Source of the DNA: Candidatus Omnitrophota bacterium
GTDB lineage: Bacteria; Omnitrophota; Gorgyraeia; Zapsychrales; Fredricksoniimonadaceae
Length of the DNA stretch: 64,000 nt
Reading direction: 5' to 3'
Assembly (NCBI GenBank): GCA_903944345.1
Contig: CAJARJ010000011.1
Location: 3,460-67,459 of the forward strand
Each line of letters begins with the position of its first letter. Position 1 is the stretch's first letter. The translations under genes and the position numbers were made by a program. This document shows positions 1 through 64,000 of this stretch, piece by piece. The notes under the pieces are model-generated. The model worked only from the letters and a program-made list of their open reading frames with translations. It did not search any database and was not told the origin of the DNA.

Positions 1-726
1 GTCCGGGTTCAAATCAATTCCCTTAACCAGGGAACGATCAGCATAAGCCGCAGACAACAAGGCACCTCGCAGAGCACGTTTGTACCAGGCCGCCAGAACC
101 ATTCCGCTGTATATCTGTCTCAGCCCGGCAAAATGCTCTGAACGATTCACTTCTTCGGTTATAACCGGAACCAGCACACTGCCCGCAGGCGATGCGGCCG
201 CGCTCATCGCTTTCAGACGCTGTTCCAGCAGATAAACGGTATTATCTTTTTCATAAAGTACGGCGCGTTCGGGCAGTATCCAGATTTTGCTAAGCATTTC
301 TGCCGACGTAGCCGTTTGCCAGAATGTCTGTCCGGTTACGGTGTCTGGATCCGTCAGGACAGACGCGGACTGTTTGAGAACCATGTCTTGCGCCAGAAGA
401 TCTCTGCCCATAAGGGTATGGCCGAAATTGGGGGCCGTTAACCGACCAGGTTCATCAGGAGAAAGGTTAACCCACTGGTCTTCATCGGGCACGGCCAAAG
501 CGGCCAGGAAATATTTGACCAGGCGCAAATATTCTTGCTGACGTTCACCCGGAGCAAGATTCTCGTTACCACGATCAATCAGGAACTCCAGGCTGAAAGG
601 ATTGCGTGGGTCAACCGTAAGCCCAGCCAGAACCGGTGACTGGGCATGCCCGTTTACCGGTATAACGACAATAAAAAGAAAAAATAAGTAGAATAAGTAG
701 TGACACACAGAATTGTTTCTTAACAT
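1..726 (-). CDS. Paralog A of the secreted multi-domain protein family (5' part only; the gene runs off the left edge). Signal peptide plus the shared N-terminal module.
   Basis: Manual minus-strand translation from the ATG at 726-724: MLRNNSVCHYLFYLFFLFIVVIPVNGHAQSP... It is open to position 1 (242 codons), which is why it is not in the ORF track. It aligns with the N-termini of the 2814-, 936- and 1384-aa proteins (WVNLSP, GRDLLAQD.VLKQ, KIWILPERAVLYEK, EEVNRSEHFAGLRQIYSGMVLAAWYK). Confidence 0.6.
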   Translation of the reverse strand, partial: MLRNNSVCHYLFYLFFLFIVVIPVNGHAQSPVLAGLTVDPRNPFSLEFLIDRGNENLAPGERQQEYLRLVKYFLAALAVPDEDQWVNLSPDEPGRLTAPNFGHTLMGRDLLAQDMVLKQSASVLTDPDTVTGQTFWQTATSAEMLSKIWILPERAVLYEKDNTVYLLEQRLKAMSAAASPAGSVLVPVITEEVNRSEHFAGLRQIYSGMVLAAWYKRALRGALLSAAYADRSLVKGIDLNPD

Positions 727-728
727 AT

Positions 729-745
729 TGTGACATTATATCACA
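729..745. promoter_or_regulatory. TGTGA-N7-TCACA palindrome (tgtgacattatatcaca) immediately upstream of the paralog A start codon. On the minus strand it reads GTGATATAATGTCACA and contains a TATAAT -10-like hexamer.
   Basis: Seen directly in the sequence. A Crp/Fnr-like inverted repeat, but with a 7-bp spacer rather than 6. Confidence 0.3.
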
Positions 746-787
746 TTGTAATAAAATGTTAAAGGACTGCACAAAACAATTCTGTAT

Positions 788-813
788 GTCACGAATTATA
801 GTCACGAATTATA
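788..813. repeat. Tandem direct repeat, 2 x 13 bp (gtcacgaattata), lying between the stop of the giant gene and the 18-bp motif copy at 775-792.
   Basis: Seen directly: gtcacgaattata gtcacgaattata. Confidence 0.7.
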
Positions 814-3800
814 TCAGGGGGAAATAAAAAACGCCCGGATGTCTTTTTCAGGTTTTATGGCCACAATCACCGGAACTAGCCCGCTGATATCCGCATATTT
901 TTGTAAAATAGCCGGCGAAATATCCATGTCCATACCACCATCATGGCTTATGGCAAGATCAAAACGGGAAGTATCCAGATCAATACCACCGGGATTATCT
1001 TCCGGCACAGACGTGTGATCCGGATCAGCAGGTATTCCCCTGTCTTCCTCGATCAAACGAAGTGTTCGATCAACAGAAAAAGGCAAAAAACTCCCCGCAT
1101 TTACCCGGTTTACCTGCCAGGCCGCGTTTAACAAAAACAGCCAGGCCGAAGGATGACGCAAAAGAGATTCCCCTGAAACTCCCGTGAAAAGATCATCAAG
1201 TCTTTGCGCATAACTATTCTCCAGCAGTAATGTTCCATTATCAGTTAACCGCATTCTCCCCTTCATGCCCGGTCCGGCAGGAGCTATATTCAACCGGGAC
1301 AAATCCACCCCCAGAAGCCGCTGACTGTCAGCAAAAAGACGACGGCTCCATTCCTGCGCACCAGGCAGCCAAGCGGGTGCAACGCTGTCGCGAGAGATCT
1401 GCCCGGCTGAAGAGTCCCCAGAAGATTGAAGAAAATTGTTTATATCCGGAAGATTTACCGGTTTGACGGCCTCAGCCTCGCCGGATTTCTGCCGGACTGT
1501 TTGCGTTTCTTCAGGCTTTTGCGCGGATGCCTTACGCGACCGACGGGAAGCAATCGAAGCTCTGGCAAAAATGATCCCGGTTACAATAAGAAAAAAAGCC
1601 GTGATACCTCCCACAACGAAAGCAACCGGGTGCATCAGAATTTTCGCCGCTCTGGCACGGAAGGAGAAATCGTCCGCCACCTTGTACTCGCGGGAAACAT
1701 CCTTGAATGAATCCTGGAACTCTGTCAGCCCGACGCTTGAATCGCCAGAAACAGTCGAAGGCACTCCCGTGTCTGTACCAGGCACCGGAGGATCGTACTC
1801 TCCTTGCACATTCCGGACATTGACAATGTTGTCCGTTCCCCAGGAAAAAGGAATAATCGTACCGTTCTGTCCGACAACATAAGTATCCGCATGATAACTG
1901 TTGGAGAAAACTCTTCCGTAGTTCTTGTAAATATGCACACTGCTGTCCAAAGCACGATAACCCATACGATTTAGAAACAACCCGTAATACCGGCTGATAT
2001 CTCCGCAGGCTCCTCCAGCTTTTTTATCCGGGTCACCTCCACCGGTAATTTTCATCAAAGCGTCTGTTGCGGTGACATCCCCCTGATAAACCTCTCTGGT
2101 ATCATCGTACTCAATAAAGTCTGCGGTCATTTCCAGTGTCTTAAGAACCTTTTCCCTGGCAGAGAGAGAAACGTCTTCGGAAATGGCGCGTATTTTCTTT
2201 TCCAGAACAGGATAAGTCTGCATGGCATGAAACTCCTGGTTGTCCTGATCAACCACCGGAATCTGCCCAGCAGGAAGACGATTGTTTTTATCCCGGCGCG
2301 GAATAATATACGTGATTGTTCCTGAGGAAGTAAAATCCTGCTTCACCGTGACATGCCCCCGGCTGATCGAAGTCTGGTCAAAAAGCGCCAAAGGAATAGT
2401 TGATGTCATAATTCTCTCGGGAACACCGTCTACAATCTGCGGAAAATAAATAGTCTCTCCGGCCTGATGCGGCCCCAACGGCATGGTAACAATAACCGCT
2501 TCTCCTGTCCGCTTGCCCTGCGGCTCCATTTCCCTTAAAGCAACTGTTTTCCCGTTTCCGTCGGAATAATGAAAGGCATGGATCAGATACTCCCCCGGGC
2601 GCATTCCTGTCACCTGATAAAGTGAAACGGCATTCCTGCTTTCAGGAACAGATCGAGGCAATTCAATACCATTCGTCAGATACGGATAACCACCTTGTTC
2701 AGCCAGAAAAATAACCGCTCCAGTCAACGCAACCGCCGCTGCCTTGCGCCACCTGACAGGAAAAACACGCTCAAGGGTTACCGAAAAGGTCTCACTGGTA
2801 CTCAAAGGACGGGCTTTCAGGACTGACGGAATATCTTCGTGCTGGGGAGGAAGAATGAAGGGCGAATCGATTTCCGGTGCATCGAGTGTCTGAACAGAAC
2901 CGCCGCGGTAAATGTCCAGAAGGCTCATCGGGCCATTAACCGTATCAAACTTCACCCGCACCATCAAACGGTACCAGTGTTTTAACATGTCTTCTTCCGG
3001 CACCAGATCAAAGCGGCTCTGCTTGTCGGAGGATGTATAGGCATTATTCAAATAGGCTGAAAATCTCCTGATCTCGGGATACCTGCTCTCATCTTCGCCG
3101 GCTCTCTCCAGAGAGGCCTTGACAGAAGCGACAATGTCAGGATCATTTATCCTGTCTGAACGCACCGCCAGAGCCAGCATGGCCTTAAGCCCTTCACTTG
3201 CGCGGATCAATGGCCAGTACGCCGGATAAGCCGGCTCCGTGCGGGCCTTGGTGGGCAAAATACCGTCCGGTATTTCCGTATCCACCCCCCATGACAAAAG
3301 AGTGCGCTGGACTTCCACCGGAATAACACCGTCCCAATATCTGGAGGCCACCGCGTCCAGAGGTGCCGGCATGGGCAGATTGTCCTGCAAAACCCTGCTA
3401 AGAGAATGCCCTGTGATCAAAAGACGCGAATCGGAAAAATCTCCGAAACGCAAAGACGCAGCAGGCTCTCCCGGGCGATTGAGTTTTTCTCCGTTTAAAA
3501 AAATATCGACATCTTCCACCGCACTTCCATAGTACTCAAACCGTTTCTTTATTTTGCTGGCGTAGCGCCTCAGCTCCGCCATCGATTCAAACACCCTTTC
3601 CTGGCGGATCAAGGTTCCGTGAAGAGGCTCTTGATCCTGCAAAGACACCACTTCCCGTTCCTGGAGCGAATCAACCACCAATGTCCCGTCTTCCTTCCTG
3701 GAAGCTGAAAGCACAAACCCGTAATTTGCAGGGGCCCCGGCGGCCACACGGGAGACCGGCAGGCTTTCAACCACAATCCTGTCGCCAGGAAGGGTTTGGG

Positions 3801-6800
3801 CCCATATGGTATAAAAGCCCTGCCCCATATGACGCGACTTACTGGTGGCATCCAGAGGAAGAAGTTTGTTAATCATGACATAATCATCCATGCCATCGCC
3901 TTTGTCCCGGATCTGGAGAGCCAGCGTATATTTCCCGTCAGTACGCGCAACAGAGTACAGGCGCACAGCAATGTCTTTCTGTTGGCCCTCCTGTCCGGAA
4001 CGAAGTGCGTCCCGGGCATTCTGCAAAAGCTCCCGCGGCAAGGTGGTAGGATCCTGCCCCGAGATGGCCGAAAAAATTTCCTGATCATAACCGGCTTTGA
4101 CATCCCCAGGAAAAGAAGAACCCAGTTCTCTGTCCAGCCCGGAGATATCCAGATCAGAATCTGCCCGGTTACGCGCGGAAAGAATATGGGCCAAAGGGAT
4201 ATCTTCAAGGCTATGAATTATTTTCCCTTCCCCGGGGACAAGAGATTCGAAGGTATCTCTCGCTGGCACAGACATGGCCAAGGGGTATAAAAGAGCATGC
4301 CAGAACTCCCGCATGGCCGGCGGGGCCTGATCCTGGTATTCGGACGCAAGCAAACGAACACCGGGCATTGTTTCCTGTCCGACAACATACCTGCGGTTTA
4401 TTTGATCCAGAAACCCTCTCGCCGAGAAAGGATCATCTCCGGCAAGCGCTTCTACCCAGGCAGACACAACCGTATTGAGCTTTTCCGGAACAAGCGTATC
4501 GAGAACAGGATCCATCCTCTCAAAAAAAAGGAACAACTCATTCTCCGCGGACAAAACGGTTGTCTGCACATACCTGAGAAGCGAAGAACGAACTTCATCA
4601 GAAAGCCGTCCTAATACCCGAGCCGAGGCAAACGGCAAAAGTGGGGCAAGAGAATCTGTTATAAGCTCAGGCGGCAAAGAAGCCAGATTGTCGAAAAGCC
4701 GCCGAAGTCTCAGAACGGAGAGATATTCTTTTCCTGACTCCGACTCCGGCACGGCCTCAATTTCTTCCGAAGAAGGGAAATCGAGCCTCTTCCAAAACTT
4801 CTTCATTGACCCCGTCGCCGGCAACAAAACATGGTCCGCGGCCAACACAGGAGTGGAACTCCATTCTCCCGGGGGAAGAAGTTCCCATAAATTATAAAAA
4901 CGACGGGCTTCCTTATCGAATATATAACCAGAGAACTTTTCTATAGAACCAATGCCGCCACCCAAAACAACAAAATCATATCGACCCGGTCCGCCGATAT
5001 AACGTGTAACATCTCTATCTGCGGGAAGTGGTATTTCCTGCAAGGAGCCATCGGCAAGATCAATACTCACCAATTTCTTTCCGGCCACTCCGTAAAGGCT
5101 GCCCTGCCAACGGGTAAAACTTAAGTCCGACTCTTCCGTATTCAGTTTCCCACGAAGAACAAGACCATCAAAAACCGTATATTGACTGCCTATCGTATAA
5201 ACATAAAGGCAGACTTCTCCGGATTTTTTTTTGCTCCTGGTCAAGGCGTAAACATATTTATCATCAGCTGAAGAATATAACAGTTTTTGATTAGACGGAT
5301 AAATAATAACCGGTATCCGCTTGATCTTTCTTTCCGAAAGAGTAACTCGTGCGATTACACCCATGCCACCCAGAAAAAATTTGTCAGCAATATAAACATC
5401 TCCCTCAGGCCCGGGGACCGGAGCCATCGCCGATGGAGAGGAATATCTGTAAGACCTCTTCTTGTTCAGATCAAAAAGCAAATGAGCCCAGTTTCCGAAT
5501 ACAGGTATACTCAAATCAACGAACCCTGGAACGGACTTTGAAGGAAGAAGTTTTGATAAATGAGCTTCGAAACTGGAAAGATCAAAGTGCTTCCTCAAGA
5601 AATAAAGCCCACCATAATCTGAAATCAAAAGCCACCACAAAGAATAACCTATACCAAGGAAGGTAAATAAATATGATAATGCGTAATAATAAGTAAAATA
5701 GTACTGATACTGAAGGCAAAGAATCAAAAACGCAGCAATTTCTAGTGATTGACGAATCCGCAGACCTTCCCCGGGAACGATATTCTTTCTGACATCCCAG
5801 AACGTTTGCCGCGCAATAATGGATATCAGACCAACAGAAATCAGCCCTATTGTCGATGTAAAACCACCTACTGCATATACACCAAGAGCGATCACTGCCA
5901 GAGACATAACTGAAACCAGTAAATGAACGACATCTCCAGCAGACAACTTGTTTCTTAACGGAATATTCATCACAAAACGCCCCTGGTTCACAGTCAAACC
6001 AAACGGAGTGGCTGTTGAATTTTGCAGCAAATCATGGGATGAATACCTCCCGCTTTTCTTGCCCGTAAGAGAGTTGATCGCCCAACGATAGGATCTATCA
6101 GCTCTTTGCTCCCATCCAATAATTTCGTTGCTATTGAATACTGACTCATTGTTCGTATCGGTCACAACAAATTCAGGAGCGTCATTCCACAGATAATGAC
6201 CGTCACTCAGCGCACCCTGCGGGTGCATCTTGCGGAAAGGTCTCCAGTCGGGGTCATCCGCATCCGGTTTTGACACCGTTGAAATCATTACGCCGTCGCT
6301 GGTAACCTCCTCCACAGTATTAGCACCTAGTGTCCCGGATGACGACTCGACCGACTCCACGGCCTGGGCGAGGCCATTCGCGCTCAGTGCAGCCGATTGC
6401 AGGTTATTACGAAGCCTTTGAGTGTCTCCGGCGGAAAGTCCGGATCCCTCTTCTAATCTCTGCAAAACAATCCCCAAATCTTCCTTCAGATTCCCGGCCT
6501 CTTCTGCCGGTAAAGTAAAGCTGACAATACCGTTCTCCCGCAAAACAGCATTCATAAACTCTGCCGACTTGTGCCTGTCGGGTGCCTGTAACAGTGTTTC
6601 TTCCTGGGAATTCGATATAAACAACGCTTCTCTGCCAAAAGGAATCATCAATGCTTTATCCTCCGACGGCAAGACATAAACTCTCTGCCCGCGAAAAGAC
6701 CGGGAACGGTTCAGCGAAGAATCCAGAAGCTCGCTTGAGCCTGTAAAAAATGCATCATCCAGATAAAAAAGCGCCAGACCTGAAAGATCCTGCCCCTCCA

Positions 6801-9258
6801 AAGCTCCGGATAAAGTCCGTGGCAGAAAAAGTATATTTCCGTAATTCTGCTGTAAATACGGCAAAAAAAGCTCTTTTCTGGCACGGCTGACGAAATCTTC
6901 CACAAAATCATACCCATTACCAGCCACCGCTCTTTTACGCAAGAACATCATGACCCGCAAATACCCGTTGATCATGGCAAGAACCTGGGAGACATTCCCC
7001 CAGAAAAGACGCTCCCGCATCTTGAGCAGAAAATCACCGGTCAGGACATGAATACTGCTTTCAACTGTAGCATCAATAACAATATCGTTCTTGTCATCCG
7101 TCAGGGTTGTTACCGCCGGAAGACGAATGGTCAGTTCTTCCGGAAGAATATTCCCCTCTGCTCCTGTTTCCTGCTCAACCATGGATCTTCCGCCGGCATA
7201 AATCCGCATCTTCATTTGCTTTTGTGTAGTTCCCTGGGATATTTCGGCATCAACAGCTTTCTCGATATCCACTTGAGTGCGCCTGCGGACAAGATCATCC
7301 GGAGTATTTTCTCCTGCCCGGGGACGCGGAAGTTTTGTCAGAAGCACTGAATCGCTCATGCCGTCGGCGTGATCCCGCACAGAGAAACCGTCTTTAAAAA
7401 TATTAACCTCCAAAGACAATCCCTGATCATCAACAAGATATTTGTTCTCCAATCCCTGACCGCCAAAATAAACTGTGTCCCGATGCGGATTAACCAGCTC
7501 GCCGTTCAAAACTATTCTGATCTGATTGTTCCACCCGTATTTGACACGAACAGCCACTTGCATCCGGCTGATAAAATCCGGATCCCGCTCAAAACGGCTC
7601 AAGCGGGCGGTAAATGTTGTGCCCACATCAAACGTCCCCGGGAGTTTGTCGAAATAAATATGTATTTTCCCGCCCCTGCGAAAGAAAAGAACCCTCCTGC
7701 CTTCTCCCTTGTCACCTGGAGTAGACGTAACCCAGCTGATCATATCTCCCTTAAGCTGGCCATCTTCACGGCGCAGTTCTTCCTGTAAATACGAGAGCAC
7801 CTGCAACCCTCCCTCTCCGAACTGCCCCAAAGAAAAATCAAGGCCCAGTTTCCGGAAAACGGCATCTATCGAATTATCCATCAATTCAAAAACCGGACTG
7901 AATTCATCTCCCGACTGCTGGAAAACATGGGTATTCCCCCGCCCCTCGGAAACCCGTCCGGAAATGATCTCCTTGAGTTTTCTGTTACCGTCGGGGGTAT
8001 ACCACCTGCTGAAATCCTCTGCCGACACGTCCCGGATATATGGAAAAAACTTCTGCCACTCGAAAGACATATCCAGGTTAAAAGGCGGAATATCTGCCGC
8101 GCTTTCGGCGGCATCTGTTTCACCTTGCCGCAGCACATCCGGAGCATTGCTCCACTCTTTGGCTGTAACCTCAATAACCATTCCCCGGGCCGGAACATGA
8201 GCCGGATCAAAAGGCAACATCTGCATGGCCAGATCAATCGCCTCGCCCTGAAAACCGCCGGAGAAATATTTCCGGGGAAGATCTTCGCCGGTAAACAAAT
8301 CAGTTTCATTTTTGATATAATTGAAAACGCCTTTCCTAAAAGCCTCCATATACTTCTGCCAGATCTTTTTCGCTTCTTCGGGATCGTCAATATTAACTCC
8401 AGCCGTCTTGTTCCTGTCCACATACACCGCCGAAAGAAGCGACTGCCTGATTTTCTTTTTGTACCACGCCGCCAAAATCAACGACTGGTACACCTGCCGG
8501 AGCCGGGTAAAATGTTCTCCTTCGTTGACCTCTTTCTCCATCTCGGGAATAACAACTTCACGCAGGACAGCACGGGCAATCTCTGAAGCCGAAGATATCA
8601 CTGGTGCCGAAACAGTCTCACTGCCTGAGGCCAGATAATCCTGTTCAAGCATCACCTTCAGCCGCGATTGCGTGATATACACCGCACCGGCTTGCACATT
8701 CTCATACACCACGGCCTTATCGGGAACAATCCAGACCTTGTTGAACGTGTCTATCGGAATATCCGTCGTACCATATTTCTCCTGCGCCAGGGCGTACACC
8801 TTCTGCCAGAACTTCTTTCCTGTCTCACCCTCGGGATAAAGCAAAGATGCGGTCAGCTGTTTGAGAATATAGTCCTGCTCCAGAAGATCCCGGCCCATTT
8901 CAGTCTGGCCAAAAGCTTCGGGGATAATACGGTCTTTTTCGTAGGGACTCAAATTGACCCACAGGTCTTTTCCGGGGATAGTCAGACTGGCCAGAAAATA
9001 CCTGATAAGCCTTTCGGATTCTTTCTTAAGATCGGATCCTTGGGGCAATCGGCTTCCCGGATCAAGGATAAAGTCAAAACGAAACGGCTCTTTAGGGTAC
9101 ACCTTAAGCCCTGTGAGCACAGGAGGAGAAAAAACAGGACTTAAAAACAATCTTTCACTAGGCGGAGGCAGGAAGGACTGGGCATGCCCGGAAGAAACGC
9201 TCTGGAACGAAAAGGCCAGCAAAAGGATACAACAAATAACTTTCCTTATAGTATACAT
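814..9258 (-). CDS. Giant secreted/membrane protein (2814 aa), paralog B. It has a signal peptide, the shared N-terminal module, a long unique middle with an internal block of about four TM helices, a TM helix near the C-terminus, and the shared C-terminal tag.
   Basis: Single uninterrupted ORF. Signal peptide MYTIRKVICCILLLAFSFQSVSSGHAQS. N-terminal ~330 aa are 60-65% identical to the 936- and 1384-aa proteins. TM-like runs include HLLVSVMSLAVIALGVYAVGGFTSTIGLISVGLISIIA and LAFLILCLQYQYYFTYYYALSYLFTFLGIGYSLWWLLI. C-terminal motif PGGIDLD...GLVPVIVAIKP. Confidence 0.8.
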   Translation of the reverse strand: MYTIRKVICCILLLAFSFQSVSSGHAQSFLPPPSERLFLSPVFSPPVLTGLKVYPKEPFRFDFILDPGSRLPQGSDLKKESERLIRYFLASLTIPGKDLWVNLSPYEKDRIIPEAFGQTEMGRDLLEQDYILKQLTASLLYPEGETGKKFWQKVYALAQEKYGTTDIPIDTFNKVWIVPDKAVVYENVQAGAVYITQSRLKVMLEQDYLASGSETVSAPVISSASEIARAVLREVVIPEMEKEVNEGEHFTRLRQVYQSLILAAWYKKKIRQSLLSAVYVDRNKTAGVNIDDPEEAKKIWQKYMEAFRKGVFNYIKNETDLFTGEDLPRKYFSGGFQGEAIDLAMQMLPFDPAHVPARGMVIEVTAKEWSNAPDVLRQGETDAAESAADIPPFNLDMSFEWQKFFPYIRDVSAEDFSRWYTPDGNRKLKEIISGRVSEGRGNTHVFQQSGDEFSPVFELMDNSIDAVFRKLGLDFSLGQFGEGGLQVLSYLQEELRREDGQLKGDMISWVTSTPGDKGEGRRVLFFRRGGKIHIYFDKLPGTFDVGTTFTARLSRFERDPDFISRMQVAVRVKYGWNNQIRIVLNGELVNPHRDTVYFGGQGLENKYLVDDQGLSLEVNIFKDGFSVRDHADGMSDSVLLTKLPRPRAGENTPDDLVRRRTQVDIEKAVDAEISQGTTQKQMKMRIYAGGRSMVEQETGAEGNILPEELTIRLPAVTTLTDDKNDIVIDATVESSIHVLTGDFLLKMRERLFWGNVSQVLAMINGYLRVMMFLRKRAVAGNGYDFVEDFVSRARKELFLPYLQQNYGNILFLPRTLSGALEGQDLSGLALFYLDDAFFTGSSELLDSSLNRSRSFRGQRVYVLPSEDKALMIPFGREALFISNSQEETLLQAPDRHKSAEFMNAVLRENGIVSFTLPAEEAGNLKEDLGIVLQRLEEGSGLSAGDTQRLRNNLQSAALSANGLAQAVESVESSSGTLGANTVEEVTSDGVMISTVSKPDADDPDWRPFRKMHPQGALSDGHYLWNDAPEFVVTDTNNESVFNSNEIIGWEQRADRSYRWAINSLTGKKSGRYSSHDLLQNSTATPFGLTVNQGRFVMNIPLRNKLSAGDVVHLLVSVMSLAVIALGVYAVGGFTSTIGLISVGLISIIARQTFWDVRKNIVPGEGLRIRQSLEIAAFLILCLQYQYYFTYYYALSYLFTFLGIGYSLWWLLISDYGGLYFLRKHFDLSSFEAHLSKLLPSKSVPGFVDLSIPVFGNWAHLLFDLNKKRSYRYSSPSAMAPVPGPEGDVYIADKFFLGGMGVIARVTLSERKIKRIPVIIYPSNQKLLYSSADDKYVYALTRSKKKSGEVCLYVYTIGSQYTVFDGLVLRGKLNTEESDLSFTRWQGSLYGVAGKKLVSIDLADGSLQEIPLPADRDVTRYIGGPGRYDFVVLGGGIGSIEKFSGYIFDKEARRFYNLWELLPPGEWSSTPVLAADHVLLPATGSMKKFWKRLDFPSSEEIEAVPESESGKEYLSVLRLRRLFDNLASLPPELITDSLAPLLPFASARVLGRLSDEVRSSLLRYVQTTVLSAENELFLFFERMDPVLDTLVPEKLNTVVSAWVEALAGDDPFSARGFLDQINRRYVVGQETMPGVRLLASEYQDQAPPAMREFWHALLYPLAMSVPARDTFESLVPGEGKIIHSLEDIPLAHILSARNRADSDLDISGLDRELGSSFPGDVKAGYDQEIFSAISGQDPTTLPRELLQNARDALRSGQEGQQKDIAVRLYSVARTDGKYTLALQIRDKGDGMDDYVMINKLLPLDATSKSRHMGQGFYTIWAQTLPGDRIVVESLPVSRVAAGAPANYGFVLSASRKEDGTLVVDSLQEREVVSLQDQEPLHGTLIRQERVFESMAELRRYASKIKKRFEYYGSAVEDVDIFLNGEKLNRPGEPAASLRFGDFSDSRLLITGHSLSRVLQDNLPMPAPLDAVASRYWDGVIPVEVQRTLLSWGVDTEIPDGILPTKARTEPAYPAYWPLIRASEGLKAMLALAVRSDRINDPDIVASVKASLERAGEDESRYPEIRRFSAYLNNAYTSSDKQSRFDLVPEEDMLKHWYRLMVRVKFDTVNGPMSLLDIYRGGSVQTLDAPEIDSPFILPPQHEDIPSVLKARPLSTSETFSVTLERVFPVRWRKAAAVALTGAVIFLAEQGGYPYLTNGIELPRSVPESRNAVSLYQVTGMRPGEYLIHAFHYSDGNGKTVALREMEPQGKRTGEAVIVTMPLGPHQAGETIYFPQIVDGVPERIMTSTIPLALFDQTSISRGHVTVKQDFTSSGTITYIIPRRDKNNRLPAGQIPVVDQDNQEFHAMQTYPVLEKKIRAISEDVSLSAREKVLKTLEMTADFIEYDDTREVYQGDVTATDALMKITGGGDPDKKAGGACGDISRYYGLFLNRMGYRALDSSVHIYKNYGRVFSNSYHADTYVVGQNGTIIPFSWGTDNIVNVRNVQGEYDPPVPGTDTGVPSTVSGDSSVGLTEFQDSFKDVSREYKVADDFSFRARAAKILMHPVAFVVGGITAFFLIVTGIIFARASIASRRSRKASAQKPEETQTVRQKSGEAEAVKPVNLPDINNFLQSSGDSSAGQISRDSVAPAWLPGAQEWSRRLFADSQRLLGVDLSRLNIAPAGPGMKGRMRLTDNGTLLLENSYAQRLDDLFTGVSGESLLRHPSAWLFLLNAAWQVNRVNAGSFLPFSVDRTLRLIEEDRGIPADPDHTSVPEDNPGGIDLDTSRFDLAISHDGGMDMDISPAILQKYADISGLVPVIVAIKPEKDIRAFFISP

Positions 9259-9282
9259 AAGGAAAGTTTAGACTATATGCGC

Positions 9283-9348
9283 ATAGAATGCCAAAAAGGC
9301 ATTAAACATACTGGGAACACAGAACCATTCCTTAACATATAGCGACAT
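9283..9348 (-). pseudogene. Remnant mini-ORF MLRNGSVFPVCLMPFWHSMRI* upstream of the giant gene, inside a duplicated 5' module. It is homologous to the start region of paralog A (MLRNNSVCHY...).
   Basis: Region 9335-9365 (cttaacatatagcgacattttatagc) is homologous to 719-745 (cttaacatattgtgacattatatcac). The equivalent ATG is followed by a stop after 21 codons. Confidence 0.4.
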
Positions 9349-9386
9349 TTTATAGCAATGCCACTAAACGTTAGAAAATGTCACGA

Positions 9387-9434
9387 AACAATTCTGTGTG
9401 TCACCGATTACCTAATTCTGTGTGTCACCGATTA
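9387..9434. repeat. Two copies of the 18-bp motif AACAATTCTGTGTGTCAC, arranged as a 2 x 21-bp tandem direct repeat (aattctgtgtgtcaccgatta, 3-bp spacer cct) upstream of the giant gene.
   Basis: Seen directly. The same 18-mer is at 775-792 (one G-to-A change) and inverted at 700-717. A partial copy (cagaattgt) is at 14407-14415. Confidence 0.7.
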
Positions 9435-10460
9435 ACGAACTCTCTCTCCAATAAACTCAAAATAAGGAGAAAGCACATCCTCTTCAGGAAAAACCTCGGG
9501 AGCAATCCGAAAAAAAAGTTTTTTGAAATCCTCCAAATGATAATCCAGTATCGTCAAATCCGTATCATAACGACTGGAACGCACCTGATTGTGCATGCAA
9601 AAAAAATAACGAGCGCTTGAGAAAACCCGTGAACGAAAATAATATTCAAACCACTCCCGGGACATCTCCCCCAACGAAGAAATTCCGCTGAAAACATCAA
9701 CTGACCCTGTTTGCAGCCGCTCATAAAGAAACGGCGGCAACAGAATAAAATCATGCGCCAGAATAAAATCACGATCAATTGACTCCAGCGCTGCTATCGT
9801 CTGATAGGAAGCAATCTTCGCCTCCGGAAAATGTGTTTGCAAGTAATAATGCGCCAGCGCCAAAGGCTCGGGAAAGTCCAGCAACACCTGAGAACAACAA
9901 GGATTATCTCTTTTTATCAAGGCAGAGAAATATCCATAATTCCCTCCAACATCCATCAAGGTAAAATTCTCCTCCAGCCCTGGCAAAACATAATGCCGGA
10001 ATAGCAGCAAAAAATAGACCCGAATCAGCCATTTCTTTGTAAATGTATACCCGTTATAGAAAAACAATATCGGGCCTCCCACATCATCACAGGGATAGTC
10101 ACGCAAAAGATCAAGAACACCAACTCCTCCAAGACAGACCTCTTTGCAAGCCTTGTAAAGAAGCAAAAGCTCCTTGCGCTCCTGCGGCAATATTTTATCT
10201 GCATTACGAGATCCCAACGGATTATGCCGGGAAGGGATATCCGCAATAAATATCTCCAGATTGCGAAAATTTCTTACTGCCTCACGATTCAAAGTCCCGT
10301 CAGGAGAAACAAATTTATCTGCCCGGGGATAAACCTGGGCCTCCGATGTCCCACCAAGATAAAGTTCCGGCTGCGAGCAAAGAAATTCTTTTTGCATACG
10401 CAAATCCTGCTCAATAAGGCCAAACAGGAATTGCTCTCTGTTCGACAAAACCATACCCAT
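9432..10460 (-). CDS. Class I SAM-dependent methyltransferase (FkbM / sugar O-methyltransferase-like).
   Basis: Glycine-rich SAM motif LMDVGGNYGYFSALI. 342 aa. Embedded in the paralog array. Confidence 0.55.
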   Translation of the reverse strand: MGMVLSNREQFLFGLIEQDLRMQKEFLCSQPELYLGGTSEAQVYPRADKFVSPDGTLNREAVRNFRNLEIFIADIPSRHNPLGSRNADKILPQERKELLLLYKACKEVCLGGVGVLDLLRDYPCDDVGGPILFFYNGYTFTKKWLIRVYFLLLFRHYVLPGLEENFTLMDVGGNYGYFSALIKRDNPCCSQVLLDFPEPLALAHYYLQTHFPEAKIASYQTIAALESIDRDFILAHDFILLPPFLYERLQTGSVDVFSGISSLGEMSREWFEYYFRSRVFSSARYFFCMHNQVRSSRYDTDLTILDYHLEDFKKLFFRIAPEVFPEEDVLSPYFEFIGERVR

Positions 10461-10495
10461 CCTTTCCAGAAGTTATGACAAATTGGGATCCCAAA

Positions 10496-11437
10496 TCAAC
10501 GCCGCATCAGTCTTATTAACCAGAATAAAAACGGCCCGTAGCACAAAAGACAACCGATAAAAAGAAAAGGGGCAAAAGGAACACGAGACTTGATTTCCTT
10601 CATATGCTCGCTCAGTTCATTGACAATTTGTGAGAAAATGGTCAATGGAATCATGCGCAGCAAAAACCTTCCCGCAGCATCCGCCGAAAATATTGTATAC
10701 GAACTAAAGAACTGGAACAAAAGTCCCCCAAGGGCAAAAGTATAAACAAAACATTTAAAAAGCTTTCCGGAAGGATTCAGGGCAAATACCCCGCGATAAA
10801 TAAAGAAGATAATACAAATAACCAAAGGATTCCCCGAAGGTATCCTGAAGAAACCAAAAAGAGGGAAAATGGCCCATGAGATGACGGTTGTTATTTCAAA
10901 CGAATAAATCAGATTTTGTACTGTTTTTAACGAACACACCGCCCTGAAAATATCACGAAAATGAGAAACAACCCCGTCAAAAATCATCGGGAAAAGGAAA
11001 ACCATGCCCGCCAGGAATGTATTAATAAAATGCGCCAGACAAGGAAGCGGCGCTGACCTCTCATAAATATGGGAAGGCATAAGAAGGGCATACACCATAA
11101 AAAGCTTGGCATCCCCCGGTCTCCAGATATTGTTAACAAAAAGCAGAAAGGCCCCCAGCGCCGCTGCCGCAACATTTACAAGAAGAGGCACAGGCTCAAT
11201 GATATGCGCCATAACAGCCCAGACATGCAGAAAAATCCCGGCCAGGGAAGCAACAATAAGGTGAATATTCCTGATCTTGCGTTCCCGGATATCCGTAAAA
11301 GAAGTCATAGCCCCGGTTACAACAAGCAAAACCCAAAGAAGGGCCAAATAAATCCCGTATGGAGCTATTGTCATGAAAAGACCCTGGAAGATTATTTCAA
11401 ACCTACGTGCAACTGTTGAACTATATTGTCCGGCCAC
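10496..11437 (-). CDS. Polytopic membrane protein with an A24-family aspartic peptidase signature (prepilin peptidase / CpaA-TadV-like) and an extra C-terminal ~4-TM extension.
   Basis: TSFTDIRERKIRN after TM1 matches D-x-R-x-R-x-I-P-N (P replaced by R). WRPGDAKLF matches the GGGDVKL second-aspartate motif. About 8 predicted TM helices. No pilin or flp gene nearby. Confidence 0.45.
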   Translation of the reverse strand: MAGQYSSTVARRFEIIFQGLFMTIAPYGIYLALLWVLLVVTGAMTSFTDIRERKIRNIHLIVASLAGIFLHVWAVMAHIIEPVPLLVNVAAAALGAFLLFVNNIWRPGDAKLFMVYALLMPSHIYERSAPLPCLAHFINTFLAGMVFLFPMIFDGVVSHFRDIFRAVCSLKTVQNLIYSFEITTVISWAIFPLFGFFRIPSGNPLVICIIFFIYRGVFALNPSGKLFKCFVYTFALGGLLFQFFSSYTIFSADAAGRFLLRMIPLTIFSQIVNELSEHMKEIKSRVPFAPFLFIGCLLCYGPFLFWLIRLMRR

Positions 11438-11529
11438 AGGATGATCCGGAGTTCTATAAAAAATGAACGCGCGACAGGTCTATCATAATGCATCCTGTAC
11501 GCGCGTTCAATTATTCACTTGCCTAAAAA

Positions 11530-14274
11530 TCAGCGAAGAATACCGCTCTCCAACGGACGAATAAACTCGATTCGAACCTTCAAACCTTCCAGCCTGATTC
11601 CGGAGAAGTCCTGCTCTGACACCGGAAGAGGAATGCCTTCTCCATCACGCTGGATCTGCATATCAAGATGTTTCTGGGCCAGATCGATACCACCAACCTC
11701 ATCACTTCGGACAGGGATTGCAGATGCATCGGCGGCTGCCGCAGCAAACTCATTACGATAAGCCTCAACCCTGGCAATAACCCCATCAAGTTCATCAGCA
11801 CTCTCAATATCTCCTGCCGGAATATCAAAGTCGATCCACTGGGTGCGAGGAATATGTACCCCCAGATACAAACGCTCAGCATCAAGTCTCATGGTAAGAT
11901 CTGACGCTTGCTTACGGGCCAAGGCGAGAAAATCATCCATTAACTTTATTCGGGCTTCTCTAAGGGTACCGTCCAACAGGCGCGCCACGCCACCCCAACC
12001 CAAATCAGTCAACCGGGACAACGCAGGATTAAACAAAGTAACATCCATCAGCTTGCGATTCCGGTAACCGGACTGTGTCACGGCAATCTTGACAAATGTC
12101 ATCCCGCTATAAACTTCAACATCAAAAGCCGTCGCTTTGTAAGGGACAAGCGCAGGGAAAAATGCTTTTAAAAGCGACATCGTCACCCTTTGATCCGGAA
12201 CTATCCTGCCCTCGATGGAAAGCCGCTCCTGTCTGGTGATCTGGCTTGGCCAAACAAAAGTTTTTTCCTGCACAGCCTTAGAGGCAATCTTCTGACGGAA
12301 AGATTCGTCCGCAAGCAACTGATTAAGGTCTTGAACCAGATCTCCTGATTCGACAGGAGTAACATCCAGCTCTGTTTTCAAAACCTCCAGAAGCTCTGTC
12401 GGAGACATTCCTGCTTGCTGAAAGTCTTCCCACTGAAAAAGCGCCAATTCAGGATATATAACATTCTCCAAATGGAACATCTTGCGCCCCGGCGCAAGCA
12501 TCATCTCCTGATCAGCAGAAATAACCCCCGTCAAAGACTGAAGGATTTCCGGTTTCTCCATGGCAGCAACGCTGATTTCTGTCCTCTGGACAGAAGAATC
12601 CCCCTCGGCCAGCAGCTCTAACCCTCTGGTATGCTGCTCCAGCATTGCGAGCAAAGACTGCGGAGTCACCTCAGCACCCGCAGGAAAACGCACATCAAAG
12701 GCATTCCCGTCCTGCGGAACAACCCGAAGAACAGGAATATTGCTCTGCATTTCGATGGTATAGCGAACAGACCTGTCGTTATCCTTAAGCTGTTGCAACA
12801 ACGCCGCAAGCCTGTCAGTCTGCAGACGCAATACCATGGCACGCAAAAAACTGACCGTATCCGACCAGTTGGCTTTGGCGAGTTCCAGAAACCGGGACTG
12901 ATCAACGCCAAACAGTGTTACTTGCATAAGAGCATCGGAGTCCTTATCGGAGACAACAACCTTCAAATACGGCATCGCTCCTCCGCTACTGATACTTACA
13001 TTATAAATATCCCTGCCTTTGTTTATCTGATATGCAACCATATTTGTGCCGGCATAAGACTTGCGAACCGGATCCTTGCCGGAAAGAACTCCCATAACCC
13101 GGAATAAATCAAGATTATAAATCTGGTTCTCCCGTAACGAAATGCTGAATTGCGCATCATCCACAGCGGAAACCAGTGAAACACGCATATCTTCCAGGCC
13201 AGAAACCTGGGCTTCGTCTGCGGACGAAAGCGCAGAAACGCGCTTGGCCGAATCGATGGCCGCTGTTGCATTGGTCATACCCCCCGAGAAATACTTGCGG
13301 GGAACCGGCTGGGCACCATAACTATCCACATCATCCCGGATCACGTTGTAGGCCCCGGCACGAAACGCCTCCAGATATTTCTGATAAATTTCTTCATTAA
13401 CCCGGGGATCCTGGCGAATTCCGGCCAGTCTTGATTTATCGCCGTAAAGCGACGTCAGTATGCTTTCCCTGAGAGCCTGTTTGTACCATGCCGCCAGGAG
13501 CATCCCGCTGTAAACCTGTCTTAACACCGCAAAATCCTTGCCTTCATTTACTTCCTGTTCAAGCACAGGCAGAATCACTTCCCGCATAACCTCACGGCTT
13601 AACTGTGTCAATTCCGTGTTTGCCGGCTCAAGGACATCCCGGCCCTGTGCGGCAAGGTAATCTGATTCCAGCTGAACCTTCAGCCGGGATTCAAGCACAT
13701 ACACGGCACTGCCCTTCTCATACAACTTTACCGAGTCGGGCGTAATCCACACCCGGTTGAACACATCGGTCGGGATATCCGTTATGGCATACTGGCGGTA
13801 AGCCCGCTCGTAAATTTTTTCCCAGAATTTTTTACCCAGCTCGGTGGAAGGATTACTTAAAGAAGAAGCCGCCTGCTTGAGCAGGTAATCCTGTACCAGC
13901 AAATCACGCCCCATCTCGGTCTGACCAAAGTTGTCGGCAATAATGCGGTCTTTTTCGAAAGGAGAAAGGTTCACCCACTGATCCGTGTCGGGCACTGTGA
14001 CCGAAGCCAGAAAATATCTGATCAAACGGCTGTATTGCTCCTGTTTTTGCGCATCATCCAGGCTAACATCTCCGCTTTGAACAATAAAATCCAGTTTGAA
14101 GGGATCTTTGGCATCAATAACAATCCCTTTAAGAACCGCAGGGCGATCCGTCGGAATGATCATGCCGGGCGAAACAGCAGGCGTTCCTGTCAGCTGAGCA
14201 AAAGCCGCGGAAGGAAGAAAAGTTGTGGAAACAAAACATAACAAAACAAAACAGGCAACAATACGTCGTAACAT
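11530..14274 (-). CDS. Secreted protein (about 915 aa from the MLRRIV start), paralog C: signal peptide, shared N-terminal module, unique middle, shared C-terminal tag.
   Basis: ORF 11530-14340. The likely start at 14274 (MLRRIVACFVLLCFVSTTFLPSAAFAQ) is preceded by AAAAGGAC. N-terminal module is about 65% identical to the giant protein. C-terminal VGGIDLAQKHL...GLKVRIEFIRP. Confidence 0.75.
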   Translation of the reverse strand: MLRRIVACFVLLCFVSTTFLPSAAFAQLTGTPAVSPGMIIPTDRPAVLKGIVIDAKDPFKLDFIVQSGDVSLDDAQKQEQYSRLIRYFLASVTVPDTDQWVNLSPFEKDRIIADNFGQTEMGRDLLVQDYLLKQAASSLSNPSTELGKKFWEKIYERAYRQYAITDIPTDVFNRVWITPDSVKLYEKGSAVYVLESRLKVQLESDYLAAQGRDVLEPANTELTQLSREVMREVILPVLEQEVNEGKDFAVLRQVYSGMLLAAWYKQALRESILTSLYGDKSRLAGIRQDPRVNEEIYQKYLEAFRAGAYNVIRDDVDSYGAQPVPRKYFSGGMTNATAAIDSAKRVSALSSADEAQVSGLEDMRVSLVSAVDDAQFSISLRENQIYNLDLFRVMGVLSGKDPVRKSYAGTNMVAYQINKGRDIYNVSISSGGAMPYLKVVVSDKDSDALMQVTLFGVDQSRFLELAKANWSDTVSFLRAMVLRLQTDRLAALLQQLKDNDRSVRYTIEMQSNIPVLRVVPQDGNAFDVRFPAGAEVTPQSLLAMLEQHTRGLELLAEGDSSVQRTEISVAAMEKPEILQSLTGVISADQEMMLAPGRKMFHLENVIYPELALFQWEDFQQAGMSPTELLEVLKTELDVTPVESGDLVQDLNQLLADESFRQKIASKAVQEKTFVWPSQITRQERLSIEGRIVPDQRVTMSLLKAFFPALVPYKATAFDVEVYSGMTFVKIAVTQSGYRNRKLMDVTLFNPALSRLTDLGWGGVARLLDGTLREARIKLMDDFLALARKQASDLTMRLDAERLYLGVHIPRTQWIDFDIPAGDIESADELDGVIARVEAYRNEFAAAAADASAIPVRSDEVGGIDLAQKHLDMQIQRDGEGIPLPVSEQDFSGIRLEGLKVRIEFIRPLESGILR

Positions 14275-14487
14275 GAACAGTCCTTTTCTTACAGAGTAAA
14301 ATCCGCCCCTCGCGTGTCGGGCCCGGACCGGATTAAACAACCAGGACAGAGAAGCCGATAAAGACTCTCTGCTATTCTATAATTTATTTGATTCGAAAGA
14401 TTCTAGCAGAATTGTCATAAAAAGTCAATTATGGCAATAAATGCAAGTTTTTGCAAAAACACTGGTCAACGATGCTGCAGGTAAGGG

Positions 14488-17400
14488 TTAGTTTGGAGTC
14501 AAGCCCAAAACAACTGAAAGCCGCGCGACCGGAGTCACTTCAAGAATGACGGGAGAAAGCCCATAAAAATCGCCCCGGAAGGCGCTCTGCAAAGCATCAA
14601 AACTGAAGGAAACCCGGCCTGGGTTGCGCTGACCGGACAGGACGATATCCTTGATGTCAATACCGCCAACAGGCTCCTGCGCCTGGTCTACCCCGTCGGG
14701 AATAGCCTGAACAATGCCTCCCGGAAGAATACCGTATTCCATAAGAACACGGAACACTTCCGAAACACTCCAGGCCTGGGAAGGCGTCCCGCCCGCAGAA
14801 CGCTGGCCATTTTCCCTAGGTTCGGCATCATAAACTTCCGCAATCGACCCTGTTGCCAGGAAATCCCGCACCAGCGGATCAAGCACCGCCGAGATTTCTC
14901 TTTTTATATCTTCATCCGGCCTGTTTTGCGCGCGCAAAACCTTGGCCAAAGCATCAACATACCCACCAATAAGCCATGGCCAAACCGTCCCCTGATGATA
15001 CGCATAATCTTTATGCCAATGGAAATCAGGATGTCCGGGAGAAGGCTGAAAAGATGTGTCATAACGCGGCCTGTAATGGGAATCCCTGGGGTCCAGCGTA
15101 CGCAGCCCCTTGTCGGTAAGAAGCCTTCGAGTCACCGCATCCACGACCTGCTTTTGTCTTTCAAAAGAAAGCAAATCCTCACCATGACTGACCGCAAAAA
15201 TCATGTTGGGCCGCACGGCGCCACCATGTGAATCCCCCTCGATCACATCAAAAAGTAAATTCTCAGGCTCATCAACATCTGCAGAAACCGGACGATCATT
15301 CCAGAACTTCTTGTTAAAACTGCTCTTGACCTTGAGCAACAAAGCCTGCAGCCTTGAGGCTTCAACCTCAACATCTTCGATATTCATCGAAACTTTCATT
15401 TGCTCGGTCAATTGCCCGCCCACCTCCGAGAGAAGACGCACCAGATACCTGAGATTCGCATACCACAAAGCATTGATCTCGACAGCTTTTCCATTGCGCG
15501 GCGTGACCGGCCCCTGTGCATTCGGATCGGCATCCATCCAGGTGGCCTGTGATGGGCTAGAAATCAGGGCATCCGAGGGATCCATGTAAATGCGGTTATA
15601 ATTATTTGCAGGAAAAGCGTTAATATGTTTGGAACGGTCATATCCGACGCCTTTTTCGTAGGCCGTCAGAATAGCACGGACAACCGGAAACATTTCCAGG
15701 GCAAAAGCCTGATCCCCGGAGTATTCAACGTACTTTTTGACCGCCTGGATAAACCACATCGGGCCGTCAACAGTATTGTACTCGTTCCACTCCGGATGAC
15801 GGGAATCTGGAATACGGTTGGGGATCAGTCCGTCTTTCATGAATGAAGCAAAACTGCGAATGACCGCGCGCGCTTCTTCAAAACGCCCGGTTGCAAGCAG
15901 AATACCTGGCAAGGAAATGAAGGTATCCCTCCCCCACTGCTCCAGAAACCATTCACTGGGACGCCCCGCAGCCCATATCTCGACAACAGGCTTCCCATTG
16001 CGCTCGACGTGCTGGACAAAGGAGTCGGCGGTCATGGCCAGGACACCCCGAAGCGCCGCACGCACCTCGACTGAAGCCCCTTCCAGGCTGAAATACCCCC
16101 CCCGATGCAAATCAGGCAGAAGTTCATGCAAACGAAACAAATCCGAAGCCTTGAACCTTGTCCGCGAAAAATAATCCTGATCACCGGGCAAAGGAATACG
16201 GTAACGCCAGGTGGAGTGACCATCAGCTTCTTTTTTGAGCGGCTGCTTATCTCCGTGAATATCTCCCATGGCCAGCGCAAGAAAAGACGAACGGCCCGCA
16301 GTCAGGCTGTCCAGTTCACGCTTGGCAGTCTGAACCTTGCGAATAAACGCCACCGAATTTGCATGATAGTTACGCGGATCATCGTGAGTCGATATACGTT
16401 TGTAAAGACCGTCCATTGGCACAATGCCATGACGTTGTATATCATAAAATGTATTGTTGAAGGCCTCGGCAACAACAAAGGCCTGACGGTCATTAAAGAT
16501 CTTTGCAACCGCAGCCACAAGGGCGTCACCGGGTTCAGCCTCAAGATTATCCTGTCCGATATTATAAGCAAAATGCAAAGCATCAATCCTGGCGCCGTCG
16601 AAACCGAAGTCCAGCCAGAATTGCATCGGATCGGTGATCAACCTGAATTTGTCTTCTTTAAGTTTATCCCAATTCCACAACGCCAGATCACCCCATACCA
16701 CCGGAAGGAAAGACAAGCCCGGGCTTAACCCCTCCTCAAGCCCGCGAAAATATTCCGGAGAGGCTGTAATATCAACACTGTCTTTTCCGCGAAAGAACGG
16801 AATATCAAACAACAGCTTGCCGCCCTCGGCATGAACCTGATCAACTGCTTTCCTGAACTGACGAAAGGCAATCCACTGCCGGAAAAGATGCTGCTGGATA
16901 TTCGACTGCCTGTCACCCGACTCTCTTTCAGCTTTCCAGCGGGCAAAGGTTTGCAGCTTCACCGACAGATTCGGATCCGTTTGAGTCTTCTCCAAAAAAT
17001 CTTTGGCAAGCGAAGTATCCTTACCCAGATGCCTGGACGAAAAAAGCCTCCAGACCTGCAAGGACAAAGCGGCATTACGCTCCCGGACAGAAGGAAAATC
17101 GATCTCGGCAGAAGTCCCGGCAGGAGCTTCAAGGAGATCTTTGACGGAAGCAAGAATAGCCTGTGCATCCTGATCATCCTCGGACATTTCCCGTATAAAA
17201 AGTTCCCAGTCAACCAGATCTTCGTTTAGCGCATATAGATATTCGGGAGCATACGGACTTTCGTGACGAATAGAATAAAACGGCATCAGCTGCATTACAG
17301 AAACACCCTGCGGTATGGCGGTCTCACGATAATATAAGGGAATATCCGAGAATTTGCCAATTCCCGGATCGCCCTGTTGGCGACGCAAAGCCGAAACAGC

Positions 17401-18606
17401 CACTTCTTCAACAATATACTGCCTGTTTTCCTGCTTCCACCAGACAGGCGCTTCGGCTTTGGCAGACTGCGCAGGACTCGCCGCCCAGTCCACGGCAAAC
17501 ACCTGACCTTGTTCTGTTTGAGAAATTTGCGCAGCATCCGCACGCGTTACAGGGATCTGTCCAAACTGCATCCCACCGGCGAAATACTTCCTGGGAATAA
17601 CTTCTCCATCAGGCCCCGGTTCTTCCCGGATGAAATCAAAGATACCTTTTTTATACGCCTGGATATAACGCTGATAAATATCTTCCTTGACCCCCGGCTC
17701 CGGTGCAGTAACCCCCGCCACCTTGTTTTGTCCGGCGTATTTCCGGGCAACAAGGGTTTCCCGGATCTGCTCACGGTACCATTTGCCCAGGATAGCCGCA
17801 TGATAAATCTGCCTGGTCACGGCAAAATTTTTTCCTTCATTGACCTCTTTTTCGATAACCGGAAGGATCACAGAACGCATAATATCCCGAACCAGGGCTT
17901 CGTTAACATTCTCCTGCTGCTGATCGACATTCCCGGCAGAAGCGGTGCGGTCACGGTCAAGCATGACCTTGAGCCGGGCGCCGGTCACATAAACAAGATT
18001 ATCTTTTTCGTAAATTTCGGCCCGATCCGGCATGATCCATATCTTGTTAAAAACATCTACCGGGATATCAGTTGTTCCAAAACGGCTATGCGCCACAGAG
18101 TAGATTTCTTTCCAGAAAGACTTGCCCAGCCCCTTGTCGGGATACACCAGCGAAGCCGCCAGCTGTTTGAGCACATAATCCTGCGCCAGCATATCGCGGC
18201 CAAGAACAGTTTCACCCAGCTGTCCTTCGACAATCCGGTCTTTTTCAAACGGCGAGAGGTTAACCCACAACTGGTTTTCAGGAACGGTAACAACCGCCAA
18301 GAAATACCTGGCCATGCGCTGGCTTTGCTCTGCGATTTCCCCGCGGGCGGGAATTCCATTTCCCGAATCAACAATAAAACGAAAATCCAGCGGACGAGCG
18401 GGATCGACTATAAGCCCTCTGACTAAAGGAGGAACATAACTTTCGGAAACCGCCAGCATATCCCCCGGGCCAGGAAGGGCAGCAATAAAGCCCCCCTGCG
18501 TCCAGGCAACGGAAGAGTCAAATATGAAAAAAAGAAGAGTTACAGCAGCAACAGATTTCTTAAAAAACAGGCGCGGAGAGAATGAAAGTAGAAAAGAATC
18601 AAGCAT
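14488..18606 (-). CDS. Secreted 4-alpha-glucanotransferase (GH77-like) plus amylo-alpha-1,6-glucosidase (GDE C-terminal domain) fusion, preceded by the shared N-terminal module and ending in the shared C-terminal tag. Paralog D (about 1372 aa).
   Basis: ORF 14488-18642; probable start at the second ATG (18606, MLDSFLL...). Signal peptide KKSVAAVTLLFFIFDSSVAWTQ. GH77-like motifs ESPYAPEYLYALN, LLFDIPFFRGKDSVD, FDGARIDALHF. GDE motifs HQGTVWPWLIGGYVDA and GDSHGGAVRPNMIFAVSHG. C-terminal VGGIDIKD...GLSPVILEVTP. Confidence 0.75.
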   Translation of the reverse strand: MLDSFLLSFSPRLFFKKSVAAVTLLFFIFDSSVAWTQGGFIAALPGPGDMLAVSESYVPPLVRGLIVDPARPLDFRFIVDSGNGIPARGEIAEQSQRMARYFLAVVTVPENQLWVNLSPFEKDRIVEGQLGETVLGRDMLAQDYVLKQLAASLVYPDKGLGKSFWKEIYSVAHSRFGTTDIPVDVFNKIWIMPDRAEIYEKDNLVYVTGARLKVMLDRDRTASAGNVDQQQENVNEALVRDIMRSVILPVIEKEVNEGKNFAVTRQIYHAAILGKWYREQIRETLVARKYAGQNKVAGVTAPEPGVKEDIYQRYIQAYKKGIFDFIREEPGPDGEVIPRKYFAGGMQFGQIPVTRADAAQISQTEQGQVFAVDWAASPAQSAKAEAPVWWKQENRQYIVEEVAVSALRRQQGDPGIGKFSDIPLYYRETAIPQGVSVMQLMPFYSIRHESPYAPEYLYALNEDLVDWELFIREMSEDDQDAQAILASVKDLLEAPAGTSAEIDFPSVRERNAALSLQVWRLFSSRHLGKDTSLAKDFLEKTQTDPNLSVKLQTFARWKAERESGDRQSNIQQHLFRQWIAFRQFRKAVDQVHAEGGKLLFDIPFFRGKDSVDITASPEYFRGLEEGLSPGLSFLPVVWGDLALWNWDKLKEDKFRLITDPMQFWLDFGFDGARIDALHFAYNIGQDNLEAEPGDALVAAVAKIFNDRQAFVVAEAFNNTFYDIQRHGIVPMDGLYKRISTHDDPRNYHANSVAFIRKVQTAKRELDSLTAGRSSFLALAMGDIHGDKQPLKKEADGHSTWRYRIPLPGDQDYFSRTRFKASDLFRLHELLPDLHRGGYFSLEGASVEVRAALRGVLAMTADSFVQHVERNGKPVVEIWAAGRPSEWFLEQWGRDTFISLPGILLATGRFEEARAVIRSFASFMKDGLIPNRIPDSRHPEWNEYNTVDGPMWFIQAVKKYVEYSGDQAFALEMFPVVRAILTAYEKGVGYDRSKHINAFPANNYNRIYMDPSDALISSPSQATWMDADPNAQGPVTPRNGKAVEINALWYANLRYLVRLLSEVGGQLTEQMKVSMNIEDVEVEASRLQALLLKVKSSFNKKFWNDRPVSADVDEPENLLFDVIEGDSHGGAVRPNMIFAVSHGEDLLSFERQKQVVDAVTRRLLTDKGLRTLDPRDSHYRPRYDTSFQPSPGHPDFHWHKDYAYHQGTVWPWLIGGYVDALAKVLRAQNRPDEDIKREISAVLDPLVRDFLATGSIAEVYDAEPRENGQRSAGGTPSQAWSVSEVFRVLMEYGILPGGIVQAIPDGVDQAQEPVGGIDIKDIVLSGQRNPGRVSFSFDALQSAFRGDFYGLSPVILEVTPVARLSVVLGLTPN

Positions 18607-18731
18607 GTGTTTATTCTTTCGTTCTTTATCATCGTTTGGCATAATTAATTATTATATTGCAGTTAGAGTCATTTACATGCTTGCAATACAATACCTGACA
18701 CAAAAAAAAAGTCAAGCGCCTGCCACCTCAT

Positions 18732-19415
18732 TTATTCATTCGCAGGGACCTCCGTTTCTGCAGGCTCTCCAAAAGTGAAACTTTGATTATAAGAATGTGC
18801 CTCTCCTTCAGGGTTGCTATTGGTGACCTCCCGAGAAACAGTATCGCCCTCTTTGGCAACCTCGGAATGCTGAGTCCAGGTATTTCCGTCCTGTCCGGTC
18901 AGCGTGCGATCGGCAACAATCTCTCCGTTCTGATGACTGACTGTCGAACTGACGGTCGAGCTCTTGCCGCTCTCATCGGTATAAACCGCCTGGACATCCC
19001 GGCTGCCATCTTCATTTTTGCTTACCGTGCGGCTGACATCTGCTGTCTTACCCTTGCTTCCAGTGACAGCCCCCTGCTGGGACAATGAACCATCTTCATT
19101 TCTTGAAAACGTTCCTTCGGAAGAAACCGTCCTGCCGCCGGCACCTGTTGCCCTGGAAGAATACGTTCCTGTTTTTGTTTCCTTGTTCCAGCTCCGGCTG
19201 GATTCACTACTGCCTTCGCCACGCTCATTCTGCCAAGTCGTTGTTTTTGCAGAACTCCCTTTGTTTCTGCTGACATTCTTTTCAACTGTTCCACTGCCAC
19301 GACGACCACTGTAAGTGCCCGAGGCCGAGCGTTCCCGGGCAAAAGTTAGCGGCGCAGGAAAAGTCAAACACAATACCAGCAAAACTGTCGCTCCCCATCT
19401 TACGGAATTCTTCAT
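18732..19415 (-). CDS. Secreted low-complexity Ser/Thr/Gly-rich protein (about 228 aa) with degenerate TVS(K/R)NEDGS repeats.
   Basis: Signal peptide MKNSVRWGATVLLVLCLTFPAPLTFA from the internal start at 19415, with an AAGGGGA RBS. The rest is compositionally biased. Confidence 0.5.
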   Translation of the reverse strand: MKNSVRWGATVLLVLCLTFPAPLTFARERSASGTYSGRRGSGTVEKNVSRNKGSSAKTTTWQNERGEGSSESSRSWNKETKTGTYSSRATGAGGRTVSSEGTFSRNEDGSLSQQGAVTGSKGKTADVSRTVSKNEDGSRDVQAVYTDESGKSSTVSSTVSHQNGEIVADRTLTGQDGNTWTQHSEVAKEGDTVSREVTNSNPEGEAHSYNQSFTFGEPAETEVPANE

Positions 19416-19431
19416 TTTGTCCCCTTGTAAT

Positions 19432-19827
19432 TTATTGTCCAAGCGCTTTACGAAACTGTTCGCAGGTTTTCTGATACTGCCGGCTGTTGGGCTTAAGCTC
19501 TGCGGCAAGACAAATTTCTTTGAGACCTTCACGGTCTGTCTGACGGGTACGCTTGAGCAGCTTGAACTGAGCCAGACCGTAATACATGTGATACGCCGGC
19601 CTGGTTGGTTCGAGGATGATGGCCCGGCGCAAGGCATCAATATCCCCGGTCAGTCGATATTCGTGATAGGCATAACGCGAAGAAAAAGGATTAAGGCGCT
19701 GCGCCTGACGGATCAGCTGAACGTCACCCTTGGCCATGCTTTGACGAAACAAATGCTCGGCTGTACCGAAAAAAATCAGCAACCCCAGAAAAATCAGACT
19801 GACCACAATGGTCACGATTTTTATCAT
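19432..19827 (-). CDS. Small membrane-anchored protein of unknown function (N-terminal TM helix, TPR-like helical remainder).
   Basis: ORF with an N-terminal hydrophobic segment MIKIVTIVVSLIFLGLLIFF. Confidence 0.45.
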   Translation of the reverse strand: MIKIVTIVVSLIFLGLLIFFGTAEHLFRQSMAKGDVQLIRQAQRLNPFSSRYAYHEYRLTGDIDALRRAIILEPTRPAYHMYYGLAQFKLLKRTRQTDREGLKEICLAAELKPNSRQYQKTCEQFRKALGQ

Positions 19828-20525
19828 GCCTTGTCTCCTTTTCTGACCCCACCACCACTGTAAAGCACAGTCACCGGATCCGACTGCCAGACCTGACGAG
19901 TCTCGACATCCATAATCGAAAGCCGTCCTCTCCAGCCAGCGCCGGTATCCATATCCCAGATATTCAGAAAACGCACAGGCACATCCGACCCGAAACGCTG
20001 GGTGGGCGTGTGGCCTACAAAAATTTCGCGATAGCTGCCGATACGCCCCCCTTCGCCGGCAGAACTTGCTGCCGCGGCTTCCAGCAAAAGACTGCGATCC
20101 CAGGCCAGAGTCCGTACACTCTGATTTTTTAAAGGCAGCGCCGGATCAAAGCCGCCATGCACAAAGACCCGCCCTTCCAGTTCCAGCCAGGAATGCGCCC
20201 GGTTAAGAAAATCCGTGTGTGCCACCGGCATAGGGCCCCCGGCATACGATTCCAGAGTGGCCGCACCACCCTGCTCCAGCCATACCGATGTCCCGTGCCC
20301 GCGCAGGGCCCAGTCAAGAGTCATCAAATCATGATTGCCAATCACCATCTCGCAACGAGGTAAAGCAAGCAGTTCGTCGATGCAGGCGCGGGTATCGGGA
20401 TAAACATCACACACATCCCCCAGAACAACCAGGCGGTCAACCGCCCGGTCGAAGCCGGAACGTTCCAGGCACTGCAAAAGCGCCCTGAAGGTTCCGTGAA
20501 TATCTCCGATGACCAGTGTTCTCAT
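19824..20525 (-). CDS. Metallophosphoesterase (calcineurin-like Ser/Thr phosphatase, ApaH/PrpE-like).
   Basis: Motifs GDIHG, LGDVCD, GNHD. Confidence 0.75.
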   Translation of the reverse strand: MRTLVIGDIHGTFRALLQCLERSGFDRAVDRLVVLGDVCDVYPDTRACIDELLALPRCEMVIGNHDLMTLDWALRGHGTSVWLEQGGAATLESYAGGPMPVAHTDFLNRAHSWLELEGRVFVHGGFDPALPLKNQSVRTLAWDRSLLLEAAAASSAGEGGRIGSYREIFVGHTPTQRFGSDVPVRFLNIWDMDTGAGWRGRLSIMDVETRQVWQSDPVTVLYSGGGVRKGDKA

Positions 20526-21517
20526 CGTATCAGGCGTGCATTCTTGACCACATCCACCATACTCTCTGCCGTTCGTTCAGCGATCACGGCAAAAGCCTCC
20601 ATATAAGCTTGCTCCAGAATATTCACAAACCACCGGCCGACAGGCGACTCATAAAAAACCGTATACTGCTCAAGCTCTTCGTCAGGGAGAGAACGGTACA
20701 TATACAACAAGGACACTATTGCAGAACCACCCACAGACTCGACCAGTTGTTCCCGCATCTGGTTCTTGATATTGTCCAGTCCAGCCTGGTCCTGTTTCTT
20801 GTCCGGCGTCACAATGTCAGAGGCATTGATCGCCTTTATAACAGCAAAACCCAGCTCCAGAGCTACAGCGACTGACATATCTGAAACTTTGGCAGCAGCA
20901 GAAAGTCTTTTGACCGCCTCCAGCCGCGCCGAAATCGGCGGATTGTTCTCAAGGCTCCGGGCATAGCTCTGCAATTCCTCAATGTGTTCTGGGCCTCCGG
21001 CCGCAAGCTCCATTGCGACAATCTTTGAAGCCAGCGGAGATTTAAAGAAATCCCGCATGAGCGTAAGGTTATTTTTGTTGTAGCGTTCCCGCACTTTGTT
21101 CAACACTTCCCGATAAATAGTTTCTGCACTGAAGTTCTCCAGAATAACCTTGCTGACCAACCCGTAGACTTCAGGATTCTTGCCCTCCCCGGCTTTCTCC
21201 ACAGACTGCTTGACAATGCCCGGGTACTGCGCAATCTGCTCTTTAAGTCCGGAGACCGACAAGACTTCGGAAATCAGCTCATCCGCAGCGCTTTCCTGGC
21301 TGACACCGGCATCATCCTTAGCGACGTCTCCCTCAATAGAAGCTATTTCATCGGCAAAGTAGGTCACATCTTCGCCTCTGGAATCAATCTTGATATAATC
21401 TGCAGACCTTTCATTGATCTTGCCTTCTATAACCACTCCTGACTTGAGGGTTACAACTTCAGCAGACACAAGAGCAGGAAAAATCATCAAAATAACAAAA
21501 CAATATATTCTTTTCAT
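20522..21517 (-). CDS. Hypothetical periplasmic protein with a signal peptide.
   Basis: Internal start MKRIYCFVILMIFPALVSA. No recognisable catalytic motif. Confidence 0.5.
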   Translation of the reverse strand: MKRIYCFVILMIFPALVSAEVVTLKSGVVIEGKINERSADYIKIDSRGEDVTYFADEIASIEGDVAKDDAGVSQESAADELISEVLSVSGLKEQIAQYPGIVKQSVEKAGEGKNPEVYGLVSKVILENFSAETIYREVLNKVRERYNKNNLTLMRDFFKSPLASKIVAMELAAGGPEHIEELQSYARSLENNPPISARLEAVKRLSAAAKVSDMSVAVALELGFAVIKAINASDIVTPDKKQDQAGLDNIKNQMREQLVESVGGSAIVSLLYMYRSLPDEELEQYTVFYESPVGRWFVNILEQAYMEAFAVIAERTAESMVDVVKNARLIR

Positions 21518-21536
21518 AGACACTCCGTTTTTCTCT

Positions 21537-23813
21537 TTATACCAGAGGCTTGCCGGAATCGCAACCAAAGCGCGTATAAACATAAGAGACTCCCAGAAAC
21601 AAGATCCCCAGAGCCATCAGGGTAATAATTTTGAAAAGCAGATCCAGGCCGGAAAGGTCGACAAAAACAACCCGGCCCAGCGTCAACGCAAGCAAAACCA
21701 TGCCCCCCATTCGCTCGGTCTTGCTACCGGAAAAAAGACCCGCCAGCAAAAGAACAACACTGGCAAAACCAAGTCCCAACGAACCCCACTGCCGGGGCAA
21801 ATACTGATGAATAGCCACAACAAGCAAAACAAGGCCCGACGCCAAAGCCAGCCCTGCCTCATGCCAGAAAAACAGCTCCGCCGTACGCAGCCGGGCAGTC
21901 CAGCGGACAGTATAATAAAAAATAAAAAACGGCAACACATTAACCATCACAACGAGACTGCGCAAAAAAGGATTAACAATATAAATCGAATCAAGAACAA
22001 ACAGCGTTCCCGCAACAGCCAGAAGCGCTGCCGCATACACCCGAAACCGCCTTAGACCCAAACCCAGGCTCAGTGCAAGAAAAACAAGCCCCTGTACGGA
22101 CAAGGACAAAGCAATCCACGGCTGCTTAACCAGCGGCCACAAGGCAAATACAAAATGCCAACACGCTGCGAACGAAAAGAAATGATCAAAAAGACGGTCA
22201 AGCTGCCCGGCCTTGCCCTCTTTCTTCAGATACCGGGTCAAACAAAATGATACCCCTGCCGATATCCCCGCCCATATAGACATAAAACTGTACCAAGGCC
22301 ACCAGAACCCAAGAAAGTTAAACGACATGGGTGTTTCAAAAAAGCATAACCTTAACGCAACAGCCACCGCCAAAACATACCCCATAACACGGTAAAGACG
22401 CTCGTTCTGCGTTCGAGCGACAAAAATAAGAAAAGGAATCTCGATGATCCAGACAATCATTCCGGTCACCGGGGTAAATTTCAATGCTGCCGTGACCGTA
22501 AGGGCAAAAACACCGCAAATCAGATCGGCAAGATAAAGTTTTTCCCGACCCAGCTTCTTCATCATTCCGGCACAGACCAGATAAACGACACCAACAACAC
22601 CCACCAACACATAACGCTGGCTGAAAAACAGCCGCATGATCAAAGGATACGCCAAGACCCCATAAAGACCGGCATTCCACAAATTCGTCGCGGCTAATTT
22701 CTTAACCTGTTGATCATCGACCTCTCTGACCAGATGCGTCCCGACCAAAAAAACAAGCCAGTAACAAGAAAGAAAGACCAGGCTGACAAGATCAGGATAC
22801 AGCGACTGTTCAGCCATTCGCAGAAAACCACTGCCGAACGCGGGGTCCAACCCTGGCATAAGCCATAAGTAATGGGCGGTATAGGTAAGTAAAATGCCCA
22901 AAGACAGTATTTCAACCCAGCGGAACCTGTAAACAAAAAACAACACCAGTCCCGCCAGGAGAAGAAGACTGATAACCGTAAAACCGCTTACCTCACCGAT
23001 ACCAAGGGTCAAATACGCCACACAAAGCACCACCGACACCAGCACCTGCGATTTATGCCGCAGCACATGCAGCATCATACCGCTGACCACCAGCGCCAGC
23101 AGGAGAAGATCAATCCCCTGGCTGGCAATGATCCGGGACGCTTCAAAGTGATGCATCGCGTAAGTGGTAAAATAGACCAACCCCCACGCTCCACCGAGAA
23201 GAACCCGTCCGTAATTTCTGAATTGATCCTTTTGTTCCAGACGAAAGCCGGTAAAGAAAAGAACTCCGGCAACAGCATAACCGGACAAAATCTTCAGAAT
23301 CGGGCCGATATATGCAAACGAATAGGTGATCAGAAAAGCGACTCCAAGAACAAGTGCCGAGATACCGATCTTGTTCAGCCAGTTTCGCGCGAAGTCCATC
23401 TCCATATCCGTTTGCGGTCGAGGTAAAGCGGCTGATGCGAATTGCGGCCCGGGCTCAAGCTCAGGCTCAGGCTCCGGGTCTGGTCTGGACGGCAACTGCA
23501 CCTCACTAATTACTGGCGCAGGCTGGGCCGGCGAAAGCCCCGCAATAAACTCTTCCAGCTTTCCGGTCTTCTTCTCGAGTAAAGACAAGGAAACCTTCAC
23601 CTCCCGAAGCTGACGCCTGGCCTCATCCAAAGAAGATACGCTCTGTTCCGGAAGACAGGAATGACTGCCCGTGGAAGGAAGTAAAAGAAGAAGAATGACC
23701 GTCAGAGGACCTGTCAGCAAAGCCAGAAAAAAGAAGCCGCCAATGGAACGCTTTTTCTGATCAGCCAGATAAATCGACACTAAAAGAGATACAACCCATA
23801 TCCATATCAACAT
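21537..23813 (-). CDS. Large polytopic membrane protein (758 aa, DUF2339-like): N-terminal TM helix, coiled-coil, Pro/Glu-rich linker, then about 14 or more TM helices.
   Basis: Linker PDPEPEPELEPGP followed by many hydrophobic helices. Family assignment is from memory only. Confidence 0.5.
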   Translation of the reverse strand: MLIWIWVVSLLVSIYLADQKKRSIGGFFFLALLTGPLTVILLLLLPSTGSHSCLPEQSVSSLDEARRQLREVKVSLSLLEKKTGKLEEFIAGLSPAQPAPVISEVQLPSRPDPEPEPELEPGPQFASAALPRPQTDMEMDFARNWLNKIGISALVLGVAFLITYSFAYIGPILKILSGYAVAGVLFFTGFRLEQKDQFRNYGRVLLGGAWGLVYFTTYAMHHFEASRIIASQGIDLLLLALVVSGMMLHVLRHKSQVLVSVVLCVAYLTLGIGEVSGFTVISLLLLAGLVLFFVYRFRWVEILSLGILLTYTAHYLWLMPGLDPAFGSGFLRMAEQSLYPDLVSLVFLSCYWLVFLVGTHLVREVDDQQVKKLAATNLWNAGLYGVLAYPLIMRLFFSQRYVLVGVVGVVYLVCAGMMKKLGREKLYLADLICGVFALTVTAALKFTPVTGMIVWIIEIPFLIFVARTQNERLYRVMGYVLAVAVALRLCFFETPMSFNFLGFWWPWYSFMSIWAGISAGVSFCLTRYLKKEGKAGQLDRLFDHFFSFAACWHFVFALWPLVKQPWIALSLSVQGLVFLALSLGLGLRRFRVYAAALLAVAGTLFVLDSIYIVNPFLRSLVVMVNVLPFFIFYYTVRWTARLRTAELFFWHEAGLALASGLVLLVVAIHQYLPRQWGSLGLGFASVVLLLAGLFSGSKTERMGGMVLLALTLGRVVFVDLSGLDLLFKIITLMALGILFLGVSYVYTRFGCDSGKPLV

Positions 23814-26800
23814 ACGCCCTCCTTGGCAAGCTCAATGGCCATGACTTTCACCCGTTTCAGATCGATCTTGCCGGTGCCCAAAAAAGGAATGCCCTCCACC
23901 CGAAAGAAGGCCGATTTTGCGGGAATCCACAGATTAGGCATCCCCCTGGCTCTGAGAGATTCACAAACCGCCTCGGCATCCAGATCAACCGAATGCAAGA
24001 CAATCAGCCGCTCGCCTTTTTTTTCATCAGGCACTGACGTCACGGCAAGAACCGTGTCGACAACACCCAGAATCTCCATAATATTCTCCTCGACCTTGAT
24101 GTGCGGCACCATTTCGCCGCCAATCTTGCTGAAACGGCTCAACCGGTCGGTAATACGAATAAACCCGTCGGCGTCAATGATGGCGATATCTCCGGTCAGA
24201 TACCACCCGTCCCTGACGACTTCCGCGGTTTTGGCAGGATTGTTCAGATAACCTTTCATGACATTGGCGCCCTTGACCAGAAGCAGACCTTCCTCATCGA
24301 CACCCTTGAGTTCAAACGTATCCGGATCGACCACTTTTACAGCCACACCAGGAATCGGATGGCCGACTTTCCCGAATTTATATCCAGTCTGACGCTCCAT
24401 ATCATCCTCGCTGGCATAGTCAGGAAACCCGACTGTAACAATCGGAGACAGTTCGGTGGCGCCGTACCCCTCAAACGGAGTAACCCCGAACTTTTCCCGA
24501 AAAGCATCCGCCAGAGGTTGTTTGAGCTTTTCGGCCCCCACAACCGCCATGCGTACAGAAGAAAACTGTTCCCTGGTGCATTTTTTCAGATAAGCCGAAA
24601 GGAACGTAGGAGTCCCCATAAGGATAGTCCCTTTTAATTTTTCCGTCAGCCGTCCGATAGTCCCCGCATCCAACGGATTGGTATGATAAACAACCCCCAC
24701 CGCTGTACCAAGAGGAAAACACATAGTGGCTGTAAAACCGAAGGAATGAAAAAACGGCAAAGCCGCCACCACGACATCATCCTTGCGAATATTAAAAACC
24801 TGATAAAAACCCTCAATATTGGAAAAGATATTGGCATGGGTCAGAAGAACGCCTTTGGGCTCTCCCGTCGATCCGCTGGAAAATATGACAGTTGCCGTAT
24901 CATCCACATTCAGCTTGTCACCACGCACAAAAAGAGCGCTCAACAACCGCCCCGGGAGAATCAGGGCCGCGAGGAAATACCAGACTGACCTGATCGGGGC
25001 ACACTGTGCCGCCAGGTCTTCCAGATAAACCATTTGCTCCCGGGCGGGAATGCCGGTTTTCTGCAAGAATGCCCGTGAAGTAATAATCGTGCGCATATTG
25101 CACTGCCGGATACAGGAATCAAAGGCTTCACCGGACAGAGTGAAATTCAGATTAACCGGAACCTTTCCGGCAAAAGCTACCGCAATATTGCTCACAGCCG
25201 CCATGCAGGAGGACGGAAGCAGAACTCCCACCATTTCATTGGTTTCCATCGGACGCCGTCCGGCAGGAAACAACGCTTTTGAAACGGCTGCGGCCGCTGC
25301 AAAAGCACCGGGATAGCCCAGTTTCAAACCTGTCGAATCCGTCATGCACATGCGCAGAGGGTGTCGCTTGACCTCATCAATAAACGCCAGGTGCAATTTT
25401 TTGCGCCAGGCTCCACGCAAAATACTGGCTTCTGCACCAAGTTCCTGTACAGCCAGTCGCACCTCGTGCACGCGGGAGGCGGCAGGCAACGGTTTTCCGA
25501 AAACAACCGAAACCGGATACAACGTCAAGCGCGGCCACTTCCAGAAATACCGCCCCTTGGCAAAGGTGTAAATACTCCCCCAGATGTTATCGAGATACAA
25601 AGGAACAACAGGAGCAGAAAGACCCTTCATAATATGTTCAAACCCCTTGCTGAAAGGCAGCATATTTCCTGTCCGCGTCAGCCTGCCTTCCGGAAAAATA
25701 CAAACCAGCTCCCCTGACTCAATCGCCTTTCTGGCTTCACCCAAAGCGCGTATCAGCGATTTGGGCCCCTCGGCACGATCAATGGGAATGACCTTGAGAA
25801 CCCGACAGAAGAAATTAACTAAAGGCAAGTCGTACATCTTGCGGTACATGATAAAGCGAACCGGACGTTTCAACGCCGCAAGAATAAGAATGGCATCTAC
25901 GTAGGAGATATGATTACAAATTAAAAGGGCGCCCCCTTCGTCGGGGACATGACTGCTGTTAAGCACACGCAGTTTATAGACCGAATGCGCCAGGAGCCAG
26001 TTGACCAGCCGGACCAGTGCTACAGGCAGGATGACAACGATGTAGAGTGACGCACACGCGGACAAGGCCCCCACAATCCAGAAAATCCTGTCAGCCCCCA
26101 CCGCCAGTTGACCTGCCACATACCAGAGAAACACACCAGCTACCAGAGACGCTCCTGAAGAAAAAATATTAAGCACCGAAAGATACTGTCCGCGCTCCCG
26201 GGCCGGACTCCAGCGCTGAAAGAAAGCATTCAGCGGAACGGTATAAAATCCGGCGCATAGGCCCAAAATAAAAAGCTTAAGCAATGCAGGATAAAAATTA
26301 CCGCCGAAACCCAATAAAAAGGACATGAGGGTTATGCCTGCGCCCCCTAAGGGCACCAGCCCCAGCTCCACCTTTCCTTCGGAAGCTGCCCCGGCCAGGA
26401 CACTTCCTGCCGCAATCCCGAGAGAAACAGCCACAAGCAGAATACTTATATGCAGCTGGTCAACCGCCAGAACATGCGCCCCATAAACCAGAATATTCAT
26501 CTGGAACGCCGCCCCCAGAAAATTGAAAAATGCCAGCGCCAGCATACTCAAAAAAAGCCCCCGGTCTGCGCGTATACCTTTCCAGGCACTCCAGGTGCCG
26601 GAAAAAAATCCGGGCGAACGCTGATCGGCTGGCTGCTTTTCACAACGAATGGCAAAACTGGCCCAAAGACCGCCCACGGCCAGCAGACTCATCAGCAGTC
26701 CGATAAAATAAAGCCGGTCGTTAAAGAACCTGAAAAGCACACCGCCCAGAGCCGTTCCAAGAATAATCCCCAGAAAGGTGCACAACTGTATGTAACCATT

Positions 26801-27226
26801 TCCCCTGGACAGTTCCTCTTCGGTCAGCATTTCCGGCAAAGCACCGAATTTGGCAGGGCTAAACAACGCACTGTCCACCATAAAAAGAAACAACACTCCG
26901 CAGAGGAACCACAAATGCCCCGTCCACAGCGCCCAGGCAGATAACAATGCCAAAAACACCTTGAGCGTCCCCATAAGAATAATCACCGAGCGTTTAGGAA
27001 ACCGGTCAGCCAGATACCCGGCTAAAGGGGCCAGCAGCATAAAAGGCAGGATATACAAAACACCGACAATACTGACTGCCCGCGCGGCGCCATCGGGCGA
27101 AAGCAAAACCTGGACAGCATATAAAGAAACCACCACTTTCAGCAGACTATCCGTGAGTGCCCCCGCAAACTGGGCCGCCAGCAAACCGCGAAAAGATAAC
27201 GACGTGCAATCCTTTTGCATAAACAT
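23807..27226 (-). CDS. aas: Trifunctional fusion: MFS lysophospholipid transporter (LplT-like), PlsC-type 2-acyl-GPE acyltransferase, and acyl-ACP synthetase (Aas).
   Basis: N-terminal MFS helices. Acyltransferase motifs NHISYVDAIL (HX4D) and FPEGRLT. AMP-binding motif SSGSTGEPKGV at the C-terminus. Confidence 0.8.
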   Translation of the reverse strand: MFMQKDCTSLSFRGLLAAQFAGALTDSLLKVVVSLYAVQVLLSPDGAARAVSIVGVLYILPFMLLAPLAGYLADRFPKRSVIILMGTLKVFLALLSAWALWTGHLWFLCGVLFLFMVDSALFSPAKFGALPEMLTEEELSRGNGYIQLCTFLGIILGTALGGVLFRFFNDRLYFIGLLMSLLAVGGLWASFAIRCEKQPADQRSPGFFSGTWSAWKGIRADRGLFLSMLALAFFNFLGAAFQMNILVYGAHVLAVDQLHISILLVAVSLGIAAGSVLAGAASEGKVELGLVPLGGAGITLMSFLLGFGGNFYPALLKLFILGLCAGFYTVPLNAFFQRWSPARERGQYLSVLNIFSSGASLVAGVFLWYVAGQLAVGADRIFWIVGALSACASLYIVVILPVALVRLVNWLLAHSVYKLRVLNSSHVPDEGGALLICNHISYVDAILILAALKRPVRFIMYRKMYDLPLVNFFCRVLKVIPIDRAEGPKSLIRALGEARKAIESGELVCIFPEGRLTRTGNMLPFSKGFEHIMKGLSAPVVPLYLDNIWGSIYTFAKGRYFWKWPRLTLYPVSVVFGKPLPAASRVHEVRLAVQELGAEASILRGAWRKKLHLAFIDEVKRHPLRMCMTDSTGLKLGYPGAFAAAAAVSKALFPAGRRPMETNEMVGVLLPSSCMAAVSNIAVAFAGKVPVNLNFTLSGEAFDSCIRQCNMRTIITSRAFLQKTGIPAREQMVYLEDLAAQCAPIRSVWYFLAALILPGRLLSALFVRGDKLNVDDTATVIFSSGSTGEPKGVLLTHANIFSNIEGFYQVFNIRKDDVVVAALPFFHSFGFTATMCFPLGTAVGVVYHTNPLDAGTIGRLTEKLKGTILMGTPTFLSAYLKKCTREQFSSVRMAVVGAEKLKQPLADAFREKFGVTPFEGYGATELSPIVTVGFPDYASEDDMERQTGYKFGKVGHPIPGVAVKVVDPDTFELKGVDEEGLLLVKGANVMKGYLNNPAKTAEVVRDGWYLTGDIAIIDADGFIRITDRLSRFSKIGGEMVPHIKVEENIMEILGVVDTVLAVTSVPDEKKGERLIVLHSVDLDAEAVCESLRARGMPNLWIPAKSAFFRVEGIPFLGTGKIDLKRVKVMAIELAKEGVC

Positions 27227-27230
27227 CCTT

Positions 27231-27731
27231 TCAATTCAGGGCTCTGAACCATTTCAGCAAAAGAGCAGATACTGTTTTTTGTTCCGGCAGCGAAAGCGTG
27301 TCGGTCACGCTCTTCATGGTCTGCATATAACCGGGCCAGGCTTGATCCAGAGCCTGGGAGCCTTTGGAAGACACCCGTACGACCTTGACACGTTTATCCC
27401 CAAGTCGTCCGCTGCGTTCAATCAGTTTTTCTCTCTCAAGCTTGTCCAGAAGCCGGGTCATATTGGAAGGAGTCACCATTAAACGCCGGCCGATTTCTCT
27501 CTGACTTAACCCCTGTTCTCCACCCTGATGCTTGATAACCATAAGCACATTCATTTTAGCCGGAGTCAGTCCAAACCTGTCCAGATACCGGGACATCCGG
27601 TCAAAAATAACGGTATATACCAGCAACAACCCGTAAAAAGCTTCCTCGTGATACTTGCCTTTCCCTGCCTCTATTCCAAAAGCCTGCAAATCATCCATAA
27701 ACACCCTCCTTTTCTGCCCAAAGACTAACAC
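27231..27731 (-). CDS. MarR family transcriptional regulator.
   Basis: Winged-helix motif LSQREIGRRLMVTPSNMTRLLDKLEREKLIER. Confidence 0.8.
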   Translation of the reverse strand: MLVFGQKRRVFMDDLQAFGIEAGKGKYHEEAFYGLLLVYTVIFDRMSRYLDRFGLTPAKMNVLMVIKHQGGEQGLSQREIGRRLMVTPSNMTRLLDKLEREKLIERSGRLGDKRVKVVRVSSKGSQALDQAWPGYMQTMKSVTDTLSLPEQKTVSALLLKWFRALN

Positions 27732-27758
27732 TAATTAGTTGACATGTCAACCAATTGG
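27731..27758. promoter_or_regulatory. Near-perfect palindrome AATTAGTTGACATGTCAACCAATT immediately upstream of marR; candidate MarR operator.
   Basis: Seen directly in the CDF-marR intergenic region. Confidence 0.4.
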
Positions 27759-27784
27759 ACAAACAATCTTATTAACGATTCTTC

Positions 27785-28729
27785 TTAACCACGCAGATTA
27801 CACCCATGTTCCACGTCTCCCAGCTCAATCTGCAGGGTAGAATGATGAATAGAAAACCTGTCTTGCAGCTGCTGACTTGCTTTATTAATAAAAGCCTGCC
27901 CTGGATGTCCATCCTTCAGAACCAGATGAACAGTAAGAGCACTTTCCCGGGTGCTCATTCCCCAGATATGCAAATCATGAACATCCACAACACCAGGTAA
28001 AGAGCATAGAAATTCCTGGACAGCAGTAATGTCAATATGCGCAGGAACCGCATGTAACGCAAGATTCAGCGAGTCGCGTAACAACCCCCACGACCCCCAG
28101 AGAATAACCATGACCACCGCCAAACTGACAAAAGGATCGAGCCAGTCCCATCCTGTAAATAATATAACAACCCCGCTGACTACAACCCCCAAAGAAATCA
28201 CCGCGTCAGCCAACATATGCAGAAAAGCTCCCCGGACATTAAGATCCTCCTTACTGCCGGCAAAGAAAAGCCAGGCCGAAAAACTGTTCACCAGAATCCC
28301 AACTCCGGCCACCAAAGAAACCGTAACACCATCAACACTGACCGGAACAACAAGACGACGCAAGGCCTCCCAGGCGATAGCTCCACAAGCCACCAGTAAA
28401 AGCCCGGCATTCACCAGAGCCGCCAGAATACTGGAACCGCGCAGCCCGTATGTGTAACGCTGATCCGGCGGCCTGCGCATCAGGAACGCGGCCCACGAAG
28501 CCAGAACCAGGGCAAAGACATCGGACAGATTATGACCAGCGTCAGCAACCAGAGCCATCGAGTGCGCCATAAACCCGTACATAAATTCCATCACCACAAA
28601 AGCGACATTAAGCACAATGGCAATTCCGAAGGCTCTGCCTCCGTGAAAATGATGATGCTGGTGACTATGTGAAGATCCGGAAGCGTGACTACAGGAAGAA
28701 TTATGAGCGTGGTTTGCCATAAAAGCCAT
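27785..28729 (-). CDS. Cation diffusion facilitator family metal efflux transporter (CzcD/ZitB-like) with a His-rich N-terminus.
   Basis: HSHQHHHFHG N-terminus. Six TM helices, with the HxxxD/HxxxD pairs typical of CDF transporters. Confidence 0.8.
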   Translation of the reverse strand: MAFMANHAHNSSCSHASGSSHSHQHHHFHGGRAFGIAIVLNVAFVVMEFMYGFMAHSMALVADAGHNLSDVFALVLASWAAFLMRRPPDQRYTYGLRGSSILAALVNAGLLLVACGAIAWEALRRLVVPVSVDGVTVSLVAGVGILVNSFSAWLFFAGSKEDLNVRGAFLHMLADAVISLGVVVSGVVILFTGWDWLDPFVSLAVVMVILWGSWGLLRDSLNLALHAVPAHIDITAVQEFLCSLPGVVDVHDLHIWGMSTRESALTVHLVLKDGHPGQAFINKASQQLQDRFSIHHSTLQIELGDVEHGCNLRG

Positions 28730-28893
28730 TATAAAGGATTATCCCTGTCACGACCTGATTTTTATCGAAACTTGATCCAGTCGCCTGGCATCTGCCCAGG
28801 AATAGCCCTGCCGGAGTAACAAATAAAGACGGGAAGCCCCTGTACGCCTTAACCGGCACAGAGACTTCCCGCACACCCCCTGATTCACAAGAC

Positions 28894-29376
28894 CTAAGCC
28901 TGGGCAGGCATGGTCAAATCTTCACCAAGAACCTTCTCGATATTCAAAAGGATCTTGACTGTTTCATTGACCTTGCCGATACCCAGAATGTAGTCCGTGT
29001 GAATACCCGAACCAAGATTCGGAGCCGGTTCGATATTCTCCTGCTTGATATCCAGAACTTCCTTCACCTTATCAATGATAATGCCGATAAGGACCTCATT
29101 GAGGTTAATAACAATAATACAGGTCTCAACGGTGGTATCGATCTCCTTCATCCCGAACTTGAGACGAAGGTCGATGACAGGAATAACTTTCCCGCGCAAA
29201 TTAATAACCCCTTTGACATACCCCGGGACCTGAGGGACGGCTGTAATATTCATCATGCCGATGATCTCCCGGACCTTGAGAATTTCAAGCCCGTAGTCCT
29301 CTTTTCCTAGGGCAAATGTGAGGTATTTGCCTTCCTTGGCAAGACAATTGCCTTGCGTGCTTTGTGTGATCGCCAT
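28894..29376 (-). CDS. cheW: Chemotaxis coupling protein CheW.
   Basis: CheW-like domain motifs IREIIGMMNITAVPQVPGYVKGVINLRGKVIPVIDLR. Confidence 0.85.
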   Translation of the reverse strand: MAITQSTQGNCLAKEGKYLTFALGKEDYGLEILKVREIIGMMNITAVPQVPGYVKGVINLRGKVIPVIDLRLKFGMKEIDTTVETCIIVINLNEVLIGIIIDKVKEVLDIKQENIEPAPNLGSGIHTDYILGIGKVNETVKILLNIEKVLGEDLTMPAQA

Positions 29377-29420
29377 AATCAGCTCCTCCTGAAGTATCCT
29401 CTGCGAGAATTTCTCACAGA

Positions 29421-31436
29421 TCAGAAATCCTTGAACCCCTCTTTGTCATCCAGAGGAATGACTTCCTCAGGCTTGAGAACCTTGCTCCCTTTCGACGATG
29501 CCCGAGCATCTTTGTGTTCTGCTTTGGCAAGTTTCGGCGCCGCTGAAGCAACAGTTCTTTTCTTCTCAACCGCATGAACCGCCTTGAAAGCCGCCGCCGC
29601 TGAAGCACTGGAACCACCTACAATCTGCTGCAATTCCCCAACCATGTCCTTAAGATTCTCCGCCTGGCTGGACAACTCTTCCGCTGCTGCAGCGCTTTCT
29701 TCGGCACTGGCCGCATTCTGCTGGGTCACCTGATCCATCTGGCTGACCGCATGTGTCACCTGGTTAATGCCTTCAGCCTGCTCTTTGCTGGCCACCGCGA
29801 TCTCGTGCACCACATCAGCCACCTTCTTGGCAGCATCCGAAATCTGCACCAGAGCATCGCCGGCTTTCTTGGCAATCTCGGTTCCTTCCTTGGTGCGGGT
29901 TGAGCTGTCTTCAATAAGCTGCTGGGTATCTTTCGCCGCAACTGACGCCCGCTGGGCCAGATTACGAACCTCGTCGGCAACAACCGCAAAGCCCTTGCCG
30001 TGCTCGCCGGCACGCGCCGCTTCGACCGCCGCGTTTAATGCCAGAAGATTAGTCTGAAACGATATTTCCTCAATCGTCTTGATAATCTTGCCGACTTTGT
30101 CCGATGACTCGCTGATGGCAATCATCGCCTTTTGCATCTCCTTCATCGCGACATCACCTTTTTCCGCGTGCTGCTTGGCTTCTGTGGCCATCTGATTGGC
30201 CTTGGCCGCATTATCAGCATTCTGTTTGGTCATGGATGCCATCTCATCAAGTGCGGACGATGTTTCCTCAAGCGAGCTGGCCTGCTCCGTTGCCCCCTGG
30301 GACAGTTGCTGGGCCGAACCGGAAACCTGGCTGGCCGCAGAAGTGGTCTGCTGCGAACCTTCATTTAAAGAAGCGGCCACCCTGGAAATTGCTGTTGTAA
30401 TTCCCAGCGTAATAAAAATAGCCAGAATAATCGCCAGAATAGTGCCGATAATCAGCCCGATAATCATGGTAAGAGACGCGGCCGACAATGACTGAGTCGC
30501 ATTCTCCGCAATTTTGGTCGTACTCTGTATCCCTGCAACAGCAATTTCTTCCGCCCCCTTGAGGACAGACATCCCGATCTCCGTTCGGCGTTTTCCTAAT
30601 TCAGCCAACTTGACCCAGTCAGCCGCCAATGCCTGCATTCCTTCCTCATATTCATGTGCGGAAACCTTGACATTGTTCAGGTTCTCCGTGTCTTCTTTTG
30701 TTCTGGTGATCTTTATCAATTCTTCCCAGACCCCATACATTTTGGGAAAATTATGCAGACCTTCACTAATCATCGCCCCGTCACGAGAAGCTCCCGCCTT
30801 CCATGCCGTGATACGAACTTCATTGCCAAGATCAATAATGTCATTAATCTTTGTCACCTTGAAAAGCCTCTCGTGCAATTCTGCCTTTTTTGCATCCGGA
30901 GCATCACTTTCGGTATCAATAGCCAGTGCGAACTTATTATTCTGGGATTCCAGATAAATATTGCAACTTTTTACAAACTCAGCAGCACTCTTGTTCATCT
31001 CCGCCTTCATATGCTCAACAGCTTCGATACTCTCCCGGGTTTTGTTCATGGCCTCTTCATAGGCCTGAACTTCCTTCTCGACATTCTCAACCGCGCCTTT
31101 AAGGGCTGTAAGGTTTTTGGCCTCCTCGGAAAGCTTCCTGGCCCTGGACAGATCTTCCTTGAGCGCTGCCAACCTCTTGGTGGCCTTATCCAGATAAGAG
31201 CTATCTTCGGTAAAGGCATACCCCCTGACCTCATACATCAAACCGCTGACATTGCGCTCAAACTCGCTGACTATACTGACTTCCGGGGCGTACTCTTTGG
31301 ACAACTTTGTCGAATCCGTCTCGACGGCCTTCATCTTGACCACAGCCAGACTTCCCAGCGCAATGGCGATGATAACCACCAGCCCAAAGCCCAAGCCCAG
31401 CTTTGCCGCTAAACCCATATTCTTCCACATATCCAC
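29421..31436 (-). CDS. Methyl-accepting chemotaxis protein (two TM helices, ligand-binding domain, HAMP, MA signalling domain).
   Basis: Highly conserved MCP signalling-domain core [38 protein letters not shown]. Confidence 0.9.
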
Positions 31437-31576
31437 TCCTCCTTTGATTATCTTTAATAAACGTCAAACAAAGTTAACTTGCTTTTACTGCACCCCCTTT
31501 CAGAGGCGGGACACCGATCATATGCTGTATAATTCCATTTTGCTTTGCGGCGTCCTGCCTTCCTTTGGCTCCTGAA

Positions 31577-32497
31577 CTACTCCCTCTGCATCCGGGTCGT
31601 CGCGGCAGTCTTGAGCGCCGGGATATATTCCCTGCGCACTTCCTGCTGTCCCAGCGGAGAATAAAGCAGTTCCTTGTCAACCACACAAATCGCTCCCAAC
31701 TTTCTGGCTCGCCGGGCTACCGGCGAATCGACCTTGGCGATTGTCGAACAGATAACAACGGGAGTCGGCCTGAATTTCATCAGTTTTTCCAGAAAATCCA
31801 GTCCATCCATTCTGGGCATGATAATGTCAAGACTGACCACATCCGGATCCAGTTCCAGAATCTTGTCGCGTGCCTCAAACGCATCCCCTGCTTCGCCCAC
31901 TACCTCAAAACCAGGCACCGATTCAATAAGTTTGCGCTCGATCTTGCGGGCGATCTGACAATCATCCACCAGAAGCACGCGGATATTGCGATGTGAAATA
32001 TCCTTGTGCTGGGTTCCGATAGGCCGGATCGTTACCTCAAAAGTGCCTGTATTAAAATACACCTTGCGCCCATGCTTCCCGCCGACATCACTCTCCACAA
32101 TCGGAATGCCGAACTTCTTGAGAACCATCCTGGCGGCAACAATATTCGTATCCCCAATCCCGGCCCCGACACCCAAATGCCCGACAACCGCTCCCCCTCC
32201 GAATATCTTGGCCTCATAATGCTCGACTCTCGCGTCCATGGCAAAAAGGCTGCGGATGATATATTCCGTCGATGTGTCTCCGTATTTCCCCCGCGACTCA
32301 TATTCGCCGGGAAACCGGTCCCGCAAGAAATGATTCATGGCAGCCGCTCCGTTGTGACGGTTATAAACGCAAACCGCCACACAAGAGCCTAAAAGAGTCG
32401 CCATAAACATGGGCTCACGCGAGACGCAAAGCTCCCCTGGCAACAGAAAAACACGCTCCAGACCGCTGGGAGTTATGACTTCATCATGCTGACTCAT
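31577..32497 (-). CDS. CheD (chemoreceptor glutamine deamidase) fused to a C-terminal CheB-type receiver domain.
   Basis: N-terminal CheD motifs TLLGSCVAVCVYN and KIFGGGAVV. C-terminal REC IRVLLVDD...DVVSLDIIMPRMDGLDFLEKLMKFRPTPVVICS, highly similar to the CheB N-terminal REC. Confidence 0.7.
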   Translation of the reverse strand: MSQHDEVITPSGLERVFLLPGELCVSREPMFMATLLGSCVAVCVYNRHNGAAAMNHFLRDRFPGEYESRGKYGDTSTEYIIRSLFAMDARVEHYEAKIFGGGAVVGHLGVGAGIGDTNIVAARMVLKKFGIPIVESDVGGKHGRKVYFNTGTFEVTIRPIGTQHKDISHRNIRVLLVDDCQIARKIERKLIESVPGFEVVGEAGDAFEARDKILELDPDVVSLDIIMPRMDGLDFLEKLMKFRPTPVVICSTIAKVDSPVARRARKLGAICVVDKELLYSPLGQQEVRREYIPALKTAATTRMQRE

Positions 32498-32889
32498 TTA
32501 TTCCTTTTGAGTCTCATGCTGACCTTGTGCAGCAATTGACCTGGATCCACCGGTTTGAGAATATAATCATCACAGCCTGCGTTAAACGCCTGCATAAAGG
32601 GTTTGTCAAAAGCGGTTACCATGATAACCGGAACGCCCTCACCAACAGAAATCCCCGCCGCTTTCTCAACTTCACGAACAATTCCGAGAAGAGAAAGACC
32701 ATCCAGTTCCGGCATTGCAATATCCAGCAGAATCATGTCATAAGGCTTATTCTTCTCCAGCGAGATGCGAAAAGCCTCGAATGCTTCCCGCCCGTTTACA
32801 GCCGCATCACAGTGCGCCACATCCCGCAGCACCTCGACTATCAACTGCCGGTTGGTAAAATTGTCATCCACAACAAGAATTTTCCACAT
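32494..32889 (-). CDS. cheY: CheY-like single-domain response regulator.
   Basis: Receiver fold MWKILVVDD...LLDIAMPELDG...KP. ATGA overlap with the downstream gene. Confidence 0.8.
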   Translation of the reverse strand: MWKILVVDDNFTNRQLIVEVLRDVAHCDAAVNGREAFEAFRISLEKNKPYDMILLDIAMPELDGLSLLGIVREVEKAAGISVGEGVPVIMVTAFDKPFMQAFNAGCDDYILKPVDPGQLLHKVSMRLKRNK

Positions 32890-32894
32890 ATGAT

Positions 32895-33290
32895 TTAACT
32901 CCTTCTCTTGAGTTTCAACTCAATCTTCTCCAGCAGCCTGACAGGATCGACTGGCTTAAGCTCATAATCGTCGCAGGTACGATTAAACTCTTTCATAAAA
33001 GGTTTCTCATGGGCGCTTACCATAATGACCGGAAGATTCTGCCCGAATGGAAGCCCGGCCTTCTTTTCCATCTCACGCAGACGAGCAAGAACCTCACACC
33101 CGTCCATCTCCGGCATCACCATGTCCAGAAGCATCAGATCAAAAGGCTTGTTCTGCTGCAGGGCAAACAAGTACCCCTGAACCGCCTCCCGACCATTTAC
33201 AGCCAGATAGGTTTGCGCAACACCCTTGAGCATTTCACGCATAAGCTCCAGATCCGCCAGGCTGTCATCAACAATCAGAATTTTCCACAT
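32895..33290 (-). CDS. cheY: Second CheY-like response regulator (tandem paralog of the previous gene).
   Basis: Internal start MWKILIVDDSLADLELMREML. Receiver motifs LLDMVMPEMDG...KP. Confidence 0.75.
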   Translation of the reverse strand: MWKILIVDDSLADLELMREMLKGVAQTYLAVNGREAVQGYLFALQQNKPFDLMLLDMVMPEMDGCEVLARLREMEKKAGLPFGQNLPVIMVSAHEKPFMKEFNRTCDDYELKPVDPVRLLEKIELKLKRRS

Positions 33291-33306
33291 ATTCCCCTCA
33301 ATCCCG

Positions 33307-34362
33307 CTAATCTTTTGCCAGATGCTGTATAAGCATGTCCGGGATATCCCCCAGAGCAACACTCTGCACCACCGCACCCACCTCGACAGCCGCCCTGGGC
33401 ATGCCATAAACCACGCATGTTGCCTCATCCTGCGCGATGGTATGCGCCCCGGCATCCCTCATATGCCTAAGCCCCATAGCCCCGTCACGACCCATCCCCG
33501 TCAACATAACCCCCACGGCATTGGAACCGGCATATTTGGCCACTGAATCAAAAAGCACCTCGACGGATGGCCGCTGGTAAAAAACCATGGGGCCTTCCTT
33601 GATCTCCACGTAATACCGGGCCCCACTGCGACGTAGAACCATATGATAATTTCCGGGAGCAATCAGAATCAGCCCGGATCGCACCGTATCCCCGTCTTTT
33701 GCTTCCTGAACATCCATGGCACAAACCCGGGCCAGACTGTCAGCAAAACTCTTTGTAAAAATCGCCGGCATATGCTGTGTCAGCACCACACCGGGAAACG
33801 TTGCCGGAAGAGCCGGAAGGAGCAACCGTAACGCCTCGGTGCCTCCGGTAGAGGCCCCGATAGCAACAACCCTGTCGGTGGTTTTAAGCATGGACGCACT
33901 CACAGGAGAACCCCGTCTGACAGTAGCCGAAAGCGGCTTATACCCGCCGACAAACCTTCTCTTGGCCGCATAACCGGCACGAATGGCATTCGCCAACTGT
34001 TCAATCATTTCATTCAGCCTGGTTGCGACATCCAAAGAAGGCTTGTGCATAACCTCTATTGCCCCCAGTTCCAGTGCTCTCATGGCGGTTGAACAGCCGG
34101 CAGGCGTCAACGTGCTCAGGATAATCACAGGCATAGGATGACTCTTCATCAGTTTTTCAAGAAACGTAACGCCATCCATGCGGGGCATTTCTACATCCAA
34201 GGTCAACACATCCGGCGAATGCTGAATAATCCTGTCCCGGGCAATATAGGGATCCGGCGCGGTGTCCACAATCTCGATATCCGGACACTTGCCCAGACCG
34301 TCTTTCAGGATTGAACGAACCACTGCCGAATCATCTACAATGAGCACTTTTATTTTCTGCAT
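33307..34362 (-). CDS. cheB: Protein-glutamate methylesterase CheB (receiver plus methylesterase).
   Basis: REC (KVLIVDDSAVVR...LDVEMPRMDG), then the methylesterase domain with GASTGG and MLTGMGRDG. Confidence 0.9.
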   Translation of the reverse strand: MQKIKVLIVDDSAVVRSILKDGLGKCPDIEIVDTAPDPYIARDRIIQHSPDVLTLDVEMPRMDGVTFLEKLMKSHPMPVIILSTLTPAGCSTAMRALELGAIEVMHKPSLDVATRLNEMIEQLANAIRAGYAAKRRFVGGYKPLSATVRRGSPVSASMLKTTDRVVAIGASTGGTEALRLLLPALPATFPGVVLTQHMPAIFTKSFADSLARVCAMDVQEAKDGDTVRSGLILIAPGNYHMVLRRSGARYYVEIKEGPMVFYQRPSVEVLFDSVAKYAGSNAVGVMLTGMGRDGAMGLRHMRDAGAHTIAQDEATCVVYGMPRAAVEVGAVVQSVALGDIPDMLIQHLAKD

Positions 34363-34364
34363 GC

Positions 34365-35249
34365 CTACCTTATCTTTCTGTAAGTCGCCGGCGCCAGAAC
34401 GTCTACCCTAGTCCGGAAAGTAGCCGGGAGATTCTCGGAGTGACCGATCAAAAGGTATCCTCCGGGTAGCAGCATCCGGAGCAATTTATCAACGACCGCC
34501 GCCTGTGTCGGCGGATCAAAATAAATCATGACATTGCGGCAGGAAATAAAATCAAACGGACCTCTGAATGGAAAAGAAGCCTCCATCAGATTAAGCCGGC
34601 GGAAAGTGATCATAGCCTTGAGTCGCGCAGAGACCTGATACATAGACTCCTTGTCCACCTGGGTCCGGTCAAAATAGCGCTCCAGAAGGGCCGGAGGAAC
34701 AGTCTTGACCTTATCAAATGTATAAACCCCTTCCATGGCCTGCGCCAGAACCTTGGTTGATATGTCGGTCGCCAGCAATTTGACATCAAAGGTCGGCATC
34801 CGGCTAAAAAATTCAGCGAGCGTCAAAGCAAGGGTATACGGCTCTTCTCCGGTAGATGCCGCCGCGCACCAGGCACGAACACGCGTAGATTTCTCGGCAT
34901 TCTTGCGCCGCAGGATTTCCGGCAAGGCCTGTCCGGTCAAAAAATCAAAATGCTGTCTTTCTCTGTAAAACGAGGTGAAATTGGTCGAAATCGCATTGAT
35001 CATGAGCATGAGCTCCCCATCATCCTGCGATTCGGAAACAAAATTGAAATATTCCGCGTAAGTATCGAGACCCAGCGCACGCAAACGCTTGCCCAAACGC
35101 GTTTTCATGAACTCCTGCTTATGATCACCCAAAGATATTCCGCTTTTGTCATAGATCAACCGGGCCAGAGAACGATATTCTCCGGGTTTAAGTTCTATTG
35201 GTTTCTGGAAAACGTGCACCATAGGCTCCTCTATTTTGCCGCTGCACAA
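34365..35249 (-). CDS. cheR: Chemotaxis protein methyltransferase CheR.
   Basis: SAM-dependent MTase with the CheR signature RVWCAAASTGEEPYTLA. Confidence 0.85.
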   Translation of the reverse strand: MCSGKIEEPMVHVFQKPIELKPGEYRSLARLIYDKSGISLGDHKQEFMKTRLGKRLRALGLDTYAEYFNFVSESQDDGELMLMINAISTNFTSFYRERQHFDFLTGQALPEILRRKNAEKSTRVRAWCAAASTGEEPYTLALTLAEFFSRMPTFDVKLLATDISTKVLAQAMEGVYTFDKVKTVPPALLERYFDRTQVDKESMYQVSARLKAMITFRRLNLMEASFPFRGPFDFISCRNVMIYFDPPTQAAVVDKLLRMLLPGGYLLIGHSENLPATFRTRVDVLAPATYRKIR

Positions 35250-37924
35250 ACCAGTCCGTTAACATCCAGAATAAGACCTACCCGCCCGTCACCCAGAATC
35301 GCCGCACCGGAAACCCCCTGCACTTTACGCAGATTGTCCCCCAGACTCTTGATAACTACCTGCTGCTGACCCAGCAATTCGTCGACCAAAACGCAGGCCC
35401 GTCCATACTCGGATTCAATAATACAAACAGTGGCATCCTCGAAACGCTCACGTCCGCCGGGCACACCAAACAGCTTGCCCAGACGAATCAAAGGATAGAC
35501 TTTCCCGTAAACACTGTACATCTCCCCCCGACCATAGATCAGGGTAAGAGACTTCTCGTCAGGCTTCACAAATTCGATTACCGAATTGATGGGCAGAATA
35601 TACTTTTCATTACCCACCTCAACAACAATCCCCTCGATAATCGCCAGTGTGATCGGAAGATAAATAAAGAAAGTGGAACCCTGTCCGACTTGCGACTCAA
35701 TCTCAACCCGGCCACGCAGTTTCTCGATATTCTTTTTAACAACATCCATCCCCACGCCACGGCCGGAAACATCCGTCACTTTCTCGGCCGTCGAAAAACC
35801 TGGTTCGAAGATAAGATTAAAAATTCTTTTATCCGAAAGCTCCTCACCGGGCTTGACCAGCCCCCGCTCGACTGCCTTGGCCAGAATTCTGTCTTTACGC
35901 AGGCCACCGCCATCATCCTTGATCTCAATAACAATGCTTCCCCCACGATGGTAGGCAGACAATTGCACCTTTCCTGCCGGGTTCTTCCCGGCCGCAATAC
36001 GAGCCTCCCTGGACTCTATGCCGTGATCCACCGAATTGCGCACCATATGCATCAAAGGATCCCCGACCAGCTCGACCATATTCTTGTCAATCTCGGTCTC
36101 CTCGCCGCTGAGTGTGATAGCAATCTCCTTGCCCAGCTTTTTGGAAAGATCCCTTACGAGGCGAACCATTTTCTGGAAAGTCGGGCCAACCTGCACCAGG
36201 CGCATGCCCATCGCAATCTGCTGCAGCCGCCGCGTGATCCGGTCGAGCTCGCCGAGATTCTTGTGAAATTTCTGATCCTCAATAGAAAGAATAAACGGAC
36301 TCTGGATAACCTGTGTCTCGGAAATTACCAATTCCCCAACCAGGTCAATGAGACTATCCAGTTTGTCCAGCTGGATCTTGATCGTGTTTTCCACAGAAGT
36401 CCCGGATTTTTGCACCTCAAGAGCACTCTGAATCTGCTTGGTACTGGCCGCATGAGCCTCAACAAGAATTTCCCCGACTTTCTTTTCAGGAGCAATTTCT
36501 TTCTGCACCAAAAGCGCCTCTGCCAGTTCGGTTTGAGTGACAGCCCCCTGCCTGAGAAGAATTTCGCCCACAGGCTCCCGCTTCTTTCCGCTGACAACCT
36601 CTTTGAGCGATCCCAACAGCTCTGCGCAATCGACATAGGCACTTTTCAGCTGACCGCCATTTGTAGCCTGTTCCTGCAACAATTCGAGCATCTTTCTTAA
36701 CAGATCGATCGACGCCAGAGTCAATTCCACAACGCGCCCGCCAAAAACCAGAGTATCCTTGCGAACCATATCCAGCATGGTTTCCGCTTCATGGGCAAAA
36801 ACCCGGATATCCCTCAAGTCCAGAAAAGCCGCAGCACCCTTGATCGTATGAAACGCGCGAAAAATATTATTGATCGCTTCCTTATCATCCGGGGCCGTTT
36901 CCAGAACAAGAACCGACCGTTCGGAATTGGCCAGATGATCAAAGCCTTCATTCGCAAATTCAATAAAAAGGTCTGCGCCACTGGAAAGATCAAGTACGGG
37001 GACTTGCGGAACAAAAGCATCCTCTGGGCAATGCTCTGCCAGAGACTGTAGCGGAGGTTCGACTGAAACAGGCAATTGAGCAGGCTGCCTGTTCAAACGT
37101 AATTTATTTATGCTCTCGATAACAGGAGAAATATCTGCGCCGGGATCAAAGGCAGGATTGTCTTTCAATTGAGCCAGCGCCCGCCTGAGTGCATCTACAG
37201 CCTGAAGAAAAACACTGGTTATCTGTTCGTCGGATTTAAGGGTTCGGTCCCGCAAAAGACCGAGAAAATCTTCCGCGGTATGGGCGAGCAAGGCAACATG
37301 AGCGAACCCTAAAAGATTGGCCTCACCTTTGACCGTATGAAAAACCCGGAAAAGTTCATCGATCCTGGCACTATTCTCCGGCTCTTTCTCGAGAATGAGA
37401 AGACTTTTTTCGGTATCATCCAGCGAAGTTAAAGTGCTGGCGATAAACCCCGGAATTTCCCGGGCCTGGGATTCGGAAATCACCCGAATCTTGGTCGCCG
37501 TGGCTCCTGCAACAATCCGCTTTATATCTTCATTGAATGTCTGGACAAAACCTGCGGCATCCCCACCCTGATCCAGCGCCCCCAACGTCTGCTGCAAGGC
37601 ACTTAACAAACAGGAAAGAATATCCGCACATTTTTTGATATCCGTCTTTTTATACATTCCGACGGCAGCAACGGCAGAAACAATCATGCGGCTGACATCC
37701 GTCAGCGTTTTCATTCGGGGATCAGATCTTAATCCGGATATTTCCTTGAGAATAGCATCAAATTCGGCAGGAAGCGAAAGATCGGCCAGAACAAACCGGG
37801 AAGCAAGCTGTTCGACGTCACTTAAGAGCGGCTTGATGTCAGACATTTGCACCCCGTCAAAGAAAAACCCGAACACACATAATACGTTCAGGTTTTTCAT
37901 GGCCTGCGCTGGAGATTTGCGCAA
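35231..37924 (-). CDS. cheA: Chemotaxis histidine kinase CheA (multiple HPt domains, dimerisation domain, HATPase, CheW-like C-terminal domain).
   Basis: HPt motifs FHTVKGEANLLGF and FHTIKGAAAFLDL. HATPase motif DDGGG...GRGVGMDVV. Confidence 0.9.
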   Translation of the reverse strand: MRKSPAQAMKNLNVLCVFGFFFDGVQMSDIKPLLSDVEQLASRFVLADLSLPAEFDAILKEISGLRSDPRMKTLTDVSRMIVSAVAAVGMYKKTDIKKCADILSCLLSALQQTLGALDQGGDAAGFVQTFNEDIKRIVAGATATKIRVISESQAREIPGFIASTLTSLDDTEKSLLILEKEPENSARIDELFRVFHTVKGEANLLGFAHVALLAHTAEDFLGLLRDRTLKSDEQITSVFLQAVDALRRALAQLKDNPAFDPGADISPVIESINKLRLNRQPAQLPVSVEPPLQSLAEHCPEDAFVPQVPVLDLSSGADLFIEFANEGFDHLANSERSVLVLETAPDDKEAINNIFRAFHTIKGAAAFLDLRDIRVFAHEAETMLDMVRKDTLVFGGRVVELTLASIDLLRKMLELLQEQATNGGQLKSAYVDCAELLGSLKEVVSGKKREPVGEILLRQGAVTQTELAEALLVQKEIAPEKKVGEILVEAHAASTKQIQSALEVQKSGTSVENTIKIQLDKLDSLIDLVGELVISETQVIQSPFILSIEDQKFHKNLGELDRITRRLQQIAMGMRLVQVGPTFQKMVRLVRDLSKKLGKEIAITLSGEETEIDKNMVELVGDPLMHMVRNSVDHGIESREARIAAGKNPAGKVQLSAYHRGGSIVIEIKDDGGGLRKDRILAKAVERGLVKPGEELSDKRIFNLIFEPGFSTAEKVTDVSGRGVGMDVVKKNIEKLRGRVEIESQVGQGSTFFIYLPITLAIIEGIVVEVGNEKYILPINSVIEFVKPDEKSLTLIYGRGEMYSVYGKVYPLIRLGKLFGVPGGRERFEDATVCIIESEYGRACVLVDELLGQQQVVIKSLGDNLRKVQGVSGAAILGDGRVGLILDVNGLVCAAAK

Positions 37925-37982
37925 TTCAAGACTACACTGCCAGCTGGCAGCTTGTCAAGGCGACAGGTGTATTTCTTTAATG

Positions 37983-40900
37983 TTATACGCTCCGTTTATA
38001 ACGTAGAAGAATATCTCTCAGATCGGTGATCCCGACAGGTTTGGTTAAGAAGTCATTCATACCGGCGAGCAGACAACGTTCCTTATCCTGGGGCATCGCC
38101 GCTGCAGTCAATGCTATGACCGGAAGATCCGGACCGTGCTCCCGACGGAAAATCCTGGTGGCCTCCTCCCCGCTCATGACCGGCATCTGCAAATCCATAA
38201 AACAAAGGTCATACCCCCCTTTCTGCAATAAAACAAGAGCTTCCTGCCCATTACAGGCAAAATCCGCGGCGCACCCGAGTACAGATAAATACTCTTGCAA
38301 TAAATGCCGATTAGAAGGCGTATCCTCAACGACAAGAACCCGCATATTCTGGCCTACTGCATCTATGTGCTCCGTCACAAACGCCTCTGCGCAAGAAACA
38401 TCCGGGATTCTCAGTGTCAAAGTGAAAGAAAATTCGCTGCCTTTTCCAAGCTCCGAGGAAACCCGAATCTCTCCCCCCATCCTTTCCACCAGCCCCTTGC
38501 AGATAGACAGCCCCAGGCCTGTCCCGCCAAACTCCCTGACAGTCGACATATCCACCTGTTCAAAAGGCTGAAATATCTTTTCGAATTTCTCCTGCGGTAT
38601 TCCGATCCCGGTATCTCTCACACTTATAAAGAACCGGGCCCGCCGACCATCTTTTTCCAACATGACCCGGACAGTCAGCGTCACAGTCCCCTGAAAGGTG
38701 AACTTGACCGCATTGCTCAAAAGATTCACAAGAACCTGTTTGATTCTGGTCGGGTCCCCCATCACCCGCTGAGGAACCCCGTCGGAAATATCCTGCCTGA
38801 ACACCAAATTTCTAACCTGAAACTGGGACTGTACCATCGCCAGGCATTCCGAGAACAAATCCCGGATCCCAAATTCAATTTCTTCAAAAGACATTTTGCC
38901 TGAGGAAACCCTGGCGATATCCAGAATATCATTGATGATCCCTAAAAGAAGACGTCCACTGGAAATGATCGTATCTAGATAAGACAACTGTTTCTCAGTC
39001 AAGGACGTAATTTTCAGCAGTTGGCCAAAACCGATGATCGCATTCATAGGAGTGCGTATCTCATGACTCATATTCGCCAAAAATTCTCCCTTGATCCTGC
39101 TGGCCGCTTCGGCTGCCTCCTTGGCCTCCAGTAATACCCTTTCAACCCTCTTTCTCTCGGAAATATCCCGGGCCGCGGCCACCAGAAGATTGCGTCCCGA
39201 GCTTTCAATCACAACGATATTGACCTCAACGGGAAATACACTCCCATCTTTCCTTCTGTGCCTGCCCTGCAGGGAAAACGTTTGTCCGGGGATCAGCGTC
39301 TGCCAGGCCTGCTGATCTCGTTCAGCAGAATAATCCATATCAAGATTACTGACCGAAAGGTTCAGCATTTCTTCGCGGGTATACCCCAGAGAACTAACAG
39401 CCTGCTGGTTGCAATCCACAATCCTGCCACTTGGAGTATCATGCACAAAAATAGCGTCCGCGGCATGATTGATAAGTCCGCGATAATATGCCTCCCTTTC
39501 GCGGATCACATCTTCAACCCGCTTGCGCTCGGTGATATCCGCAAAAACCGTCGCAAATTTCCCATCCCCCAGACTGTACGCATTAATGTAAAAATATTTC
39601 TGCATTTGCTCAACATACTGTTCGAAAGTAACCGACTCTCCGGTCAACGCGACCCTGCCATATATGCTGATAAATGAAGATCTTTCTATACCAGGAAGAA
39701 CATCAGTTACCCTGCGGCCAACTATATCGCCAGCCCGCAATCCGGTCTGCAGTTCAAAGGCGGGATTAACCGAAAGAAAAACATAATCTACCGGCTGTCC
39801 GGCATCATCCAGAACGATCTGATGCACGGCTATAGCGCCAACAGCATACTCGACCAAAAGTCGATAGCGCTCTTCGCTTTCCCTAAGCCGCTGCTCGGCA
39901 AGCCTGCGCGCGGTTATGTCCGTATCCGAACCTCTGTAACCCAGAAGCTCCCCGTCTTTTCCTATCATGGGAAGAGCACTGGTCATCATCCAACGACAGA
40001 CACCTGCTTTGGTGACGACCGGATTAACGATCTCCTTAAGAACTTCCTTGCGTTCAAAACAGGCGAACGCCTCAGCCTTGAATTCTTCCCTGCTTTCTTG
40101 CGGATGCAAGTCATAAAATGACAGTTTCCCGACAATTTCTTCCGGGGCAAACCCCCAGACAGTCTCGGCCACATGACTGACGTAAGTATAAAGCCCGCGA
40201 GAATCTGTTTCCCATATGACCTCGCTGACTTGCTCGGCAACCATATTAAACCGGTCACGACTCTCACGCAGGGCATCTTCCATACGCTTGCGTTCGGTAA
40301 TGTCGGAGATTACTCCAACAATCGACAAGAACTTTCCGCTCTTGTCAAAAAAAGAAGCCTTATTGAAAACCACAACGCGAGAACTGCCCACTGGAAAACT
40401 GACATTACCTTCGTAAACCTGTTGTCCGGGAGACTCCAAAAGAGCTTGATCCATCGCCGCATAGCGGTCAGCCACCTCGCCAGGAATAATTTCATGCACG
40501 GTTTTGCCAATAATTTCGGCACGAGGCTTGCCGACATACTCCTCAAACATGCGATTACACCCCTGATAACATCCCCGACTGTCCTTATACAAAACCGGAA
40601 CGGGAATGGCATCAATCAACTTTTGGAGAAAATCAATTTGTCCAGCCTTCTCTTCCTCCACAGCCTTGCGCGCCGTAACATCCGAGATAGAAAACAGCAG
40701 GCATTCCCCGCCATTGATCTCCAGCGGGCTGGCATTGACCTCAAGCCAGAGCCTGCGCACTTTTCCGGAAGGATTACGCACAATATGGCTGATTTCAACC
40801 CCCCTGACAGCCTCACCAGTTTCAAAGATACGGTTGCCTGTGTTACGAAAAAGGCAATCCCTACAGGCCTCGGCATGCCCGCAACCCGACGCTGCCTCAG

Positions 40901-42167
40901 TGGCATGCAAGCAACACAATGCGTCCCCAGGCAGCCGATCAAGAATATCCTCCATAGACTTTTCAATCATGCGAGGAATGACATGATTGACACGCTTAAC
41001 CACAAAGTCTCGATCAACAAGAACAAGCCCCACCTGAGCCGAATCAAAAATGGTCTGCAAGTTCCTGCGCTCCTCGTCCAGTTCAACCGAGAGGGTAAAA
41101 TATTTGCGCTCGTTCTCAAGCAAAAGACGACGGGAAGAATACTCGCGGCGGCGGATAACAAAAAAGATAACCAGAAGAGCGATAAAAAGGCCCGTGATTA
41201 TAATCGCATAAAACCGGGCATGGACAATTTCACGCTTCCAGTCCTGAATTTCGACAGGCACCTCGGGCAGTGCACCGGCAAGTGGGTCGGTCAGTCCGTC
41301 AAACTGCTGCGCACGAACAACACTTGCCGCCACAATCCGCGACACCCGCAGAAGATTTGTTTGTTCATGTCGAATTCGCTGTTCACCTGTGAAAAAGGTC
41401 ACCAGAAAACCGATAAAAACAACCAGGATCACTGCGGCAGGAAACCACAAATCCTCGCGCAAGGTATAAAACCTTTTAACATCAGGAGCATCCCCTCTCA
41501 CCTTCAGGATATAGATTCTCCAAGTCAAAAAAGCCCAGACACACACAAGACACATCCTGGCCAAAGGAACCGGGAATCCGGTAAAGTTCAAGAAACTTTC
41601 ATCTGTCAGCCATCCGGAAGGGAGAAAACCGGAAGAGGGAACAAAGATCAAAAGAGCTCCGTAACAGCCTATGGTCACTGCCAGCATTTTCACCAAACCA
41701 GACAAATCCTGATGCCGAAGAGCGAACCTGAAAACAGCGGCCGACGCAAGAAGTGCCCCCAACAGGCCAAAACAATAACGTACCAGAAAATTCACTCCAC
41801 TCCATTCCCCCATAGTCCAACCCATCCCGAACACAAAGATAACCAGCGGACCATAAAGCCAGCGCCGCCAGTCACGCGGATATCTGTTTTCGGCATTCAT
41901 GCAGGCAATTTCGACAAAACATAGAAATGACGCCATCAAAAAACATGTCTGCAAGTTTCCCAGCCAGCGAGTCTGCGGAAAACCAAGACCCGCCATAGAA
42001 AGCCATTCCGCCACCCCGTGCAGCACACCGAACATGGCTAGGCCTTTCCATATCCCTCCGGATTTTTGTATCCTGGCCAGAAAAAAAGCCATCATCGCAA
42101 ACAAAAAAAGACCAAGGCCGTAAACAAAAAGGATGTAATCCATCTGTCCAAGAAAAAAGTCCTGCAT
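37983..42167 (-). CDS. Hybrid sensor histidine kinase (1394 aa): N-terminal ~8-TM sensor module, about five PAS/PAC domains (one Cys-rich), HisKA, HATPase and a C-terminal receiver.
   Basis: H-box SHEIRTPMNAIIGF. HATPase G-boxes DTGIGI and GGTGLGLSI. REC with FMDLQMPVMSG. Cys cluster CCLHATEAASGCGHAEACRDC inside a PAS domain. RBS AAGGTGGAAAG before the ATG at 42167. Confidence 0.85.
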   Translation of the reverse strand: MQDFFLGQMDYILFVYGLGLFLFAMMAFFLARIQKSGGIWKGLAMFGVLHGVAEWLSMAGLGFPQTRWLGNLQTCFLMASFLCFVEIACMNAENRYPRDWRRWLYGPLVIFVFGMGWTMGEWSGVNFLVRYCFGLLGALLASAAVFRFALRHQDLSGLVKMLAVTIGCYGALLIFVPSSGFLPSGWLTDESFLNFTGFPVPLARMCLVCVWAFLTWRIYILKVRGDAPDVKRFYTLREDLWFPAAVILVVFIGFLVTFFTGEQRIRHEQTNLLRVSRIVAASVVRAQQFDGLTDPLAGALPEVPVEIQDWKREIVHARFYAIIITGLFIALLVIFFVIRRREYSSRRLLLENERKYFTLSVELDEERRNLQTIFDSAQVGLVLVDRDFVVKRVNHVIPRMIEKSMEDILDRLPGDALCCLHATEAASGCGHAEACRDCLFRNTGNRIFETGEAVRGVEISHIVRNPSGKVRRLWLEVNASPLEINGGECLLFSISDVTARKAVEEEKAGQIDFLQKLIDAIPVPVLYKDSRGCYQGCNRMFEEYVGKPRAEIIGKTVHEIIPGEVADRYAAMDQALLESPGQQVYEGNVSFPVGSSRVVVFNKASFFDKSGKFLSIVGVISDITERKRMEDALRESRDRFNMVAEQVSEVIWETDSRGLYTYVSHVAETVWGFAPEEIVGKLSFYDLHPQESREEFKAEAFACFERKEVLKEIVNPVVTKAGVCRWMMTSALPMIGKDGELLGYRGSDTDITARRLAEQRLRESEERYRLLVEYAVGAIAVHQIVLDDAGQPVDYVFLSVNPAFELQTGLRAGDIVGRRVTDVLPGIERSSFISIYGRVALTGESVTFEQYVEQMQKYFYINAYSLGDGKFATVFADITERKRVEDVIREREAYYRGLINHAADAIFVHDTPSGRIVDCNQQAVSSLGYTREEMLNLSVSNLDMDYSAERDQQAWQTLIPGQTFSLQGRHRRKDGSVFPVEVNIVVIESSGRNLLVAAARDISERKRVERVLLEAKEAAEAASRIKGEFLANMSHEIRTPMNAIIGFGQLLKITSLTEKQLSYLDTIISSGRLLLGIINDILDIARVSSGKMSFEEIEFGIRDLFSECLAMVQSQFQVRNLVFRQDISDGVPQRVMGDPTRIKQVLVNLLSNAVKFTFQGTVTLTVRVMLEKDGRRARFFISVRDTGIGIPQEKFEKIFQPFEQVDMSTVREFGGTGLGLSICKGLVERMGGEIRVSSELGKGSEFSFTLTLRIPDVSCAEAFVTEHIDAVGQNMRVLVVEDTPSNRHLLQEYLSVLGCAADFACNGQEALVLLQKGGYDLCFMDLQMPVMSGEEATRIFRREHGPDLPVIALTAAAMPQDKERCLLAGMNDFLTKPVGITDLRDILLRYKRSV

Positions 42168-42243
42168 ATACTTTCCACCTTATTAGGATAGGTTTCCCGA
42201 CAGAAAAAAAACGTTCAGCGCCCTTGTTCTTTGCGGCCTTTGA

Positions 42244-43614
42244 CTAATCCTTGTAATAATCCAATCCGATCGCCTTCATGATCGAGGCCAGGACAAAATT
42301 GAAGGGCTTGTTAAAATGCGGCAAAAAATAAACATCTGTAAAGGCGATATCGACCAGTGAAAGGTTTTGCTGAATAGCCAGCGCCAGGTAATAAATAACC
42401 TCCGTGTGCGACACATCCCCGTAGGATCCCACCTGCGCGCCCAGAAGCCGCAGCGATTTTTTGTCATATACAAGCTTGATACAGGTCTTGTTAAACGTTC
42501 CCATAAATTCCGGACGGTCGTTGTCTTCCACATAGCTGGAGGCCACATCCATCTTGAGCCGCCGGGCTGTTTCCTCGCAGATACCGGTACTGGCCAGCTT
42601 GTTCTCGAACACACAAATAGCATTAGTCCCCACCACGCTGTCGATACGCACCACCTCGTTGCCGTTGACGTGGCTTGCGGCCACAATGCCGGACTTGACC
42701 GCATTGGTCGCCAGGGCCACCTGCTGGTGCGCGCCGAAAGCCGCATGAAACATGGCTGCCGCATCGCCGATGGCGTAAATGTCGGGGATACTGGTCCGCA
42801 TAAACTTGTCGACAATAATAGCCCCGTTAGACGTCTTCTTGACGTCCGGCAAAAGCTCGGTATTCGGCTTAAAACCAACACATTTAACCACCAGATCTGC
42901 GTCATATTCAGACTGATCCGTAACAATCCTGGTTACCTTGCCGCCATCTCCTCTGAAATCCACCACCTTCTGCCCAAGTGCCAGTGTGATGCCCGCGGCA
43001 CGAATATCGGCCTCCAGATGGTCGGTAAATTCCCGGTCAAAATACCGGGCCAGCACCCGGGTCTCAAAATCGACCAGTGTCACCTTTTTACCCTTGCGAT
43101 GATACGCTTCTGCCAGCTCGATCCCGATATAACCCGCACCCACCACCGCCACACTGCGGATCGCCGGATCGTCAGCCTTGCGAATAAGTTCCTGGGCATG
43201 CTGATACAACTTACAGATATCGACATTGGCCAATGCCCCATTCCCGGCAGGAATACCAGGAATATCTACCGGCCAGGATCCGGCGGCATAAATCAATTTG
43301 TCATAACTGTCGGTAAAAACACTGCCGGAAGAAAGATCCCGCACCGTCACCGTTTTCTTGACCGGATCGACAGCGATCACATCGTGGTTCATGCGGACTG
43401 CGGCCCCCTTCTCCGTAAGCTTGACCGGTGTGCAGTAAAAAAGGTCATCAATGTTCTTTACCGTGCCGCCAACAACCAGGGCAATGCCGCAGCCAAGAAA
43501 CGAAATATTGGTATTGCGATCATAAGCCGTAACCTCATGACTCTTGTTCTGGGCAAGCAGAGTGCGCAAAGCCGATGTTCCTGCATGATTGATGCCAACA
43601 ATAATGACTTTCAT
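42244..43614 (-). CDS. FAD-dependent pyridine nucleotide-disulfide oxidoreductase (NADH oxidase / CoA-disulfide reductase family).
   Basis: MKVIIVGINHAGTSALRTL N-terminal FAD-binding fold, a second NAD(P)-binding GAGYIGIELAE motif, and a single redox Cys in the FLGCGIAL context. Confidence 0.75.
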   Translation of the reverse strand: MKVIIVGINHAGTSALRTLLAQNKSHEVTAYDRNTNISFLGCGIALVVGGTVKNIDDLFYCTPVKLTEKGAAVRMNHDVIAVDPVKKTVTVRDLSSGSVFTDSYDKLIYAAGSWPVDIPGIPAGNGALANVDICKLYQHAQELIRKADDPAIRSVAVVGAGYIGIELAEAYHRKGKKVTLVDFETRVLARYFDREFTDHLEADIRAAGITLALGQKVVDFRGDGGKVTRIVTDQSEYDADLVVKCVGFKPNTELLPDVKKTSNGAIIVDKFMRTSIPDIYAIGDAAAMFHAAFGAHQQVALATNAVKSGIVAASHVNGNEVVRIDSVVGTNAICVFENKLASTGICEETARRLKMDVASSYVEDNDRPEFMGTFNKTCIKLVYDKKSLRLLGAQVGSYGDVSHTEVIYYLALAIQQNLSLVDIAFTDVYFLPHFNKPFNFVLASIMKAIGLDYYKD

Positions 43615-43742
43615 AATCTCTCTCCGGTAAAATTTTCGAGGTTTTCTCTAAGAATATGATGATTATTCTAACAGAAAGTTGCAGGAGGACGTGCAGGATT
43701 TTCAGATAAAGACAAAACCGGGAACTGTCAGCAACAAGAGCA

Positions 43743-43860
43743 TTACTGAACCATTTTCGTGACACCAAGAAAATGGTCATCGCAGATCACCATGATGTCG
43801 GCGTTCTTCTGATCAGCAACTTCACTCCACCTGATAAGATTGACCTCTCTCTCCGTTTCT
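43743..43860 (-). pseudogene. Degenerate 3'-end fragment of a DUF4143 AAA+ ATPase gene, a diverged duplicate of the C-terminus of the gene at 45374-46594.
   Basis: Minus-strand translation KETEREVNLIRWSEVADQKNADIMVICDDHFLGVTKMVQ* versus VIKWREVANQKNAASLVISTSTNAG... in the intact ATPase. Nucleotide identity about 75% over about 100 bp. No start codon. Confidence 0.5.
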
Positions 43861-43895
43861 TTCTAAATAAAAAAACCATCCCTTTCGGGATGGTT
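43861..43895 (-). terminator. Rho-independent terminator: 9-bp stem aaccatccc/gggatggtt with loop tttc, followed on the minus strand by TTTTTATTT.
   Basis: Seen directly. It sits downstream (minus-strand sense) of the ATPase-transglycosylase-lipoprotein operon. Confidence 0.6.
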
Positions 43896-44035
43896 TCTAA
43901 CTTTAAATAATACGGACGCGACTGCAACCAATTCGAACCGCGTCCCTGATAACTGCAAAGATCATTATCGAGTCACATCAATCTCAACCTTTATACCAGA
44001 GGTTCATTCAAAAAGCAAACGAACTTAAAGCTTTG

Positions 44036-44116
44036 GGCATGTCACAACGCGAGATCGCCCAAGCCCTTGGCATATCACGCAGGACGGTCCGAAATGCCTG
44101 TAAATCCAGGCAATAA
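44036..44116 (+). other. Short orphan ORF or fragment encoding a helix-turn-helix motif (MSQREIAQALGISRRTVRNACKSRQ), resembling a resolvase- or transposase-type HTH. Probably a remnant.
   Basis: Manual translation. The in-frame upstream sequence lacks a plausible longer ORF. Confidence 0.3.
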
Positions 44117-44124
44117 CTCCACCT

Positions 44125-44634
44125 TCAAGACTTCCGGTTGGCCGCAAAGTCATCCGGACCATTGTATTCATAAACATTACGCTCACGCTTTGAAGGTCCT
44201 GCGTTACAATCCCCCTTCTGATGAACATACATGTCAACGACCACCTTCCCATTCTCTTCCTTGACTGAATTAATGATCGCCCAAACGTCCAACTCCCGTG
44301 AAGCCTGATGTGCCAGCTTCTTCCCATCATTTATCAAAAACGCCAACTGATAAGACTCTGAATTCCCTGCGCCGGAATTAACAACGATGATCACGGCGGC
44401 GTCTTTTAAACCATCCTGATTGAAATCCCCGTAAACATAACGATCATCGTAGCGAACATGCCAGAGATTGCGTTTAAAATATTCTCCATTAACAAGCGTG
44501 ACTTTGTCACCCGAGAATTCATTGCCAACAAGATATGACATGTTTCCAAATAACTTTGCCGCTGTCTTATCGTGGACACAACCAGACAAGAAGGCCGACG
44601 CAAACAAAAATAGAATAACCTGCTTTAACCGCAT
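44125..44634 (-). CDS. Lipoprotein of unknown function.
   Basis: Internal start MRLKQVILFLFASAFLSGC with an LSGC lipobox. AT-rich region. Confidence 0.55.
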   Translation of the reverse strand: MRLKQVILFLFASAFLSGCVHDKTAAKLFGNMSYLVGNEFSGDKVTLVNGEYFKRNLWHVRYDDRYVYGDFNQDGLKDAAVIIVVNSGAGNSESYQLAFLINDGKKLAHQASRELDVWAIINSVKEENGKVVVDMYVHQKGDCNAGPSKRERNVYEYNGPDDFAANRKS

Positions 44635-45332
44635 ATGAAAATATGGTGATGATCTTTGGTGATCCAATGCCCCTTAATACAGGCACCTTTTGTTTTACCG
44701 GGTCTCTTATTCTTGACCTTCTTGTCCGCATTCGACTTCAATGCAAACTCATCCTCATTCTTCAACACATCAATCACATATTTACGCCCGTCTTTAGCTT
44801 GTTTCTTTGTTGCCCCGGCAGCCTCAAGATATACCTGAACTGCATCCCAATTCGTTGCGTCTTTACCTGCCTCTTGAGCCAATTTCTGGGCATACGCCAC
44901 CCGGCCTTCACCAAGATTATAAGCCGCCAGCACGAATTCTTTACGCTCCAGAATGCTTTCAATGGGTATAGTCACCCTTCCCTCAGCCAACTTTGTCGGC
45001 TTACCATACATCGTATTAAGATCTTTTAAATACCGAGCTGCTGCTATAGAGGCGTAATCAATATCAAATCGCTGATCATTCTCTTTTGTGACAATTAGCC
45101 CATACCGCTCAGCTGTATCCTTTTGCAAATGAAAGTCGCCGACCGCCCCAGCAATACCTCGAGACCGACGTAACACACCAAAACTGCTTTCCTGACCGTA
45201 AATGGCTTCCAGTGAATTAACCGTCAGCGCATCGGTACGAGCAAAATAGCGTGAAGCATTCTCAAGTGCTTCCCGTATATGCGATGTTTCACGCCCAACC
45301 CATACGTCAACATCTGTTCTCCTCTTAACCAT
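44625..45332 (-). CDS. Lytic transglycosylase (SLT-domain) protein.
   Basis: SLT motifs IYGQESSFG, AGAVGDFHLQ and AYNLGEGRV. Confidence 0.65.
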   Translation of the reverse strand: MVKRRTDVDVWVGRETSHIREALENASRYFARTDALTVNSLEAIYGQESSFGVLRRSRGIAGAVGDFHLQKDTAERYGLIVTKENDQRFDIDYASIAAARYLKDLNTMYGKPTKLAEGRVTIPIESILERKEFVLAAYNLGEGRVAYAQKLAQEAGKDATNWDAVQVYLEAAGATKKQAKDGRKYVIDVLKNEDEFALKSNADKKVKNKRPGKTKGACIKGHWITKDHHHIFICG

Positions 45333-45373
45333 ACATCTTCCATCCTTTTCAACTTTACCCGATCATGCCTTAA

Positions 45374-46594
45374 TTATAATAAAGAAAAATGAACATTCCT
45401 GATGCCACGGGCAATATCACCGGCATTAGTTGAGGTTGAGATCACCAGACTGGCAGCATTCTTTTGATTCGCAACTTCACGCCACTTGATCACATTGGCC
45501 ACTTTTGAAGAATCTACGGTCGATGAAAGTTTAACCTCAACCGGAAAAATCCTCCCGCCCTGTTCAATCAACATGTCCACTTCCAAACCATCTGAACTAC
45601 GAAAGTAATAAAGTGCCCGCTCGTCTCCCCATACCGAGAGACGTTTATACATTTGGGCAACACATGCTGTCTCAAAGAGCGCACCCGCCATGGGACCCTG
45701 CATGGCATGGTCCGAATCCTGAAGCCCAACCAGGTAGCATAAAAGTCCCGTATCCATAAAATAACATTTCGGCGCCTTAATGAGCCGTTTCCCAAAGTTG
45801 GAGTGATACGGCATTAAAAAGAATATCAACCCGTTGGCCTCCAAAAGTGACAGCCAAGACTTTATCGTCGGAAGTGAAACACCGACCTCTGTGGCCAACG
45901 CAGCGGCATTCAATTGTTGTGCGGTCCTGGCAGCCAATAACCCGATGAAACGCTCAAAATCTCTTAAGTTCCCATCACGCACATTTCCGCGGACATCTCT
46001 GTCAATATACGTCTGCACATAACTTGAAAACCATGTCTTTCGTGCCGTCGCAAGACCAAGAACAGCTTCAGGATATCCGCCTTTAAGTATCCATTCCCCT
46101 ACAGACATTTTATGATGCACAACATGCTGACCGCTCTTTAATCGATCCAAAAATGCTTCAAAGTTTACAGCTTGCCTCCCGGCATTCTTCTGAATTTCAG
46201 TAATAGCAAAAGGATACAAATGCAGTATCGCAATCCGACCTGCTAAGGTCTCACCTATTCCCTTCATAAGCGCCCATTGCTGTGATCCCGTCAAGATCCA
46301 CTGACCTGGAGTCTTGTCCGCATCAATCCTGGCTTTGATATACGATAAAAGCTCAGGCACATTCTGGATCTCATCAATAATGACGGGGGGCGCATATCGA
46401 TCAAGAAAACCGCGTGGATCTTCGGCTGCATACTTTCGAACATCCAACTCGTCCAAAAGAACGTATTGATATTTTGGACCAAGCCGTTTTGAAAGAGTTG
46501 TTTTTCCAGAACGACGCGGGCCGCCAATAAAGACAGCCGGAAACGATTTTACCGCATCAAAAAATGGTTTTTCGAGGAGTCGGGCTCTGTACAT
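45374..46594 (-). CDS. AAA+ superfamily ATPase with a C-terminal DUF4143 domain.
   Basis: Walker A GGPRRSGKTTL. Internal start at MYRARLLEKPFF (46594). Confidence 0.7.
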   Translation of the reverse strand: MYRARLLEKPFFDAVKSFPAVFIGGPRRSGKTTLSKRLGPKYQYVLLDELDVRKYAAEDPRGFLDRYAPPVIIDEIQNVPELLSYIKARIDADKTPGQWILTGSQQWALMKGIGETLAGRIAILHLYPFAITEIQKNAGRQAVNFEAFLDRLKSGQHVVHHKMSVGEWILKGGYPEAVLGLATARKTWFSSYVQTYIDRDVRGNVRDGNLRDFERFIGLLAARTAQQLNAAALATEVGVSLPTIKSWLSLLEANGLIFFLMPYHSNFGKRLIKAPKCYFMDTGLLCYLVGLQDSDHAMQGPMAGALFETACVAQMYKRLSVWGDERALYYFRSSDGLEVDMLIEQGGRIFPVEVKLSSTVDSSKVANVIKWREVANQKNAASLVISTSTNAGDIARGIRNVHFSLL

Positions 46595-46736
46595 GTTTGT
46601 AATTATAAAGTACAACTTTAATTTGTCAAGTGTTAACGTTGCGAAAAAAACCTGAACATAGTTTATGCTCAAGGCTTCTCATTACTTCACATCAATCAAT
46701 GCGGCACACACAATCGAAAAAGGTTCGAATTGAAAA

Positions 46737-46757
46737 AATACGGAGAGGGAGGGATTT
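46737..46757. repeat. 21-bp exact direct repeat of the tRNA-Ser 3' end (aatacggagagggagggattt), with a T-loop-like ggttcgaat just beside it. Candidate att-site remnant.
   Basis: Identical 21-mer at 46892-46912, inside and flanking the tRNA-Ser 3' end. Confidence 0.6.
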
Positions 46758-46895
46758 TCCTACTACGCTCGGGCGGTGCCTCGCTGCGTAGGCTCACCTC
46801 GCTCGCTGTCGGCCGGCCTTCGGCTACGGCCTTTTCCTCGCTTTTCGCTCGGCGCTCTCTCGTTTCAAATCCCTCTTTTATCTTATAAAATAATA

Positions 46896-46984
46896 CGGAG
46901 AGGGAGGGATTTGAACCCTCGGACCCAGTCTCCCAGGTCAACTTCTTAGCAGGAAGCTCCAATCGGCCACTCTGGCACCTCTCC
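46896..46984 (-). tRNA. tRNA-Ser (anticodon GCT), 89 nt with a long variable arm; CCA not encoded.
   Basis: Manual fold. Acceptor stem GGAGAGG/CCTCTCC. Anticodon stem GCTTC/GAAGT with loop CTGCTAA. T-arm GAGGG-TTCAAAT-CCCTC. Confidence 0.8.
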
Positions 46985-47023
46985 AAAATCGGCAGGCATA
47001 TAGAAAGAACTGTACGGTAGAAA

Positions 47024-47500
47024 TCAGGCTTTGCGGCGTTTATTCCTGAAAAAATCACTCATGATCGCGGAACATTCAGCCTCAAGCACCCCCCCGGAGA
47101 CCTTGACCTGATGATTCAACATCTTATGCCCGGGGATATCCAGAACCGATCCGCAGGCTCCGGTTTTTTTAGCGCTCGCACCAAAAAACAATTTATCAAT
47201 CCTGGCCAGAACCAAAGCCCCGGCGCACATCGAACAAGGCTCGATTGTAACATACATTGTGCAACCCTGCAACCACTTGGAGCCAAGATAATTCGCCGCC
47301 TGGGTGATGGCTATAATCTCGGCATGCGCGGTCGGATCCTTGAGCATCTCAACCTGATCATGCGCCCGCGCGATAATGTCGCGTCCGTGCAGAATCACCG
47401 CTCCGACAGGAACCTCATCGGAGACAAAAGCCTTGCGGGCTTCTTTAAGTGCCTCCCCCATCATGATCGTGTTAATATCTGGCGACATAAATCTGTACAA
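47024..47500 (-). CDS. tadA: tRNA-specific adenosine(34) deaminase TadA.
   Basis: CDA-fold zinc motifs HAEIIAI and PCSMCAGAL. Confidence 0.85.
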   Translation of the reverse strand: MYRFMSPDINTIMMGEALKEARKAFVSDEVPVGAVILHGRDIIARAHDQVEMLKDPTAHAEIIAITQAANYLGSKWLQGCTMYVTIEPCSMCAGALVLARIDKLFFGASAKKTGACGSVLDIPGHKMLNHQVKVSGGVLEAECSAIMSDFFRNKRRKA

Positions 47501-47542
47501 ACAAAAAGACCGTCTGGTTCACAGACGGACAGGATATCAAAA

Positions 47543-47616
47543 CGCGCCCGACAGGAGTCGAACCTGTAACCTTCTGATCCGTAGTCAGATGCTCTATCCA
47601 ATTGAGCTACGGGCGC
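47543..47616 (-). tRNA. tRNA-Arg (anticodon ACG), 74 nt.
   Basis: Acceptor stem GCGCCCG/CGGGCGC. Anticodon stem TCTGA/TCAGA with loop CTACGGA. T-loop GGTTCGACTCC. Confidence 0.8.
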
Positions 47617-47692
47617 AATAGCTGCAAAACAGAATCAGATTTATAGCAGACTTATGGCCGGGTGTAAAGAGGGTTTTTTTAAAGAAATTCCT

Positions 47693-49186
47693 TTAACCAA
47701 AAAGTTTCAGCTGCGCTCGCGCTTCAACCCGGCGGTTACGTTCCGGAGGAAGACAACGCACCGTAAACAGCCCGGATGGAATTTCGCAGAGAAATGGCGA
47801 CGGCGCGGAGTTCAGAATCTGCCCCCACAACGGACGGCAGCGGGAATATGTAATTAAGAGCAGCTCCCGAGCACGCGTCATGCCAACATAAAACAGGCGA
47901 CGCTCCTCATTAACATCCCCGCTAAACCCCTGCAAGCTGACCGGTAGCAGAAAGGATTCACACCCGGCCAGAATAACCACCGGGAACTCAAGCCCTTTGG
48001 CCGCATGCATGGACATAAGAGATATTTTCTCGACCCTGGCCTGATAAACATCTGCCCGACCGTTAGGCTCCGATTCAGATCCAAAAATCCGGCAGGGCAA
48101 GCCGCAAGCTTCCAGCTCTTGTGCCAGAAGCACGGCCTGCGCATTAAGACGATACAAAACAGCCATGTCGGCAAAAGTATAGCCGCCTTCGCCTCCGGAA
48201 AGAGAAAAACCGGAATTCCCGGAAAACTCCCTGATCGACCGCGCAATATAACGGGCCTCTGCCCGGGCAGTTGGTGCCTCAAAAACAGAAAGCTCTCCCT
48301 CAACCCGAGAGAATGCCTCGGGAAACGCGGCGTGTTCAAAACGGGGTCCAGATGCAATGACCGCCGAGGAAGCCGAAACAATCCGACGGGCGCAACGATA
48401 GTTGACCTCAAGACGCAAGACCGTGCAAGGAGCAAACAGCTTGTTAAAACGCTCAAAATATTCCGGCCCGGCCCCGCGAAAACCGTAAATGGACTGATCC
48501 GGGTCTCCGATTACGGTCAGTAAAACGCCTTGCGCCGACAGACACAAAAGAAGCGCTTCCTGGACAGAGCTGACATCCTGGTACTCATCAACACACACGT
48601 GGGCAAAAGCCAAGGCCACCTCGCGACAAATCCCCGGATTTTCCCGTAACAAAAAAACCGTCTCCCGAAGAATATCATCAAAATCAAGATGCCCGGCCGT
48701 TCTCAAAAAAACAGCAAAAGCCTTGGCCTGTGGATCGTCAATTGACGAATCCACCCTGGCCTTGAAACGGGACATCCGTAAGACAAGATCGCCCGGAGAC
48801 ACTGACGGATCCCTTGCAGGAAAATCTTTGGCCAGAGTTTCGATTTCTTCCGGAAGCGTCACGGAAAAATCGGCACAAAGGCCTCGCAAATGACCGTAAC
48901 GGCGAAGAATCCCTGCCGCCAATGAATGGAATGTTCCGATCTGAAACCGGTCAACGTGATCGGGCGCGATCAACGCTAGACGAGACTGCAATTCTCCGGC
49001 CGCCCTGTTGGTAAAAGTAACAAGAAGAATTTTACGGGCATCCGTCATCTGCCCTGCCAGTCTGGCCGCGCGCAAGGTCAGAGTATGCGTTTTACCGGTC
49101 CCCGGCCCTGCTGTAACCAGAAGATGCGAGCCTGCATGCTCAACAACCCTGGACTGGGCATCATTCAAGCCTGTTTTATCCTGCAT
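47693..49186 (-). CDS. UvrD/Rep-family ATP-dependent DNA helicase (short form).
   Basis: Walker A VTAGPGTGKTHTLT. UvrD motifs VDEYQD and GDPDQSIY. Confidence 0.75.
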   Translation of the reverse strand: MQDKTGLNDAQSRVVEHAGSHLLVTAGPGTGKTHTLTLRAARLAGQMTDARKILLVTFTNRAAGELQSRLALIAPDHVDRFQIGTFHSLAAGILRRYGHLRGLCADFSVTLPEEIETLAKDFPARDPSVSPGDLVLRMSRFKARVDSSIDDPQAKAFAVFLRTAGHLDFDDILRETVFLLRENPGICREVALAFAHVCVDEYQDVSSVQEALLLCLSAQGVLLTVIGDPDQSIYGFRGAGPEYFERFNKLFAPCTVLRLEVNYRCARRIVSASSAVIASGPRFEHAAFPEAFSRVEGELSVFEAPTARAEARYIARSIREFSGNSGFSLSGGEGGYTFADMAVLYRLNAQAVLLAQELEACGLPCRIFGSESEPNGRADVYQARVEKISLMSMHAAKGLEFPVVILAGCESFLLPVSLQGFSGDVNEERRLFYVGMTRARELLLITYSRCRPLWGQILNSAPSPFLCEIPSGLFTVRCLPPERNRRVEARAQLKLFG

Positions 49187-49205
49187 GCCCCACCTCTTGC
49201 GAGAA

Positions 49206-50492
49206 TCACAAAAAAGAAAGCTGTCCGCGAACCTGTTTGCGCTGCAGCTCATCAAAAATACGAATCACGCCATATTCCCCGTCATACCCGGCCTGAATAG
49301 TGATCCGTCCCTCACGCATCAGACGAATCCCTTCCGCCAGAACATCTCCCCCCGCTGCCGCAATATCAGGCAAAGAATAATCCATAAGAATGGAAAGTTC
49401 CGGCCCCAGCCGGGACACAAGATCAAACCAGGCCTGGCGAACCTGCTTCGACTGGGAGCCAACCCCGCGGGATTCGGCAATGACTTCCTCGAGAGGGACA
49501 AGATTGAAATATGGCCTTGCCCTCATGCCCCGACGACCTTGCGGATGATCAGCCAAAGACTCAATTCTGGACATCACCCCCGTAGTAACGGCCTTGCCGC
49601 AGACAGGACACGCTCCGCCATACCAGGCCGTTTCCCGGGGATGAAGGCGTGTCTTGCAGTCGCGGTGACCGTCGTAATGATACTTGCCTTCTTCAGGAAA
49701 AAATTCGATAGTGCCTGTCATTCCGGGATCATTCCGGTCGGCTAAAGCTCGATATACCCCGGCATAGGAAAAATCCGTATCAAACAGATTCGCCTCACGA
49801 CCGAGTTTGGAAACAGAATGCGCGTCCGAATTTGAAATCAGAATAAACTCATCCAGACCCGAAAGTCGCCAGTTCATTCCTGGATCAGACGAAAGCCCTG
49901 TTTCAAGGGCAAAAATATGAGGTGTCAGATCTTCAAAACATTCCCTCACCGAATCAAAACCGCTAGCCGCCCCCAGAACCGAAAACCACGGGGTCCAGAT
50001 ATGGGCCGGAACAAACAGAACATGGGGATCGCATTCCAGTGCCAGAGCCAGCAGGTCTTTGGCATCCAGACCCAGTATGGGCCGTCCGTCAGACTTGATG
50101 TTCCCCAACGCAGCCAGACGCTGCTGAAAAGAACGACAGGCCTCCAACGAAGAAAAGATCACAACACAATGAACCTTACGTACCCGCCCGTTCTTTTTGT
50201 AGATACACGAAATCTCGGTGGAAAGCACAAACCGCACCTCCCTGCGACAGGAGGCAGGAACCTGTGCCGCCAACCCCGAAGCTATAGACGGAACAAGCCG
50301 AAGAAAACCGTTGTCGTCCGGCTCGGTCTTTTTTTCCAGTTCGTCGAGCCAGAGAGGATGAATGCAGTCACCGGTACCGACAAGTCCGATCCCCTTATAC
50401 TGCCCCCACAACCAGAGGTTTTCGGGTGTCAGATCAGAGGATGTGGCCCGGGAAAATCGGGAATGGATATGCAGATCGGCAACAAACTTCAT
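49206..50492 (-). CDS. PHP-domain phosphoesterase with a Zn-ribbon, EndoQ-like (COG1379).
   Basis: N-terminal ADLHIHSRFS PHP motif. GGACPVCGKAV zinc ribbon. ATGA overlap with the upstream gene. Confidence 0.6.
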   Translation of the reverse strand: MKFVADLHIHSRFSRATSSDLTPENLWLWGQYKGIGLVGTGDCIHPLWLDELEKKTEPDDNGFLRLVPSIASGLAAQVPASCRREVRFVLSTEISCIYKKNGRVRKVHCVVIFSSLEACRSFQQRLAALGNIKSDGRPILGLDAKDLLALALECDPHVLFVPAHIWTPWFSVLGAASGFDSVRECFEDLTPHIFALETGLSSDPGMNWRLSGLDEFILISNSDAHSVSKLGREANLFDTDFSYAGVYRALADRNDPGMTGTIEFFPEEGKYHYDGHRDCKTRLHPRETAWYGGACPVCGKAVTTGVMSRIESLADHPQGRRGMRARPYFNLVPLEEVIAESRGVGSQSKQVRQAWFDLVSRLGPELSILMDYSLPDIAAAGGDVLAEGIRLMREGRITIQAGYDGEYGVIRIFDELQRKQVRGQLSFL

Positions 50493-51862
50493 TTAAACTC
50501 CAGCACCCGCCAGGCGGTTTCGTCCAGAGTCATGGCATGCCTGGAACTCTTTGCACTTACAAGTATCCGGTCCGGATTACCCAGAAACGACAAAGGTATT
50601 CGGAAGTGCAGTTCTTTCTCCTGCGAAACAAAAAACACCTCATCGCCCGAAAGTCGCTGCCGACCGCGGCGGACTGTCAACTCTCCACCGGAAACGTGAA
50701 GAAATATTTTGGGCATCATGGAAAACTCCAGAGCCGGGCTGTACCCCAGCAGCGCCAGCGTCAGTGAAACATCTTTATCAACCTTACGGTGTAAATCCAT
50801 CTTGACCAGAAGCTCGCCGTTCCTGCGGGCAAAAGCCAGGCCGGAAATATCTTCCGAACGGACGGTCCGACCAGGAATTCCTGCCCCGTCCACCTGCCCT
50901 GCATAAGCCCATGATTCGATCTCCTGCGACGATTCAGTTACCCGCAAGACAGGATAATCTCCGAACAACTCGTTTTTTCTGGCAAATGTCGGCAGATAAC
51001 TCGGTGCATATTTGTTTTGAGAAACGTACCGCCTGATCGCTGTATATTTCGTGCGCAGCTCGTCTTCCCCAAGTCCGCAGTAATACCAGAAAACTGCGCT
51101 GCTTTCCAAAGAGACCGGCGCACTCAATGGCAAATCCGGACGATACCCCCTGGGCAAAGGCCAACCGGTAATATGCACCAGATAAGGATACACTTCAGGA
51201 GAAGGAATGTCTTTTGCAACATCCCACAACGCTACGCGCAGAAACAAATAAAGCGCCCGGTGATCCCGATTGGAATCCGCCGGATGTGACACAAAAACCT
51301 TGGTCGGCCTGAACGCATAAAGAACCGATTTGAGATCGCGAAGAATATTGTCCCCAAGATAAGGTGCCCCAGGTGAAAGAGCATTATCATAAGGCACGGC
51401 ACGAACCCTGGAAAGCATTGCTCGTAAAGGCCTGGCCTCTGCCCAATGGTACTTGAAAATATCCATTGTCCCAAAATCAGGATACCCCAGAAGGATTACG
51501 TCCTTATCGGAAAGACCCAAAAAAGCGACCGCAGCAATAGCCTCGGCATAACGCATCTTTCCCATAGAAAGAATCTCGGAAGGGCGAAGAACCGGACGCT
51601 TCTTGTAAACCATAAACGAGAGTTCGTTATTCTCCCCGCTGGTCAGAAGAACAACCCGGACACTGGCCCCTGCCGCAATGGCTTTTTGTATCACTCCACC
51701 GACCGCAATCGCCTCGTCGTCAGGATGCGGAGCCAGAACCAGAACCCTGTCCTTGTCTGTAAAGTCGGAAAGAGGCCCCATGGCCAGCCCCCAGACGTGC
51801 GAGGCCTGAAGACAAAGAATGCCGCAGACAAGAGCAAATGAACGAGAAAAAAATCCCATCAT
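50489..51862 (-). CDS. PIG-L/LmbE family N-acetylglucosaminyl deacetylase with a C-terminal extension.
   Basis: PHPDDE motif. Start taken at the ATGA overlap with the upstream permease stop. Confidence 0.65.
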   Translation of the reverse strand: MMGFFSRSFALVCGILCLQASHVWGLAMGPLSDFTDKDRVLVLAPHPDDEAIAVGGVIQKAIAAGASVRVVLLTSGENNELSFMVYKKRPVLRPSEILSMGKMRYAEAIAAVAFLGLSDKDVILLGYPDFGTMDIFKYHWAEARPLRAMLSRVRAVPYDNALSPGAPYLGDNILRDLKSVLYAFRPTKVFVSHPADSNRDHRALYLFLRVALWDVAKDIPSPEVYPYLVHITGWPLPRGYRPDLPLSAPVSLESSAVFWYYCGLGEDELRTKYTAIRRYVSQNKYAPSYLPTFARKNELFGDYPVLRVTESSQEIESWAYAGQVDGAGIPGRTVRSEDISGLAFARRNGELLVKMDLHRKVDKDVSLTLALLGYSPALEFSMMPKIFLHVSGGELTVRRGRQRLSGDEVFFVSQEKELHFRIPLSFLGNPDRILVSAKSSRHAMTLDETAWRVLEFK

Positions 51863-53151
51863 CTGCTCCAGATGACCCATATAAAAATATAGGCCGCAGC
51901 TACCGCCACCAGTGTAAAAGGAACACCAATCCGTCCAAATTCCTTAAACCCGACCGTATAGCCTTCTTTCTTGAGCAATCCACAGGCCACAATATTTGCA
52001 GAAGCGCCTATAGGGGTAATATTCCCTCCCAAACTGGCTCCAATCAGCAACCCAAAAAGAAAAAGTGACGGATCGATGCCTAACTTTGCCGCCATTGACA
52101 TGGCCACCGGAAGCATCGCCGCCAGAAAAGGCACATTATCTATAAACGCCGATAAAATCATAGAAAGAAAAACCAATACTGTATAACCCAGGAACAAATT
52201 GGTCCCCACCATCCCGGCCAGAAATTCAGCAGCCCGGTCAATCCAGCCGGTTTGGGTCACGGCTCCCACCAAAACAAAGACCCCCATCAGAAAAAACGTG
52301 GTGTCCCAATCGAGGCCCTTGAGCTGAGCCCGAATCTTTCCCTTAAAAACAAACTTCTCCCATATAAGAGAAAGGAAGCCAAAAACCATACACAAAATTC
52401 CGGCCATATAAGAGAATCCGGTATCAAAAAATGATGTGACCGCCAGTAAAACAATCAGACTGACCAGAATAAAAGTTGGCCCCCAGGATTCCACTTTCTC
52501 AACCAGTTCAAACGACTGCTTCTCGGGCATGCCGCGAAACACCGACTTCAGAATAAAAAAGGATGCCAAAGCTCCAAACTGAACAGCAAAAAAGATGCCT
52601 GGCCGACCATGGTAGAAAAAGAAATCAAAGAAGGTCATCTTGGCAAAACCACCCAAGAGCATGCTGGGAGGATCCCCGATCAAGGTGGCCGTTCCCTGCA
52701 AATTACTGGAAACCGCAATAGCAATCATAATTGGTACCGGAGAAATCTTCATCTTCTTGGCCATCGCCAGGGCCAGCGGAGCCACGATAAGAACGGTTGC
52801 GACATTCTCAACAAACGCCGAAATAAACGAAGTCATGGCACAAACCGCCAGCAAGGCTCCCGCCGTTGTCCGGCATCCCGCCACGATCCGTTCCGCCAAA
52901 AAAGCCGGAACCCTGCTTTTCATAAAAATATCGGCAACCGCAAGCGTTCCAACAAAAATCCCCATGACATTCCAGTTCACTGCCAGAAAAGCCTGATGCG
53001 GGGTCAACACCCCGCAAACAACCAGAAACAGACTACCGACCACCGCAATCAGAGTTCGCCGGGTGGAGAAAATAATAAACAACACATACGCCAGAATAAA
53101 AACAGTCAACGCGATCAGGGAATAATCCATAACATCCTTTCTTGCCCGCAA
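51859..53151 (-). CDS. ArsB/NhaD-superfamily anion permease.
   Basis: 430 aa, about 11-12 TM helices. Internal-repeat topology typical of this superfamily. Confidence 0.55.
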   Translation of the reverse strand: MRARKDVMDYSLIALTVFILAYVLFIIFSTRRTLIAVVGSLFLVVCGVLTPHQAFLAVNWNVMGIFVGTLAVADIFMKSRVPAFLAERIVAGCRTTAGALLAVCAMTSFISAFVENVATVLIVAPLALAMAKKMKISPVPIMIAIAVSSNLQGTATLIGDPPSMLLGGFAKMTFFDFFFYHGRPGIFFAVQFGALASFFILKSVFRGMPEKQSFELVEKVESWGPTFILVSLIVLLAVTSFFDTGFSYMAGILCMVFGFLSLIWEKFVFKGKIRAQLKGLDWDTTFFLMGVFVLVGAVTQTGWIDRAAEFLAGMVGTNLFLGYTVLVFLSMILSAFIDNVPFLAAMLPVAMSMAAKLGIDPSLFLFGLLIGASLGGNITPIGASANIVACGLLKKEGYTVGFKEFGRIGVPFTLVAVAAAYIFIWVIWSR

Positions 53152-53243
53152 AGTAAAAGAGGTCTATAATCCTAACAAATCTTAAAGAGTGTATTCTACA
53201 AACAAAATCCAAATAACCCAGCACATTTTTCCGGAAGGTTTTC

Positions 53244-54062
53244 ATGAATACCCCTTGCCCAATCATCAGCGACTATCACATGCACACGCCTTTATGCGGG
53301 CATGCCAGTGGCGAACCCCGCCTTTACGCGGAACGAGCCGTACAAGCCGGAATCAAAGAGATCGGTTTCTCCGATCATGCCCCTCTTTTTTCGCATCAGG
53401 ATCCCACGGTCGCGATGAATATTTCCCAACTGCCAGGATATCTCCAGATGATCGAAACTGTCCGCAACGAATTTAAAGGAAGACTAGACGTCCTGATTGC
53501 CATTGAAGCGGACTTTATCCCCGGTTTTGAGGCCCAGACCCGCGAGCTCCTCAGCGACTATCCGTATGACTACGTCATCGGCTCTGTTCACTTCATCGAG
53601 AAATGGGGATTTGACAATCCGATACAGCTCAAGGAATGGGATGCGCGCGATGTCAATGATGTTTACCGGGAATACTTTCGCCTGGTGAGAGAAAGCGCAC
53701 TTTCAGGTTTGTTTGATATCCTCGGGCATGTCGATCTGGTCAAAAAGTTCGGTTTTATTCCGACGGTCGACTTGAGCGACGAAATCGAAGAAAATGCCCG
53801 AGCCTTCAAGCAAGCGGGTGTTGCCGTTGAAATCAACACCTCCGGCCTGCACAAGCCTGCCCAGGAAATCTATCCATCTCTGGAGCATCTGAAAATATAC
53901 AAAAAAGAAGGCGTACCAATCACCTTCGGGTCGGACGCGCACAAGCCAGAACAGGTGGCCAGGGACTTTGCCAAAGGACAACAATGGGCGCTGGCTGCCG
54001 GCTACAAAGAATACGTCCGTTTTGCAAAACGCGCCGTCATAGCAACCGTTCCTCTGAAATAA
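53244..54062 (+). CDS. PHP-family histidinol-phosphatase-like phosphoesterase (HisJ/HisK type).
   Basis: DYHMHT...GHASG N-terminal PHP motif. 272 aa. Confidence 0.7.
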   Translation: MNTPCPIISDYHMHTPLCGHASGEPRLYAERAVQAGIKEIGFSDHAPLFSHQDPTVAMNISQLPGYLQMIETVRNEFKGRLDVLIAIEADFIPGFEAQTRELLSDYPYDYVIGSVHFIEKWGFDNPIQLKEWDARDVNDVYREYFRLVRESALSGLFDILGHVDLVKKFGFIPTVDLSDEIEENARAFKQAGVAVEINTSGLHKPAQEIYPSLEHLKIYKKEGVPITFGSDAHKPEQVARDFAKGQQWALAAGYKEYVRFAKRAVIATVPLK

Positions 54063-54066
54063 CGGA

Positions 54067-55284
54067 TCAGCCCCCAAAGCGCCGTACCACATAATTTTCC
54101 AGAAGGGCAATAAACTCTTCCTTGATCTGTTCGCCTTTGAGGACTACACTTTTTTCTCCATCAATATAAACAGGAGCCGACGGATCCTCCGCCCGCCCTG
54201 GCAGACTGATCCCGATGTCCGCATGCCGGCTTTCGCCGGGACCGTTAACCACACACCCCATCACCGCGATTTTGAGCTGCTCGACTCCCTTGTATTGCGC
54301 CCTCCAGACGGGCATGCGCAAGGCAACGTATTCACGGATCGATCCCGAAAGCTCCTGAAAGTAAGCGCTTTTTGTCCGACCGCAGCCGGGACAACTGGTG
54401 ACCGAGGCGATAAAATAACGCAGCCCCATAGATTGCAGAAGTTCCTGACAGACAGCAACCTCCCGAGATCGAGCCGTGCCTGGCTCCGGAGTAAGGGAGA
54501 CACGAATCGTATCGCCAATGCCTTTCTGCAAAAGAATAGCCAACGCCGCAGAGCTGGCTGTGATGCCCTTAACCCCGGACCCCGCCTCGGTCAACCCCAG
54601 GTGCAGAACATAATCACACTCACGGGCAAGGCGCTCATAAACCTCTACCATATCCTGCAGCACGGACAACTTGGCACTGAGCACCAATTTTTCTTCCGGC
54701 AGACCGCATTCAATAGCCCGCCGGGCACTCTCGAGGGCACTTTGAACAATGGCGTCCATAATGATCTGCCGGACACTGCTCGGACTGGCCGCAGCAGTGT
54801 TTCGGTCCATCAGTTCCGCCAGCAGGTCACGGTCAAGAGAACCCCAATTAACCCCGATGCGTACTGCCTTGCCGTTATCTACCGCAATCTTTATCATGGC
54901 CGAAAACGGATCATCCTGCTCCCGCATACGTCCGACATTGCCCGGATTAATACGGTATTTGTCCAAGCCAGCAGCCAGATCAGGATGTTTTTGCAAAAGC
55001 AGATGACCGTTAAAATGGAAATCGCCTGCAATCGGAGTTGTGATTCCTGCCGCCCGCAACCGGCCAATAGCCTCCACCGCACCGTTGGCCGCGGCATCAT
55101 CGTTGATCGTCCAGCGGACCAGTTCACAGCCTGACTCGACCAGCTCCAGCGTCTGTTCAACCGTCGCCGTCGCATCCGCGGTCGGCGTATCGGTCATCGA
55201 CTGGATCAGAACCGGAAAATCCGACCCCATTGTCATGGATCCTATGCTAACAGCCGGAGTCTTCCGGCGAATAATATGTGCCAT
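54067..55284 (-). CDS. ispG: 4-hydroxy-3-methylbut-2-en-1-yl diphosphate synthase IspG (GcpE).
   Basis: Start MAHIIRRKT with RBS AAGGAAAA. Conserved VRISLTPEPG...C-terminal CxxC...C 4Fe-4S domain (VTSCPGCGRT). Confidence 0.85.
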   Translation of the reverse strand: MAHIIRRKTPAVSIGSMTMGSDFPVLIQSMTDTPTADATATVEQTLELVESGCELVRWTINDDAAANGAVEAIGRLRAAGITTPIAGDFHFNGHLLLQKHPDLAAGLDKYRINPGNVGRMREQDDPFSAMIKIAVDNGKAVRIGVNWGSLDRDLLAELMDRNTAAASPSSVRQIIMDAIVQSALESARRAIECGLPEEKLVLSAKLSVLQDMVEVYERLARECDYVLHLGLTEAGSGVKGITASSAALAILLQKGIGDTIRVSLTPEPGTARSREVAVCQELLQSMGLRYFIASVTSCPGCGRTKSAYFQELSGSIREYVALRMPVWRAQYKGVEQLKIAVMGCVVNGPGESRHADIGISLPGRAEDPSAPVYIDGEKSVVLKGEQIKEEFIALLENYVVRRFGG

Positions 55285-55412
55285 GCCGTTTTCCTTGTTA
55301 TTGAGTATCAACCATTTTCTGTGCGGCTTTATTTCAAAGCAAGTTTGCCGATAGCCCCAGAAAACATGGTATAATATCACATTTATAGTGTAACCACATC
55401 AGGATGCTTGAG

Positions 55413-56333
55413 ATGAAAATTTTTCTCGCAAGAACACAGGGGTTTTGTGCCGGTGTCGCCCGCGCCATCGAAACGGTCGAACAGGCACTGGCTACCTGCG
55501 GAACTCCGCTTTATATCTTTCACGAAATCGTGCACAATACAGCGGTGGTTGAAAGCTTTCGCTCGCACGGAGTCACTTTCGTCGACGACATCAATCTTGT
55601 CCCGGATGGCAGCCGGGTTATCTTCAGCGCACACGGCGTCCCTCCTGCTGTTGTCGCCCGCGCCGCAGCCAAACAACTGGTCACAATTGACGCCACCTGC
55701 CCGCTGGTCACCCGGGTTCATCAGGAGGCGGTCAAATTCTCCAATAAAGGCATGGACGTTGTGCTGATCGGCCATAAAGGACATGAGGAAGTGACCGGAA
55801 CCGCAGGCCATGTCGATCCGGCACTGCTTCATATCATCCAGAAAAAAGAAGACGTGGAAAAACTGGATATTCCCGCCCATAAAACAATCGGCTTTATAAC
55901 CCAGACGACCCTTTCGGTCGATGACACCCGTGAAATTATTCTCAAACTGCGCGCCCGTTTTCCACGCCTGACGGGGCCAGCCAAGGATAATATCTGCTAC
56001 GCCACACAAAACCGGCAAGATGCCATAAAAGAGCTGGCAGAACAATGCGATCTTATCCTGATCTGCGGATCAGCCAACAGTTCAAACTCAAACCGATTAC
56101 GGGAAAAAGGAGAACAACTGGGAATCGAAAGCCATATCATCGATAACGCCCGGGAACTTGACCTGCAACTTCTGGAAGGCCGGAAAAACATCGGTATCAG
56201 CTCGGGTGCATCGGTTCCGCGCCATATCGTTGAAGACGTCATCGAAAAGATCCGGGAACGGTTTTATCCGCTCGAAATTATGACTTTCGACAACCCGGAA
56301 AAAGATATCCACTTTCCTCTTCCAATCCTATGA
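55413..56333 (+). CDS. ispH: 4-hydroxy-3-methylbut-2-enyl diphosphate reductase IspH (LytB).
   Basis: GFCAGVARAI. Cluster-ligand Cys residues CAGV, DATCPLV and ICYAT are all present. Confidence 0.85.
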   Translation: MKIFLARTQGFCAGVARAIETVEQALATCGTPLYIFHEIVHNTAVVESFRSHGVTFVDDINLVPDGSRVIFSAHGVPPAVVARAAAKQLVTIDATCPLVTRVHQEAVKFSNKGMDVVLIGHKGHEEVTGTAGHVDPALLHIIQKKEDVEKLDIPAHKTIGFITQTTLSVDDTREIILKLRARFPRLTGPAKDNICYATQNRQDAIKELAEQCDLILICGSANSSNSNRLREKGEQLGIESHIIDNARELDLQLLEGRKNIGISSGASVPRHIVEDVIEKIRERFYPLEIMTFDNPEKDIHFPLPIL

Positions 56334-57292
56334 CATTACAATCACTGATACAATCCGGCCTGCCCGTTATTCCAGGGGCTCTGCTGAAAGATTACACCAC
56401 CTTCAGACTGGGCGGCCCCTGCCAGGCCCTGATCGTTTGCTCACAGTCAAGCGAAGTAATCAAAGTCGTTCCCGTCCTGCGCAACCTGAACTGCCCATTT
56501 CTGGTGATGGGTTTTGGCTCGAACATTCTGGCCAGTGATCAGGGGGTTGACCGTATTCTGATCCGCTACTCCAGCGACACTCCCCATATCACCCGTGACG
56601 GAAACCTGCTTACCGTAGATGCCTCTACCCAGCTGGATCAGCTGGTTCTGTTCTCTCTACAGCAGGGACTTCTGGGTCTGGAAAAATTCAGCGGCATTCC
56701 CGGAACTGTCGGCGGTGGAATTGCCGGTAACGCGGGAGCCTATGGTCAACAAATCTCTGACCGGCTGGTATCCCTGCAAATCCTTGCAAACGACACCAGC
56801 GAGCAGAAACTCACCCGCAACGATATTTCTTTCAGTTACAGGGATTCTTCCCTTAAAAGCGATGGCTCAATTATTCTCTCGGCCACTTTCGAACTTTCAC
56901 CCGGTGAGGACGCCGCAAGACTGCTGGCTGACCGGACGGCCCTGCTCATGTCCCGCGAAGAGAAACATGGCCGCTGGAAAGACAATCCTTGTGCCGGTTC
57001 TTTTTTCCGTAATGTCCTGCCCAGTTCCAGTGCCGGCAAACGTGAATCCGCCGGATGGTTTCTGGAGCAGTCCGGGTGCAAAGCCCTTAACATCGGCGGC
57101 GCACATTGCCTGCATACCCACGCAAATATCATAACCCGGGACATCGGCGCTTCGGCCAAAGATGTCTTTGAACTGACACAAATCATGGCAGGAATGGTCA
57201 AAGAAAAGTTCAACATCCAGCTGGAACGGGAAGTTCGTTTGTTAGGAAAGTTTGAAAACGCAACAGACAAGAATCAGGAAGGTTTCTGGTAA
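56330..57292 (+). CDS. murB: UDP-N-acetylenolpyruvoylglucosamine reductase MurB.
   Basis: FAD-binding TFRLGGPCQALI and FGSNIL motifs. 4-bp overlap with ispH. Confidence 0.8.
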   Translation: MTLQSLIQSGLPVIPGALLKDYTTFRLGGPCQALIVCSQSSEVIKVVPVLRNLNCPFLVMGFGSNILASDQGVDRILIRYSSDTPHITRDGNLLTVDASTQLDQLVLFSLQQGLLGLEKFSGIPGTVGGGIAGNAGAYGQQISDRLVSLQILANDTSEQKLTRNDISFSYRDSSLKSDGSIILSATFELSPGEDAARLLADRTALLMSREEKHGRWKDNPCAGSFFRNVLPSSSAGKRESAGWFLEQSGCKALNIGGAHCLHTHANIITRDIGASAKDVFELTQIMAGMVKEKFNIQLEREVRLLGKFENATDKNQEGFW

Positions 57293-57322
57293 ATCCGCAA
57301 CTGCTTGCAGGCCTCAAACAAC

Positions 57323-57772
57323 TTACTCCGTGGAAACCGTCGGCTTGTTATCCAAAGCCCCTTTAAGCGTGTGCCAGGGCAGGATCGCGCATTTGACGCG
57401 GCTGGGATATTTCCATATTCCGGAAAAAACGGTCAGTTTCCCGAGATGATGAGTCTCTTTTCCGGGATCAAGTTCCTTTGTAATCAGACTATGGAACTCC
57501 GCACACAAGGCCCGGGCTTCCTCGACAGTCTTGCCTTGCATGGCCGCGGTCATCATGGAGGCCGAAGCCTTGGAAATCGCACAACCATCCCCCTGAAAAG
57601 CAACCTCCTCGACTATGCCCTCCTGAGACAAACGCACATACACATTCAGATGATCGCCGCATAAAGGGTTGTACCCCTCAGCCTGGCAGGAACACGGAGA
57701 AATTTCACGAAAGTTGCGAGGGTGACGGTTGTGGTCAAGAATGACCTGCTGATACAGTTCGTCATTATCCAT
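57323..57772 (-). CDS. sufU: SufU/IscU-like Fe-S cluster scaffold or sulfurtransferase.
   Basis: Motifs NPLCGD, GDGCAISKASASMM. Confidence 0.75.
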   Translation of the reverse strand: MDNDELYQQVILDHNRHPRNFREISPCSCQAEGYNPLCGDHLNVYVRLSQEGIVEEVAFQGDGCAISKASASMMTAAMQGKTVEEARALCAEFHSLITKELDPGKETHHLGKLTVFSGIWKYPSRVKCAILPWHTLKGALDNKPTVSTE

Positions 57773-57776
57773 GATT

Positions 57777-58997
57777 TTATTTGAATACCTCTATGACTTT
57801 ACGAAGCGCTGTTGCCAGAACATCCAACTCCTCTTTTGTGTTATAAAACGCGAGCGAAGCCCTGGCTGTCGCCGGAATTCCGTAACGCTTCATGACCGGC
57901 TGGGTGCAGTGATGCCCCGTCCGGATGGCCACACCCTCACGATCCAGCAGAGTGCCGATATCATGCGGATGGATCTCCCCCAAAAGAAACGAAAAAACCG
58001 GCGTCTTGTTGTCCGCCGTTCCAATCATGCGTAACCCCGGGACTGCCGTGAGAACTCTTGTCCCATACTCAACCAGAGATTTTTTCCAAGATATAATATC
58101 TTCCCAGCCGAGAGTTCGGACATAGTCGATAGCCGCCCCCATCCCGATAACACCGGCCACGTTGGGTGTTCCCGCCTCAAACTTGTGCGGCAGCCGGTTA
58201 TAAATCACCTGGTCAAAGGTCACGCTCAGGATCATGTCACCTCCGCCCTGATAGGGCGGCATGGCCTCGAGAAGTTTTTCTTTTCCGTAAAGAACGCCTA
58301 CTCCGGTGGGGCCATAAAGCTTATGCCCCGAAAACGCCAGAAAATCAATATCCCAGGCCTGCACATCTATCGGCTCATGCGCTATCCCCTGGGCTGCGTC
58401 CAGCATGAAAAGAGCCCCCACCGCATGAGCATCTTTCGCCATCTCCCTGACCGGATTGACCGTACCCAGAGAATTGGAAACATGCACAACCGACACCAGT
58501 TTTGTTCTGGGTCCAAGCAGGCGACGATACTCATCAAGGCACAACTCGCCTTTGTCCGTCAGAGGAATAACCCTGATCACGCAACCGGTGGCCTCCCGGA
58601 CCATTTGCCATGGCACAATATTGGAGTGGTGCTCCATACCGGAAATGATGATCTCGTCTCCCGGTTTCAGAAAAGTCCGCCCCCACGAATATGCCACCAG
58701 ATTGATAGCTTCAGTCGCCCCCTTGGTAAAAATTATTTCCGACAGGCTTGCGGCATTGAGAAACCGACGCACTTTTTCCCTGGTTGATTCGTACTGGGCC
58801 GTGGCCTCTTCACTCAAATAATGGACGCCCCGATGAATATTGGCCGTGCGGTGGCAATAATGAGAATGTGTCAGGGAAATGACCTGACAAGGCTTGAAGG
58901 TGGTAGCCGCATTATCAAAATAAACAAGGGGTTTATCGTCGCGGGTACGCGTGCGTAAATTGGGAAAGTCCCGGCGAACCTTCTGAATATCCAACAT
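57777..58997 (-). CDS. sufS: Cysteine desulfurase SufS (class V aminotransferase).
   Basis: PLP-lysine region SGHKLYGPTGVGVLYG. Active-site Cys region near the C-terminus HHCTQP. Confidence 0.85.
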   Translation of the reverse strand: MLDIQKVRRDFPNLRTRTRDDKPLVYFDNAATTFKPCQVISLTHSHYCHRTANIHRGVHYLSEEATAQYESTREKVRRFLNAASLSEIIFTKGATEAINLVAYSWGRTFLKPGDEIIISGMEHHSNIVPWQMVREATGCVIRVIPLTDKGELCLDEYRRLLGPRTKLVSVVHVSNSLGTVNPVREMAKDAHAVGALFMLDAAQGIAHEPIDVQAWDIDFLAFSGHKLYGPTGVGVLYGKEKLLEAMPPYQGGGDMILSVTFDQVIYNRLPHKFEAGTPNVAGVIGMGAAIDYVRTLGWEDIISWKKSLVEYGTRVLTAVPGLRMIGTADNKTPVFSFLLGEIHPHDIGTLLDREGVAIRTGHHCTQPVMKRYGIPATARASLAFYNTKEELDVLATALRKVIEVFK

Positions 58998-59018
58998 AGA
59001 ACATCCTTCTATATCCGG

Positions 59019-60281
59019 TCAGGACAAAGCCTGCCGCGAAATCAGATTCAAAAGCATGCCTTGCAACCGGGGGTTCTTCAGTTTCCCGGTCACATCATCA
59101 ACAAACCCGGAAATCAGCATATTCAACGCTTCTTCCCTGACAATCGCCCGGGATAAAAGATAAAACAACTGATCCTCATCCAACTGGCCTATTGTCGCGC
59201 CATGGGTGCAACGAACATCGTCTGCCATAATTTCCAGTTGAGGCTTGGTGTCCACCCGGGCCTCAGAACTCAAAAGGAGGTTTCGGTTAAGCTGATAGGC
59301 GCTGGTTTTCTGAGCTTCCCGACGGACAATTACCTTGCCGTTAAAGATCGAATGTGATTCCTCGCGCAAAATGCTCTTATAAAGCTGGGTACTGGTCGCG
59401 TCGGGAGCGATATGCTCTACGCAGGTATGGCTGTCGGCATGAGCCGTACCGGCAAGGGCATGCAGGCCATTGACCGCCGCCTGAGCTCCCGGCTCTGTAA
59501 GGAGAACCGAAAGGTTGTCACGAACAAGTGCCCCGCCATTGGTATAGAAAAACAGGTCTGACCGGCTGTCACGACTCTGATGAATCCGGGCTGAAGAAAT
59601 CTGGACGGCGGAAGAATGATGGACAAAAGCACGCAGATATTCGAGAGAAGCCCCTTCCTGCAGGAAAACATCTGCCACATTTGTGATAAAAAGCCCGCCA
59701 TCCCCTGCCAGAAAAGTTTCAGAAAGAACCAGAGAAGACCGCGCTTCAGCCAGCACACATATGCGAGGGAAGAAAGCCGCATCAGCCGCTCCGGTGTAAT
59801 AATGAAGAATATGACACTCCGCCGCTGCGTTCTTGTTCAGGCGCAGAAACACCGGAGCAGAAAAATACGCAAGATTCAGGGCAAACAAAGCAGGATGGTC
59901 ATTGGGCAGCGGCGCAAGAACCTTGGCCCGCAATGCTGCGGGCAAAAGGTCAAACCCTGCCGCAGAAGAGAAGAACTCCACTCCTGCCGGCAAACATGAA
60001 AGCCGTGGACAAAAACTGCCGTTAACAAAAACAACTGTATCCGGAGCAGGTGAAACGCCCTCGTCCGGCAAAACAGAAGAAGAGCCGTCCACAGCAGGAA
60101 TACGAAGCGTTCGCCTCCCCAGAAAAGAAGTATCGGTATATTTCCACTCTTCGTCTTTGCTGGCAGGCCATTCAGAGGAAAGAATCATGTCTCCGGCAGT
60201 TTTCCGGGCAGAAAGCAACCATTCAGGCCAGTTCTCAGTTTTGCGTCCGTCTTCCTGTTTTTCAAGAACAAAGTTTTTCAT
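59019..60281 (-). CDS. sufD: Fe-S cluster assembly protein SufD.
   Basis: SufB/D beta-helix C-terminal region. Position between sufC and sufS. Confidence 0.75.
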   Translation of the reverse strand: MKNFVLEKQEDGRKTENWPEWLLSARKTAGDMILSSEWPASKDEEWKYTDTSFLGRRTLRIPAVDGSSSVLPDEGVSPAPDTVVFVNGSFCPRLSCLPAGVEFFSSAAGFDLLPAALRAKVLAPLPNDHPALFALNLAYFSAPVFLRLNKNAAAECHILHYYTGAADAAFFPRICVLAEARSSLVLSETFLAGDGGLFITNVADVFLQEGASLEYLRAFVHHSSAVQISSARIHQSRDSRSDLFFYTNGGALVRDNLSVLLTEPGAQAAVNGLHALAGTAHADSHTCVEHIAPDATSTQLYKSILREESHSIFNGKVIVRREAQKTSAYQLNRNLLLSSEARVDTKPQLEIMADDVRCTHGATIGQLDEDQLFYLLSRAIVREEALNMLISGFVDDVTGKLKNPRLQGMLLNLISRQALS

Positions 60282-60313
60282 AACACCCTGATATTTTCTT
60301 CGCCCGAAACGGC

Positions 60314-61084
60314 TCAGGCCTTGATCAGCCAGTCGTAGCCTCTGTTTTCTACCTCAAGAGCCAGCTCGGGCCCTCCCGATTTGATGATTCTTCCTTTATA
60401 AAGAATATGCACAAAATCGGGCCGAATATAATTCAAAAGACGCTGATAATGCGTAATGACCAGCATGGCATTGCGCTTGCCGCGCAGAACATTGACGCCG
60501 TTAGCCACAATTCTCATGGAATCGACATCCAGTCCGGAATCGGTTTCATCAAGAATAGACAAACGCGGATTAAGCACGGCCATCTGCAGAATCTCGTTGC
60601 GTTTTTTCTCTCCACCAGAAAAATCGACATTAACCGGGCGGTCGATATATTTTGCGTCCATATCAAGGATTTTCATCTTCTCCCGGACAAAAATGTCAAA
60701 ATCAATCGGATCCATCTCGGCCAACCCGTGATGACGCGCAACCGCATTATAGGCCGCCCGCAGAAAAAGTGCCGTGGACACCCCGGGAACTTCCACAGGA
60801 TACTGAAAGGCCAGAAAAATGCCTTCCCGGGCACGTTGGTCAGGCTCAAAGGCGGAAATATCCTTCATGGTTCCGCCAATATCAAACTCGATACTCCCTT
60901 TGTCCACCTTGTACTGCGGGTGTCCGGCCAAAATTTTGGAAAGAGTACTTTTGCCGGAACCGTTGGGTCCCATAATCGCATGTACCTCGCCAGCCTGCAC
61001 GGACAATGACAACCCCTGCAAAATCTGGTTGCCTTCCACGCTCGCATAAAGATCCCTGATATTCAGCATAATTCGCCCCTTCAA
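60314..61084 (-). CDS. sufC: Fe-S cluster assembly ATPase SufC.
   Basis: Walker A GPNGSGKST. ABC signature FSGGEKKRNE. Walker B ILDETDSGLD. Confidence 0.9.
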   Translation of the reverse strand: MKGRIMLNIRDLYASVEGNQILQGLSLSVQAGEVHAIMGPNGSGKSTLSKILAGHPQYKVDKGSIEFDIGGTMKDISAFEPDQRAREGIFLAFQYPVEVPGVSTALFLRAAYNAVARHHGLAEMDPIDFDIFVREKMKILDMDAKYIDRPVNVDFSGGEKKRNEILQMAVLNPRLSILDETDSGLDVDSMRIVANGVNVLRGKRNAMLVITHYQRLLNYIRPDFVHILYKGRIIKSGGPELALEVENRGYDWLIKA

Positions 61085-62542
61085 TTACCCGACACTTCCT
61101 TCTAGCTTCATTTCAAGCAACTTGACCGCCTCCACCGCAAACTCAAGCGGCAGCTGCTTAAAGACTTCCTTACAAAAACCGTTAATAAGCAAAGAAATAG
61201 CTTCTTCTTTACTCATGCCGCGCGACTGGAGATAAAAAACCTGATCCGCACTGATGCGCGAGGTGCTGGCCTCATGTTCCAGTGTCGCCGAATTGTTTTC
61301 AACCTCAACATAAGGAAAAGTATTGGCGCTGCAATTGTTGCCAACCAGCATGGAGTCGCACTGGGAAAAATTACGGGCATTCTGCGCTGTAGGCAAAACC
61401 TTGACCAGCCCCCGGTAGCTGTTGCTGGAAAAATCAGAAGATATTCCCTTGGACACAATCGTGCTTCTGGTATTACGTCCGATATGGATCATTTTTGTTC
61501 CGGTATCAGCGACCATGCGGTTATTAGTCAGGGCAACCGAATAAAATTCACCCACCGAATTGTCTCCCAAAAGAATGCAGCTTGGATACTTCCAGGTAAT
61601 GGCTGAACCGGCCTCGACCTGGGTCCAGGATATCCTGGAATTACGTCCGGAGCATTTGCCGCGCTTGGTGACAAAATTGTAAATACCCCCGCGACCTTCC
61701 TTGTCGCCCGCATACCAGTTCTGAACCGTCGAATACTTGATCTGGGCATCGTCCAGAGCGATCAATTCAACCACGGCGGCATGCAGCTGGTTTTCATCGC
61801 GAACAGGAGCAGTGCACCCTTCCAGATAACTGACATAAGATCCCTTGTCGGCAACAAGAAGCGTTCGCTCAAACTGCCCGGTGTCTTTGGCATTAATCCG
61901 AAAATAAGTGGAAAGTTCCACCGGACAACGAACCCCCGGCGGAATATAACAAAAAGAACCATCTGTAAAAACAGCAGAATTAAGCGCAGCAAAGAAATTG
62001 TCCGTTACAGGAACAACGCTGCCCAGATACTTACGAACAAGGTCCGGGCACTTGGTCATGGCCTCGGAAATAGGACAGAAAATAATCCCCAGCTGCTCCA
62101 GTTCTTTCTGATGAGTGGTCCCGACAGAAACGCTGTCAAAAACCGCATCCACCGCCACTCCGGTCAGACGCTTCTGCTCACTCAAGGGAATGCCAAGTCG
62201 TTCAAATGTCCTGACAACTTCCTGATCAACCTCAGCGAGACTAGAAGGGCCTGAGGAAGACTTTTTGGGAGCGGAATAATAAGAAATCGACTGATAATCA
62301 ATGGGCGGATAACTGAAATGAGCCCAATGCGGCTCTTTCATCGTCAGCCAATGATCATAGGCCTTGAGTCGCCACTCAAGCATGAACTCCGGCTCATTCT
62401 TTTTTGCCGAAATAAACCTGATACGGTCTTTGTCCAGGCCTTTGGGAGCGCTATCGGCCCCCACATCGGTGACAAAACCGTACTGGTATTCGCCTGTCAG
62501 TCCTGATTCCGGCAATTTCCCGGATTCGTTTTTCTCTGGCAT
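61085..62542 (-). CDS. sufB: Fe-S cluster assembly scaffold SufB.
   Basis: 485 aa. Conserved SufB C-terminal region; sits upstream of sufC. Confidence 0.85.
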
Positions 62543-62545
62543 GGC

Positions 62546-62944
62546 TCAGATCATTTCCTTTACAGTGATTTCCCTGAAAACCTTGAGCATACGGGCATTA
62601 AGCCCCAGCATCGCATCTTTAAGTACACAATCTTCGGCCCGCTCACAAACAGGCGGTTGGCGACAGCAATCGGTCACAGCAAAAGGCCCGACTATCATAC
62701 CACTGAGATCATACAAGGAGAGCCCGGAGAAATCCTTCTCCTTACGGTAACCGCCGCAAGCCCCCTGCTCGGCAGACAACAACCCGTTTTGTGCCATAAT
62801 CTGCAAGACACGCGCTGTGGGATCAAAAGGAATCTTGTAACGGAGCGAAATCTGCTTGGCCGTAACAAGCTCTTGTCCCGGTCTTTCGTTGATATACTTA
62901 AGAGCAATCAAGGCGTACTTTATCTTTTTATGAATCTTGAACAT
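62546..62944 (-). CDS. Rrf2 family transcriptional regulator (IscR/SufR-like) with three Cys.
   Basis: Start MFKIHKKIKYALIALKYI (Rrf2 HTH). Cys residues in GACGGY...CC...C. Confidence 0.8.
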   Translation of the reverse strand: MFKIHKKIKYALIALKYINERPGQELVTAKQISLRYKIPFDPTARVLQIMAQNGLLSAEQGACGGYRKEKDFSGLSLYDLSGMIVGPFAVTDCCRQPPVCERAEDCVLKDAMLGLNARMLKVFREITVKEMI

Positions 62945-62960
62945 AGCCGGAACCTTTACC

Positions 62961-63515
62961 TCAGGCGAGCTCCACAACTATGGCAGGATCAAACTGTTCC
63001 CTCAAAATATTCTGGATAGCGTAAAGTGTGCCCATTGCAGCATGCGGACAACAACCGCAAGCGCCCTGATAGCTGATCCTGAGCACCTTATCCTGCAAAT
63101 CAATCACCTGAAGGTCTCCGCCGTCATGCTGCAGGGCCGGACGGATTGTTCCATCGAGAATCTGCTCAATCCTTGCCAGGTCTCCGGTCAGCTTCGGAGC
63201 ACAACTTCCCGGGGCATCCAGCATAAAATCAGGATTATGCGCATCAATACCAGCAGAAATCACGTCCTTCAGCGACTTCTCAAGAACATCCCAATCCGCC
63301 AACCCGTCCTGGGTTACGGTGATAAAGGATCCGCTGAAATAAACATCCGTAACGTGCCCTACAGCGAGCAGAGCAGACGCCAGCGGGACGGACTCCGCGC
63401 GACTTTTATCGGAAGGCTTGAAGACCACGCTGTCCCGACTTTTGACCGGAACATCCAGAACAAATTTGAGAGCATTTGGATTAGGCGTTGGCTGCACTGA
63501 AATACGGATTGACAT
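62961..63515 (-). CDS. Nfu/NifU-like Fe-S cluster carrier protein (Nfu_N plus C-terminal NifU domain).
   Basis: C-terminal CGCCP (CxxC) NifU motif. N-terminal scaffold domain. Confidence 0.7.
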   Translation of the reverse strand: MSIRISVQPTPNPNALKFVLDVPVKSRDSVVFKPSDKSRAESVPLASALLAVGHVTDVYFSGSFITVTQDGLADWDVLEKSLKDVISAGIDAHNPDFMLDAPGSCAPKLTGDLARIEQILDGTIRPALQHDGGDLQVIDLQDKVLRISYQGACGCCPHAAMGTLYAIQNILREQFDPAIVVELA

Positions 63516-63609
63516 AAAATCCCCTTCTTAAACTAGTAAAGATTTGTACGACGCGACTTTGAAAAACAAATTATCGCCGGAAAAGTATTTTTATAGTACA
63601 CCGCTCTTA

Positions 63610-63630
63610 TTAAGTCGTCAAGCGACTTAA
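63610..63630. promoter_or_regulatory. Perfect 8-bp-arm inverted repeat TTAAGTCG-tcaag-CGACTTAA, about 95 bp upstream of the nfu-rrf2-suf operon; candidate Rrf2 operator.
   Basis: Seen directly. No T-tract follows on either strand, so it is less likely to be a terminator. Confidence 0.35.
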
Positions 63631-63659
63631 TTGGAATGGTGTGGTGCGTCATTCTGCAC

Positions 63660-64000
63660 TCAAGGCAAAGATTCCAAACACTTCAAAATCGAGCCAGCCG
63701 CTTTTTTTGCCATTCCCATCGCCTCAATAACAGTCCCCTCGCCACCCACCACATCTCCTCCCGCGTAAACTCCCTGAAGGGAGGTTCGCATGGTATGCGG
63801 ATCAACTGTAATATCCAGATTGCTGTTAACCTCAAGCCCCGGAGTCGCCCGAACAAGCACCTGGTTGGCGGTAAGACCTATCGCCACAATGGCCTGGTCG
63901 AAATCCAGAACAAAAACGCTGCCCGGAATTTCCTGGGGCCGACGACGGCCTCGGGCATCCGGCTCTCCCAAACGGCATCGCAGGCACTCCAAAGACTGCA
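63660..64000 (-). CDS. C-terminal part of an FAD/NAD(P)-binding oxidoreductase (GltD-like); the 5' end lies beyond the right edge.
   Basis: GVYAGGDVVGG motif. The ORF is open to the window end. Confidence 0.55.
   Translation of the reverse strand, partial: QSLECLRCRLGEPDARGRRRPQEIPGSVFVLDFDQAIVAIGLTANQVLVRATPGLEVNSNLDITVDPHTMRTSLQGVYAGGDVVGGEGTVIEAMGMAKKAAGSILKCLESLP

What the first reader, a model, noticed from the sequence alone, without database searches (positions are those of the whole stretch)
1..18642. Tandem array of four secreted multi-domain paralogs with shared N- and C-terminal modules, plus a dedicated methyltransferase and an A24-type peptidase
Four consecutive minus-strand genes each begin with a Sec signal peptide and a roughly 330-aa module that is 40-65% identical between copies. 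These are the partial gene at 1-726, the 2814-aa gene, the 936-aa gene and the 1384-aa gene. The landmarks are RYFLA..T.P...WVNLSP.EKDRI, G.T..GRD.L.QDY.LKQ, TTDIP.D.FN..WI.PD, EKEVNEG..F...RQ.Y and PRKYF.GG. I cannot assign this module to any named family from the sequence. The three complete genes all end in a related roughly 55-aa tail with a VGGID(L/I) motif. The middle regions are entirely different between copies. Two non-paralog genes sit inside the array: a SAM methyltransferase and an orphan A24 (prepilin-peptidase-like) membrane protein. The architecture resembles known tag-plus-sorting-enzyme systems such as exosortase, rhombosortase or T9SS, but the tag does not match any of them.
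Basis: partly seen in the sequence, partly recalled or inferred. Interest (0 to 1): 0.85.

Follow-up and report, generated by a model that had tools for sequence, protein, structure and literature searches.

The report
Omnitrophota exported proteins with shared ends
The four genes belong to a very large, unnamed protein family of the candidate phylum Omnitrophota, in which a signal peptide, a conserved 300-residue head and a conserved 60-residue tail frame unrelated enzyme cargoes; the neighbouring peptidase and methyltransferase genes are not part of it.

Summary
Four minus-strand genes share a Sec signal peptide and a ~300-aa N-module (39-47% identity, BLAST E 1e-52 to 1e-105). The three complete genes end in a GGID(L/I) tail, which a profile built only from other genomes finds at exactly those three C-termini.

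The interpretation as a tag with dedicated enzymes is not supported. No homologue of the A24-like peptidase or the methyltransferase occurs in about 1 Mb around 79 related loci. The peptidase has 8 homologues in 5.8 billion proteins, against 8,410 clusters for the N-module. Both genes have 43% GC against 50% for their neighbours.

What is there is a phylum-restricted family with shared ends:
- a cleavable signal peptide;
- an N-domain with a confident AlphaFold model but no Pfam, NCBIfam or PDB relative;
- a D-x-A-M linker motif;
- unrelated cargo, often enzymes typical of the cytoplasm, such as phosphoglycerate kinase, glutamate dehydrogenase and Fic; gene C carries a glycogen-debranching enzyme;
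- the D-x-A-M motif again;
- a tail that does not fold on its own.

My best reading, which is inference, is that head and tail are common export, docking or delivery handles for diverse cargo. Their partner is unknown.

The parts
1..726 (-). Gene D, cut by the window edge: signal peptide plus the first ~210 residues of the N-module
   Evidence: Translation. BLASTP to the A, B and C N-modules gives E 1e-52 to 1e-65. N-module HMM hit.
814..9258 (-). Gene A, 2814 aa. It has the signal peptide, N-module, a long cargo region and the tail. The cargo has no Pfam hit, two GHKL-type N-box motifs and hydrophobic TM-like segments.
8254..9177 (-). N-module of A (aa ~28-335, ending in PRKYFSGG). It is preceded by signal peptide aa 1-26 at 9181-9258.
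   Evidence: Alignments A1 and A2. AlphaFold2 model with pLDDT 88.3 and pTM 0.88.
8224..8235 (-). D-L-A-M linker motif of A, 7 residues after the N-module
   Evidence: Position. The motif is enriched about 100-fold at this position across the family.
817..1002 (-). C-tail of A: EDNPGGIDL...GLVPVIVAIKPEKDIRAFFISP
   Evidence: Independent tail HMM, E 6.2e-15
9432..10460 (-). NanM-like sugar O-methyltransferase. It is a neighbour, not part of the family system.
   Evidence: NCBIfam TIGR04371, 4.5e-27. No homologue near 79 related loci. GC 43.6%.
10496..11437 (-). CpaA/TadV-like A24 aspartyl peptidase homologue with about 150 extra C-terminal membrane residues. It is a neighbour, not part of the family system.
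   Evidence: Pfam PF01478, 28.1 bits. Only 8 homologues. GC 43.2%. The motifs TDIRERKIRN and PGDAKL were read by eye.
11530..14274 (-). Gene B, 914 aa from the ATG at 14274: signal peptide, N-module, cargo without a Pfam hit, and tail
13279..14193 (-). N-module of B
11533..11706 (-). C-tail of B, the 'LDMQIKRDG..PLP' subtype
   Evidence: Independent tail HMM, E 3.8e-9. The same subtype occurs in L038, L062, L074 and L079.
14488..18642 (-). Gene C, 1384 aa: signal peptide, N-module, GH77 4-alpha-glucanotransferase (nt 16582-17400), GDE_C amylo-1,6-glucosidase (nt 14749-16023) and tail
   Evidence: Pfam GDE_C 6e-94 and Glyco_hydro_77 1.2e-16. Sources name the protein 'glycogen debranching enzyme'.
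17572..18480 (-). N-module of C
14491..14679 (-). C-tail of C, the 'GF.G..PVIL.VTP' subtype, preceded by D-Q-A-Q at 14677-14688
   Evidence: Independent tail HMM, E 2.6e-7. Position.

Best explanation
The region holds four tandem members of a very large protein family that is confined, as far as names are given, to Omnitrophota. Every intact member has the same frame:
- a cleavable Sec (signal peptidase I) leader;
- a ~300-aa alpha/beta N-domain of unknown fold that ends in PRKYFSGG;
- a short D-x-A-M linker motif;
- a cargo region that differs from gene to gene;
- often the D-x-A-M motif again;
- a ~60-aa GGID(L/F) tail at the very C-terminus.

I propose that head and tail are common address or docking handles. 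They would take many different cargo proteins, after Sec export, to one shared destination: an envelope site, an outer-membrane exporter, or a device that delivers them to a host or prey cell. The cargo then does the specific job. In gene C the cargo is a glycogen-debranching enzyme.

The frame and its distribution are shown. Export is inferred from the leaders. The handle function and the destination are inferred. The methyltransferase and the A24-like peptidase are an unrelated two-gene insertion into the array.
For: - Size and restriction of the family: 8,410 representative clusters (6,867 at E<=1e-30), with the module always at the N-terminus of proteins of 420-4,553 aa. Named hits are almost all Omnitrophica or Omnitrophota.
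- The frame: 65 of 77 complete members in 79 loci carry the tail in the last 55-83 residues, against 10 of 649 other ORFs; 8 of those 10 carry the same tail and are downstream pieces of interrupted family genes or ORFs cut at the 5' end. In an independent set of representatives, 109 of 145 have one tail, ending a median of 6 residues from the C-terminus.
- The leaders are classic across the family: a K/R n-region, a 12-16 residue hydrophobic core, then AxA followed by Q, D or E.
- The N-domain model is confident (pLDDT 88, pTM 0.88). The tail alone is not (pLDDT 68.5, pTM 0.22, mostly coil), as expected of a linear signal that needs a partner.
- Middles are unrelated in 1,762 of 1,770 pairs. 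N-module and tail divergence nevertheless correlate (Spearman 0.66, 0 of 999 permutations reach it; 0.86 within genomes). Matched head and tail subtypes recur across genomes.
- D-x-A-M lies within 60 aa after the head in 43 of 87 and 76 of 138 members, and within 30 aa before the tail in 19 of 75. Background is 0.25-0.5% per window.
- Cargo is diverse and of intracellular type: phosphoglycerate kinase (1e-107), glutamate and alanine dehydrogenases, glucan-water-dikinase-like, methyltransferases, ATP-grasp, HATPase_c, receiver domains, Fic, GNAT, HAD, GDSL lipase, WD40, ankyrin, HEAT and TPR. In the window it is GH77 plus GDE.
- The neighbours are not linked to the family.
Against: - No partner machinery has been identified, and no conserved neighbouring gene exists.
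- No localisation or processing data exist.
- The correlation between head and tail can arise from shared duplication history followed by cargo replacement, without any physical coupling.
- ATP- or NAD-dependent cargo is hard to reconcile with a life outside the cytoplasm, unless it is delivered into another cell.
- 13 of 64 members, including gene A, have TM-like segments in the middle. Not all members are simple soluble exports.
- Stand-alone N-module genes of about 350 aa exist, so the head may have a function of its own.
- The afdb50 structure library was unavailable. Relatives among predicted structures were therefore not excluded.
Confidence: 0.45

Rival explanations
1. The GGID tail is a sorting tag that is cut or modified by the adjacent A24-type peptidase and the methyltransferase, as in exosortase or rhombosortase systems.
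For: The two genes sit inside the array between paralogues. The peptidase keeps both Asp motifs, read by eye. A close relative's contig has the same order, B, A24, MT, A. The tail has an invariant GG.
Against: - Neither gene has a homologue within 10 kb of 98 family genes in 79 loci.
- The peptidase has 8 homologues against 8,410 family clusters.
- Its distant homologues are next to radical-SAM and HxsD genes, without family members.
- Both genes have deviant GC.
- The methyltransferase is a sugar O-methyltransferase type.
- The tail has no TM helix, which intramembrane sorting proteases need.
Confidence: 0.04
2. Surface scaffold or clasp. The tail of one molecule docks into the N-domain of the same or another molecule. 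This either closes the protein into a loop or chains molecules head to tail into a cell-surface multi-enzyme layer, comparable in logic to cohesin and dockerin.
For: Each intact protein has exactly one head and one tail. The tail does not fold alone. Head and tail subtypes are matched even within one genome that holds several subtypes. The D-x-A-M motif flanks the cargo on both sides.
Against: The correlation may simply reflect common descent. The N-domain model is complete and confident without the tail.
Confidence: 0.2
3. The N-domain is itself an enzyme or a ligand-binding domain, for example one that binds or modifies an envelope polymer. It would be the real function of the family, and the cargo and tail would be accessory.
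For: About 60 invariant or nearly invariant positions include many polar residues: WVNLSPxE, GRDLLxQDYxLKQ, EKEVNxG, LRQ and PRKYFSGG. Stand-alone N-domain genes exist.
Confidence: 0.2
4. The proteins are not exported. The N-terminal hydrophobic stretch is a membrane anchor, and head, cargo and tail work on the cytoplasmic face, which would suit ATP- and NAD-dependent cargo.
For: The cargo types are cytoplasmic.
Against: The leaders have short 12-16 residue cores. Positive charges lie on the N-terminal side and acidic residues follow the core. A conserved AxA site is present. All of this is typical of cleaved Sec signals.
Confidence: 0.08

Closest known systems
Anthrax toxin LF/EF and similar binary-toxin enzymes, which share an N-terminal docking domain
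   Same: They are Sec-exported proteins in which a shared N-terminal domain of about 250-300 aa is fused to different enzymatic cargoes that act inside another cell. The comparison rests on my own knowledge.
   Different: There is no sequence or fold similarity. Here there are thousands of cargoes instead of two, there is an additional conserved C-tail, and no pore-forming partner is known.
Two-partner secretion TpsA proteins and polymorphic toxins (CdiA)
   Same: Both have a signal peptide plus a conserved N-terminal secretion domain of about 250-300 aa, followed by long variable regions. Both form large paralogous, rapidly diversifying families.
   Different: Pfam finds no TPS (Haemagg_act) domain. 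The model is alpha/beta with long helices, not a beta-helix. No TpsB-like neighbour is conserved. The variable part lies between two conserved ends, not at the C-terminus.
Type 1 secreted RTX adhesins (LapA type): N-terminal retention module plus C-terminal secretion signal
   Same: The layout is the same: conserved N-module, variable middle, and a C-terminal signal of about 60 aa that is unstructured. A short Ala-containing motif follows the N-module; in LapA this is the cleavage site for LapG.
   Different: T1SS substrates lack Sec leaders, which this family has. There are no RTX nonapeptide repeats and no Pfam HemolysinCabind hit. There is no adjacent ABC, MFP or LapG-like gene.
C-terminal sorting tags: T9SS CTD, PEP-CTERM/exosortase, GlyGly-CTERM/rhombosortase
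   Same: All are conserved elements at the extreme C-terminus, shared by many otherwise unrelated exported proteins of one lineage.
   Different: NCBIfam and Pfam give no hit. The tail has no TM helix or basic cluster. It is not a folded beta-sandwich. It is always paired with a specific N-domain.
Chlamydial secreted glycogen-metabolism enzymes (a PVC relative)
   Same: A member of the PVC superphylum exports enzymes of glycogen metabolism, which normally act in the cytoplasm. Gene C is a GH77 plus GDE enzyme behind a signal peptide. The comparison rests on my own knowledge.
   Different: The Chlamydia enzymes use type III secretion signals, not a Sec leader with head and tail modules. No homology is implied.

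Membership tests
PEP-CTERM / exosortase substrates | C-terminal PEP motif, then a TM helix, then an Arg-rich cluster; match to the NCBIfam PEP-CTERM models | tested here: not met
   NCBIfam gives no hit for A, B or C. The tails have no PEP motif and no segment with Kyte-Doolittle 19-residue hydropathy >=1.8.
GlyGly-CTERM / rhombosortase substrates | Gly-Gly, then a TM helix, then basic residues at the C-terminus | tested here: not met
   GG is present and invariant. It is followed by about 55 mostly polar residues without a TM helix. NCBIfam gives no hit.
T9SS C-terminal domain (Por_Secre_tail) | An 80-100 aa beta-sandwich CTD that matches the Pfam and TIGRFAM models | tested here: not met
   Pfam and NCBIfam give no hit even at E<=10. 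The AlphaFold2 model of the tail is mostly coil, with pTM 0.22.
Two-partner secretion TpsA | N-terminal TPS (Haemagg_act) beta-helix domain; adjacent TpsB transporter gene | tested here: not met
   Pfam gives no hit. The model has 8 helices and 6 strands and is not a beta-helix. No neighbouring gene is conserved.
Type IV prepilin / class III signal-peptide substrates of A24 peptidases | N-terminal leader ending in Gly, cut before a hydrophobic segment, with Glu at +5 | tested here: not met
   The leaders are SPase-I type with an AxA site.
Peptidase A24 (gene 10496-11437) | Match to PF01478 above the gathering score; two catalytic Asp residues | tested here: met
   28.1 bits against a gathering score of 26.5, which is marginal. 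The motifs D in TDIRERKIRN and GD in PGDAKL were read by eye. JGI names homologues CpaA.
NanM-like sugar O-methyltransferase (gene 9432-10460) | Match to TIGR04371 above its cutoff | tested here: met
   95.3 bits against a cutoff of 44
Glycogen debranching enzyme (cargo of gene C) | GDE_C amylo-1,6-glucosidase domain plus a 4-alpha-glucanotransferase domain | tested here: met
   GDE_C 6e-94 over profile positions 5-367 of 367. GH77 1.2e-16, but only over profile positions 2-279 of 465. Catalytic residues were not checked.

The most novel reading that the evidence does not exclude
Head, D-x-A-M linkers and tail are the recognition elements of an undescribed Omnitrophota export and delivery route. 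This route would carry hundreds of cytoplasm-type enzymes and effector-like domains (glycogen and central-carbon enzymes, Fic, deaminase, ankyrin, WD40, receiver domains) out of these ultra-small, host-dependent bacteria and into or onto partner cells. The cargo might be released by cleavage at the flanking motifs.
Probability: 0.25. Interest if true: 0.9.

Novelty: new variant of a known kind. Interest (0 to 1): 0.68.

Why it matters
Omnitrophota are uncultivated, mostly ultra-small bacteria. Genomic traits suggest they are predators or parasites (PMC10066038), and how they act on other cells is unknown.

A single family accounts for thousands of their 'hypothetical proteins'. It is exported and expanded within genomes (at least 7 loci in one MAG among the best 80 loci). 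It carries metabolic and effector-like enzymes between two conserved handles. That makes it an obvious candidate for the interaction toolkit.

The work also gives two new domain definitions and a linear motif that could be added to the domain libraries. It yields predictions that can be tested directly by proteomics on existing enrichment cultures.

Tried and rejected
- Pfam, NCBIfam, PADLOC and PHROGs on all genes, and Pfam at E<=10 on the isolated modules: nothing for the head or the tail.
- PDB searches by sequence and by profile: nothing.
- The afdb50 library was not available.
- Literature: no paper links GGIDL or GGIDF to Omnitrophota. The giant-gene preprint and the Omnitrophota survey do not describe this family. 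Two further searches gave nothing relevant.
- A search for a conserved partner gene by clustering all flanking ORFs found only generic two-component proteins.
- The idea that N-module-only genes are always broken full-length genes was not upheld. It is supported for several loci, but not for L082, where the downstream ORF has no tail.
- A double-glycine (C39) cleavage reading of PRKYFSGG and GGIDL was considered. No evidence could be gathered for it.
Full report
**1. What is in the window**

Six minus-strand ORFs fill positions 1-18642:
- D, cut by the window edge, at 1-726.
- A, at 814-9258 (2814 aa).
- A methyltransferase, at 9432-10460.
- An A24-like membrane protein, at 10496-11437.
- B, at 11530-14340. 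The probable start is the ATG at 14274, which gives 914 aa.
- C, at 14488-18642 (1384 aa).

The rest of the window encodes ordinary housekeeping, transport, signalling and chemotaxis genes.

**2.

The N-terminal ~300 residues of A, B, C and D are clear paralogues. BLASTP gives 39-47% identity and E 1e-52 to 1e-105, and no other window ORF matches.

Full-length comparisons find no similarity between the middles.

The tails are only marginally similar pairwise (E 0.005 to 0.2). I therefore tested them against the wider family. A profile built from 64 tails taken from other genomes finds exactly three of 438 window ORFs. These are A, B and C, hit at their last ~60 residues, with E 6e-15, 4e-9 and 3e-7.

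**3. The family**

A profile of the four N-modules retrieved at least 1,788 proteins from the 5.8-billion-protein set. The top E-values were about 1e-125. Nearly all hits are unnamed or 'hypothetical protein, Candidatus Omnitrophica/Omnitrophota', without Pfam domains.

An exhaustive HMMER scan of 1.84 billion representatives at 50% identity found 8,410 clusters, of which 8,029 have E<=1e-10 and 6,867 have E<=1e-30. The module is always at the N-terminus, in proteins of 420 to 4,553 residues. Few hits are weak, so the family is sharply bounded.

The best 79 loci are all MAGs labelled Omnitrophota or Omnitrophica, or 'uncultured Planctomycetales' for one batch of third-party assemblies. Single MAGs contribute up to 7 loci. 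Tandem pairs or triplets, like the array here, occur in a dozen loci.

**4. The frame**

In the 79 loci I found 98 ORFs with the N-module, always at the start of the protein.

- Of 77 ORFs that are complete at the 3' end, 65 carry GG[IV][DN][LIFM] 55-83 residues from the end, followed by a conserved tail. The consensus is GGIDLt...m.Lq.qn.G.gIkF.lDPAmL.qLQNApGFvPVIINIqPm.dLr.FLG.
- The same test on 649 other ORFs gives 10 hits. Eight of these carry the same tail and are downstream pieces of interrupted family genes or ORFs cut at the 5' end.
- In an independent sample, the best 145 representatives from all metagenomes, 109 have exactly one tail. It ends a median of 6 residues before the C-terminus.
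- Three tail subtypes exist, and A, B and C carry one each.

The leaders are textbook Sec/signal-peptidase-I signals throughout the family. They have basic residues, a hydrophobic core of 12-16 residues, and an AxA site followed by Q, D or E. The conserved LPAPGxMVxLSPxFxPP segment comes next.

- It lies within 60 residues after PRKYFSGG in 43 of 87 members from the loci and in 76 of 138 representatives.
- It lies within 30 residues before GGID in 19 of 75.
- The background is 0.5% and 0.25% per window in non-family genes.
- A has D-L-A-M seven residues after its head. C has D-A-A-Q after the head and D-Q-A-Q before the tail.

**5. Structure and relatives**

With 124 sequences, AlphaFold2 gives a confident N-domain model: pLDDT 88.3 and pTM 0.88, with eight helices and three beta-hairpins.
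- Foldseek against PDB gives a best E of 0.08.
- Foldseek against viral models gives a best E of 0.16.
- Profile searches against PDB sequences give nothing.
- Pfam at E<=10, NCBIfam, PADLOC and PHROGs give nothing.
- The AlphaFold-database library was not available.

The tail, modelled with 107 sequences, does not fold on its own. It has pLDDT 68.5 and pTM 0.22, and is coil with one short helix.

**6. Cargo**

The middles are essentially all different. Only 8 of 1,770 pairs share similarity over at least 20% of the shorter middle.

Two Pfam censuses were run, on 60 middles from genomes and on 55 representatives. They give 63 and 65 families, and none occurs in more than 3 proteins. The families include:
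- metabolic enzymes: phosphoglycerate kinase (1e-107, full length), glutamate and alanine dehydrogenases, PPDK_N with the glucan-water-dikinase phosphohistidine domain, and UDPGP;
- other enzymes: SAM methyltransferases, ATP-grasp, HATPase_c, histidine phosphatase, HAD, GNAT, Fic and GDSL lipase;
- signalling and repeat domains: response-regulator receivers, WD40, ankyrin, HEAT and TPR.

One N-module gene is followed, 23 nt later and in another frame, by a MafB19-type deaminase gene.

In the window:
- C carries GH77 plus GDE_C, a glycogen-debranching enzyme.
- A has two GHKL-type N-box motifs and TM-like segments, but no Pfam hit.
- B has no recognisable domain.

Most members (51 of 64) have no TM-like segment between head and tail.

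**7. Head and tail go together**

Across 60 proteins, N-module distance and tail distance correlate with Spearman 0.66. No permutation out of 999 reached this value; the highest was 0.30. The figure is the same (0.656) when the 8 related pairs are left out.

Among 48 within-genome pairs the correlation is 0.86. B-type heads carry B-type tails in other genomes, although the middles are unrelated.

This shows that the two ends are inherited or selected as a pair while the cargo is exchanged. It does not prove contact, because duplication followed by cargo replacement would give the same signal.

**8. The two interposed genes**

The methyltransferase is a NanM-like sugar O-methyltransferase (TIGR04371, 95 bits against a cutoff of 44).

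The membrane protein is a marginal Peptidase_A24 match (28.1 bits against 26.5). Sources name its homologues CpaA. By eye, both Asp motifs are present.

Neither gene is linked to the family:
- No homologue of either is found anywhere in the 79 loci.
- No flanking gene family recurs in more than 5 loci, apart from generic two-component proteins.
- The peptidase has only 8 homologues in 5.8 billion proteins. Three are near-identical. The five at 31-35% identity include two that sit next to radical-SAM, HxsD and glycosyltransferase genes, with no head or tail nearby.
- Only a near-identical contig repeats the order B, A24, MT, A.
- Both genes have 43% GC and GC3 of 0.43-0.44, against 49-51% GC and GC3 of 0.50-0.55 for the paralogues. 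This fits a recent insertion.

**9. Mechanism**

Shown:
- the common frame;
- its restriction to one phylum and its size;
- the absence of known relatives;
- the diversity of the cargo;
- the lack of any link to the neighbours.

Inferred from the leaders: the proteins are exported through Sec and cleaved after AxA.

My best reading, at about 0.45, is that head and tail are shared handles. They would bring diverse cargo to one destination after export: an envelope site, an outer-membrane exporter, or a device that delivers cargo to another cell. The tail needs a partner in order to fold. The D-x-A-M motifs that flank the cargo are candidates for hinge or release sites.

The cargo is of intracellular and effector-like type, and Omnitrophota are suspected to depend on hosts (PMC10066038). 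Together these make delivery to another cell attractive, but nothing here demonstrates it.

The rivals are a head-to-tail clasp or polymer, an autonomous enzymatic or binding function of the head, and a cytoplasmic membrane-anchored location. Each is scored separately in the report.

**10. Comparison with known systems**

The layout recalls several known systems:
- shared N-terminal docking domains, as in anthrax LF and EF;
- TPS domains;
- the N-retention module plus C-signal layout of type 1 secreted adhesins;
- C-terminal sorting tags.

Every membership test that could be run failed (see the table). The family works at most 'like' these systems and is not a member of any of them.

**11. Verdict**

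The specific claim of a dedicated peptidase and methyltransferase is not supported.

Noticed in passing
window 9238-9268 (minus strand): A 13-bp hairpin encloses the start codon of gene A (AACUUUCCUUAUG / UAUAC / UAUAAGGAAAGUU). Folding 9225-9300 gives -19.9 kcal/mol, z = -3.8, and 0 of 200 shuffles fold as well. It may control translation.
   Followed up: partly
window 9432-11437: The methyltransferase and the A24-like gene have 43.6% and 43.2% GC (GC3 0.43-0.44), against 49-51% for the flanking paralogues and the rest of the window. This looks like an inserted cassette.
   Followed up: yes
L027 18617-18619; L054 11324-11326; L060 4692-4694; L068 12309-12311; L048 7988-10960; L070 9824-12798: Family genes in other MAGs are often interrupted. 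Four have single in-frame stops (TAG, TAA, TAA, TAG) and two are split into pieces in overlapping frames. The cause could be pseudogenes, recoding or assembly errors among paralogues; this is not resolved.
   Followed up: partly
family-wide; in the window 8224-8235 (A), 17527-17538 and 14677-14688 (C): A short D-x-A-M (or D-x-A-Q) motif flanks the cargo, after the head and before the tail. It is about 100-fold enriched over background.
   Followed up: yes
window 814-9258, protein residues ~458-466, ~1742-1751, ~1113-1148 and ~2545-2563: Gene A has two GHKL-ATPase-like N-box motifs (ELMDNSIDA, RELLQNARDA) and hydrophobic TM-like segments, but no Pfam or PDB sequence match. It may be a membrane-spanning member of the family.
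   Followed up: partly
L080 3760-4623, and the ERZ1426828 contig of P0244: Distant homologues of the A24-like protein lie next to radical-SAM and HxsD-type peptide-maturation genes and to glycosyltransferases. This hints at a different role for this peptidase subfamily.
   Followed up: partly
window 18732-19418 (minus strand): A small gene encodes a signal peptide followed by about 200 Ser/Thr/Gly-rich residues. It belongs to no family and is unrelated to the paralogues.
   Followed up: no
window 29421-42167: A complete chemotaxis cluster (MCP, CheD-receiver fusion, CheB, CheR, CheA-CheW) plus a 1394-aa multi-PAS hybrid histidine kinase. This Omnitrophota genome is probably from a motile organism.
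   Followed up: no
JGI sample 3300050821 contig (no locus id, no DNA held; gene at 7067-9727); L081 holds only its first 50 codons at 7067-7216: A stand-alone N-module gene (P0053) is followed 23 nt later, in another frame, by an 886-aa gene with a MafB19-type deaminase domain, which is a toxin-type cargo.
   Followed up: partly

Follow-up and report, generated by a model that had tools for sequence, protein, structure and literature searches.

Background

What keeps one short sequence nearly unchanged in front of paralogous genes that have otherwise diverged, and how did it come to stand there? This question is raised by a stretch of 64,000 nucleotides from a Candidatus Omnitrophota bacterium (GenBank assembly GCA_903944345.1, contig CAJARJ010000011.1), which we refer to as a whole as the window. 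An earlier note on this DNA had pointed out an 18-bp motif in what it took to be duplicated 5' modules of the paralogs, and had explained the modules by gene duplication through unequal crossing-over that carried the promoter and the start codon along, with the motif as a shared cis-regulatory site, either a transcription-factor operator or an RNA element. Short palindromic repeats such as REP/REPIN sequences and MITEs are well studied in Proteobacteria, and our literature search on such repeats in Omnitrophota found nothing. In this paper, we have analysed the motif, its copies in and beyond the window, and the genes that adjoin them.

Results

The 18-mer is the core of a repeat family

The 18-mer AACAATTCTGTGTGTCAC has four matches in the window against 0.02 expected, and none of 100 shuffled sequences reached four. 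All four copies listed earlier were recovered, i.e. 700-717 on the reverse strand and, on the forward strand, 775-792 (one mismatch), 9387-9404 and 9411-9428 (three mismatches), the last of which holds the previously noted copy at 9414-9428 as an exact core. The motif is itself the core of an asymmetric 19-nt sequence, GTGACACACAGAATTGTTT. The consensus of the arm is TTAAT(T/C)G-GTGACACACAGAATTGTTT, and the inverted repeat including the flank TTAATTG / CAATTAA reaches about 27 nt in an element of about 110 bp, copies of which are represented by the string TTAATYGGTGACACACAGAATTGTTT. Exact identity between 700-719 and 9385-9404 extends over 20 nt, and is thus longer than the 18-mer. The partial copy that had been placed at 14407-14415, upstream of paralog C, turned out to be a chance-level 9-mer in the spacer of an unrelated promoter-like site; an nhmmer search with the module profile found no match there, and a module upstream of paralog C was rejected.

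The repeat unit is about 45 nt long, and consists of the arm and an ATG on its inner side that reads outward through the arm; this ATG stands in the context ATGTTAAG or ATGTCAnA, and is preceded by an A/T-rich, -10-like stretch. A unit may stand alone as a singlet or in tandem copies, but the commonest arrangement is a doublet, two inverted units back to back that make up a palindromic module ~110 bp long. Of the ten doublets examined, nine have a start-to-start spacing of 74 nt; seven full doublets align gap-free over ~105 nt, and the position relative to the -35 box, the -10 box and the ATG is the same in every doublet. Each full doublet faces the gene downstream of it, an orientation as compatible with a fixed regulatory module as with a mobile element. 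In one doublet of a closely related strain (L113:13469/13569), the two unit types stand in reverse order relative to the downstream gene. The 18-mer belongs, as the invariant core, to a family of short interspersed repeats that is specific to this lineage, and both loci of the earlier note are doublets of this family.

Copies are placed exactly at gene boundaries, where they overlap stop and start codons: the gene upstream often ends at the TGA within GTGAC, and the gene downstream begins with the ATG of the unit. The boundaries of the module are sharp, and within the coding region the similarity ends abruptly after ~45 nt. No direct repeat that could be a target-site duplication flanks the arms; each of the two tandem repeats, 683-700 and 788-813, is confined to one side and includes the arm end. 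No empty site or excision junction was seen in the assemblies compared.

The two modules of the window

The features of the two modules are listed in Table 1. The gap that separates the start of paralog A from the stop codon of paralog B is entirely filled by module A, the segments 693-745 and 747-799 of which form a single 53-nt imperfect palindrome that had been missed earlier. In the promoter scan, its promoter-like site matches the consensus at 11 of 12 positions and has the TG element, and its -10 box ends 8 nt before the ATG. The 18-mer had been said to form codons 3-8 of paralog A; it forms codons 4-9. The 9-bp duplication at the outer end of the downstream arm encodes a YLF-YLF repeat in the signal peptide of paralog A, and the 13-bp duplication at the other end is as the earlier note described it. 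The TGTGA-N7-TCACA palindrome that had been noted at the start region is likewise present in the sequence; it is specific to the A type, being kept in the 88% relative (L101), broken in the 74% relative (L107) and absent in the B, E and SNF2 modules.

Module B is located between paralog B and the stop codon of a methyltransferase-like gene (9432-10460). The earlier finding that 9335-9365 is homologous to 719-745 holds, and the homology extends gap-free over ~105 nt. The shared 5' module with a promoter-like site and a start codon before both paralogs A and B is confirmed, as is the dead start codon of the B copy. The counterpart of the promoter aligns to that of module A without gaps, and scores under the threshold of the promoter scan. 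A tandem array does exist where 2 x 21 bp had been described at 9390-9434, but its period is 24 bp (9390-9437, 92%); TRF delimits it as 9379-9428 with 2.3 copies. A perfect 12-bp hairpin, in which 9238-9249 pairs with 9257-9268, lies over the ATG of paralog B.

Table 1. Coordinates of the features of modules A and B in the window
Feature	Position	Strand	Description
Module A, complete doublet	689..801	-	upstream arm, promoter-bearing spacer (predicted), ATG, downstream arm; nhmmer with 7-copy module profile, E 4.9e-30
Upstream arm, module A	774..792	-	sense strand GTGACATACAGAATTGTTT, 1 mismatch to consensus
Downstream arm, module A	700..718	-	sense strand AAACAATTCTGTGTGTCAC; 18-mer at 700-717 encodes codons 4-9 (NNSVCH) of paralog A
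Sigma-70-like promoter (putative), module A spacer	735..762	-	TTAACA (762-757), 16 nt, TATAAT (740-735), TG before -10
Start codon of paralog A, supplied by module	724..726	-	MLRNNSVCHYLF...; no Shine-Dalgarno
Tandem duplication, 2 x 13 bp	788..813	.	GTCACGAATTATA; copies outer end of upstream arm and TATAAT-like flank
Tandem duplication, 2 x 9 bp	683..700	.	AATAAGTAG; outer end of downstream arm; absent from the earlier note
TGTGA-N7-TCACA palindrome	729..745	.	brackets -10 box; sequence and alignment
Module B, second doublet, downstream arm decayed	9299..9412	-	nhmmer E 4.5e-27; alignment
Proximal upstream arm, module B	9386..9404	-	19/19 consensus
Distal partial tandem copy of upstream arm	9410..9428	-	GTGACACACAGAATTAGGT; part of 24-bp tandem array 9379-9437
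Decayed downstream arm, module B	9312..9330	-	11/19 identical to downstream arm of module A
Module B counterpart of module promoter	9347..9374	-	CTAACG (9374-9369), 16 nt, TAAAAT (9352-9347), 8 nt, relic ATG
Relic start	9273..9338	-	ATG (9338-9336), 21 codons (MLRNGSVFPVCLMPFWHSMRI), stop; out of frame with paralog B
Promoter-like site and start of paralog B itself, family type	9238..9294	-	TTGGCA (9294-9289), 18 nt, TAAACT (9270-9265), 6 nt, ATG (9258-9256)

Promoter-like sites and genes headed by the element

Promoter-like sites were found in five doublets at an identical position and on the same strand, with a spacer of 16 nt and 9-11 of 12 matches to the consensus; the distance from the end of the -10 box to the ATG is 8 nt in the doublets that have such a site, so a transcript from it would be leaderless. 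Shine-Dalgarno motifs precede other genes of the genome, and none was found at paralogs A, B and D. Paralogs B and E keep a family-type promoter and start of their own, 65-85 nt downstream of the module. The paralog with a SNF2 helicase region begins with MLRNNSVCHYLF, like paralog A, and two genes that are not paralogs start inside a unit as well, namely those of an S4-domain protein (MSQNNSVCHQL) and of a 463-aa protein (MSKNNSVCHQLFFFF), both of which begin MS(Q/K)NNSVCH. The element appears to give several unrelated genes one promoter, one start codon and the first nine codons. Gene callers disagree on these starts: the ortholog of paralog A in L107 is called from an ATG 23 codons downstream, and that in L108, where the contig starts inside the element, from an internal GTG.

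Distribution of the element

Two modules, those of paralogs A and B, fall within the window. A third is located 2.5 kb outside its start, upstream of paralog E, on a contig that is identical to the window over their overlap (L100:21820/21894). Paralogs C and D have no module. Searches of positions 9,500-64,000 of the window (~54 kb, mostly housekeeping genes) with the motif and the profile found no copies. Further copies occur in three intergenic regions of L101, in L107 and in L109, and L113, a strain that is 98% identical in E, has 12 copies in seven intergenic regions within 20 kb, among them copies before the genes of the S4-domain protein and the 463-aa protein and copies on both sides of a Y1 transposase gene. 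The element is present at orthologous sites in relatives, and the absence of the motif from their arrays that the earlier note had contemplated was not observed. All known copies cluster in one variable neighbourhood, with ~100 kb of the lineage covered.

Outside this lineage, the module profile matched nothing in ~560 kb of other Omnitrophota loci, and the exact 19-mer had no hit in the viral collection. An exact-pattern scan of the metagenome collection with AACAATTCTGTRTGTCAC returned 19 single hits, none in a related context, which were rejected as chance: they lie in unrelated DNA of varied GC content with no Omnitrophota proteins. Inverted repeats at the start codons of 69 paralog loci in other Omnitrophota scored like shuffled sequences, with the exception of one 17-bp palindrome (L012), and were rejected as a trait of the paralog family. 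A locus encoding a 49% relative of a neighbouring gene (L110) was considered as a distant syntenic locus, and was discarded as not syntenic. Within the collections searched, the element is found only in one lineage of uncultivated Omnitrophota.

Gene order differs between strains, i.e. epimerase-[module]-E in the window, epimerase-[module]-753-[module]-SNF2 in L101 and SNF2-[modules]-E in L113, and the breakpoints coincide with direct module copies. The sub-variant GGGACACAnACAATTGTTT is common to non-orthologous copies. That contigs L108 and L109 end at arm boundaries was dismissed as a sign of inversion, since tandem copies and shared repeats explain the breaks equally well.

Conservation of the arms

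The paralog proteins are 39-47% identical (72% for the pair of B and E). Synonymous sites are saturated among A, B and E (four-fold identity 0.42-0.49), and their upstream arms are identical at 18-19 of 19 positions; more generally, upstream arms are 15-19/19 identical between paralogs with 14-49% identity at four-fold sites. Four copies (winA, winE, L101_SNF2 and L107A) agree with one another at 17-19/19 positions of the downstream arm; one of them, that before paralog E (winE), is an out-of-frame relic. In three copies (winB, L101A and L101_753), the upstream arm persists beside a decayed downstream arm. The spacer is less conserved than the arms, with 24-38 of 47 positions identical between non-orthologous copies. 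In the comparisons between species, the stretch from the arm to the ATG is 93% and 87% identical, counted by hand on the alignment, as against 67% and 52% for four-fold sites. The arms are conserved as sequence far above the neutral level.

Predicted folding and a neighbouring transposase gene

As single-stranded DNA, the doublets are predicted to fold with z-scores of -5.5 and -7.5; single units, which have no palindromic core of their own, fold no better than shuffled sequences (z +0.3 and +1.2). As RNA, module A has a predicted folding energy of -38.4 kcal/mol (z -6.1) and the B region a z-score of -5.1; the 88% ortholog in L101 folds like shuffled sequence (z -0.6), and the hairpin is lost from decayed copies. 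Covariation was tested on sets of 4, 7 and 10 copies and is not supported, with an RNAalifold covariation term of +1.86 and shuffled alignments reaching the observed values. Among the changes at paired positions, three are compensated and ten preserve a wobble pair on the sense strand, making 13 pairs kept, and 19 are broken. Against Rfam 15, only two tRNAs in the window reached the threshold, and the module gave one sub-threshold match to a generic hairpin (22.5 vs 110 bits). No terminator-like site was found at the modules scanned.

In L107 and L113, outside the window, a gene for a Y1 transposase (Y1_Tnp) has units on both sides. The best NCBIfam model for its product is REP_Tyr_transpos (REP-associated tyrosine transposase), with 68.7 bits under a cut-off of 80 bits, and its sequence matches in the PDB are chains of IS200/IS605 TnpA only; the gene could therefore be an ordinary IS200-like insertion.

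Discussion

On balance, we consider it slightly more likely than not that the element is a REPIN/MITE-like repeat that has been co-opted as a portable promoter-and-start cassette, and not a by-product of gene duplication. One unit of the doublet would supply a -35-like TTGACA and the other the -10 box, together making a σ70-type promoter, and this promoter, as its match to the consensus suggests, would fire toward the downstream gene ~7-8 nt before the ATG and yield a leaderless mRNA. The cassette would thereby add M-(L/S)-x-N-N-S-V-C-H to whatever follows in frame. Copies may have spread or been kept uniform through a Y1 transposase acting on the single-stranded DNA hairpin, through gene conversion, or through both, and homologous recombination between direct copies may have reshuffled the paralog array.

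The origin proposed by the earlier note, in which the modules are leftovers of the tandem duplication of the paralogs by unequal crossing-over, is very unlikely. The modules do precede A, B and E in one orientation, their direct repeats of ~100 bp could support unequal exchange, and the content of the array differs between strains at modules; but the near identity of the arms beside saturated synonymous sites, the sharp end of the similarity within the coding region, the starts and promoters that B and E have of their own, and the absence of a module from C and D all speak against it. The claim that the promoter and start were carried along is not supported in view of the same saturation, sharp boundaries and separate starts, and also of units that precede or start non-paralog genes and that flank the Y1 transposase gene in close relatives. 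Paralog duplication as the origin of the modules is already contradicted, and later recombination between modules is possible. It is extremely unlikely that the promoter is invertible, with the inverted arms as its recombination sites, and works as a phase-variation switch of variable proteins that are secreted. Inverted repeats that flank a promoter before signal-peptide proteins with hypervariable C-termini would suit such a switch, as would the L113 doublet with its units in the opposite order, but the palindromic build from units explains this 'flipped' doublet without inversion. Moreover, only 55 nt separate the arms, which to our knowledge is shorter than any known invertible segment; all six assemblies of the 88% relative, the window and L100 have one orientation, an assembly reporting just the majority state; and no gene for an invertase was seen.

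Two further readings assign the arms a function in expression. If a single DNA-binding regulator controlled the genes of the variable neighbourhood with the 19-mers as its operators, one site would lie at about -65 to -47 and the inverted site at about +5 to +24 relative to the inferred transcription start; once bound, the protein could act as an activator from the upstream side, or shut the promoter by looping the 74 bp. This reading, which we hold to be unlikely and which is compatible with a co-opted repeat, would account for the fixed position relative to the promoter boxes and the ATG, the constant direction toward the downstream gene, the conservation above the neutral rate at orthologous loci across species, the retention of upstream arms where the downstream arm has decayed, and arms conserved without compensatory change, as expected for recognition by a protein. 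It fits poorly with the asymmetry of the 19-mer, with tandem arrays, singlets by stop codons and copies on both sides of a transposase gene, with a sub-variant common to non-orthologous copies, and with gene-order breakpoints at the copies, and no regulator gene was recognised near the modules. It is decidedly unlikely that the inverted arms act as an RNA hairpin in read-through transcripts from upstream, serving as a terminator or insulator, as an RNase III site, or to hide the internal AUG, from which transcripts starting inside the loop would escape as they lack the 5' arm. The very stable predicted folds of module A and the B region, their position astride a gene boundary and the ten one-sided, wobble-compatible substitutions on the sense strand point to such a role, and PMC2649163 offers a precedent in the Correia elements of Neisseria, which bind RNase III. 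Yet covariation is lacking, with shuffles reaching the observed values, broken pairs outnumber those kept, the 88% ortholog folds like shuffled sequence, upstream arms without a partner exist, and neither a terminator-like site nor an Rfam family match was found.

Returning to the co-opted repeat, the element amounts to about the whole intergenic spacer, and appears to supply its neighbours with their stop codon, promoter, start and first codons. It also marks where the order breaks in a rapidly changing array, the secreted proteins of which have in common an N-terminal domain that is uncharacterised and specific to the phylum. Should the promoter prediction hold, the element would be a clear natural case of a repeat serving as a portable leaderless expression cassette, and would offer a handle for annotating true gene starts in Omnitrophota genomes. 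A stronger version, which we think quite unlikely, is a mobile 'gene head', i.e. a palindromic cassette serviced by the transposase that ends the upstream frame, brings a complete leaderless promoter and fuses a fixed N-terminal nonapeptide (M-x-x-NNSVCH) to whichever gene lies behind its landing place. Were this true, a streamlined, probably host-dependent Omnitrophota bacterium could switch on and reshuffle members of an array of hypervariable secreted proteins with it; and if the peptide or the arms also acted as switches, by inversion, looping or pairing of a transcript tail with the leaderless 5' end, this would be a new form of combinatorial control of surface or secreted proteins.

Among known systems, the paired operators of gal, lac and deo resemble the doublet in that two copies of a site bracket the -35 and -10 boxes, about seven helical turns apart; unlike these, the sites here are asymmetric 19-mers that also occur in tandem and as singlets away from promoters, and no regulator is recognised near the modules. 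The Correia elements (CREE) of Neisseria and bacterial MITEs are closer, being, according to PMC2649163, palindromic sequences of ~100-150 bp with terminal inverted repeats of ~20-27 bp that adjoin genes, can supply a promoter (putative here) and form hairpins in transcripts. As in these, terminal inverted repeats enclose a short non-coding core here; the differences are that the present element has no target-site duplication, that its predicted promoter lies inside the spacer and would be joined to a leaderless ATG and N-terminal codons, that its doublets have one orientation only relative to genes, and that its likely partner enzyme is a Y1 and not a DDE transposase. Another likeness is to the Rickettsia palindromic elements, which, as Ogata et al. 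are said to have described in 2000, insert in frame inside genes and are translated within unrelated proteins. Here too a palindromic repeat is translated as part of unrelated proteins, but it stands at their 5' end, and brings a start codon and, as predicted, a promoter as well.

The closest likeness is to the REPINs and the REP-RAYT system of Pseudomonas fluorescens SBW25 and E. coli. As in REPINs, which are defined in PMC3337134 and have a spacing of commonly 71 nt in SBW25, a short conserved pair stands inverted with a fixed distance from start to start (74 nt here), the arms are better conserved than the spacer, the doublet has a strong predicted single-stranded DNA hairpin, singlets and tandem clusters occur beside the doublets, copies lie on both sides of what appears to be a lone Y1/HUH transposase gene, and the element persists at orthologous sites in related species. 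It differs from classical REP sequences in that the single unit is without a palindromic core, and from REPINs in that its copies are clustered in one neighbourhood and not dispersed (over the ~100 kb of the lineage covered) and in that the transposase scores under the cut-off of the RAYT family. Nor is it confined to extragenic DNA: the genes on its two sides obtain from it stop and start codons and a stretch of about nine codons, and its spacer, as predicted, holds a full promoter.

Repeat unit and module architecture

The 18-mer AACAATTCTGTGTGTCAC occurs at four sites in 64 kb when up to three mismatches are allowed, compared with 0.02 expected by chance, which bears out its repetition as described in the earlier note; two copies (700-719 and 9385-9404) are exactly identical over 20 nt. 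The 2 x 13 bp tandem duplication at 788-813 is confirmed, and a further one of 2 x 9 bp, absent from the earlier note, was found at 683-700. The second array reported there is real (9379-9437), with a period of 24 bp, not 21 bp. As had also been proposed, 9335-9365 shows homology to the region where paralog A starts, and its ATG (9336-9338) is dead, as 21 codons follow before a stop is reached. The supposed partial copy at 14407-14415, on the other hand, is a 9-mer at chance level; it sits in the spacer of a promoter-like site upstream of paralog C (near-consensus TTGACT-17-TAGAAT, 14400-14428, minus strand, ~125 nt from the gene).

The 18-mer sites belong to a unit of ~45 nt carrying a conserved 19-mer arm, and all copies share the same outward-facing build, i.e. 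ATGTCA, a short A/T run, ATGT(C/T)Ann, the 19-mer and C(A/G)ATTA. Since the upstream arm and the adjoining TATGACAT are the reverse complement of ATGTCATA and the downstream arm, each module (doublet, ~110 bp) is a back-to-back pair of one unit, with a start-to-start spacing of 74 nt in nine of ten doublets. At paralog A, 693-799 forms a single long imperfect palindrome (arms of 53 nt, 72% complementary, centre 746). Module B aligns with module A without gaps, its downstream arm being decayed.

Coordinates of the paralogs, repeat copies and neighbouring features
Feature	Location	Strand	Remarks
Paralog A	1-726	minus	716 aa, read from source contig L100
Paralog A ATG	726-724	minus	8 nt past -10 box
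Module A, sense-strand order		minus	B stop, two 13-bp tandem units, upstream arm, spacer, 8 nt, ATG, two codons, downstream arm
Module A upstream arm	792-774	minus	GTGACATACAGAATTGTTT
Module A spacer promoter-like site		minus	TTAACA, 16 nt, TG-n-TATAAT; 11/12 in promoter scan
Module A downstream arm	718-700	minus	AAACAATTCTGTGTGTCAC
Paralog B	814-9258	minus	2814 aa
Putative sugar O-methyltransferase (TIGR04371-like)	9432-10460	minus	between C and B
Weak match to prepilin peptidase family A24	10496-11437	minus	between C and B
Paralog C	11530-14274	minus	
Paralog D	14488-18642	minus	glycogen-debranching C-terminus
Paralog E	L100:21953-22744		fifth paralog, beyond window start
Doublet upstream of paralog E	L100:21820/21894		perfect; 2.5 kb past window start
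18-mer sites	700-717 (minus); 775-792; 9387-9404; 9411-9428		mismatch-tolerant search of window
Y1/HUH transposase gene	L113:12797-13459; L107:5146-5811		
Repeat TGA as upstream stop	L101:5649-5651, 2418-2420, 7927-7929; L100:21821-21823; L113:9447-9449		
tRNA genes	46896-46984; 47543-47616	minus	window's only above-threshold Rfam matches

The paralog family

All genes discussed lie on the minus strand. The window is a section of an ENA/NCBI metagenome contig of ~74-76 kb, and the source contig L100 is identical to it across their overlap and extends 3.5 kb past its start. The five neighbouring paralogs A-E share an N-terminal domain of ~340 aa, preceded by a signal peptide, which has no match in Pfam, NCBIfam or PDB sequences; its AlphaFold model is confident (pLDDT 82.9), and a Foldseek search of the PDB with it returned no match. 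The domain has more than 2,000 homologs, nearly all of those with a named source coming from Candidatus Omnitrophota, with many copies per genome joined to widely differing C-terminal regions, among them glycogen debranching/GH77, SNF2 helicase, NUDIX, HAD, ankyrin and HEAT. In the neighbourhood of the element these C-terminal parts vary widely in length. The protein encoded just before A has 63-70% identity to B in the common domain, and has ~2,814 aa in the window, where it is B, ~1,060 aa in the relative at 88% protein identity (L101-L106) and ~720 aa in that at 74% (L107). Its C-terminal part (2,470 aa in paralog B, window 814-8200, compared with L101:3-2420 and L107:2-1642), for which no family match was found, is hypervariable.

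Constraint on the arms

Four-fold degenerate sites are 14-49% identical between paralogs, i.e. saturated, while upstream arms are identical at 15-19 of 19 positions and downstream arms at 17-19 of 19 in four copies, one of them an out-of-frame relic. Because the arms, including this relic, lie far above the saturated sites, the constraint is at the nucleotide and not the peptide level. Such identity despite saturation, together with the use of the unit at the start of non-paralog genes, contradicts the earlier view that modules arose by paralog duplication. Conservation of the spacer is intermediate (24-38 of 47 positions between non-orthologous copies). Orthologs of A in both relatives keep the module at the matching place; identity to the window at four-fold sites is 67% in the 88% relative and 52% in the 74% relative, and from upstream arm to ATG it is 93% and 87%, respectively, as counted by hand on the alignment.

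Promoter-like sites and gene starts

In a doublet, the TTGACA-like hexamer of the left unit would serve as the -35 box and the A/T run of the right unit as the -10 box; a promoter scan found such sites in five doublets, oriented toward the gene and with 16 nt between the two boxes, scoring 9-11 of 12. A transcript from the predicted module A promoter would begin 0-2 nt from the ATG, and no Shine-Dalgarno motif was found at this start, while many other window genes have one; of paralogs A-D, only C carries such a motif (AAGGA). Paralog B starts ~80 nt past the dead ATG of module B, with a separate promoter-like site (TTGGCA, 18 nt, TAAACT, 6 nt, ATG). A -10-type box (such as TATACT, CATACT or TAAACT) at a distance of 5-9 nt from the ATG is recurrent ahead of family members from many other Omnitrophota genomes. 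Since the arrangement at paralog B recurs so widely, leaderless-type starts, as predicted from promoter-like sites, are a habit of the paralog family. Inverted 19-mers, in contrast, are not a trait of the family members in other Omnitrophota.

In many members of the family from other Omnitrophota genomes (L001-L080), the region ~70 nt upstream of the start codons holds a conserved cTTGTTTt, followed after ~17 nt by (tagt)nCATACT/TATACT/TAAACT, which lies 5-9 nt from the ATG; this would make leaderless transcripts the norm for the family throughout the phylum. In some of them a GAAAACGCTTTC palindrome is shared as well, near -70. The paralog B start codon lies at the centre of a perfect 12-bp hairpin (9238-9268), whose 5' arm is upstream of the predicted leaderless start; the hairpin recurs at paralogs E and g675 (L100 ~21940-21965; L113 ~16940-16965). 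In an unrelated genome, a perfect 17-bp palindrome spans the -10 box and ATG (L012:2845-2878).

Copies, distribution and rearrangement

Further copies were found by a mismatch-tolerant search and by a seven-copy profile HMM. L101 has copies upstream of two more paralogs, one of which, fused to an SNF2 helicase, begins MLRNNSVCHYLF exactly as paralog A does, with a domain identity between the two of only ~37-43%. L113, a 20-kb contig of a strain whose 98% identity to the window's contig rests on gene E, their sole common stretch, carries 12 copies across 7 intergenic regions. There both an S4-domain protein (MSQNNSVCHQL) and an unrelated 463-aa protein (MSKNNSVCHQLFFFF) take their start from the unit, which also precedes an epimerase and another paralog; its ATG is probably used in every fused gene. 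Gene ends are involved as well, since in five cases the upstream gene terminates at the TGA inside GTGAC; at L101:5649-5651, a T-to-G change in two of six near-identical assemblies (cf. L102, L105) makes the epimerase 10 residues longer. Two tandem 19-mers, as found in the window, also close the ortholog of B's upstream gene in L109, a short contig of a relative. L109 (position 1216) and another short public contig, L108 (position 1), each have an end that coincides precisely with the inner boundary of a 19-mer arm, which is explained by repeats common to modules or variable tandem copy number; population heterogeneity through inversion or excision may also account for it.

No copy was found in window 9,500-64,000, a stretch of mostly housekeeping genes, in a relative's C/D locus, or, with the module profile HMM, in ~560 kb from other Omnitrophota, and metagenome and viral collections gave no related match. 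With copies absent from these last three sources, the repeat is lineage-specific and, as far as can be seen, concentrated in one variable neighbourhood. Closely related strains have different gene orders there, the breakpoints falling at modules, and recombination between copies would be the cause. A lone Y1 (HUH) transposase gene is flanked by units on both sides in L113, ~1.5 kb downstream of paralog E, and in L107, which is without the S4 gene next to Y1 and most of one doublet, the deletion edge lying within a 19-mer. The best NCBIfam model for the Y1 protein is 'REP-associated tyrosine transposase' (RAYT), with a score below the cut-off, and its PDB sequence matches are IS200/IS605 TnpA chains.

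Nature of the element

On balance, the evidence favours a REPIN/MITE-like repeat family, because inverted arms are conserved at a fixed distance around a looser spacer, singlets and tandems occur, a sub-variant is common to non-orthologous sites, breakpoints fall at copies, and units flank the Y1 transposase, which is probably involved with the element. Whether by co-option or by evolving in that role, the family probably serves as a promoter-and-start cassette. A serious competing reading is an operator dedicated to some regulator, which could exist alongside the repeat-element interpretation. As single-stranded DNA, strong folding is predicted for doublets and not for single units. A function as an RNA hairpin is weakly supported, as arm pairing is not protected (RNAalifold covariation term +1.86, with shuffled controls matching the observed scores; 3 changed arm positions compensated, 10 wobble-kept and 19 broken), folding of the 88% ortholog is no stronger than that of shuffled sequence, and Rfam has no match for the element. 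That the module works as an invertible switch is unlikely.

Compared with known systems, the element fits neither the REPIN nor the MITE/Correia families cleanly. It differs from REPINs in that a single unit is without a palindromic core, the transposase falls below the RAYT threshold and dispersal is unproven, and from MITE/Correia families in having no target-site duplication. Its features nonetheless agree with how REPINs have been described in the literature (PMC3337134), and they recall Correia elements, which can create promoters and bind RNase III (PMC2649163).

What the first reader, a model, noticed from the sequence alone, without database searches (positions are those of the whole stretch)
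814..18606. Conserved roughly 55-aa C-terminal tag (VGGIDL/I ... GL.PVI..V.P) on otherwise unrelated C-terminal regions
The last 55-60 residues of the three complete paralogs align. They are PGGIDLDTSRFDLAISHDGG..ISGLVPVIVAIKP, VGGIDLAQKHLDMQIQRDGEG..EGLKVRIEFIRP and VGGIDIKDIVLSGQRNPGR..YGLSPVILEVTP. The tail is not hydrophobic enough to be a TM anchor. It resembles none of the sorting tags I know (LPXTG, PEP-CTERM, GlyGly-CTERM, T9SS CTD). Having both ends conserved around variable cargo suggests a secretion, sorting or polymerisation signal.
Basis: seen in the sequence. Interest (0 to 1): 0.6.

Follow-up and report, generated by a model that had tools for sequence, protein, structure and literature searches.

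The report
Paired end-caps on exported Omnitrophota enzymes
The C-terminal tag is real: it is one half of an undescribed pair of end modules (an N-terminal domain plus a 60-residue tail) that brackets thousands of very different signal-peptide-bearing enzymes in the candidate phylum Omnitrophota, and its function is still unknown.

Summary
A profile built only from 40 external tails hits the C-termini of all three window proteins (B 2e-16, A 9e-10, C 3e-5). The next-best match in the six-frame window is E=1.7.

The tail is a large family: 5300 clusters at 50% identity, always 50-110 residues from the stop codon. Its consensus is GGID(L/F)N..L.LQIKRDG.GVPLP..Q....I.G(F/L).PVI.NI.P.

The tail is almost never found alone. 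It goes with a Sec-type signal peptide and a ~310-residue N-terminal domain ending in an invariant PRKYFSGG. In genome loci, 75 of 85 complete N-domain genes end in the tail, and at least 4 of the 10 exceptions are genes split by a stop or frameshift.

Nearly all carriers are Omnitrophota MAGs, and the genes often sit in tandem arrays. The cargo between the two modules is 72-4845 residues. Most is unannotated; where recognisable it is of cytoplasmic type (PGM, PGK, PGI, GAPDH, TIM, methyltransferases, receiver domains; glycogen debranching enzyme in window protein C).

No Pfam, NCBIfam, PDB or literature match exists for either module. AlphaFold gives the tail confident β-strands only in the full-length protein, so docking onto the N-domain is my favoured, unproven mechanism. 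The A24-like peptidase is not a conserved neighbour.

The parts
817..1014 (-). C-terminal tail module of protein A (aa 2749-2814: TSVPEDNPGGIDLDTSRFDLAISHDGGMDMDISPAILQKYADISGLVPVIVAIKPEKDIRAFFISP). The stop codon is at 814..816.
   Evidence: The leave-out tail HMM gives E=9.1e-10.
1015..8253 (-). Variable cargo of protein A (aa 336-2748). It has no Pfam, NCBIfam or PDB match. It contains strongly hydrophobic segments at aa ~1113-1145 and 2545-2563.
8254..9258 (-). Signal peptide (aa 1-26, ...GHA|Q) and conserved N-terminal domain of protein A, ending in PRKYFSGG (aa 335).
   Evidence: The N-domain HMM gives E=1.9e-157. It is 44-47% identical to B and C.
11533..11718 (-). C-terminal tail module of protein B (IPVRSDEVGGIDLAQKHLDMQIQRDGEGIPLPVSEQDFSGIRLEGLKVRIEFIRPLESGILR). 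The stop codon is at 11530..11532.
   Evidence: The leave-out tail HMM gives E=2.4e-16.
11719..13278 (-). Variable cargo of protein B (520 aa), with no Pfam, NCBIfam or PDB match.
13279..14274 (-). Signal peptide (MLRRIVACFVLLCFVSTTFLPSAAFA|Q) and N-terminal domain of protein B. The likely ATG start is at 14274; the mechanical ORF starts at TTG 14340.
   Evidence: The N-domain HMM gives E=1e-157.
14491..14691 (-). Divergent C-terminal tail module of protein C (VDQAQEPVGGIDIKDIVLSGQRNPGRVSFSFDALQSAFRGDFYGLSPVILEVTPVARLSVVLGLTPN). The stop codon is at 14488..14490.
   Evidence: The leave-out tail HMM gives E=3.3e-5. All family-invariant residues are kept.
14692..17571 (-). Cargo of protein C: 4-alpha-glucanotransferase (GH77, aa 415-687) plus amylo-alpha-1,6-glucosidase (GDE_C, aa 874-1298). 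Together these form a glycogen-debranching-enzyme-like unit.
   Evidence: Pfam GDE_C 6e-94 and Glyco_hydro_77 1.2e-16. See also NCBIfam.
17572..18642 (-). Signal peptide and N-terminal domain of protein C. The start is at 18642 or, more likely, at ATG 18606.
   Evidence: The N-domain HMM gives E=2.2e-148.
1..726 (-). 5' part of a fourth paralog, D: signal peptide (...NGHA|Q) and the first ~240 residues of the N-terminal domain. The gene runs off the window, so its tail cannot be seen.
   Evidence: the N-domain HMM gives E=7.7e-75.

Best explanation
The tail is the C-terminal half of a two-piece 'bookend' architecture specific to Omnitrophota. The order is: Sec signal peptide, then a ~310-aa alpha/beta N-terminal domain ending in invariant PRKYFSGG, then variable cargo, then a ~60-aa tail starting with invariant GGID.

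Shown:
- The tail is a real, very large family.
- It always lies at the extreme C-terminus.
- It is almost obligatorily coupled to the N-domain in the same polypeptide.
- The N-terminus has the features of a cleaved SPase-I signal.
- The cargo is highly diverse, and where recognisable it is often of cytoplasmic type.

Inferred:
- The whole mature protein is moved across the cytoplasmic membrane.
- The tail is not an autonomous domain. It folds as two or three beta-strands against the N-terminal domain of the same protein, so the two ends form one structural unit (a clasp) and the cargo sits as a giant insertion between two Gly-Gly hinges.
- This N/C unit is the constant 'handle' that the cell uses to place, hold or hand on a changing set of exported enzymes, for example on the cell surface or coat, or towards a host cell.

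The final destination is not established.
For: Family reality:
- The tail profile finds 5300 clusters at E<=1e-3 and 2299 at E<=1e-10. In the best 150 the match always lies close to the C-terminal end of the protein.
- In 195 full-length members the GGID motif lies 50-110 aa (median 70) from the stop.

Coupling to the N-domain:
- In 79 genome loci, 75 of 85 N-domain genes with a complete 3' end finish in the tail. At least 4 of the 10 exceptions are split genes whose next ORF carries the tail.
- Of 49 tail-bearing representatives of 1000 aa or more, 44 have the N-domain.
- Four of the five exceptions were examined. Two are cut by contig ends, one has a miscalled start, and one has an in-frame TAA.
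- All 195 paired sequences carry both Gly-Gly motifs.

Export:
- The family-wide N-terminus has a K/R n-region, a 16-residue h-region and PP..A-x-A|Q. The A at -1 is present in 162 of 195 sequences and the Q at +1 in 157 of 195.
- 161 of 195 cargos have no strongly hydrophobic segment.

Docking:
- In the AlphaFold2 model of the minimal member P0085 (500 aa, 77 paired sequences) the mean pLDDT is 77.5 and pTM is 0.79. The tail strands 445-447, 454-459 and 480-491 have pLDDT 80-95.
- A pTM of 0.79, with only ~64% of residues in the N-domain and 82 residues disordered, implies the tail is placed confidently relative to the N-domain. This is my inference.
- The tail alone (B tail, 42-sequence alignment) gives pLDDT 69.8, pTM 0.31 and no strands.
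- Near-cargo-less members exist, with 72-120 aa between SGG and GGID. This fits a single unit with an insertion point.
Against: - I could not read coordinates or the PAE of the model, so tail-to-N-domain contact is inferred, not seen.
- The 12-residue tail strand might instead pair with the P0085-specific linker strand 391-401.
- The tail-only control used a different and rather divergent tail (B).
- Mean-field DCA on 195 paired sequences gave only noise and no inter-module contact ladder.
- The invariant PRKYFSGG motif has low pLDDT (~40). This suggests a linear recognition or processing motif rather than a structural element.
- Exporting glycolytic, SAM-, ATP- and cNMP-dependent enzymes makes little sense in a periplasm. 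So either the destination is unusual or the export inference is wrong.
- No partner machinery or conserved neighbouring gene was found.
Confidence: 0.4

Rival explanations
1. The tail is an independent C-terminal secretion or sorting signal, analogous in logic to the T9SS C-terminal domain. It would be read by an as yet unidentified outer-membrane or surface machinery after Sec export. The N-terminal domain would have a separate role, such as anchor, chaperone or adaptor.
For: - The tail sits at the extreme C-terminus on thousands of signal-peptide proteins with unrelated cargo.
- It is highly conserved.
- It is not predicted to fold alone, as expected for a motif that is read by a partner.
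- Omnitrophota are host-dependent and carry T2SS, T4P and Tad loci next to their large exported proteins (10.1101/2023.11.21.568195; 10.64898/2026.06.07.730766).
Against: - Near-obligatory coupling with one particular N-domain is not a property of known C-terminal signals. Those sit on proteins with any N-terminal region.
- No conserved neighbouring gene was found in 79 loci.
- The tail gains confident structure inside the full-length monomer model.
Confidence: 0.25
2. The tail binds the N-terminal domain of another molecule (in trans). Family members would then chain head-to-tail into filaments or a surface lattice of enzymes, in the manner of donor-strand exchange in pili. This is a non-covalent counterpart of the giant multi-enzyme proteins of the same phylum.
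For: - Every member has both a 'socket' and a 'plug'.
- The tail forms beta-strands only in the presence of the rest of the protein.
- Tandem arrays and several paralogs per genome are common: 20 of 79 loci hold 2-4 genes, and there are four in this window.
- The cargo repertoire (PGM, PGK, GAPDH, TIM, methyltransferases, HATPase, receiver) mirrors that of the giant Omnitrophota proteins (10.64898/2026.06.07.730766, section 8).
Against: - No multimer prediction could be run.
- A monomer model that satisfies the tail in cis argues neither way.
- There is no evidence of filaments made of these proteins.
Confidence: 0.15
3. The two invariant Gly-Gly motifs (PRKYFSGG| and |GGID) are processing sites. 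The N-domain and tail would be pro-pieces removed, or transpeptidated, by a Gly-Gly-specific enzyme to release, cyclise or attach the cargo. One variant of this idea is an isopeptide between the tail Asp/Asn and a conserved N-domain Lys.
For: - GG is invariant in 195 of 195 sequences at both borders of the cargo.
- The PRKYFSGG stretch is conserved yet has low pLDDT.
- Tail position 11 is D (177) or N (15), which is the pair of residues used in Lys-Asp/Asn isopeptides. That link is my own knowledge, not tested here.
- C39 (double-glycine) peptidase domains are reported on giant Omnitrophota proteins (10.1101/2023.11.21.568195).
Against: - The flanks do not match the double-glycine leader consensus.
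- No protease is linked in the neighbourhoods.
- A 310-aa well-folded domain with many invariant polar residues is unusual for a disposable pro-piece.
- There are no mass-spectrometry data.
Confidence: 0.08
4. The tail is the recognition element for the A24-like (prepilin-peptidase-like) membrane protease encoded between paralogs A and B.
For: The gene at 10496..11437 matches Peptidase_A24 (E 2.9e-6, 28.1 bits against a cut-off of 26.5) and lies inside the paralog array.
Against: - No homolog of this peptidase, or of the adjacent methyltransferase-like gene, occurs within 10 kb of the matched N-domain gene in any of 79 related loci.
- A24 enzymes cut N-terminal leaders after Gly in front of a hydrophobic helix (established knowledge). 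The tail has no such helix.
Confidence: 0.02
5. The tail similarity among A, B and C is chance or compositional.
For: Pairwise BLAST between the three tails is at or near background, with E from 0.066 to above 10.
Against: Independent external profiles hit all three tails at 3e-5 to 2e-16, with noise starting at E=1.7. There are thousands of homologs with invariant residues.
Confidence: 0.005

Closest known systems
T9SS C-terminal domain (CTD) of Bacteroidota cargo proteins
   Same: Both are conserved C-terminal modules of roughly 60-100 residues. Both sit on many unrelated proteins that also carry an N-terminal Sec signal peptide. Both are phylum-restricted and present in many copies per genome.
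   Different: - The T9SS CTD is an autonomous Ig-like 7-stranded beta-sandwich (PMC11285876). This tail is not predicted to fold alone.
- There is no NCBIfam or Pfam CTD match.
- T9SS cargo has no obligatory N-terminal partner domain.
Sortase / exosortase-type tags (LPXTG, PEP-CTERM, GlyGly-CTERM, PGF-CTERM)
   Same: Both are short conserved C-terminal tags on exported proteins, often on expanded paralog families.
   Different: Those tags consist of a motif, a TM helix and a basic cluster. This tail has no TM-strength hydrophobic segment and no NCBIfam hit. No linked sorting enzyme was found.
Donor-strand complementation/exchange in pilus subunits (chaperone-usher, type V pili)
   Same: In both, a terminal segment that is unstructured alone becomes a beta-strand by inserting into a partner domain. 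In pili this can act in cis (self-complemented) or in trans (polymer).
   Different: Pilins are small single-domain subunits with no enzyme cargo. Here the two interacting ends are separated by up to ~4800 residues of cargo. The interaction itself is only inferred.
Cohesin-dockerin (cellulosome) system
   Same: Both use a small C-terminal module on diverse enzymes that plugs into a receptor domain to build extracellular multi-enzyme assemblies. Dockerins do occur on some giant Omnitrophota proteins (10.1101/2023.11.21.568195).
   Different: - There is no Pfam dockerin or cohesin match.
- The tail has no duplicated Ca-binding loop-helix.
- The putative receptor and plug are on the same polypeptide.
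Exported glycogen-metabolism enzymes of Chlamydia (PVC group)
   Same: In both, housekeeping-type enzymes (phosphoglucomutase, debranching enzyme and others) are equipped with an export signal and work outside the bacterial cytoplasm (PMC4829429, PMC9251005). The cargo here includes PGM, UDPGP and a GH77+GDE_C debranching enzyme.
   Different: Chlamydia uses short N-terminal type-3 secretion signals. It has no Sec signal peptide, no 310-aa N-domain and no C-terminal tail. Export of the Omnitrophota proteins is predicted, not shown.
Giant multi-enzyme proteins of Omnitrophota
   Same: They come from the same phylum and also carry signal peptides. They share the cargo repertoire: PGM, methyltransferase, HATPase_c, HAD, HD, receiver, HEAT (10.64898/2026.06.07.730766 section 8).
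   Different: Those papers describe proteins of 10,000 aa or more and mention no shared N-terminal domain or C-terminal tail. The members seen here are 0.47-5.3 kaa. I could not test whether the giants carry the bookends.

Membership tests
T9SS C-terminal sorting domain | Sequence match to the curated CTD models (NCBIfam TIGR04183 / TIGR04131, Pfam Por_Secre_tail and relatives). | tested here: not met
   At E<=0.01, NCBIfam and Pfam scans of A and B give no family. C gives only GH77/GDE-type families.
T9SS C-terminal sorting domain | An autonomous Ig-like beta-sandwich fold of the CTD. | tested here: not met
   Tail-only AlphaFold2 gives pLDDT 69.8, pTM 0.31 and no beta-strands. Caveat: this is a single, divergent tail sequence.
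Sortase/exosortase/rhombosortase-type tags (LPXTG, PEP-CTERM, GlyGly-CTERM) | A signature motif followed by a C-terminal TM helix and a cluster of basic residues. | tested here: not met
   No hydrophobic window of TM strength occurs in the last ~70 residues of A, B or C. There is no NCBIfam hit. The tail ends are ...KPEKDIRAFFISP...RPLESGILR and ...VVLGLTPN.
Type 1 secretion (RTX-type) C-terminal signal | Substrates lack an N-terminal Sec signal peptide and usually carry GGxGxD nonapeptide repeats. | tested here: not met
   A canonical Sec/SPase-I signal is conserved family-wide. No RTX or HemolysinCabind Pfam hit was found.
Autotransporters (T5SS) | A C-terminal (or, in inverse autotransporters, N-terminal) 12-stranded beta-barrel of about 250 aa. 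| tested here: not met
   The tail is only ~60 aa. The N-domain model is mixed alpha/beta with six long helices. There is no Pfam autotransporter hit.
Dockerin | A match to Pfam PF00404 with a duplicated Ca-binding loop-helix. | tested here: not met
   No Pfam hit. No internal duplication is visible in the tail consensus.
Substrates of A24 prepilin peptidases | An N-terminal leader ending in Gly, followed by a hydrophobic helix; co-occurrence with the peptidase. | tested here: not met
   The signal ends A-x-A|Q, not G|F/hydrophobic. The peptidase is absent from all 79 related loci.
New 'bookend' family (this work): N-domain plus tail | Signal peptide, an N-domain ending in (P)RKYF(S/A)GG, and a tail with GGID...G..P.I....P within ~110 aa of the stop. 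| tested here: met
   A, B and C match the N-domain HMM at 1e-148 to 1e-157 and the leave-out tail HMM at 3e-5 to 2e-16. All invariant residues are present. For D only the N-terminus can be seen.
ClyA-family alpha-pore-forming toxins (best Foldseek hits of the N-domain model) | Significant structural similarity to MakA, ClyA or SmhA. | tested here: not met

The most novel reading that the evidence does not exclude
Omnitrophota may possess a phylum-specific, previously unrecognised protein-handling system. A two-part N/C carrier (a 310-aa N-domain plus a 60-aa tail, possibly locked together or chained through the invariant Gly-Gly/Asp motifs) would take hundreds of different cytoplasmic-type enzymes out of the cell by the Sec route. 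The cargo ranges up to whole glycolytic or glyoxylate multi-enzyme fusions. The carrier would install them on the cell coat or deliver them into the host or prey cell. The family would then be the effector or 'external metabolism' repertoire of these host-dependent nanobacteria, and the bookends would be its delivery signal.
Probability: 0.2. Interest if true: 0.85.

Novelty: new variant of a known kind. Interest (0 to 1): 0.66.

Why it matters
Omnitrophota are widespread, uncultured, host-dependent nanobacteria. Their very large exported proteins are much discussed but functionally opaque.

This finding defines a simple sequence signature: signal peptide, then an N-domain ending PRKYFSGG, then a tail starting GGID. 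The signature picks out thousands of their signal-peptide-bearing proteins and marks exactly where the variable cargo begins and ends.

That gives three things. It offers a way to catalogue the exported enzyme or 'effector' repertoire of any Omnitrophota genome. It provides a minimal, tractable member (~470-550 aa) for biochemical tests of docking, processing and secretion. It also sharpens a paradox: central-metabolic and signalling enzymes behind a Sec signal.

If the bookends turn out to be a delivery or assembly signal, this would be a new secretion or sorting route.

Tried and rejected
1. Pairwise BLAST of the three tails is only marginal. It was not usable as proof, so I replaced it with external profiles.

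2. Mean-field DCA on 195 paired N-domain+tail sequences (Meff 187) was dominated by a few hub columns. It gave no inter-module contact ladder and is uninformative.

4. Sequence searches of the N-domain profile, the tail profile and proteins A and B against PDB found nothing. The only hit was a Disks-large match at E=0.47, which is noise.

5. Conserved-neighbour search: all-vs-all clustering of ORFs in 79 loci found only antisense shadow ORFs of the N-domain and generic families such as response regulators and ABC-F. There was no A24 peptidase or methyltransferase-like homolog.

6. Stop-codon recoding as the explanation for split genes is rejected. The in-frame stops are a mix of TAA, TAG and TGA.

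7. TM-parity test: I asked whether the cargo has an even number of TM helices. The crude hydropathy method is too unreliable, so only the statement that 83% of cargos lack any strong hydrophobic segment is kept.

8. Literature searches for the motifs (GGIDLN, PRKYFSGG, WVNLSP) and for an Omnitrophota C-terminal signal found no description of these modules.

9. Tool limitation: the search for homologous proteins returned only hits of length similar to the query. The short 'tail-only' proteins are therefore most likely contig-end fragments, as checked for P0121, not free-standing tails.

Full report
**What is in the window**

Positions 1-18642 carry, all on the minus strand, a run of paralogous genes. 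In transcription order they are:
- C (18642/18606..14488, 1384 aa)
- B (14274..11530, 914 aa from the likely ATG)
- an A24-like membrane peptidase (11437..10496)
- a methyltransferase-like gene (10460..9432)
- A (9258..814, 2814 aa)
- the 5' end of a fourth paralog, D (726..1)

A, B, C and D share an N-terminal signal peptide and a ~310-340-aa domain. This domain is 41-47% identical between paralogs, with BLAST E from 1e-85 to 1e-99 and HMM E from 1e-148 to 1e-157. The middle parts are unrelated to each other. A and B have no Pfam, NCBIfam or PDB match. C carries a GH77 glucanotransferase plus a GDE_C amylo-1,6-glucosidase, that is, a glycogen-debranching-type enzyme.

**Checking the observation**

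I therefore looked for the tail elsewhere.

Homologs of the N-domain come almost entirely from Candidatus Omnitrophota/Omnitrophica MAGs. Those that are complete end in the same tail.
- An HMM from four such external tails hits B at 3e-17 and A at 6e-9.
- A leave-out HMM of 40 external tails hits B at 2.4e-16, A at 9.1e-10 and C at 3.3e-5. The next-best fragment of the six-frame window scores E=1.7.
- C is divergent but retains all residues that are invariant in 195 full-length members: GG (195/195), I, D/N, G44 (190), P47 (184), I49 (180), P54 (182).

The window holds no further tails and no further N-domains.

**Size and shape of the family**

A profile of 42 tails was searched against 1.84 billion representative proteins. 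It found 5300 clusters at E<=1e-3 and 2299 at E<=1e-10. In the best 150 the match is always at the extreme C-terminus of proteins up to 5312 aa.

The consensus is GGID(L/F)N(P/A)..L(D/N)LQIKRDG.GVPLP..QQ.(L/I)..(M/I).I.G(F/L).PVI(I/L)NI.P...LP.LLG. One subfamily adds an acidic extension that ends in ...REPE.ISLLN. In 195 full-length members GGID lies 50-110 aa (median 70) from the stop.

**The tail and the N-domain are coupled**

Of the 79 loci kept:
- 52 are labelled Omnitrophota, Omnitrophica, Omnitrophus or Aceula.
- 25 are labelled 'uncultured Planctomycetales'. This is the same PVC group, and the names are probably loose MAG labels.
- One each is labelled Elusimicrobia and Elulimicrobium.

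In these loci, 85 N-domain ORFs have their 3' end inside the locus. Of those, 75 end in the tail within 1-46 residues of the stop. Of the 10 exceptions, three are interrupted by in-frame stops and one by a frameshift, and in each the tail sits in the next ORF.

The coupling also holds in the other direction. Of 49 tail-bearing representatives of 1000 aa or more, 44 have the N-domain. I examined four of the five exceptions:
- Two are cut by a contig end (P0280, P0257).
- One has a miscalled start; the true ORF contains the N-domain at E=2e-166 (P0309).
- One has an in-frame TAA (P0177).

The short 'tail-only' proteins are most likely contig-end fragments, as checked for P0121. The architecture of signal peptide, N-domain, cargo and tail is thus close to obligatory. 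Twenty of the 79 loci hold 2-4 family genes, and in 19 of those all are on one strand, as in this window.

**The borders**

The N-domain ends in (I)P-R-K-Y-F-S-G-G, with Y, G and G in 195/195 sequences. The tail begins with G-G-I-D. The cargo between the two Gly-Gly motifs is 72-4845 aa. A few members are nearly cargo-less: P0015 has 72 aa, P0085 has 91 and P0093 has 120.

**Export signal**

Family-wide, the N-terminus has a K/R-rich n-region and a 16-residue h-region with a conserved Phe. This is followed by Pro-Pro and (A/G/S)-(Y/F)-A|Q, with A at -1 in 162/195 sequences and Q at +1 in 157/195. That is the textbook pattern of a Sec signal peptide cleaved by signal peptidase I (established knowledge).

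161 of 195 cargos have no strongly hydrophobic segment. Most mature proteins should therefore lie entirely beyond the cytoplasmic membrane. Protein A is an exception, with hydrophobic segments at aa ~1113-1145 and 2545-2563.

**Cargo**

Most cargo has no Pfam match: about 47 of 59 in the loci set. Where it is recognisable it is largely of cytoplasmic type:
- Phosphoglucomutase (6 of 29), PGK (3), UDP-glucose pyrophosphorylase (3), PGI (E=8e-195), receiver domains, CofD, CheR and PP2C.
- Methyltransferases, HEAT repeats, HD_4, GT2, cNMP-binding, metallo-beta-lactamase, GH26, HATPase_c and PRTase.
- The accessions for the methyltransferase, HAD, Macro, M48, trypsin-like and PPDK_N families, among others, in the precomputed Pfam column.
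- GAPDH plus PGK in a 5312-aa member.
- ICL, TIM, malate synthase and GAPDH in a 4828-aa member.

This is the same repertoire reported for the giant (10 kaa or more) Omnitrophota proteins (10.64898/2026.06.07.730766, section 8). Neither that preprint, nor West-Roberts et al. (10.1101/2023.11.21.568195), nor Seymour et al. (PMC10066038) mentions a shared N-terminal domain or C-terminal tail. A motif search of the literature found nothing.

**Structure**

AlphaFold2 was run on the minimal member P0085 with 77 paired homologs. It gave mean pLDDT 77.5 and pTM 0.79.
- The N-domain is a confident alpha/beta domain with six long helices and two long beta-hairpins.
- The PRKYFSGG stretch and most of the linker are of low confidence.
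- The tail forms strands 445-447, 454-459 and 480-491 at pLDDT 80-95.

The tail on its own (B tail, 42-sequence alignment) gives pLDDT 69.8, pTM 0.31 and no strands.

**Neighbourhood**

The A24-like gene is a plausible Tad/Flp-type prepilin peptidase: Pfam gives 28 bits, and it has the DIRERKIRN and GDAK motifs. However, neither it nor the adjacent methyltransferase-like gene has a homolog within 10 kb of the matched N-domain gene in any of the 79 loci. No other gene is a conserved neighbour. The rest of the window is ordinary: a chemotaxis operon, an MFS-acyltransferase-acyl-ligase fusion, a CDF transporter, a UvrD helicase and others.

**Interpretation**

Shown:
- The tail is a real, phylum-wide module.
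- It is strictly paired with an N-terminal domain.
- Both sit on signal-peptide-bearing proteins with freely varying cargo.

Inferred, with confidence about 0.4:
- The tail docks by beta-strand addition onto the N-domain of the same chain.
- The two ends form one constant unit, and the cargo is an insertion between two Gly-Gly hinges.
- That unit is the handle used to place or pass on the exported enzymes.

Rivals:
- An independent secretion signal read by unknown machinery (0.25).
- Trans binding giving head-to-tail chains (0.15).
- Gly-Gly processing or ligation sites (0.08).
- An A24 substrate (0.02).
- Chance (below 0.01).

The main unresolved tension is that glycolytic, SAM-, ATP- and cNMP-dependent enzymes are not expected to work in a periplasm. 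A precedent for exporting housekeeping sugar enzymes exists in another PVC lineage: Chlamydia secretes glycogen enzymes and phosphoglucomutase into the inclusion lumen (PMC4829429, PMC9251005). Omnitrophota are thought to be host-dependent epibionts or predators (PMC10066038). A destination on or in a host cell is therefore conceivable but untested.

**Comparison and novelty**

In logic the tail resembles the T9SS CTD, sortase-type tags, dockerins and pilin donor strands. It fails every membership test that could be run: there are no model hits, no TM helix or basic cluster, no autonomous fold and no linked enzyme. The obligatory pairing with a specific N-terminal domain has no counterpart among known C-terminal tags. 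I rate it a new variant of a known kind (a terminal sorting or assembly module), with about a 20% chance that it marks a truly new export or delivery system. Interest is 0.66.

Noticed in passing
window 10496..11437 (-) and 9432..10460 (-): Two unrelated genes are inserted between paralogs A and B. One is a 313-aa polytopic membrane protein that weakly matches Peptidase_A24 (28.1 bits) and has prepilin-peptidase-like motifs (DIRERKIRN, GDAK). The other is a 342-aa protein with a SAM-methyltransferase-like motif (LMDVGGNYGYF) and no Pfam hit. Neither recurs next to family genes in 79 other loci.
   Followed up: partly
window 814..9258 (-), protein A aa ~450-470 and ~1720-1735: The cargo of A contains two GHKL-ATPase-like N-box motifs (VFELMDNSIDA and RELLQNARDAL), which I spotted by eye. 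It also has several hydrophobic segments (aa ~1113-1145, an aromatic-rich stretch after it, and 2545-2563). Pfam, NCBIfam and PDB give no hit, so this is a lead only.
   Followed up: no
L029 12305..12307, L077 18734..18736, L083 2739..2741, L050 7757..7765: Several family genes in MAGs are interrupted by single in-frame stop codons, with the tail in the downstream piece. The stops are a mix of TAA, TAG and TGA. This points to nonsense mutations, pseudogenes or assembly errors rather than recoding.
   Followed up: partly
family-wide; e.g. P0134, P0141, P0157, P0165: One tail subfamily has an extra 25-50-aa acidic extension after the tail. It ends in a second conserved motif...(A/S)REPE(L/Q)IS(A/L)LN, or ...MELGFAVKEN. 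A, B and C in the window lack it.
   Followed up: no
family-wide N-terminus; window 9181..9258, 14197..14274: The signal peptide itself is unusually conserved for a Sec signal. It has a Phe in the h-region in 148/195 sequences, a Pro-Pro before the cleavage site and Gln at +1 in 157/195. This hints that it, or the new N-terminus (possibly pyroglutamate), has a role beyond targeting.
   Followed up: no
L086 2064..18002 and L087 5001..19487: The largest tail carriers looked at are multi-enzyme fusions of central carbon metabolism. One has GAPDH plus PGK (5312 aa). The other has isocitrate lyase, TIM, malate synthase and GAPDH, with faint aldolase (4828 aa). Both sit behind the same signal peptide and N-domain.
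   Followed up: partly
window 18732..19640 (-): A small ORF downstream of a hydrophobic N-terminal segment encodes a Ser/Thr/Gly-rich, low-complexity protein with loosely repeated 'S..G..T' stretches and no Pfam hit. It lies directly upstream of paralog C.
   Followed up: no
window 29421..37924 (-): A complete chemotaxis cluster is present: MCP, a CheD-receiver fusion, CheB, CheR and CheA-CheW. A large PAS-rich hybrid histidine kinase follows at 37983..42167. The organism is therefore probably motile and chemotactic.
   Followed up: no
L085 4873..10917 (protein P0309): The public gene call starts at an internal Met and so drops the signal peptide and N-domain. Automated annotation will therefore under-count the coupling of N-domain and tail.
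   Followed up: yes
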